From the NCBI GenBank assembly GCA_030691985.1, contig JAUYDB010000186.1, positions 1 to 34,859 of the forward strand: DNA of 34,859 nt, in the 5' to 3' direction. How positions within the stretch are numbered: the first letter of the stretch is position 1; each line of letters opens with the position of its first letter. Of this stretch, positions 1-34,859 are shown piece by piece. Both the position numbers and the translations under genes were made by a program. This DNA is from Candidatus Omnitrophota bacterium (GTDB taxonomy: Bacteria > Omnitrophota > Gorgyraeia > 2-01-FULL-45-10). Below the pieces are notes generated by a model. That model did not search any database. It was given only the letters and a program-made list of their open reading frames with translations, and was not told the DNA's origin.

Positions 1-8
1 TGGCGGGA

Positions 9-63
9 TCCCGAAACATACCTTTTAAAATGTGGCTACAGAGGTAAAAGTTATGTTTCGGGA
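9..63. repeat. 12-bp perfect inverted repeat (9-20 / 52-63) with a 31-nt spacer, upstream of the tRNA
   Basis: TCCCGAAACATA (9-20) is the exact reverse complement of TATGTTTCGGGA (52-63). Function unknown. Confidence 0.5.
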
Positions 64-78
64 GAACCAGATACATGT

Positions 79-155
79 GCGCCCGTAGCTCAATTGGATA
101 GAGCGACTGGCTTCGAACCAGTAGGCTGGGTGTTCGATTCACCCCGGGCGCGCCA
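79..155 (+). tRNA. tRNA-Arg, anticodon UCG, CCA encoded
   Basis: Cloverleaf folded by hand. Acceptor GCGCCCG (79-85) pairs with CGGGCGC (145-151). D arm is GCTC-AATTGGATA-GAGC. Anticodon arm is ACTGG-CTTCGAA-CCAGT, with TCG at 113-115. The variable loop is 5 nt (AGGCT). T arm is GGGTG-TTCGATT-CACCC. Discriminator G152 is followed by CCA at 153-155. Confidence 0.93.
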
Positions 156-164
156 ATCATAAAT

Positions 165-189
165 TAAAAAATGGGGGACACCCATTTTT
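165..189 (+). terminator. AT-rich hairpin (stem AAAATGGG/CCCATTTT, loop GGACA) with a T-run; copy A of a short repeated hairpin element
   Basis: Stem 168-175 pairs with 181-188. The site lies 10 nt after the tRNA 3' end. A 24-nt identical copy occurs at 32313-32336. Confidence 0.4.
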
Positions 190-206
190 ATGCAGTTTTT
201 ATTGAT

Positions 207-229
207 AAAAAATGAGTGTCCCCCATTTT
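207..229 (-). repeat. Inverted copy (copy B) of the same hairpin element
   Basis: The reverse complement of 207-229 is AAAATGGGGGACACTCATTTTTT. Its core differs from copy A by one mismatch. Confidence 0.6.
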
Positions 230-279
230 CAAGAGAAATAGGTATTGTGTCTCTCAATTGACGAAGTTTATTAAAAATA

Positions 280-1599
280 ATGAAGCTGAAAAATTTTATT
301 ATTCCATTCGTGGTTATTTTTATTACTAACGCAGGCGGTGTATGCGCCGGGGAAGCGCTGGAATGGAAAGAGTGCGTAAGAGAAGCCATAAAGCAACACC
401 CCGAGCTAATGACATCCTTAGAAAAGGTGAACCAGGCCAAGGCAAATAAAGAGATAACGCGAAGCGCTGTGATGCCTCAAATTACCGGCAATGCGAGCGA
501 GACAACCGCCAAGGGAGCGGCATTCGGCAGTTCGGGCGGAACCGGTCAAAGCGATATCACGGTATCTTCCACGCGCAAGCCAAAGACTACATATGAGTAT
601 AGCGTAACGGGCCAGCAGCTTCTGTTCGACGGGTTCAAAACTTCATTCGATTTATCATCGGCGGAAAGAAATATAGTATCTTCCAGGTACAATTACGATG
701 TCACTTCTTCCAATATAAGGCTGAGGCTAAAAACCGCTTTTTCCAATCTGCTAAGCTCTCAGGAACTTCTGAAAGTTACCGAGGAGATCGAGGCGCGCCG
801 CAAACAGAACCTGGAGCTCGTAAAGCTCCGGTATGAAGGCGGCCGCGAACATCGCGGATCCCTCCTCACCGCAGAAGCTGATGTAGCTCAAGCCAGCTAC
901 GATGTGAATCAGGCCGGGAGGAGCATATATTTTTCGCAACGGCAACTTACAAAAGAGTTAGGCCGGTCGTCATTCAGGCCCATGGCAGCAAAGGGTGAGC
1001 TTGAAGTTAAAGAGCGGGTTTCAGAAAGGCCGAATTTTGACGAATTGGTTGAAACAACGCCGTTTTTACAGCAGCTCATAGCGCAAAAAGAGGCCGCTAA
1101 ATTCGGTCTAAAATCGGCCTACGCTGATTTTTTTCCGCAGGTATATGCCAGCGGAAACATAGGAAATTCCAATGTAGACGCTTTTCCCGATAAGAATGAA
1201 TGGTCGGGCGGGGTAAGTTTAACGCTCCCTATTTTTGACGGGGGCAATAGATTTGCCGCTGTTTCAAAGGCCAAAGCGGTATTGGGCCAGGCAAGCGATG
1301 ATGAAAGATCGGGCCGTGACAGTGTCATCCTTACCCTGGCCGATACCTGGACCAGGCTGCAGAACACCGTTGAAAATGTGGCGGTTCAACGGAAATTTTT
1401 GGAAGCGACGGAAGAACGCGCTAAAATAGCCAGGGCGGAATACGCCATAGGGCTCATGTCTTTCGATAACTGGATAATCATAGAAAATAATCTGGCATCG
1501 GCTAAAAAGAGCTTTGTAAATTCCGAAGTAAATTCTTTGATCGCGGAAGCCGGTTGGGTTCAGGCAAAAGGAGGTACTCTGGACTATGATAAAGAATAG
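280..1599 (+). CDS. TolC-family outer-membrane efflux protein (439 aa)
   Basis: N-terminal signal peptide. The long coiled-coil and beta-barrel repeat pattern is typical of the OEP/TolC family. It is followed by adaptor and ABC pump genes with overlapping junctions. Confidence 0.85.
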   Translation: MKLKNFIIPFVVIFITNAGGVCAGEALEWKECVREAIKQHPELMTSLEKVNQAKANKEITRSAVMPQITGNASETTAKGAAFGSSGGTGQSDITVSSTRKPKTTYEYSVTGQQLLFDGFKTSFDLSSAERNIVSSRYNYDVTSSNIRLRLKTAFSNLLSSQELLKVTEEIEARRKQNLELVKLRYEGGREHRGSLLTAEADVAQASYDVNQAGRSIYFSQRQLTKELGRSSFRPMAAKGELEVKERVSERPNFDELVETTPFLQQLIAQKEAAKFGLKSAYADFFPQVYASGNIGNSNVDAFPDKNEWSGGVSLTLPIFDGGNRFAAVSKAKAVLGQASDDERSGRDSVILTLADTWTRLQNTVENVAVQRKFLEATEERAKIARAEYAIGLMSFDNWIIIENNLASAKKSFVNSEVNSLIAEAGWVQAKGGTLDYDKE

Positions 1600-2551
1600 A
1601 TGGTGGAAGTTATGCCTTATCTTATTGCCGGTTATAATAGGAGTTGTATTTTTAGTAAAAACAAAAAGCAAGCCTTCGGGCGAAGCCACCCGGGAAATAA
1701 AACCGGTGATCGGCAATATCGAGACCGTTATAACTTCTACGGCGACTGTTCAGCCGCAAAACAGATTGGAAATAAAACCGCCGATCAATGGCCGTATCGA
1801 TGAAATTCTGGTAAAGGAAGGCCAGGAGGTAAAGGTAGGCGAGATTCTGGCATGGATGAGCTCTACCGAGAGGGCCGCCCTTTTAGACGCCGCCAGAGCC
1901 CGCGGCCCGGAAGAGATTAAATATTGGCGGGAGGTATATAAACCAACCCCTTTGATATCGCCTATAGACGGGGAGGTCATCGTCAGCACCGATGAGCCGG
2001 GCCAGACCGTTACGTCGTCTGAGGCGGTAGTCGTTTTGTCGGACCATTTGATTGTCCAGGCTCAAGTCGACGAGACCGATATAGGAGGGATCCGCGTCGG
2101 GCAAGACGCCATGATCAGCCTCGACGCATATCCAAAAATAAAGGTGATGGGCAGGGTGGACCATATTTATTATGAATCTAAAATAGTGAATAATGTCACT
2201 ATCTATCAGGTTGACATTGTCCCTGAGAGCGTTCCGGAGGTGTTTCGCTCGGGCATGTCCGCCACAGTCAGCATTATAGAAAAGACAAAAAAGGACGCGT
2301 TGCTTATACCGATAGATACAGTCAAAAGAAACAGGGAAGGCCCTTATGTCCTCGTAAGCCAGGGCATCGGCAAGCCGGCCATGGAACGAAAAATAGAGCT
2401 TGGTATTTCGGATGAAAAGAATATTGAGGTTACCTCAGGGCTATCGGAGCAGGATACGATTTTGGTTAAAAGCCAAAAGTATACATTACCAGCCGCTTCT
2501 GACGCCGGAACCAATCCTTTGGTGCCTTCCAGGAGAAGAAGCGGTAGATAA
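1586..2551 (+). CDS. macA: Periplasmic adaptor (membrane-fusion protein) of the HlyD/MacA family (321 aa)
   Basis: One N-terminal TM anchor (WWKLCLILLPVIIGVVFLV). Lipoyl and beta-barrel adaptor motifs are present (PINGRIDEILVKEGQEVKVGEILA, PIDGEVI). It overlaps the upstream stop by 14 nt and sits directly before a MacB-type pump gene. Confidence 0.85.
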   Translation: MIKNRWWKLCLILLPVIIGVVFLVKTKSKPSGEATREIKPVIGNIETVITSTATVQPQNRLEIKPPINGRIDEILVKEGQEVKVGEILAWMSSTERAALLDAARARGPEEIKYWREVYKPTPLISPIDGEVIVSTDEPGQTVTSSEAVVVLSDHLIVQAQVDETDIGGIRVGQDAMISLDAYPKIKVMGRVDHIYYESKIVNNVTIYQVDIVPESVPEVFRSGMSATVSIIEKTKKDALLIPIDTVKRNREGPYVLVSQGIGKPAMERKIELGISDEKNIEVTSGLSEQDTILVKSQKYTLPAASDAGTNPLVPSRRRSGR

Positions 2552-2558
2552 ACGATAT

Positions 2559-4517
2559 ATGATAGAGCTGAAAAATATAACTAAAACCTATAAGACCGGC
2601 AAGGTGGGAGTGGCTGCCTTGCAGGGAGTATCTTTAACTATCGGCCAGGGAGAGTTTGTCGCTATCATGGGCCCTTCCGGTTCAGGCAAGTCTACGCTTC
2701 TGCACCTTTTGAGTTTTTTGGATAGGCCTGATTCGGGACAGTACTATTTAGGGGGGAAAAAAGTTACGGGCTTAAACGACGACCAGTTGGCTATTTTGAG
2801 AAACCATTTGATCGGTTTTATATTTCAGCAATTTCACCTGCTTCCGCGGGTGACTTCTTTGGAAAACGCGGAGCTTCCGCTCATCTATGCCGGAAAACGC
2901 CATCTGAAAGAAAAGGCGGCTGAAAAGATCAAAAGCGTCGGCTTATCCGGCAGGGCTCATCACAGGCCTAACGAGCTTTCCGGAGGCGAGCAGCAACGAG
3001 TCGCCATTGCCCGTTCGTTAGTGAACGAACCGCCTCTCATCTTAGCTGATGAACCGACAGGGAACTTAGATACGAAGAGCCAAAATGAAATAATGGCGAT
3101 TTTAGAAGAACTGAACCGGCAGGGCAAGACCATTATCATGGTAACTCATGAGGAAGAAGTGGCAAAGTATGCCAAAAGAATTATCAAGATGCGGGACGGG
3201 AAAATCGTCTCCGATGAAAAGATGAAAGGCAAAGACACCCAGCCGGTTCCGGCAAATATTTCAATAGCCGCCATACTGTCTGAAGGAAGCTCTAACATAA
3301 AACGGGCGGAACTTGCCGACCACTTTAAACAGGCCTTCTGGTCAATAATCTCGCACAAGATGCGATCGATGCTTTCGATGCTCGGCATACTTATAGGCGT
3401 AGCGGCAGTAATAGCCATGCTTGCTCTGGGGCAGGGCGCAAAAGAATCTATTTCGCAGACATTGGCTTCGCTTGGCTCAAACCTGCTGACGGTAAGATCC
3501 GGCTCCCACAGGCTGCACGGCGTAGCCATGGAGGCAGGCGCGGTAACGCGCTTTAATTTTCAGGATGTTGACGCGATCGCCAAAATTCCGGGCGTAAAAA
3601 GGGTTTCCCCGACCGTAAGCGGCAGGGCCCAGCTTGTCTACGCGAATCAAAACTGGAATACGCAGGTCCAGGGCGTTGGGGCCGGGTACGGCGAGATGCG
3701 CGCGTCTATGCCCACCATAGGCAGGTTTTTCACAGAGGATGAATTAAAGACCCGTAAGCGCGTAGTTTTGATAGGGACGACCGTGGCAAAAGAACTATTC
3801 GGGCAGGATAACCCGATAGATTCGTCTATTAAAGTTAACAGGATAATTTTTCAGGTAATAGGCGTCCTGCCTGCTAAGGGCGCGAATATGTGGCACGATC
3901 AGGACGACCTTATAATCATTCCTGTTACCACCGCCATGTATCGTGTTTTGGGTAAAGAATATGTAGATACAATAGATATTGAGGTCGGCGGCGCCTTATT
4001 GATGGATGAAGTCCAGGAGGCGATAAAAGAGGCGATTATCAAACGCCGCCGCCTTAATAAAGAAAGCGAAAATTCGTTTGAGATCCGCAACATGGCGGAT
4101 ATACAAGAGACCTTGGTTAAAACCACCCAGACCATGACATGGCTTTTGGGTTCCATCGCGGCTATTTCTCTCCTCGTGGGAGGTATCGGCATAATGAATA
4201 TAATGCTCGTTTCCGTTACAGAGAGGACAAGGGAGATAGGCCTCAGAAAAGCGATAGGCGCCCATGATTCGGATATTATGGCGCAGTTTTTAATAGAGTC
4301 GGTGGTAATGACGTTTTCCGGCGGGATAGCGGGAGTTTTATTCGGATCGGGAATCGCCCTGCTTATGGCTGTCCTTGCGGGATGGACAATAAAGATATCC
4401 ACGTCTTCTATTTTGCTTGCGACGACCTTTTCTGTTATAATAGGGTTAATTTTTGGCCTGTGGCCGGCGCGGCAAGCGGCAAAGCTAAACCCGATAGAGG
4501 CCTTAAGATATGAATGA
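2559..4517 (+). CDS. macB: MacB-type ABC transporter, fused ATPase and FtsX-like permease (652 aa)
   Basis: Walker [13 protein letters not shown] signature [15 protein letters not shown] and Walker [13 protein letters not shown] are present, followed by four TM segments with a large periplasmic domain. The start is set at the ATG of [11 protein letters not shown] (2559). The track start at 2400 overlaps macA and adds a non-homologous extension. Confidence 0.9.
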
Positions 4518-4545
4518 TAGGGAAATCGGGGAACACAATCATTGC

Positions 4546-4717
4546 TGTCCAAATTGGCACAATTTCCCCCTCACCTTAATCCTCTCCCCCTTCGGGGGAG
4601 AGGAAATTATGAGGAAATCCCCTCTCCCCTTTCAGGGGAGAGGGCAAGGGTGAGGGGTAGGCAAAGATCGAATCTCAAAATACAGTTTCCGTCGGGACTT
4701 GTGGTCTAATTTGGACA
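4546..4717 (+). mobile_element. 172-bp MITE-like non-coding palindromic element
   Basis: Perfect 10-bp terminal inverted repeats TGTCCAAATT (4546-4555) and AATTTGGACA (4708-4717). Two internal perfect hairpins: CCTCTCCCCC/GGGGGAGAGG (4581-4603) and CCCTCTCCCCT/AGGGGAGAGGG (4620-4644). The right arm 4634-4717 is 80/84 identical to the reverse complement of 34776-34859. Confidence 0.65.
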
Positions 4718-4762
4718 TAAGTGATTGTGTTTCACTATTTCCGCGGCGCGAAGGAGTCAAGG

Positions 4763-5689
4763 ATGTCCGTAGTATTTTCGTTCGATATCAGAAATTTTAA
4801 AAGGCCGCCCCGGCCGGCCGGCGCCCATTTAAGTAAAAACGGGCTCTTTCTTAAGGGGCATAACGGGTCGGCCGTTATCCTTATCCACGGCCTCACAGGC
4901 ACCTCGAATGAGATGAAGTCCCTTGCTTCTTTCCTGCATAGAAAAGGGTATACGGTAATATGCCCAAGGCTCGCCAATCACGGTGAATCGATATGGGTGC
5001 TTAAAAATACAAAATGGCAGGAATTTTATGAAACCGTCCGGAATTGCCTTTTAAAAGGGGAGCTTGCCGGCGCTGAAGGGCCGATTTTTGCCTCAGGCCT
5101 TTCTATGGGGGCCCTCCTGGCCCTTCTCCTCGCGCATGAATTCAAAGACAGGGTGTTGGGCGTCAGCTGCCTCGCGCCGACTCTATTCTATGACGGCTGG
5201 AACACCCCGAACTCCAAATTTTTTCTGCCGCTCGGTTACAGGACGTTCCTCAAGCATTTTTTCTATTTCAAAGAAGATCCGCCTTACGGGATCAAGAATG
5301 AGATAATACGCCAGCGGATACACAGATACTACAACAATGCCAGGCTGGAAGATACCGCCAACGTAGAACAGTATGGCTACCCGTATTTTCCGGTGGCGTT
5401 ACTGCATCAGCTGCAGCTTTTAGTGAGACATCTCACAGATAAACTTCCGGACATGCGCTTTCCTGTCCAGCTCATACAGGCAAAAGATGACGACATGGCG
5501 AGCGTCAGGAACTCAAAATTCATCTACGACAGGATAAGCTCTGAGACGAAAGAGATGATTTTGCTGTACGATTCTTACCATGTGATAACAGCCGACCATG
5601 AACGCGATACAGTCGCCGAGAAGATGGAAGGCTTCTTCGGGCGCGTAAGAAGGGCATGGACGCCTGAACATCGTGGCGGTATGCGGTGA
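4763..5689 (+). CDS. Alpha/beta-hydrolase (carboxylesterase or monoacylglycerol-lipase-like, 308 aa)
   Basis: HGLTGTS oxyanion region, GLSMGA nucleophile elbow (GxSxG), and acidic and His candidates (KDDDMA, SYHVIT). The start is moved to ATG 4763, which has an AAGGAG Shine-Dalgarno at 4751-4756. Confidence 0.8.
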   Translation: MSVVFSFDIRNFKRPPRPAGAHLSKNGLFLKGHNGSAVILIHGLTGTSNEMKSLASFLHRKGYTVICPRLANHGESIWVLKNTKWQEFYETVRNCLLKGELAGAEGPIFASGLSMGALLALLLAHEFKDRVLGVSCLAPTLFYDGWNTPNSKFFLPLGYRTFLKHFFYFKEDPPYGIKNEIIRQRIHRYYNNARLEDTANVEQYGYPYFPVALLHQLQLLVRHLTDKLPDMRFPVQLIQAKDDDMASVRNSKFIYDRISSETKEMILLYDSYHVITADHERDTVAEKMEGFFGRVRRAWTPEHRGGMR

Positions 5690-6963
5690 GGGCCTTTCCG
5701 CCGGTATTCCGCACGCTTCGTTACAGAAACTTTCGGCTCTTCTTTATGGGCCAGGGCGTATCTTTGGTCGGCACATGGATGGAACATGTGGCGATGAGCT
5801 GGCTCGTATATCGTCTCACAAATTCGCCTTTTCTTTTAGGCGTAATGGGATTTTTGACTCAAGCCCCGACGTTTATCCTGAGCCCTTTTGCCGGGGTCAT
5901 GTCCGACAGGTGGGATCGCCGGCGCGTCATCATCATTACCCAGACGCTTTACATGATCCAGGCGATGGCCCTGGCGTTTCTCGCTCTGACGGGGACTATC
6001 GCCGTATGGCACCTGATTGCGCTGGGCGTATTTGTCGGATGTGTGAACTCTTTCGATATACCCTGCCGCCAGTCCTTCATAGTGGAGATGGTGGATGATA
6101 AAGAAGACCTTGGCAATGCCATTGCCTTGAATTCCCTGATGTTCAATGCCGCGCGCCTCGCGGGGCCTTCCCTGGCAGGGGTGATCATAGCCATGTCAAG
6201 CGAAGGCGTATGTTTTCTTATCAACGGCATAAGCTTCATCGCCGCGATAGCCGCGCTGTGCTTCATGAGGATTAAAAAACACGAAACGAAGCCTGAAAAT
6301 ACCCATATCCTCGAAGACCTGAGAGAAGGGTTTTCTTATGTGTACGGGTTTAAACCTATAAGATTTATACTCCTGCTTCTTAGCGTCGTAAGCTTTACGG
6401 GTATATCCTACGTGGTGCTCATGCCGGTCTTCGCCAGGGATATCCTTAAATGCGGGCCCGGGACATTCGGTATTATGATGGCGTCGACAGGGCTGGGCGC
6501 GCTCGCGGCTACAATTTACCTCGCTATGCGGAAGAGCGTATTAGGATTAAGCCGCCTGATACCCGTATTTTCATCAATCTTTTCGATAGGGATTATTGTG
6601 TTTTCCGTCTCCCGCGCCCTGTGGTTTTCGTTATCGGCTTTGGCCGTCGCGGGTTTCGGGATCATGGCCCATATGGCCTCGAGTAATATAATACTGCAGA
6701 CTATCGTAGACGACGATAAGCGCGGCAGGGTCATGAGTTTCTATACGATGGCCTTTATAGGCGTGGCGCCGTTCGGGAGCCTTTTTTCGGGAATCATGGC
6801 CTCAAAGATCGGGGCTACAAATACCCTGATCGCCGGCGGGTCAATCTGCGTCATCGCGTCTTTAATCTTCGCGAGGAAATTGCCGGTAATAAAAAAAGCG
6901 ATACATCCCATATACAGGAAGATGGGTATCATCCCCGAAGTCGTCTCCGGCATAAGCCCCTAA
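5686..6963 (+). CDS. MFS transporter, MFS_3 / EntS-like family (425 aa)
   Basis: N-terminus FRNFRLFFMGQGVSLVGTWM...SPFAGVMSDRWDRRRV is characteristic of the MFS_3 family. About 12 hydrophobic helices are visible. The GTG start overlaps the hydrolase stop (GTGA). Confidence 0.85.
   Translation: MRAFPPVFRTLRYRNFRLFFMGQGVSLVGTWMEHVAMSWLVYRLTNSPFLLGVMGFLTQAPTFILSPFAGVMSDRWDRRRVIIITQTLYMIQAMALAFLALTGTIAVWHLIALGVFVGCVNSFDIPCRQSFIVEMVDDKEDLGNAIALNSLMFNAARLAGPSLAGVIIAMSSEGVCFLINGISFIAAIAALCFMRIKKHETKPENTHILEDLREGFSYVYGFKPIRFILLLLSVVSFTGISYVVLMPVFARDILKCGPGTFGIMMASTGLGALAATIYLAMRKSVLGLSRLIPVFSSIFSIGIIVFSVSRALWFSLSALAVAGFGIMAHMASSNIILQTIVDDDKRGRVMSFYTMAFIGVAPFGSLFSGIMASKIGATNTLIAGGSICVIASLIFARKLPVIKKAIHPIYRKMGIIPEVVSGISP
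6928..6963 (+). repeat. Left copy of the direct repeat (3' end of the MFS gene), candidate attL-like junction
   Basis: ATCATCCCCGAAGTCGTCTCCGGCATAA (6928-6955) is identical to 32280-32307. The match extends to 36 bp with 2 mismatches. Confidence 0.85.
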
Positions 6964-7006
6964 GACTCCAAGCCTGCCGCCTCTTCAGAAAAATCTGATA
7001 AAATTA

Positions 7007-7035
7007 TTGACAGGTTGTGATACAAGGAGTAATAA
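7007..7035 (+). promoter_or_regulatory. Sigma70-like promoter candidate for the island operon
   Basis: TTGACA (7007-7012), a 17-nt spacer, then TAATAA (7030-7035). An AAGAGGAG Shine-Dalgarno at 7074-7081 precedes ATG 7091. This is a sequence match only. Confidence 0.35.
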
Positions 7036-7090
7036 TAAGCACATATAGGTTAAGGGAAATCCAAAAGTATGGCAAGAGGAGCTTGCGGCA

Positions 7091-8710
7091 ATGGAGCCAC
7101 TGGACAAGCGCGCTATTACCGAAGAAGTAATTAATCTATTAGATAAATGGCCGAGGGCTGTTAAGGATTGGCCTCACTGGGATAAAGAGGCCAGGCAATA
7201 TCTTGGGCATTGTCTGCGTCTATATCCCAAGGGAGACGAGCGCAGACATTTTGATAAATTCAGTGAGGTTGTCTCGCTTTTGACGGCCAGAAAACAAAAC
7301 GCGACCAACAGCAAATTATTTTTGGAACATCTTGACACAGAGGACATCGCTATCGGTTTTCAGATATTTTCCAGGAAGAGGGAAGGGTATGAGCGGTGTG
7401 TAAGGGCGCGCCTGTGTGAAATCTTCAAGCGCGCGTTTAACGACGCGGAAAATCTGAAGCCGGACAATAGCGGTGAGACCAGAATTGGAAATGCGATCAA
7501 GGCTTTAGAAGAACCCGTGGATTTCGCTGACGGCCATTTCCGGGACTTGGTAAAGCATGTTCAGCTTCTTCCTGAAAAAGGCCGTGACAGGCCCAACGAT
7601 GTCCGGCACCTCGCGCGATTATGGCCTTTGGCGAAGGACCTGGAAGATATCCTTGCCGCGCCTATGGCGCTACGCAGACACGACTACATAGACCTTACCT
7701 TTGACATACTTTATTTCTCCGACGAAATAGATGAATATCGTGACGTGGTAATGGCACGCCTTGCCGATTCCTGCGTCAGTCATTGTAAGGAGATGTCGGT
7801 ATTTTGGACTTTGCAATATAGCGGCTCCACGGACAGGGATATGGTGACAGATTTCCGCAATTTAGCGGACAAGTTATTTACATCCTCCGGGCATGGCGCC
7901 GCTTCCAAAAAAACACTCGTGGGTAATCTGTCCGATTTTCAGCGGCATATGTTGATCTCGCTTAGAAAGATTTCTGAGGACATGAAACAACCTTTCGATC
8001 ATGTGTGGATAGCGAATATCCTATATGCTATTTTTGATGGCGACAAGATAAGGCAGGGCAGTTTGATCGCTGTCAGAGACATGATAGGGAACCCGGTAAT
8101 TGACCTTCAGAGATTGAAAGAAGCGCTTTTTAGAATGGCGGAATCAAGCGACGTTAAGGCGGAGGCATCGAACTATTTTTTTGAGGCGATGCGCGATTTA
8201 ATGTTGAGTGATAATGCTGATACCGGCCAGTGCGTGGAAAAAATGCCGGACGAAGCGCGGCGTTTGATAAACAAGTGCAAGGAATTTTACGATCAGGATA
8301 AAGTGGATTCTCTGGCAGCAGCATTATTGCAGAGCGTGGATAAGGATCCGGACCCTGCGGCTCGCCACGGCAGATATATAGAAAAAGCGCTCTGGCTCGC
8401 GTCTCTGTACGGAGAGAAAGAGGTTTGCCGGGAAGCAGCTTGGACTATGAGCAGGTACTATGTTCTTCAGGGAAAGACGGAAGATAAAAACTACTATTTG
8501 ATCCATACGAAAATCGTGCTCAGGTTATTACAGAGCGTGAACTATAGCCGCGACGAAGCGGATAGATTGACGCGCGATATTCAGTCCTTTTACCAGACGG
8601 ATAGCCTTCGATGCGCCGCGCCTTCGGCATTCGGGTCGGACGGGGCCGATATCGAGGAGAAGGTCAAGGAAAATGCGGCTATCTGCCGGCGTGTGATAAA
8701 ATTATTGTGA
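7091..8710 (+). CDS. Hypothetical cytoplasmic protein (539 aa), first gene of the island operon
   Basis: Long ORF with a good Shine-Dalgarno, no signal peptide and no TM segment. The composition looks helical. I recognise no motif. Confidence 0.7.
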   Translation: MEPLDKRAITEEVINLLDKWPRAVKDWPHWDKEARQYLGHCLRLYPKGDERRHFDKFSEVVSLLTARKQNATNSKLFLEHLDTEDIAIGFQIFSRKREGYERCVRARLCEIFKRAFNDAENLKPDNSGETRIGNAIKALEEPVDFADGHFRDLVKHVQLLPEKGRDRPNDVRHLARLWPLAKDLEDILAAPMALRRHDYIDLTFDILYFSDEIDEYRDVVMARLADSCVSHCKEMSVFWTLQYSGSTDRDMVTDFRNLADKLFTSSGHGAASKKTLVGNLSDFQRHMLISLRKISEDMKQPFDHVWIANILYAIFDGDKIRQGSLIAVRDMIGNPVIDLQRLKEALFRMAESSDVKAEASNYFFEAMRDLMLSDNADTGQCVEKMPDEARRLINKCKEFYDQDKVDSLAAALLQSVDKDPDPAARHGRYIEKALWLASLYGEKEVCREAAWTMSRYYVLQGKTEDKNYYLIHTKIVLRLLQSVNYSRDEADRLTRDIQSFYQTDSLRCAAPSAFGSDGADIEEKVKENAAICRRVIKLL

Positions 8711-8733
8711 TGATACAATCCAGGGACGCATAA

Positions 8734-17234: not shown

Positions 17235-20200
17235 ACAAGGATACCTTTACTTTGAGGCCGGCGCTGGCGGCCGCGGGCGCATTTTTGGCAGCCGTTATTT
17301 TTTTCAGCCATCCTTCTGTCGCGGCCGCGGGCGAGAGCACCGCGCATATCGATCTCAAGATGATCCTTGAAGACAACCGCCGTGATTTTTATTCAGAAAG
17401 GCAGGATCTCCTGCTCGACATACTCCGTACTATGATAAACCAGGTACCCGAGGGAAGCGAAAGCGAAGATGTCGCGAAATGGGTGCAGGATTTTACTGAA
17501 AAGGGATTTATTAAGGGATCGTCCGGTGAATTTCTTTTTGCCGACGCGAACGCACAGCTTTGCGAAAAATTTCTCGGTATCGTTCAAGAGTCCGGCTGTA
17601 GACTGGACCGGAATTTCCTGAGGCGTATATATGAGCGGTGCCAGGCCGGTCCCGAAGTGATTGAATTTAAATATTTTTTGGAACCGGCCTGGCTTAATTT
17701 CAGCTCAAACCTGGCCGACGAAGAGACATACCAGGCGCTGTCAGGCCTCTTAGACAGGATGAGCGGCGCCGGTAAGATGCGCGAGTACCTGATGCTATTA
17801 TATTACGGTTATAAAACGCATGGCAAGCACGAGACCGATTTCGACGGCCGCATAGACGGCGGATTATTGGGATCGCCGTCTTTGAGAGCGGAGGACATAA
17901 AGGATCTCTATGGAGTTCTGAAACAGGATTATTGGGGCAGTTTTCAGATAAAGAGGGACTGGATGCTCGAAAAGGCCGCATGGAGGCTTTTCAACGATTT
18001 TTCGCCTCAGGACTGGGCCGGGAAGATTGAGCCAAGCATAGCGCTCGATCTCGCAAGCATATTGACAATGGCCGGAAAGACCAATGACCATGACAGGATT
18101 TCGCTTGTTGATTGGTTTAAGAAGATGGGGGCGTGCATAAAAAAATCCCCCGCAGACATCCCCGTCCGGTCTCTATTGACTTATTTTATCTCAAATTCGG
18201 GGCTTTCTTTACGCGAATCGTTCCAGGCGCTCCGTGAATTCTTCGCTGATGACCAGAGGATGTTTACGGCGCTCCATGAGTCGCCGCCGGATTCATCCGC
18301 GATGGGGATATGGAATAAAGATAAAGAGAACGCCGCGGAATGTATGACATTATTAGATGGTTTTTTCCAGATAGGCAGTGCGGGGGAATGGGATGTTGGC
18401 CTATGGGACTGCCTCAGGGATTATTACTACGTGCCGCGTCCGACGCAGGTCAGAGAGAGGCTTTTTAACACGATCATAAAGCCGATTTACGAAAGCCGGG
18501 AGCTTGCCGCCAACCCTGTCAGAAAAAGAATGTTACGCGAGGCCGAAGAGAGCAAATCTTTTATGCTCGAAAGCCATCGCTATGAGATCGCGCACCATCT
18601 CCTGACGACCTCCCCAATGACCGACATGGCCGCGATAGAAAATAAGGATAGCGATACCTTATCGTTCGCGATCCAGGTCTTCAATAACCTCGCGCCGGAA
18701 AGCGCCGAATTATACGATTCAGACTCGTTGAAGAAAGCGATAAAATCGTCCGGCGAGACGATGCCTCAAGATAAGCCGGAGCGGATCTTGCGTTATGTCA
18801 ACTTTGTCTTATCTGAACCACTTCTTCTCATGTGTTATGCCTTTATGGGAAAGACGGATCTCACCGGAGGCGTTGCCTTTTCGCTTGATAATGAGGCGCA
18901 GGTCAGGCAGTTTGAGGCGGTATTGAGAAGGATCGTGCAGATCAAAGGCGACCTGATGCAAAACTACGGCAGGAGTCTCGGCCGTGTCAAGGCGCTCGAA
19001 AAGATAGCGGAAGAGATCATCAGTAAGATGGAAGACGCTATTCAGAGGAAAGATACAAAACAGATCGTCAATCTGATCCGCCTCACCTTAAAAATAACCG
19101 TTATATTGGAGGACGACTCGTATATCGATCGTATTCTTCTCAGTTTGCGCAAAGACGTGTTTGGAGTAGGGGATGATCCGTACCTGTTTGTGCAGTTGTC
19201 GGGCGCGGATCTGGATGCGAAGGCCGGTTATTTTCATCTGTTGTGCTCAGACGATCTGGTGAGCGCGCTAAGGGCGGTCGGAAAAAGGAAATATTTCGAA
19301 AAATTTTACAGGATGCTTTATATGCCCCTTCGCAGCATTTATGGCTTTTTCAACAAGGTCGGGGCCGAGCCATATCTGAAATTTGTATCAGAATTTACGG
19401 AAGGCAAGTATGACACGCCTGAGGATGTAGACATGAACGGCCTGTTCGATGCGGAAGTAGAGAGCCTTGGCTCGATCCATGATGAGACGGGCCGTCCGAA
19501 GTATATCGATGCCGAAGAGGCTATCGCGTCCTTTATCGCGGGTCCGAATTTCGAAAAACTGGGCATAAAATCATGGAACGATCCACACCGCATAAATATG
19601 AACAAGAACGTCAACTTAGGGGTGCTATACCGTCTTCTGAATAAGACCAAAGTTAACGACTGGGCCATGGCAGAATGTCCTGACAATACCCGCGCGAAAA
19701 ATTATAGACAGGTCGCGGAGGTGTTTATTGAAAATATGGAAAATCCGGACCGTATGGACAAACCAGTCTCCTTGTCCGGACAGCCGGAGCTATACTCAAA
19801 ATGGGATTTTTTCGTCTTCGTCCGGTCTCTTGTCGATCTATATGAGATATACGGATATCCTCTGCCGGTTACTGCGTCGTCGTCGACAATGTTTACGGGC
19901 GCGCCGGAAGGCGGTATTAAACGCGACCCCCTGATAGGGAATATAAACGATGTGGCAACGAGAAAGCTCGACGGGACTTTGCGCGCTTCCGTGATAGAAA
20001 AGTTCGTGGGCGCGCCGGAGGCCAGCCAGACCGCGGGCTCCGGCAGGTCTGAGATGCTGGGGGAAACCACCCTCCTTCTACCCAATTCGGACGATAATAA
20101 CGCGGGCGAGAAAACAGAGCTCGATAGATACTGGGTGCTGAAAGAAGGCCTGTTCAAGCGGATAAGCTCGTCCCTTGACGATGCGGCCGCATCCGCGGAT

Positions 20201-22189
20201 AAACTAAGGCGATTGATACTGTTATGCCGTATGGAGACCAGCGTTTATGGTCTCGATAACGAGAAGGCGGGTTTTGGATATGAGCGCGTCAGATCGAAGT
20301 ATATGGCCCCCCTTGGAAAAGTTGACCAGACGACACTGCGGCTTGAGGAATTCCGGCTGAAAGAGGTGAATCAGCCGAACGGCCGGGAGGCCAATACCGT
20401 CCTGGAGCTTGCGCCGGTGGTGCAGCAGCTTGTCGATGTCCTGTCCAAAGATTACGACCTGATGAGGGTCCTGACAAAGGGTAAGGCTGATTCCGTTTCT
20501 CAGGCGATCCTCGCCTTGTACAAGGCCGCCAATCCTAATAACATACTCGAGGAATTAAAAGACGACCACGTCGAAACGCTATGGTTTTTAACGACAAGGT
20601 GCCGCAATGCCCTTGCCGACTCGGCGGGCCGGCTCGAGAGCTTGAGCCAGGAAGAAAAGGCGGCTACGGCGGGTATCATGTCATCGCTCTTTGTAATCTA
20701 CAGTTATTTCATGCCCTACATCGATTCCGGGTTTAACGTAGGCGCCATCTTCGATGTTAAAAACGCGCTGCCGGTATTTTGTATGCTCAATTACGATATC
20801 AAGGCGCCGGCAACGAAGCTCCTCGGTGTTTATGAGAGCTCCTGGAGCGGTATAAAAGGCGCCGTGAGGATGAGGCCGTTTGAGCTGGAGACGTTCCTGA
20901 TATGCCACAATTTCTTGCCCATATATCTTCTCGAGGCGGGCCTTAATGACTCCACGCGGTTTCTTAAATTGGTTGAGGGCAGACAGATCAGCGTCAGGGT
21001 GTATAATTTCCGATTGTTGTGGGAACGGGAAGACAGGGCGACGGTTTCTATGGAGCATCTCTGCGGCGAGATAATGGGCGGGATGGAGAATAACAAAAAT
21101 ATCCTGACGGCATCGGCCGAATTAACGGACGATGTGTACCTGGAGTATTTTTTCGGGGATATGCGGCGCGTTCTGAACAAAAAGCCCAAGTTTGAAACCC
21201 AAATGCCGCAGAATTTTGATTCTGTTGTGCAGAGATTGGCCGTGTTGCCCGAGGATGACAGGGTTGTCAGGCTTAAGAGCGATCTGGAACGAAAGATTTC
21301 TGAATTGGCCGGTTCGGCTCAGTCGGAAGAATCGGATAAGAGGAAGAAACGGTTTGAAGAGGCGCTCAACGATGTGAGCGGATTAAAAGGCAAGGTAGAT
21401 GCTGTCCTGGACAAGAGATATGAATATTTTGGAAAGGTTCTCGCGAAGCAGTTCAGATCGGTTTTTACCATCCAGAAGGCCTGCGAAGAGGCGGTCGAAC
21501 ACGTGAACCGGCGATCGCCGCGGCAGATGTTTAAAGCGATGGTTCAACCAGCCGATGAATATGCCTCATCGAGGCTTTCGGCAGAAGTGTGGCGGCGGTA
21601 TAACAAGTTCTATGAGGCGGCGCTCTTTGATGAAAAAGGAGGCTTCGCGCGTGAACTGGAAGAGCGGATGGTAAGATTGTTTTACGAACCGCCTAAAAAT
21701 AACGAAAGAAAGGCCGATTACAAGCGGTCGCGTCTTGTAAAATTTGCGCAGTTTCTTGACGGCGGTGAGATAAAGGATGAGCCCGCGAAATTGAAAGTGA
21801 CTACGGCTGGGTTTGCGGCCTGTGCCAATAAAAGCGCGGACACCCGGTCAGCCGTAGACTCAAAGTATATTGAGGCCGGCGCGCGTTTTTTAAAGTGCCT
21901 GTTTTGCGGTGAGTACATGGAGCGCGGCTATCCGTTCATCGGGGATATAGTTTGGGACAAAGACGAAAAAGGCCGGATAACTGTTAAGCCGTTACCTTAC
22001 GATGATAAGACAGGTGAAGAGGAAACGCGCGACCTGTTGAAATGGATTTTTGACTGTGGCGAGAAATACGGAAACATACCGGAGCTCAGAAAATTGTTCT
22101 TAAGGCAGGATGTTGTCATGGGAAAGCCGCAGCCGGAACCGGCGGCTCAAACCGTCCAAAACACGGAGAAAGACGAGGCGGTTGTATGA
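17231..22189 (+). CDS. Giant secreted hypothetical protein (1652 aa)
   Basis: The GTG start overlaps the upstream stop (GTGA). Signal peptide is LAAAGAFLAAVIFFSHPSVAAAGES. The ORF is uninterrupted for 5 kb. No motif recognised. Confidence 0.75.
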   Translation: MNKDTFTLRPALAAAGAFLAAVIFFSHPSVAAAGESTAHIDLKMILEDNRRDFYSERQDLLLDILRTMINQVPEGSESEDVAKWVQDFTEKGFIKGSSGEFLFADANAQLCEKFLGIVQESGCRLDRNFLRRIYERCQAGPEVIEFKYFLEPAWLNFSSNLADEETYQALSGLLDRMSGAGKMREYLMLLYYGYKTHGKHETDFDGRIDGGLLGSPSLRAEDIKDLYGVLKQDYWGSFQIKRDWMLEKAAWRLFNDFSPQDWAGKIEPSIALDLASILTMAGKTNDHDRISLVDWFKKMGACIKKSPADIPVRSLLTYFISNSGLSLRESFQALREFFADDQRMFTALHESPPDSSAMGIWNKDKENAAECMTLLDGFFQIGSAGEWDVGLWDCLRDYYYVPRPTQVRERLFNTIIKPIYESRELAANPVRKRMLREAEESKSFMLESHRYEIAHHLLTTSPMTDMAAIENKDSDTLSFAIQVFNNLAPESAELYDSDSLKKAIKSSGETMPQDKPERILRYVNFVLSEPLLLMCYAFMGKTDLTGGVAFSLDNEAQVRQFEAVLRRIVQIKGDLMQNYGRSLGRVKALEKIAEEIISKMEDAIQRKDTKQIVNLIRLTLKITVILEDDSYIDRILLSLRKDVFGVGDDPYLFVQLSGADLDAKAGYFHLLCSDDLVSALRAVGKRKYFEKFYRMLYMPLRSIYGFFNKVGAEPYLKFVSEFTEGKYDTPEDVDMNGLFDAEVESLGSIHDETGRPKYIDAEEAIASFIAGPNFEKLGIKSWNDPHRINMNKNVNLGVLYRLLNKTKVNDWAMAECPDNTRAKNYRQVAEVFIENMENPDRMDKPVSLSGQPELYSKWDFFVFVRSLVDLYEIYGYPLPVTASSSTMFTGAPEGGIKRDPLIGNINDVATRKLDGTLRASVIEKFVGAPEASQTAGSGRSEMLGETTLLLPNSDDNNAGEKTELDRYWVLKEGLFKRISSSLDDAAASADKLRRLILLCRMETSVYGLDNEKAGFGYERVRSKYMAPLGKVDQTTLRLEEFRLKEVNQPNGREANTVLELAPVVQQLVDVLSKDYDLMRVLTKGKADSVSQAILALYKAANPNNILEELKDDHVETLWFLTTRCRNALADSAGRLESLSQEEKAATAGIMSSLFVIYSYFMPYIDSGFNVGAIFDVKNALPVFCMLNYDIKAPATKLLGVYESSWSGIKGAVRMRPFELETFLICHNFLPIYLLEAGLNDSTRFLKLVEGRQISVRVYNFRLLWEREDRATVSMEHLCGEIMGGMENNKNILTASAELTDDVYLEYFFGDMRRVLNKKPKFETQMPQNFDSVVQRLAVLPEDDRVVRLKSDLERKISELAGSAQSEESDKRKKRFEEALNDVSGLKGKVDAVLDKRYEYFGKVLAKQFRSVFTIQKACEEAVEHVNRRSPRQMFKAMVQPADEYASSRLSAEVWRRYNKFYEAALFDEKGGFARELEERMVRLFYEPPKNNERKADYKRSRLVKFAQFLDGGEIKDEPAKLKVTTAGFAACANKSADTRSAVDSKYIEAGARFLKCLFCGEYMERGYPFIGDIVWDKDEKGRITVKPLPYDDKTGEEETRDLLKWIFDCGEKYGNIPELRKLFLRQDVVMGKPQPEPAAQTVQNTEKDEAVV

Positions 22190-23271
22190 CTCGATTTAAC
22201 GACATGGAGGCGTTTCTGGCTTATTTCGGCTTGGTGGCAGACTACTGGAAAAATATGGTCCGGCATGGCGCTAAAGCGGATGATTACCGGCGCATCGTGG
22301 AAAGGTTTATAGAAAAGATGGCGGAGCAAGTTGATACCTGTTTTGCCCAGGAAGCGATAGAATGGGTCGATATGCTCGAATCGGAACCTTTTAACGAGCT
22401 TGTGGATATGGAATCCGTGGCAAAGCGTTTTACTGTCAGGGTCGCGCGCGCCGTGGCGGGAGCTTCCGCCGGAAAACCCGTCGACGCTGTTGAGTGGATA
22501 CGTTTTGTAGATACGCGCAAATTTATTTATGTTCTGAAGAACAAGGCCTATTCATGGGTGGATGAATGTCTTGCGGGTGTATGCGATAGCAGGGTCTCAT
22601 CAGAAGTTGCCAGGGCCGCATACGGCGTTTTGGAAAAAACGGCGCCGCAGGACGCGCGCCGGAGTTCTTTCTGTGAAGGCCTGAATAGTCTTAAACTGCC
22701 TCCGGGGAAAAATATTTGGGAAGCGGGCTCGTTCAGAGAGGCGCTATGGGCCTGTACGATTAACGCGGCATCCTGCGCGCCAAAGATCAAGCGCTGCGCC
22801 GCGGACATATTTACAATGGTAAAGGATGACCCCCATCTTTTTGGGGTATGGGTTGGCGTTTGCGATAAATTCACATCGGAAGGTATAGGTCTTTGGGGCG
22901 GGGACGAAGGCCCTCTTCGGAAGGCGGCGGAGTATCCAACCGCCGGAACATCTCTCGATGGGGTCGCGCACGACAAAACTGGTATCAGCTCTAAAGAGAT
23001 AACCCTCATGTATTTTTATTCCCAGGATGTCCTGCTGTGCCAGCATCAGTCCCCTATAGTGAACAGGGTGACAGGCAGATTGCCCGGCGCGGTTACCGTT
23101 AGACGGCTGGACGCTGACAAAAGAGGTGATAGGCCCCTTTTTACGCGCTTCGGCGTTAAGGTGGTGCCAACACTTATTATCGCAGGTGATGGGTTGGAGC
23201 TAAAACGTTACACCGGGCTCCAGGGCGAGGAGGCTCTTGTGTCGGAGCTGAAAAAAATTGTCGAAAGGTAA
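22186..23271 (+). CDS. Cytoplasmic protein (361 aa) with a C-terminal thioredoxin-fold domain lacking the nucleophilic Cys
   Basis: ATGA overlap with the upstream gene. The C-terminal ~90 aa align by eye to thioredoxin. FYSQDVLLCQ occupies the FWAEWCGPCK position, FGVKVVPTLII matches YGIRGIPTLLLF (cis-Pro retained), and GEEALVSELKKIV matches the C-terminal helix. Confidence 0.7.
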   Translation: MTRFNDMEAFLAYFGLVADYWKNMVRHGAKADDYRRIVERFIEKMAEQVDTCFAQEAIEWVDMLESEPFNELVDMESVAKRFTVRVARAVAGASAGKPVDAVEWIRFVDTRKFIYVLKNKAYSWVDECLAGVCDSRVSSEVARAAYGVLEKTAPQDARRSSFCEGLNSLKLPPGKNIWEAGSFREALWACTINAASCAPKIKRCAADIFTMVKDDPHLFGVWVGVCDKFTSEGIGLWGGDEGPLRKAAEYPTAGTSLDGVAHDKTGISSKEITLMYFYSQDVLLCQHQSPIVNRVTGRLPGAVTVRRLDADKRGDRPLFTRFGVKVVPTLIIAGDGLELKRYTGLQGEEALVSELKKIVER

Positions 23272-24598
23272 GAGCGTGCTTACGAAAAGTATATTTTGGA
23301 CCACGATGGTGGTGTGCGTCGCGGCCTCTTTACCTTTATGTTTACGCGCGCACGCTGAGGAAAGCATGATGGACCCATGGGCAACCTCGTTCCATGATCA
23401 GGTCAAGAGGTCTAACGACGTTTACGTTAAAAATAACATTCTTGTTCACCTGGAGTCGGTTGATAAGCTCAATAAGGAGATACGCGAGGCATCGCTTTCA
23501 CGGTTTAACACCGGCCTTGACCTTGGCGACGCGAAGGAATCCGATATCGATAAAGTCATAGCTAGTCTCGTTGCGTTCCAGAAGAAGCATAACGCCCGTC
23601 TCGAAGGATGGGCGGGGAAAAATACCGCCTTCGGGAGTTTTGTCGATCCGCTTAAGATGCGCGCCGCGCAGGTGAAGAGCCTCAAGGACGCGCGTTTTCC
23701 ACAGCCATGGCCTTTTGCGGCCATACACTGGTATCCACGCGCCCGAAAATTAAAATTGGAAAACCAGGAAATACCGAAAGACGGACTCGGGTTTAAACCC
23801 GACCTGTGGCAGGACGCCGACGCCCTGACCCAGAAATACGCGTTATTCAGCTTCATGCGCAAAACCCTCAACGTCCGGCAGTTTGAAGAGGCCTTCCTTG
23901 ATGATCAAACGGGTTATAAGTCCTTTTGGAAAATCTCATCCAAGGCCATAAATTTTAAACGTTGGCGTTATCAGGATTATTACATCTACCGCTATATATC
24001 TCCATTAGGCTTGCCCGCAGCTGAAAAAGGAAACCTGAAGTTCTTTGTCCTGGTCCAATGCGCGTTATCCAGAGGAACCGATAAATTTCAGGATTTTTAC
24101 AACGCTAAACTCCGATTTTTCGCGGATTTGACGGAAGAAATGAAACGCGAAGATTGTGTGAGAATGGCCGCAAGGACTTACATGGATTTGTACGCCTTCG
24201 TATGCCGTTCGTTTCCGTGTGTCAGCGCGTTTCGGATTAAGGATGCCGCGGCGGGCGCCTCGATATATGAATTTCTGGACGGCTATCCCGGAGATAAGCC
24301 GGCGAGAATGGAGTTCGGCGAAAACTCACCGGCAGGTATCGCGTTCAGGCTGTACGAGCGGCTTAATACCTCAAGCCGCGGCTCGCAATCCCAGAGGGAG
24401 CTTACGGAACGGATATTTTCGCCGATCCTTCTTCTTCAGTTCCGGCTGCCGGCCGATTTTTCAAACAGGCTTACGGATTTCCCGTATGAAGATATCAAAG
24501 TGGGTTTCAAGGGCTACCTCGATTTTTATGATGCGCTTACCGCGCCCGGCCCGGTTTTCGGCAAAAAGGCATGGACGATAAAAGGAATTTTCAGGTGA
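23258..24598 (+). CDS. Secreted hypothetical protein (446 aa; TTG start, alternative GTG at 23276)
   Basis: Signal peptide FWTTMVVCVAASLPLCLRAHA-EES. It is coupled to the neighbouring genes. No motif recognised. Confidence 0.7.
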   Translation: MSKGKSVLTKSIFWTTMVVCVAASLPLCLRAHAEESMMDPWATSFHDQVKRSNDVYVKNNILVHLESVDKLNKEIREASLSRFNTGLDLGDAKESDIDKVIASLVAFQKKHNARLEGWAGKNTAFGSFVDPLKMRAAQVKSLKDARFPQPWPFAAIHWYPRARKLKLENQEIPKDGLGFKPDLWQDADALTQKYALFSFMRKTLNVRQFEEAFLDDQTGYKSFWKISSKAINFKRWRYQDYYIYRYISPLGLPAAEKGNLKFFVLVQCALSRGTDKFQDFYNAKLRFFADLTEEMKREDCVRMAARTYMDLYAFVCRSFPCVSAFRIKDAAAGASIYEFLDGYPGDKPARMEFGENSPAGIAFRLYERLNTSSRGSQSQRELTERIFSPILLLQFRLPADFSNRLTDFPYEDIKVGFKGYLDFYDALTAPGPVFGKKAWTIKGIFR

Positions 24599-27303
24599 AG
24601 ATCAGAGCCACAATCAGCGTTTTTACATCTCTTATTTTTTTGTCCGTCCTTATCGGCATATTTTCGATATTTGTGTTTCAGAAGTCGTTTTTGCCTTTGT
24701 CGGGCCCGGGTGAAAACGGCAAAGGCTGGGCCGATGATGTCATGACTTTTTATGAATCGGCGTCCGAGAAGACTCTTGAGGAGGCTTATCGCTCAAACGT
24801 CAAACGCATAGAAATCCGTCCCCAGGAAAATTCAAGCCGCTATCACTGCGCCAGCCCGTGCAACGAAGGCCTGGCGGGCGCGGTAGTTAAGAAGCTTTAT
24901 AATGGCCGGTCTGAAAAGATTCCCGAGGTTTTGTTTTGGCGTGAGCCGTTATTTGCGAGCTCATCCTGCCGTGGGATTCTTTATTTTTGCAATTGGCTGA
25001 CCGCGAATCTGCGCTTTCTTTCCCCGCAAAAAGGCAAAGGCACGCCGGGCCCTTGCTCTATGGGATTATTCAGGATGCGCCCTGACGGCAGGGCGGAACC
25101 GGCAAAGGAACTTACAAGCCAACCAACACTCTACCTGACTATAGAGATCAGCGATGTAAAGATGCATGCCGGGCAAAATACCTTTAAAGCGGAGTTTTGT
25201 CTGCGCGCCGATGACGGGGATCCGAAAAAAGGCGCGGTTATTTTGAAAGAGTCCTATAAAGGGGCGACCACGCAAATCTTCTGGTTCATCAGGCAAAAAT
25301 GCCCCGGATGGTTCATGTTTGTGAATATCGTACTGATCTTCATGCTTTCCGGTTTTCTTTTTTGGTTTCGGAACCTGCCATATCCCGCCGTCAAGATAGG
25401 CCTCCTCTGCTGTATGCTGGGGCAGATCTATGTCATGGCGCTTTTATTATTATCTCCAATTCCGCGGGAGCAGCTGCAGTTTTTTCATGACCAGACGAAA
25501 ATTTTCTATCTGGTTGATATAAACAGCGAGATCAGATTCGCGCCCGAAAGGTCTGATGGGCAAAAGGCCGGTCCCGATTATCTCGCCAGGCGCCTTGAGG
25601 AGAGGATCAGCGAGCGCGTCGTGGGCCAAAAACCCGGCGAGCTAATGGCGTTCTGGAGATGGTTATGGTCGCGATACAGCATAGGAGCGATTTACCGGCC
25701 GCGCAGGTTTGAGCTGAATCGTCCGTGTGTCATGGACAAATATGAGTTTTCCGGGTTTGAAAAGGATGGGTGGAATTACCTGGGGGTTGTATCCAGGGGA
25801 ATGGAGGACAGCGGTAATTTTACAGCCTCAAACAATGCCTCTATCCTGCGTGAGGCACGCTTAGTTAAGCCGCAAACCGAGCTCAAAAATGCCCTGAAAC
25901 GCGAAGCGCAGGAAAGCGCGAACGGTTCGGCGATGAATCTTGCGCTTGTACTGACAAGCGCGAGCACATCATCTTATAAAGACGTGCTTGAGTTTATGGA
26001 GCCTGCCGAGGCCGCGGCAAGGGATGGCCGTGACCTTCGGGTATTTACTATTTTGGTTCCTTCGATACCGACAACCGGCGCAGACAAATTTTATGATTTC
26101 GAGAACGGGAAAGCCGCGCTCATATCTCTGGAGTCGGACTATATCCTTCCGCTGAACAGCCGCGCATATAAAGCGGATGAACTGGAATCCTTATTAAGAA
26201 AACATGGGATAGAACGTAAGAGCCGCGCCGGAGGCGAACCACAAGTTATTAATCTGCGTTCCGGCCTATATGATATTCCTAATATCAGCGTTGAGGATAA
26301 GGACTATTGGGATACGCCGCGCGACCTTGGTGAATTAAGGCAAAAATACCTGTTTGTTGGGCGGGAGAAAATTGACGCGGCCTGTGACGAGATTGTGAAT
26401 ATACTCAAAGATATGCTCAGCCGCGGATTCGACAATGCGGAGAGACTCATATTTATCCATGTGATCGGCCGTATACCCGTCTTCTGGCTTGCTGTTATAG
26501 CGCTCGCGTCCTACATATTCGGTTTTTTCGCTTTCATCGGCCAATGTAATCCTGTCTTCTTCCGCGAGTTCGAACATGACCCCGCTGTAAGGATTGGCCA
26601 CTATGCCGCGGTGGCGCTCTCCGTAGCGAGCATGGTATTATTCGTTTTCGGAGTGGTCTGGCGCGCGCAGAACCCCGAAGTATGGACGGACTTCGGCGAC
26701 CCCCGCTGGGCTCTCGCGGTCGGTATACTCTGCTGGTTGTCATGGTTTGTAGCGCCGTTCGCATACTTCAAGGTGAGGGGAATAAATGGCCTGAAGGGTG
26801 AAGGGCTTGGCCCGGCGCCGGCCAGATATTGGGCGCTTTCTGTCTGCATGGCAGGCCTAGCGGCCATTTATGCCTCATTCCGGTATATACCGGAAGGCGG
26901 TTTAACCGGATCGAACCTGTTTTGGAAGTTCTGGCTTACATTTTTGCTCGTCAGCCTGACTATCTTCTCGGGACTCATAGCGCCGAAAGGCGATAAGAGT
27001 GTATATGGCGGGATGGGGCATATAGAGTGGTGGCGCAATCCATGGTGGAGCTTCCTTGTTAAGACGCTTCTTATAATGGGGATAATAATACTATTCCGCG
27101 GGGCGTTTCCCGCGACACCAAGCGGATGGAAGGGTATGACGGGCCTGTTTTCGTCGTTCCATCGTTTCGTGTTGACGATAACCATCTTTTGGTCTATAAT
27201 CGGCTTTGCGATTGCCCTTACCGCTAAGCCGATAAGGTTGACATACTGGCTTGGCCCAGCTATCACTGTTGTCGCCAGCCTTGCTCTATTCCTGGGAGGT
27301 TAA
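24571..27303 (+). CDS. Polytopic inner-membrane protein (910 aa; alternative GTG start at 24595 gives a GTGA overlap)
   Basis: One N-terminal TM segment, a ~200-aa soluble region, two TM segments around aa 245-300, a ~330-aa soluble region, then about 8 C-terminal TM segments (for example VFWLAVIALASYIFGFFAFIG, WALAVGILCWLSWFVAPFAYF, FVLTITIFWSIIGFAIALTA). No family recognised. Confidence 0.75.
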   Translation: MDDKRNFQVKIRATISVFTSLIFLSVLIGIFSIFVFQKSFLPLSGPGENGKGWADDVMTFYESASEKTLEEAYRSNVKRIEIRPQENSSRYHCASPCNEGLAGAVVKKLYNGRSEKIPEVLFWREPLFASSSCRGILYFCNWLTANLRFLSPQKGKGTPGPCSMGLFRMRPDGRAEPAKELTSQPTLYLTIEISDVKMHAGQNTFKAEFCLRADDGDPKKGAVILKESYKGATTQIFWFIRQKCPGWFMFVNIVLIFMLSGFLFWFRNLPYPAVKIGLLCCMLGQIYVMALLLLSPIPREQLQFFHDQTKIFYLVDINSEIRFAPERSDGQKAGPDYLARRLEERISERVVGQKPGELMAFWRWLWSRYSIGAIYRPRRFELNRPCVMDKYEFSGFEKDGWNYLGVVSRGMEDSGNFTASNNASILREARLVKPQTELKNALKREAQESANGSAMNLALVLTSASTSSYKDVLEFMEPAEAAARDGRDLRVFTILVPSIPTTGADKFYDFENGKAALISLESDYILPLNSRAYKADELESLLRKHGIERKSRAGGEPQVINLRSGLYDIPNISVEDKDYWDTPRDLGELRQKYLFVGREKIDAACDEIVNILKDMLSRGFDNAERLIFIHVIGRIPVFWLAVIALASYIFGFFAFIGQCNPVFFREFEHDPAVRIGHYAAVALSVASMVLFVFGVVWRAQNPEVWTDFGDPRWALAVGILCWLSWFVAPFAYFKVRGINGLKGEGLGPAPARYWALSVCMAGLAAIYASFRYIPEGGLTGSNLFWKFWLTFLLVSLTIFSGLIAPKGDKSVYGGMGHIEWWRNPWWSFLVKTLLIMGIIILFRGAFPATPSGWKGMTGLFSSFHRFVLTITIFWSIIGFAIALTAKPIRLTYWLGPAITVVASLALFLGG

Positions 27304-27306
27304 TAT

Positions 27307-29094
27307 ATGCCATTGAGTCCGAAAAAGATATCCCTGAAAGATGCCTGTGAAGCCCTTCAACTCAATTACGAAAATTTTATATCTCTCCTGAAAGATCATG
27401 ATTCCGACGATCCTGTGTCGGCGTCCGGTGCCGGCATCGACGACCTGACCGACCGGGAAGAGGATGCCATACGCGGGAATATTCACAGGGCTAATGAAAG
27501 CTGGCTCATTACATCCATACTGGGCAGGCTGGATATGGACGATCTGAAATTTGAGGGTGATATCACGTCAAAAGATGCCCGGATACTGGACAACATCGCC
27601 GCATCTTCCGGAAAGAGTGAAAGAAGATTGCTCGGGGAGATTTTACGAGGGGCTCAATCAAAAGTGAAGGATGACCTTGAGAATGAATTCAAGAGGAGGA
27701 TAAAAGGGCAGGACGAGCTTGTCCATTCGCTTCTGATAGCGCTTGTGCTCAATGAGCATTGCCTGCTCGAGGGGCTTCCGGGAGTGGGAAAGACCGAAAT
27801 TGTGAAATGGATAGCGAATGTTACGGGGCTGCCTTTCAGCAGAGTGCAGTTCATCCCCGACATGCTGCCGTCGGATCTGATCGGCAAGGATCATATTGAT
27901 ATATTGAAACTCAACGCGCGCGATCCGAACGCGATCAGTTGGGCAAACGGCCCGATATTTACCAGCATACTGCTCGCGGACGAGATAAACCGCGCCCCGT
28001 CGAAGGTCCAGGCGGCGCTCCTGGAGTCGATGGGTGAAAAGCAGGTTACGCCGTTCGGTAAGATGTCCATGCCGGTATTAAGTCCGCTTCACCAGGCCGC
28101 TCTGGAATTATGGCCCTTGAAATTTCCCGAACTTTTTTCCAAAGCCAAGGCCGAACCCCGCGGATTGATCGGCATGCCCGTTATCCCCGCCCACAGGAAG
28201 GATCTTGCGCAATTTACCGTATTTGCCACAATGGATCCCATAGAACAGGAAGGCACCTATCCGCTTTCAGAGGCGCAGACCGACAGATTCTGTTTTAAAG
28301 TAATCGTCCCTTATCCGCCGAGGGACAGTTATCTGGATATATTGGAAGTGGTATATAGCGGGGAAAAACCTCCTGAGGCGATTGAGCTTAATATGTCTGT
28401 ATTGAAATGCAGGCGGTACTTTGAAAAATACCCGCGCCACATGATCCCCGTTTTACTTCCTCTTTACTTTTTACTGAAGTGCCGCGCCGAAATCCTGCCT
28501 GTCAGGATCGGTAAAGATGAGTGGATGCGCGATAGGCCGTCTAAAAAGTCGGGCGGAAGTTCTGCGGACGATCTCGTGGTAGGCGATCCCCTTTTCTTCT
28601 CCGTCGCGGAAGATCTTGCCGGCAAGTCACCCGATCTGCGTATGAGCCGCACGGAGAGCGGCATATTGCAAAAGATTCACGATGTGGTCTACACGACAAA
28701 CGCCCGCACTATCGGCGCGGGCGAGACACAGGGCGCGCGGCTTTGGTATGATAAAGAGCAGATTGAGATGCGCCAGTACATCTTTGAACAGGAAAGATCC
28801 GGCCGGGACACAAAACGCAAAGAGAGGCTTTCTCGCGTCCTTGAAGAAGAACATTGCCAGTATGTAAAAGCCGGTGGCAGTCCCCGCGCCTTTCTGAAGC
28901 TGGTCGCGGCTTCGCTCTGCCAGGCGTTTCTTGACAGCCGCGACAAAATAGATGAAGAGGATGTCATCAAGGTTATTGACAATGTTCTTCGGCACCGTAT
29001 ACACATGGATGTTCACGCGCGCATGGCCGGCATATCCCCCGAAGACGTTATACACAAGGTTTGCGAGCGTATCCTAAGCCCTGATAATAGGTAA
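27307..29094 (+). CDS. MoxR-family AAA+ ATPase, atypically long (595 aa)
   Basis: Walker A GLPGVGKT (27772-27795) and the MoxR signature FSRVQFIPDMLPSDLIG are present. Walker B ILLADEINRAPSKVQAALLESMGEKQVT, FATMDPIEQEGTYPLSEAQTDRF and the lid motif GGSPRAF...EEDVIKVIDNVLRHRI are also present. Confidence 0.88.
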   Translation: MPLSPKKISLKDACEALQLNYENFISLLKDHDSDDPVSASGAGIDDLTDREEDAIRGNIHRANESWLITSILGRLDMDDLKFEGDITSKDARILDNIAASSGKSERRLLGEILRGAQSKVKDDLENEFKRRIKGQDELVHSLLIALVLNEHCLLEGLPGVGKTEIVKWIANVTGLPFSRVQFIPDMLPSDLIGKDHIDILKLNARDPNAISWANGPIFTSILLADEINRAPSKVQAALLESMGEKQVTPFGKMSMPVLSPLHQAALELWPLKFPELFSKAKAEPRGLIGMPVIPAHRKDLAQFTVFATMDPIEQEGTYPLSEAQTDRFCFKVIVPYPPRDSYLDILEVVYSGEKPPEAIELNMSVLKCRRYFEKYPRHMIPVLLPLYFLLKCRAEILPVRIGKDEWMRDRPSKKSGGSSADDLVVGDPLFFSVAEDLAGKSPDLRMSRTESGILQKIHDVVYTTNARTIGAGETQGARLWYDKEQIEMRQYIFEQERSGRDTKRKERLSRVLEEEHCQYVKAGGSPRAFLKLVAASLCQAFLDSRDKIDEEDVIKVIDNVLRHRIHMDVHARMAGISPEDVIHKVCERILSPDNR

Positions 29095-29127
29095 TAAGGA
29101 AGGCCCCCGCGAGGAAGTTAGAGAGCG

Positions 29128-30234
29128 ATGCCATATACGGAAAGCCTTAAGGCCGTTAACAAGGAGGTTTTAAGGCGTATAAACCGCGAAGTTTCGGTGA
29201 GGGCGTCGCGTTTCGCCAATGCGCTGCTCTCCGGCGTATTCCGCGCGATATTTCAGATTGAAAAGGCGTATGAATTCGCCGAGCCCGCCATTTTTCAGCC
29301 GGAACATGAACCTGACAGGATGCTCTTAAACCGGTTAGACGGATACCGCTTGTCCAACCTGCCTATGGCGATAGCAAACGAAGATGTGCTGGTCTCCCGA
29401 TATCAACTCTTTACAGAATACGATTTTGTCGTAGTGGCCGATGTCAGCCAGTCGATGATGTTGTACTGGTGGGGCATATACGGCGGAGATCCTATGCCCG
29501 GCCATACCGCAGAGGAACTTACCGCCGATGTGGAGGCTCATAAGTGGAAGATCCCCGGTGACAGGACAAAGCTTTTTTTGCTCAAATATACGCTGGCCTC
29601 TTTCCTGCATGCGGCAAGGGCGAACGAATTTTTTTCGTACGTCCTGCTCGCCGGAGACAGCAAGATAGAGCTCTATGATTCCCGCAGGGAGCCGAATCTC
29701 GAAGAGACTCTTTTAAGGAACATAGACGAGCATTATGGAAAGCTTGTCACTAAAGGCGGGGAGGAGAGGCCTCAGCTGCAGGAGGCCCTGCGCCAGGTGC
29801 TTGCGAGGCGCCGCCGCGCGATAGTGCTTTGTATATCGGATTTTAATGACTGTCTTCAGCACATAAATGATAAGGGCGGCGCGCGCCTTTCGCAGAATGA
29901 CATAATACTTCCGCTTGCCGAGATATCATCCCGCCACCGCCTGCTCGTTCTTCAGATAAATCACCGCCTTGAGCACGAGCCGCAGGCTGGTGAGGCGACT
30001 TTTGATGTCAAAAATTGCCCGTATTTGAACGGCGAAATACGTTCGGAGCAAAGAGGCTATGCGGTGAGTGATAGGGATCTGGTCTTATACGGAGAGAAAG
30101 TTGATGCGTGGAAAAAAACGCTCGGTGTGAATTTCGGCAAATTCGGCATAAAATGGCAGAGCCTCAGGGCAGGTAAGGACGACGAAAACGTGGATACGAG
30201 GATTTACGAACTCGGCGTCCAGACAGGGAGATGA
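29128..30234 (+). CDS. DUF58-like / vWA-fold protein, MoxR partner (368 aa)
   Basis: It sits immediately downstream of the MoxR gene, the canonical pairing. A MIDAS-like DxSxS motif (VVVADVSQSM, ~29428-29457) and a later AIVLCISDF strand are typical of DUF58. The usual N-terminal RxYxxGD motif is not evident. Confidence 0.55.
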   Translation: MPYTESLKAVNKEVLRRINREVSVRASRFANALLSGVFRAIFQIEKAYEFAEPAIFQPEHEPDRMLLNRLDGYRLSNLPMAIANEDVLVSRYQLFTEYDFVVVADVSQSMMLYWWGIYGGDPMPGHTAEELTADVEAHKWKIPGDRTKLFLLKYTLASFLHAARANEFFSYVLLAGDSKIELYDSRREPNLEETLLRNIDEHYGKLVTKGGEERPQLQEALRQVLARRRRAIVLCISDFNDCLQHINDKGGARLSQNDIILPLAEISSRHRLLVLQINHRLEHEPQAGEATFDVKNCPYLNGEIRSEQRGYAVSDRDLVLYGEKVDAWKKTLGVNFGKFGIKWQSLRAGKDDENVDTRIYELGVQTGR

Positions 30235-30238
30235 AGAT

Positions 30239-31489
30239 ATGTTCAAGATAGTAAATCAGGATATCCTTCTTCGGCTGAAACTTACTATGGATAGAAAGTC
30301 CTACAGCGTTGTAAATATCTGCGGGGCGCAGGATGCGGGCCAGATCGTTCTTAAGCTGAGATCTGACGAAGGCGGCGGTCTCGCAACCTCTGTTTTTCTT
30401 GCCGACGCGGCAGAGAAGTATTCCGTAGACAACACGGGAAAGACGCTCGGCCAATGGCTTGATGAGGAATTTTTGGGCGCTGAAAGCTGTTTGGAAAACA
30501 TCGTTGATGCGTATGCCGATGCGGACGGCGCGCCGCGTTTGGCCGGAGGTGATGGGATGGCGCAGGCATCGAAGACACGCGCCCTGCTTAATCTGGGAGC
30601 GATCCGGACTCTGGGCAATCGATCAAGAGACGAGGTATTATCCCATCTGAAATCATGGCTGGATGCGGATCGGCATATGTGGCAGACGCGGAAGGTTGGC
30701 ATGGACAAGGAAGCCAGGTCAGAATCGATAGATATAATAGTGATGCCGACAGCGAGATTGGAGGGATTGTTTCTTGAACTTAAAAAAGCAAGGGCAGAGG
30801 CCGAGGCGCGTTCGGTCTCTTTGGATGGGGTCAGTATAAGATTTGAGCCTTTTCTCTGCCGCGCCCTTGAAAGGCATTGGACGGAGGTCTTGAGAGGAGT
30901 TGATATTATTCGCGCTATGGGACGGTCTGACAGCGGCGGAATGCGGGTAGATGCGCAAATCCGGGAGGCAAGCCCGCCTGCGGACATTGCTCATAGTAAG
31001 ATTAATATCGCAAGGACATTCAAACACGGCAAAAAAGACGCAGTTTCCGAAAGCGCGGAACCCAGGAAAATCCGGATTTCCGCCGTAACGGACGGGTATA
31101 AAACAGATATTGCGATAGAGTTATTCTTTTCGGTGGCTGCGAGCAAAACGTTCGCGGCCAGAATTATCACTCATTGCGGTATATCGCGTCTGAACCCTAA
31201 AAAGATTGTAAAACAACTGAAGGCTGGGCTTGAAGGGTATCTTAGCGATATGCAGTGGGCGCTGGATAAGTATTTTAAGGATAACATGATGAGCGTCGCG
31301 TCGTACAGGGGTATGGTATTTCAGGATATCGATGAGTTTAAAAAATGGCTGGGAGCGTCGTCAAACGCGGATGATTATAAAATATGCCGGCTCGGTTCGG
31401 CTGAGCAGAAAGGCGGGCCCCGTATCTTAAGCCGTGAAAATCCAGCCGATATTATAGCCGAGTGGCTTCAGGGCATTGCGGCCGATTAA
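30239..31489 (+). CDS. Hypothetical cytoplasmic protein (416 aa)
   Basis: Starts 4 nt after the upstream stop. No signal peptide or TM segment. No motif recognised. Confidence 0.65.
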   Translation: MFKIVNQDILLRLKLTMDRKSYSVVNICGAQDAGQIVLKLRSDEGGGLATSVFLADAAEKYSVDNTGKTLGQWLDEEFLGAESCLENIVDAYADADGAPRLAGGDGMAQASKTRALLNLGAIRTLGNRSRDEVLSHLKSWLDADRHMWQTRKVGMDKEARSESIDIIVMPTARLEGLFLELKKARAEAEARSVSLDGVSIRFEPFLCRALERHWTEVLRGVDIIRAMGRSDSGGMRVDAQIREASPPADIAHSKINIARTFKHGKKDAVSESAEPRKIRISAVTDGYKTDIAIELFFSVAASKTFAARIITHCGISRLNPKKIVKQLKAGLEGYLSDMQWALDKYFKDNMMSVASYRGMVFQDIDEFKKWLGASSNADDYKICRLGSAEQKGGPRILSRENPADIIAEWLQGIAAD

Positions 31490-31503
31490 TCGAGGAGGAG
31501 AGC

Positions 31504-31638
31504 ATGGAAGGTGTAAAAGTTTTGAGGAGCACTCAGATTATAATCTTAGGCATCTGCGTCGCGTTTGCAGCGATTATCTCCAGCGTGATAATTTCGAAGG
31601 GGAACAGAAGATGTAAACAAAGCGGCGATAATGAATGA
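31504..31638 (+). CDS. Small single-TM membrane peptide (44 aa), not in the supplied ORF track
   Basis: Translated by hand as MEGVKVLRSTQIIILGICVAFAAIISSVIISKGNRRCKQSGDNE. A strong Shine-Dalgarno GAGGAGGAG (31492-31500) lies just upstream of the ATG. The stop overlaps the next ORF start by 8 nt. Confidence 0.55.
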   Translation: MEGVKVLRSTQIIILGICVAFAAIISSVIISKGNRRCKQSGDNE

Positions 31639-32047
31639 TATTAAAAGAATTTCTGCGGTTGCAATTATAATTAATTTTATAGCGCTATTCTCAAGCCATG
31701 CTCAGCCAAATATTCCCCGAGAGAACATTCCGAAGGACGCTTCTGTTGAAATAAGGAAAGAGATTGAAAAGTTATATTCTCCCGATGCCATAGAAAGAGC
31801 CGAGGCAGCTATTCACCTTGGATGGATGGGGAGCAAGGCGGCTCCGGCCATACCATTCCTAAAGGCGATGTTGAACGATAACGCCCCCATAGAGTGGGAA
31901 TACGTCGATATCCCGAGATCCGAGATACCGTTATATAAACCATTCACACCCGGCGAAGAGGCGAAAAGCGCGGTAGAATCAATGCTTAAAGAGATACCAG
32001 GGCAAGATCTCGGACCCAGCCAAACGGCAGGAGTGGCGGGAGACTAA
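31631..32047 (+). CDS. Small secreted HEAT-repeat protein (138 aa)
   Basis: Signal peptide AVAIIINFIALFSSHA-QP. A HEAT/PBS-lyase-like repeat is present (PDAIERAEAAIHLGWMGSKAAPAIPFLKAMLNDNAP). Confidence 0.65.
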   Translation: MNDIKRISAVAIIINFIALFSSHAQPNIPRENIPKDASVEIRKEIEKLYSPDAIERAEAAIHLGWMGSKAAPAIPFLKAMLNDNAPIEWEYVDIPRSEIPLYKPFTPGEEAKSAVESMLKEIPGQDLGPSQTAGVAGD

Positions 32048-32279
32048 CTATGGTGAGGTAGAGCGGCTCCCTAAAAAAGCAGGGGCCAAGGAATAGCATG
32101 GGATGGGGGGCAACTACCTTAGAGCTTGCAAGTCGAGGCGTGTATGAATATAGTCAAAATCATTTGGAATAAATTTTTTATCAGAGATGCCGAAGCGTCT
32201 GTTAACGGGTTAGAGGTTTTTGCCGAAGATCTGTTCAGGGCAGGCGCACGTGTGCTGATTTGCGGAGGAGGCGTTACTA

Positions 32280-32315
32280 ATCATCCCCGAAGTCGTCTCC
32301 GGCATAAATCCCTAA
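32280..32315 (+). pseudogene. Right copy of the direct repeat: orphaned 3' fragment of the MFS gene (IIPEVVSGINP-stop), candidate attR-like junction
   Basis: 28/28 identical, then 34/36 identical, to 6928-6963. The reading frame and TAA stop position are preserved. No MFS similarity is seen upstream of 32280, and an in-frame TGA lies at 32256. Confidence 0.8.
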
Positions 32316-32337
32316 AAAATGGGGGACACCCATTTTA
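32313..32337 (+). terminator. Copy C of the AAAATGGG-GGACA-CCCATTTT hairpin, directly after the orphaned MFS stop codon
   Basis: 24 nt identical to 165-188. The position fits the ancestral terminator of the MFS gene. Confidence 0.45.
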
Positions 32338-32390
32338 CTTTCGGAAGATTGAAGTTGATTTTATGCCTTTATCGTGATATTTTACGGACT

Positions 32391-34139
32391 ATGAGCTATA
32401 TAGTATTCGCGAGAAAATACCGCCCCCAGACCTTTGATGATATCGAAGGTCAGGCCCATGTAACCACCACCCTTAAGAACGCGATCTCACAAAATCGCGT
32501 CGCGCATGCGTATATATTCGCGGGCCCGCGCGGCGTTGGCAAGACCACCACAGCAAGGATTTTTGCCAAGGCGCTCGATTGCGAAAAAGGCCCGACACCC
32601 ATGCCGTGCAACAAATGCGATCTGTGCAAAGAGATAACGCGGGGCTCAAACCTCGACTGCCTTGAGATAGACGGCGCTTCAAACAGGGGAATCGACGAGA
32701 TAAGGAACCTGAGAGAGAACGTTAAATTTGCGCCTTCAAGGGGTAAATTCAAAATCTATATAATCGATGAAGTGCATATGCTTACACCTGAAGCGTTCAA
32801 CGCTCTCCTGAAGACGCTGGAAGAGCCGCCGCCGCACGCTAAATTCATATTCGCGACAACCCAGGCCCATAAAGTCCCCGCAACGATACTTTCAAGATGC
32901 CAGAGGTTCGATTTCAGGAGGATCGCGGCCTCAGGCATATTTAAGAACCTTAAAAGCATTTCCGAAAGCGAAAGCCTGAAGGTGAATGATGACGCGCTTA
33001 TGTTGATAGCGAAACATTGCGACGGGAGCATGCGGGATGCCCAGGTGACGCTGGACCAGATAATGTCATTTGCCGAAGGAACTCTGGGGGCGGAAGACGT
33101 GGCGAAGATCCTTGGTATAGTGGACGACGAGATCCTATTCGGCCTATCCGGGGCCATCAATGAAAAGGACGCCTCAACAGCCCTCAGAATAGTCGACAAT
33201 TTCGTAAATGAAGGCAAAGAGACGCTTGAGGTAGTGCTGGGCCTGATAGAGCATTTCAGGAATATATCGATAGCGAAAATAGGCAAGGAGTTAAACTCTT
33301 TGATAGACACCAGCGCCGAGAAGATAAAGGCTTACGCTGAGGAAGCGAAGAAATTTACCATAGAAGAGGTCCTTTATATAATTTATACGCTTTCCAATAC
33401 AATAGACTTCATAAGAAAGTCTAATCTTTCCAAAATACCGCTTGAGGCCGCCCTCATTAAGCTTACACGGACAGGTTCCATAATGTCGATGGCTGAGATA
33501 ATTGATAGGGTAGACGCGCTTGGGAAGAACTGCGCCCAGGAGAGCGCGGGCTATAAATCATCGGCCGCAGGCCAAAGGGTGGATAAAGCCAAAGCGGTTT
33601 CTTCCACTCCTGCCGTCGATGCCTCGACCAAGCCCGGCATCGATCCCGAGCACAGTCGAGGGATCGAGAGGCCGAAGGGTGTCGCAGCTCCGACGGAAGA
33701 GGCTCCTCCGGAAAGGCGCGAGAATAAAGAAGATCTTAATGAGGCGCTGAGCTCATGGGAGAGCATAGTAAATTATGTTAAGACGAAAAAAATATCGATC
33801 GGGTCATATCTTCAGGAAGGGTATCCTGTGAGCCTGGAGAACGGGATTCTTACAATAGGTTTTTCAAAAGAATTCCAGTTCCACAAAGAGATGCTGGGCT
33901 CATTAGAGAACAGGCGTTTGATCGAAGAGGCCGTCCGGATCATATTGAATCTGGGCCTCAAGGTGAACCTTATAGCGACAGAAACCCCCACCAGCCAGGG
34001 CCGAAACGGCGGCTCCTATGATTTGAGCGGCGGATCCGGCGCGGCGAAGGAAGATATTGACCCGATAGTTAAGACGGCCCTTGATATATTCGACGGGGAG
34101 ATGAAAATCGCAAGAGACCCAAGGCCTAAGCAAAAATGA
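32391..34139 (+). CDS. dnaX: DNA polymerase III subunit gamma/tau (582 aa)
   Basis: The N-terminus MSYIVFARKYRPQTFDDIEGQ is canonical. Walker A GPRGVGKTT, the Zn module CNKCDLCKEI, Walker B YIIDEVHMLT and sensor SRCQRFDF are present. The track start at 32319 lies inside the hairpin repeat and was trimmed. Confidence 0.93.
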   Translation: MSYIVFARKYRPQTFDDIEGQAHVTTTLKNAISQNRVAHAYIFAGPRGVGKTTTARIFAKALDCEKGPTPMPCNKCDLCKEITRGSNLDCLEIDGASNRGIDEIRNLRENVKFAPSRGKFKIYIIDEVHMLTPEAFNALLKTLEEPPPHAKFIFATTQAHKVPATILSRCQRFDFRRIAASGIFKNLKSISESESLKVNDDALMLIAKHCDGSMRDAQVTLDQIMSFAEGTLGAEDVAKILGIVDDEILFGLSGAINEKDASTALRIVDNFVNEGKETLEVVLGLIEHFRNISIAKIGKELNSLIDTSAEKIKAYAEEAKKFTIEEVLYIIYTLSNTIDFIRKSNLSKIPLEAALIKLTRTGSIMSMAEIIDRVDALGKNCAQESAGYKSSAAGQRVDKAKAVSSTPAVDASTKPGIDPEHSRGIERPKGVAAPTEEAPPERRENKEDLNEALSSWESIVNYVKTKKISIGSYLQEGYPVSLENGILTIGFSKEFQFHKEMLGSLENRRLIEEAVRIILNLGLKVNLIATETPTSQGRNGGSYDLSGGSGAAKEDIDPIVKTALDIFDGEMKIARDPRPKQK

Positions 34140-34741
34140 CCGGTTTTCCTGTTTCCATGAGAGCATTGATAGAAGGGTTTTCCAGGATGCCTGGAATCGG
34201 CCCAAAGAGCGCCCAGAGGCTCGCTTTCTATATTCTGAGATCCTCGAAGGCCGAAGCCGAGGCGCTGTCGAAGGCGATCCTGAAAGTTAAAGATTCCGTG
34301 AAGTCCTGCGGCGCCTGCAACAATTTGAGCGATGATGATATTTGCGAGATATGTAAAAGCGCGTCAAGGAACAAGGCTTTACTTTGCGTGGTGGAGGAGC
34401 CTAACGACGTTATTACGATAGAACGCGCCGGTTTTTTTCACGGCCTGTATCACGTGCTTTTAGGATCGCTCTCGCCTCTGGACGGCATAGGGCCGCAGGA
34501 CCTGAAGATAAGGGAGCTTCTAGAAAGGGTTAAGAAAGAAAAGTTCAAGGAGATAATTATAGCGACTGATTTCAATTCAGAAGGCGAGGCGACGGCGCTC
34601 TATCTGTTTAAGGTATTAAAGAATTGCGGCGCAAGGCTGACGAGAGTGGCTTATGGAATACCGGTCGGCGGAGACCTCCAATACGCCGATCAGGCAACAA
34701 TAATAAAGGCCTTCGAAGGCAGGCGTGAGGCTAGTAAATAG
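34136..34741 (+). CDS. recR: Recombination protein RecR (201 aa)
   Basis: HhH motif MPGIGPKSAQRLAFY, C4 zinc finger CGACNNLSDDDICEIC and Toprim region LCVVEEPNDV...IIATDFNSEGEATA are present. ATGA overlap with dnaX. Confidence 0.93.
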   Translation: MTGFPVSMRALIEGFSRMPGIGPKSAQRLAFYILRSSKAEAEALSKAILKVKDSVKSCGACNNLSDDDICEICKSASRNKALLCVVEEPNDVITIERAGFFHGLYHVLLGSLSPLDGIGPQDLKIRELLERVKKEKFKEIIIATDFNSEGEATALYLFKVLKNCGARLTRVAYGIPVGGDLQYADQATIIKAFEGRREASK

Positions 34742-34765
34742 GCTAGTAAATAGGATAGTAAAATA
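34729..34765 (+). repeat. Short tandem repeat, 3 units of 12-13 nt (GGCTAGTAAATA x2, GGATAGTAAAATA), spanning the recR stop
   Basis: Read directly: 34729-34740, 34741-34752 and 34753-34765. Confidence 0.7.
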
Positions 34766-34775
34766 GGATCATTCA

Positions 34776-34859
34776 TGTCCAAATTAAACCACAAGGCCCG
34801 ACGGAACTTGTATTTTGAGATTCGATCTTTGCCTACCCCTCACCCTTGCCCTCTCCCCT
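34776..34859 (-). mobile_element. Second copy of the MITE-like element, in inverted orientation and truncated by the window end
   Basis: It begins with the same terminus TGTCCAAATT (34776-34785). Its reverse complement matches 4634-4717 at 80 of 84 positions. Confidence 0.65.

Follow-up and report, generated by a model that had tools for sequence, protein, structure and literature searches.

The window analysed here is an entire contig of 34,859 bp from an uncultured Omnitrophota bacterium, in which a gene for an MFS_3 transporter is parted from dnaX and recR by a block (6964-32279) of 11 ORFs, all on the + strand and forming a single tightly packed operon, b1-b10 plus the small b11 (Table 1). 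The contig itself ends in a repeat. At the borders of the block lie two exact copies of ATCATCCCCGAAGTCGTCTCCGGCATAA (6928-6955 and 32280-32307, both + strand). A search that covers this contig alone found no third copy at up to three mismatches within its 34,859 bp, and the 28-mer had no match in JGI metagenome contigs, IMG/VR or 126 fetched loci. The initial annotation had judged a chance match negligible, and 100 shuffles agree, with 0 such pairs expected.

Table 1. Features of the MFS-dnaX locus and of the block between the repeats.
Feature	Position	Strand	Evidence or remarks
MFS_3 transporter gene, 425 aa, insertion target	5686-6963	+	PF05977, E 1.5e-66
Repeat copy 1 (attL-like)	6928-6963	+	Exact core 6928-6955 plus GCCCCTAA; last 36 nt of MFS gene
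Left end of block, non-coding, with predicted promoter	6964-7090	+	No significant similarity to ancestral MFS tail or dnaX promoter
b1, 539 aa, cytoplasmic, mostly helical, function uncharacterised, first gene of conserved operon	7091-8710	+	
b2, 1464 aa, signal or lipobox N-terminus, YD/RHS repeats	8734-13128	+	PF05593, E 9.7e-28; TIGR01643; TIGR03696
b3, 1375 aa, secreted giant protein	13107-17234	+	12 homologues at 26-53% identity
b4, 1652 aa, secreted giant protein	17231-22189	+	37-44% identity in relatives
b5, 361 aa, cytoplasmic, C-terminal thioredoxin-like domain	22186-23271	+	PF00085, E 1.1e-7
b6, 446 aa, secreted	23258-24598	+	Confident predicted fold (AF2 pLDDT 87, pTM 0.83)
b7, 910 aa, polytopic membrane protein	24571-27303	+	About 10 hydrophobic segments
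b8, 595 aa, long MoxR-type AAA+ ATPase	27307-29094	+	PF07726, E 5e-42; PF17863; PF20030
b9, 368 aa, MoxR partner, weakly DUF58-like	29128-30234	+	PF01882, E 0.008, under curated cutoff
b10, 416 aa, cytoplasmic, last conserved operon gene	30239-31489	+	Weak homologues in relatives
b11, 138 aa, signal peptide	31631-32047	+	Weak HEAT-like repeat matches
Right end of block, 232 nt, no supported gene	32048-32279	.	Only short ORFs without family matches
Repeat copy 2 (attR-like)	32280-32315	+	28-nt core plus ATCCCTAA; reads …IIPEVVSGINP*
Small hairpin	32313-32336	+	Fold -11 kcal/mol, z -1.3; copy of 24-nt repeat
Ancestral MFS end remnant and conserved dnaX promoter region	32337-32390	+	Colinear with five relatives
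dnaX	32391-34139	+	PF13177 and other families
recR	34136-34741	+	77-80% identity in relatives

Beyond the 28-mer both copies continue as xxCCCTAA, for an overall identity of 34/36, and they keep one frame and one stop (IIPEVVSGISP* in copy 1, IIPEVVSGINP* in copy 2), just as first annotated. The two mismatches are adjacent: GC in copy 1 and AT in copy 2, within the codons AGC (Ser) and AAT (Asn) respectively, the latter being the codon present in most relatives. If these were independent later substitutions, the chance of their being adjacent would by our own calculation be about 2/36. Copy 1 now provides the functional stop codon of the MFS gene. The duplicated stretch is confined to 36 bp, and the likeness stops exactly at the stop codon; the sequence 3' of copy 1 has no significant similarity either to that 3' of copy 2 or to the tail and promoter of the ancestral locus. 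Identity of 28/28 in a copy that is now non-functional suggests either a recent event or a maintained site.

Relatives preserve an uninterrupted arrangement of this locus. MFS, dnaX and recR are directly adjacent in seven of their contigs, each an independent empty site (L002, L047, L048, L049, L050, L054 and L055), with an MFS-dnaX spacer of 45-227 bp and, in L049, the hydrolase gene also present upstream; identities in syntenic contigs are 56-70% for the MFS homologues and 56-58% for the dnaX lying 3' of MFS. In these seven diverse relatives a longer, unbroken MFS tail (…AVNEFSRPPED*) is joined to the dnaX promoter. Just right of copy 2 the window retains the former MFS ending, stop codon included (CGGAAGATTGA, 32342-52), along with conserved promoter motifs of dnaX, AAGTTGATTT (32352-61) and GTGATATTTTA (32374-84), so copy 2 is the displaced original tail; similarity of 32337-32390 to relatives has Smith-Waterman p of 0.003-0.05. 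With 6956-32307 (the block and one repeat) removed, the window aligns colinearly with relatives across the former MFS stop and the promoter of dnaX, and the reconstructed empty site is colinear with five of them. Both the ancestral MFS-spacer-dnaX order that the initial annotation had supposed and the empty site that it had proposed to look for are thereby recovered. Sequence comparison strongly supports reading the block as an insertion into an ancestral hydrolase-MFS-dnaX-recR locus, at a point that falls precisely inside the final 36 nt of the MFS gene. A replacement MFS tail and stop codon came with the inserted DNA, and the displaced original tail now lies at the far end, beside the former stop and the promoter of dnaX.

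The terminator-like hairpin first reported after copy 2 does exist, but it is neither private to this site nor a convincing terminator: it folds weakly, and its 24-mer TAAAAAATGGGGGACACCCATTTT occurs exactly at 165-188, just 3' of a tRNA-Arg, with an inverted copy at 206-229. In relatives, the locus is a hot spot for small insertions, with a MITE-like insert at the dnaX start in L002 and additional hairpins in the MFS-dnaX spacer in L047 and L050. None of 91 other MFS homologue loci, searched up to 10 kb downstream, has a duplicated MFS tail, and the tail is for that reason not demonstrably a recurrent att site.

The cargo is best explained as a rare, uncharacterised cell-envelope system in one operon. 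A strong sigma-70-like promoter is predicted upstream of b1 (TTGACA-18-AATAAT at 7007-7036, 11/12 matches). No family or PDB match was obtained for b1, even by a four-member family profile. In b2 an Rhs-associated core occupies residues 420-501, and relatives share 42-50% identity over the conserved C-terminal stretch of about 700 aa, as against 28-35% over the N-terminal part. The giant protein b3 is laid out as an N-terminal helical domain, beta-rich domains and a predicted Hint/bacterial-intein-like fold (AF2 model, pLDDT 69), for which Foldseek returns inteins, BIL and hedgehog Hint domains (E to 1.8e-5, target TM to 0.79). The b6 fold has no match in the PDB (best Foldseek E 0.24), and its family comprises just 25 clusters among 1.84 billion representatives. 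Relatives keep the N-terminal part of b5. They also have long-form orthologues of b8 (46-54% identity), a protein extended at its N-terminus and interrupted by an insert between AAA_3 core and lid, and homologues of b9 (44-54%). At the distal end, b11 was not found in the related operons, and nothing backs the earlier view of the ORF at 32126-32377 as a remnant; it has no family match.

A few other contigs, one of them from a Brocadiia genome, carry the same ten genes in identical order. Two of three composite contigs carry weak syntenic homologues of b1 (23-26% identity), and the Brocadiia contig has at that position a 710-aa gene without a tblastn match to b1. The neighbourhoods of these operons differ from the present locus, which is consistent with horizontal spread; no flanking repeats were found around them, and in no relative examined does the operon stand beside an MFS gene. 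Horizontal acquisition as a genomic island is the best explanation of the block 6964-32279, which is atypical as a mobile element and consists of a single conserved cellular-type operon.

As first noted by eye, no recombinase is recognisable inside the block: Pfam, NCBIfam, PADLOC and PHROGs return no recombinase or transposase, nor does the b1 family profile against the PDB. Neither an integrase nor a pseudogene remnant of one was found in or beside the block, nor were replication, partition or phage genes within it, terminal inverted repeats at its ends or arm-type repeats; the reconstructed attP has only a weak dyad. The block was not found on phage or plasmid records. The comparison of composition proposed in the initial annotation does not set the block apart, its GC, GC3 and tetranucleotide usage barely differing from those of the flanks.

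Of the site-specific integrative island first proposed, the insertion stands; the recombinase step lacks an integrase, a remnant or arm-type repeats. We nevertheless consider att-type site-specific integration, with the integrase acting in trans or lost and the product resembling a CIME, the best reading, and one that is somewhat probable. On this reading the block would have formed a circle whose attP-like version of the MFS tail underwent conservative site-specific recombination with an attB in the tail of the MFS gene itself, crossing over inside the 28-nt identity; the AGC/AAT difference would then be an attP/attB heterology predating the insertion. The recombinase gene may lie at another place in the genome, may belong to a helper element or may have been lost. 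The island would now be CIME-like and non-autonomous, with its predicted own promoter, and recombination between the repeats could in principle delete it again. Similarity that ends at the stop codon, with unrelated flanks beyond, is what restoration of the target gene by an integrating element should leave, e14 at icd being an example (PMC6379469), and a block without mobility genes matches the published definition of a CIME (PMC5704250). Counted against this reading are the missing integrase or remnant, the missing arm-type repeats, a composition near that of the flanks, the repeat-free related operons, the lack of a duplicated tail in the 91 other MFS homologue loci and the want of a phage or plasmid record.

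A rival account is RecA-dependent Campbell-type integration, in which an operon-bearing circle with a short stretch homologous to the MFS tail entered by a single crossover in the 28-36 nt or so of identity. No dedicated recombinase would be needed, in keeping with the block having none; the direct repeat of the shared segment that this predicts is identical to what is observed; and block composition matches the host, so the donor would probably be a relative, perhaps a related genome with the operon at the same place from which the circle looped out. Yet the operon lies beside an MFS gene in no relative examined, and the circle must already have carried the MFS tail, which only pushes the question back one step. 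Homology that stops exactly at the stop codon and reaches into neither flank is also awkward, and while 28 nt is near the minimal length for homologous recombination in E. coli, the process works very poorly at about 30 nt. On balance we regard this route as unlikely. An unusually long target-site duplication seems more doubtful: linear or transposon-like DNA would have entered at cuts staggered by some 36 nt, or through a template switch in the course of repair, the MFS tail being doubled by gap filling and one copy later changed at a dinucleotide. The near-identical, sharply bounded copies, the want of att-like substructure and the proneness of the locus to small insertions in relatives (L002, L047, L050) would all fit, but the block has neither terminal inverted repeats nor a transposase, 36-nt duplications are not known to us from any transposon family, and only by coincidence would the duplicate end at the stop codon.

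The window is a metagenome-assembled contig, itself ending in a repeat, and a unit with one shared k-mer on each side is the structure expected had a separate circular replicon of about 25.3 kb sharing the 28-mer been threaded by the assembler into the chromosomal path at that k-mer. Common metagenome assemblers finish with k-mers longer than 28-36 nt, however, so reads must span both junctions, and the block is devoid of genes for replication, partition or phage functions. We consider such an artefact very improbable; were it real, the replicon would still bear an exact imitation of the MFS tail, in other words an attP. Direct repeats would likewise permit clean deletion of a block ancestral at the locus and lost in all sampled relatives, but this is scarcely credible: seven diverse relatives have the longer unbroken tail, whose remains lie right of copy 2 in the window, several independent losses would be needed, and the origin of the repeat would still want explaining.

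Comparison with known systems places cargo and insertion in different company. The YD repeats and Rhs-associated core of b2, with the Hint-like fold of b3, recall RHS/YD-repeat and Hint polymorphic toxin loci, and b8 and b9 look like a MoxR/DUF58 pair of the MoxR-VWA/DUF58 chaperone type. In contrast to polymorphic toxins, the b2 region after the Rhs core is long and its best conserved part, not a variable toxin tip, and no immunity-like gene follows. No described system with the ten-gene order, including b6 and the polytopic membrane protein, was found in the literature searched. IMEX elements such as CTX phage and the gonococcal genetic island use host XerC/D at the 28-bp dif site, and the block resembles them in having no recombinase of its own and flanking repeats of about 28 bp. 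Its repeat, however, has no dif-like ATAA-N6-TTATG core, nor does one occur anywhere in the window; the site lies inside a gene tail, and cumulative GC skew climbs steadily across the window, which is therefore not a replication terminus.

CIMEs are defined by retention of attL and attR with loss of integration and transfer genes (PMC5704250). They are decayed ICEs or IMEs recognised as remnants, often in tandem with a functional element, whereas this block has neither mobility-gene remnants nor a tandem partner, and its content is one intact operon, whose counterparts elsewhere have no repeats at their borders. The e14 and phage 21 insertions at icd of E. coli are prophages with their own integrase beside att and duplicate 163 nt, as against 36 nt for a block without integrase, excisionase or phage gene. 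The layout is nonetheless alike (PMC6379469): the element enters a gene at its final codons and brings a nearly identical substitute for the tail and stop codon, and the original tail is left as a pseudo-end at the far side, so that attL and attR form direct repeats.

The repeat that bounds the block is short, identical throughout its core and, within the window, restricted to two places. The window makes up a whole contig of 34,859 bp in a metagenome-assembled GenBank genome of Candidatus Omnitrophota bacterium (locus tags Q8N91_; MDP2913221.1 and MDP2913223.1 are among its proteins). The 28-mer matches exactly on the forward strand at both ends of the block, no further copy was found in the window with up to 3 mismatches allowed, and shuffles give 0. 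The 28-mer was also not found in JGI metagenome contigs, in IMG/VR or in the 126 loci of the comparison set, nor did a degenerate IIPEVVSGI pattern match in IMG/VR or JGI metagenome contigs. It extends to 36 nt with 34/36 positions identical (28/28 in the core); the two mismatches are adjacent (GC vs AT) and both copies run on as xxCCCTAA. Copy 1 closes the MFS_3 transporter gene in frame with its stop codon, and copy 2, read in frame as IIPEVVSGINP*, is followed by a small hairpin, dnaX and recR. The initial annotation had described both copies, the 36-bp extension with 2 mismatches and the shared frame and stop, and all of these are confirmed.

Likeness between the copies stops exactly at the stop codon, which sets the length of the duplication at 36 nt. 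A duplication of ~115 nt had been entertained, 6964-7046 looking by eye like the ancestral MFS tail plus a dnaX promoter; it was rejected because Smith-Waterman scores are no better than those of shuffles (p 0.3-0.9 for 6964-7095 against five relatives and against the flank of copy 2). An nhmmer profile built from the tail and spacer of the relatives lacked sensitivity, missing even the true homologue. By our own calculation, two mismatches arising independently in an initially perfect duplication would fall side by side about 1 time in 18. The observed mismatches amount to a Ser/Asn difference, which also occurs among the relatives, and fit an attP/attB heterology older than the insertion. 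That a copy which has lost its coding role is still identical at 28/28 positions suggests either a recent event or a maintained site.

To find relatives, the MFS protein was searched against public genomes and metagenomes, after which all window proteins were run through tblastn. MFS (61-63% identity), dnaX (56-58%) and recR (77-80%) are directly adjacent in seven contigs, the empty-site relatives being distant (56-80% amino acid identity). One of these (L049) has the order of the window minus the block, with an alpha/beta-hydrolase gene also upstream of MFS; the hydrolase-MFS order is seen in two other related contigs, L001 and L051. The relatives' MFS C-terminus reads …GIIPEVASGLNAVNEFSRPPED* and leads into a conserved spacer, TTTTATAAGTTGATTTCAAATTCTGGCTATGTTATAAAATAACAC, just before the dnaX ATG, for a total MFS-dnaX spacing of 45-227 nt. 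Between copy 2 and the dnaX ATG, the window retains, in the correct order, CGGAAGATTGA with the old …PED stop, then AAGTTGATTT and then GTGATATTTTA. Local alignment of this flank to the relatives scores above shuffles (p 0.003-0.05), and the window minus 6956-32307 is colinear with five relatives over a stretch that starts within MFS and runs on into dnaX. Because of the empty sites, the old tail right of copy 2 and the colinear reconstruction, copy 2 is, on sequence comparison, the displaced original MFS tail, and all of 6964-32279 is inserted DNA. Insertion of the block is well supported, and with it the proposal of the initial annotation that an ancestral MFS-dnaX arrangement had been split.

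The MFS-dnaX spacer is also a hot spot for small insertions. A MITE-like insert of ~99 nt in L002, whose 14-nt terminal inverted repeats (TCCCGTTAGACCTC) are perfect and which has duplicated 4 nt (TGAG), sits right at the dnaX start codon and rebuilds that codon, and extra hairpin-rich inserts lie in the spacers of L047 and L050. In L051, the closest MFS relative (MFS 70% identity, hydrolase 79%), the tail is shortened to …MVSMIRPPED*, after which come a promoter-like site, the start of a non-dnaX gene and the contig end; a different insertion may have occurred at this position.

Features of the window and of related contigs (positions in the window unless a contig is named)
Feature	Position	Description
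tRNA-Arg	79-155	Rfam match
24-nt element, direct copy	165-188	TAAAAAATGGGGGACACCCATTTT; after tRNA-Arg
24-nt element, inverted copy	206-229	41 nt from the preceding copy
105-nt inverted repeat, left arm	4634-4738	MacB/hydrolase spacer
MFS_3 transporter gene	5686-6963	425 aa
28-mer, copy 1	6928-6955	ATCATCCCCGAAGTCGTCTCCGGCATAA
14-mer, first occurrence	6996-7009	TGATAAAATTATTG; upstream of b1
Promoter-like site	7007-7036	TTGACA-18-AATAAT; strong; in front of b1
14-mer, second occurrence	8694-8707	b1 3' end
b2	8734-13128	YD/RHS repeats and Rhs-associated core residues 420-501 (PF05593 E 9.7e-28; TIGR03696); N-terminal signal or anchor segment
b3	13107-17234	giant secreted protein; N-terminal signal or anchor segment; residues 1-1200, AF2 pLDDT 69, with a segment matching intein, BIL and hedgehog Hint domains (Foldseek E to 1.8e-5, target TM to 0.79)
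b4		N-terminal signal or anchor segment
b5		thioredoxin-like domain at C-terminus
b6	23258-24598	N-terminal signal or anchor segment; AF2 pLDDT 87, pTM 0.83; mostly helical, small sheets
b7		~10 hydrophobic segments
b8	27307-29094	MoxR ATPase, 595 aa
b9		weakly DUF58-like (E 0.008, under curated cutoff)
b11		N-terminal signal or anchor segment
28-mer, copy 2	32280-32307	ATCATCCCCGAAGTCGTCTCCGGCATAA
24-nt element, direct copy	32313-32336	after copy 2
dnaX start	32391	
105-nt inverted repeat, right arm	34755-34859	contig end, just after recR
Empty-site contigs		L002, L047, L048 (contig stops inside dnaX), L049, L050, L054, L055
MITE-like insert	L002 ~3287-3386	
Region after MFS	L051 3400-3616	
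IS3-family transposase	L044 1552-2603	Brocadiia contig; just upstream of b1-like gene
Large serine recombinase	L045 20700-21569	Brocadiia contig; 505 aa

Site-specific integration of the block is plausible. The layout matches that of elements that enter a gene at its end and supply a new one: an exact core, an element-borne tail running up to the stop codon, the original tail displaced to the opposite end of the block, and unrelated flanks. The block shares with integrase-type islands flanking direct repeats beyond chance, an empty site in relatives and a target gene kept intact; the tyrosine or serine recombinase gene that such islands carry, usually beside an att site, was not found in it. 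The reconstructed attP, searched for arm-type or terminal repeats, has one 10-nt inverted pair, at chance level. A single homologous crossover in a short shared stretch could also have made the insertion, a route that we consider unlikely. An unusual long target duplication is distinctly unlikely as the source of the two copies, and terminal inverted repeats are absent from the block ends.

An assembly chimera formed at the shared 28-mer is highly improbable. That the block was ancestral at the locus and then lost repeatedly is barely credible, as it needs seven losses, which is unparsimonious, and leaves the repeat unexplained. Site-specific integration was also the reading of the initial annotation, which had seen an integrative island here: the repeats, the empty site and the replacement tail speak for it, but an integrase, arm-type repeats and repeated use of the site are lacking. 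Repeated use of the MFS tail for integration finds no support and is rejected, a second tail copy being present in 0/91 homologue loci within ≤10 kb of downstream sequence.

As initially annotated, no recombinase or transposase is present in the block: Pfam, NCBIfam, PADLOC and PHROGs return no recombinase, transposase, phage, conjugation or replication families, also at permissive thresholds. Recombinase remnants are absent from 31490-32279 and the block ends, where there are only short ORFs without matches; the ORF at 32126-32377, previously taken for a remnant, has no family match and finds no support as such. Rfam has its sole match in the window at the tRNA-Arg gene. Several candidate mechanisms were rejected. 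A hidden recombinase in b1 is at odds with syntenic homologues in two related operons without repeats, and the family profile is blank in PDB and Pfam. A Xer-dependent element at dif (IMEX) would not fit a window with no ATAA-N6-TTATG, a site in a coding tail and GC skew without a switch, and a DNA transposon would not fit the lack of terminal inverted repeats and transposase and a duplication of 36 nt.

The block comprises eleven forward-strand ORFs; those of b1-b10 are spaced by -28 to +33 nt, and 141 nt precede b11. The 14-mer TGATAAAATTATTG occurs twice near b1, probably by chance. No clear compositional difference emerged: GC is 50.7% in the block vs 49.1% in the flanks, GC3 ranges overlap, leave-one-out tetranucleotide correlations differ slightly, and none of these tests separates the two. 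Host-like composition, together with a recent event or a maintained site, points to a related organism as donor. Searches for block genes on phages or plasmids gave no usable match (IMG/VR, plasmid records), and exact-sequence look-ups found no strain variants of window proteins on record.

Long-form orthologues of MoxR (46-54% identity) and homologues of b3 (26-53%) gave access to further contigs, and three composite sequences were compared, two JGI contigs and one Brocadiia genome contig. Homologues of b2-b9 stand in window order in 3/3 composites (b4 37-44% identity, b6 35-40%, b7 29-33%, b9 44-54%). For b10 there is a match in two of the three, the third contig ending there. All three also have a b1-like gene before b2, with 23-26% identity to b1 in the JGI contigs; the Brocadiia gene has no tblastn match to b1 and is equated with it by position alone. 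Gene order and identity mark the block as one conserved operon rather than a mosaic. Its neighbors differ in every contig, and the related operons are flanked by no direct or inverted repeats of ≥14 nt (one 13-nt match per contig, chance level). In the Brocadiia contig, an IS3-family transposase gene lies just upstream of the b1-like gene and a large serine recombinase gene ~9 kb downstream of MoxR, past several unrelated genes; no repeats connect the two ends, and the pair is suggestive of mobility, though not tied to the operon. Literature searches found no paper describing this operon.

The Hint/bacterial-intein-like segment in the model of b3 suggests that this protein may cleave itself. 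The modeled fold of b6 has no Foldseek match in the PDB (best E 0.24), and its family forms only 25 clusters in a set of 1.84 billion representative proteins, which marks the system as rare. b2 has the YD repeats and Rhs-associated core of RHS polymorphic toxins, but lacks their variable C-terminal toxin tip and immunity gene. Its C-terminal 700 aa are its best conserved part (42-50% identity in relatives), and b2 is followed by the conserved b3, not by an immunity-like gene; the conserved C-terminal part and the missing immunity gene argue that b2 is not a classical polymorphic toxin. The YD-repeat stretch before the Rhs core is short (~400 aa), and the usual cleavage motif PxxxxDPxGL seems degenerate (NPLNLVDRDG); with its long conserved part after the core, b2 departs from the common layout of RHS toxins. 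The MoxR ATPase b8 is unusually long, with an N-terminal extension of ~120 aa and a long gap from the first AAA_3 stretch (ending at residue 252) to the lid (516-584), a form common to a small subfamily of 490-550-aa orthologues.

Two further repeats occur in the window. The 24-nt element is exact in its two direct copies; the inverted copy and its neighbor after tRNA-Arg fold strongly as a pair (-32 kcal/mol, z -6.9), and the element resembles a small terminator present in several copies or a REP-like sequence. The terminator-like hairpin initially noted after copy 2 is present, but it is a copy of this repeat and folds weakly alone (-11 kcal/mol, z -1.3). Ahead of each direct copy stands the 7-mer CATAAAT, shifted by 3 nt from one copy to the other. 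The 105-nt inverted repeat (90% identity) brackets hydrolase-MFS-block-dnaX-recR and was not found in any locus of the comparison set; it is probably a multi-copy intergenic element, because the contig stops inside it.

The locus offers a clean, base-pair-resolved acquisition of a whole operon in the uncultured phylum Omnitrophota, with the prior locus rebuilt from relatives. It shows that all ten genes of an envelope system can be transferred together with no mobility genes aboard. If the att reading is true, the 28-36-nt site provides a handle for tracing the acting recombinase elsewhere in the genome. The cargo is maybe the more valuable part: a rare, conserved and entirely uncharacterized gene set in which a YD-shell protein and a Hint-containing giant protein stand beside a PDB-unmatched fold and an unusual long MoxR ATPase. 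The spread of the operon over PVC-group lineages suggests a selectable function.

Among known systems, we lean towards a non-autonomous island with att-like ends, similar to a cis-mobilizable element (CIME), as the best-fitting description. CIMEs are defined by retention of attL and attR with integration and transfer genes missing (PMC5704250), and the block is alike in having attL/attR-like ends without such genes. However, decay from an ICE or IME is expected of a CIME, whereas the block has no mobility remnants or tandem partner, its genes are tightly packed and it lies between MFS and dnaX. That the operon is a self-contained mobile cassette of an undescribed kind, with one of the unannotated cytoplasmic proteins b1, b5 or b10 as a new type of recombinase or with a general Omnitrophota mechanism, free of classical integrases, moving operons into gene tails, is very unlikely; integrative elements that lack classical integrase and conjugation genes have been reported from Omnitrophota in a recent preprint, which covers 176 complete genomes (10.64898/2026.06.07.730766). 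Replacement of a target gene's end is exemplified by e14 at icd (PMC6379469), and the geometry of the block is alike, with a replacement tail and a displaced original tail. In kind, the block belongs to a class already known, that of islands lacking an integrase whose att-like ends lie in the tail of a gene.
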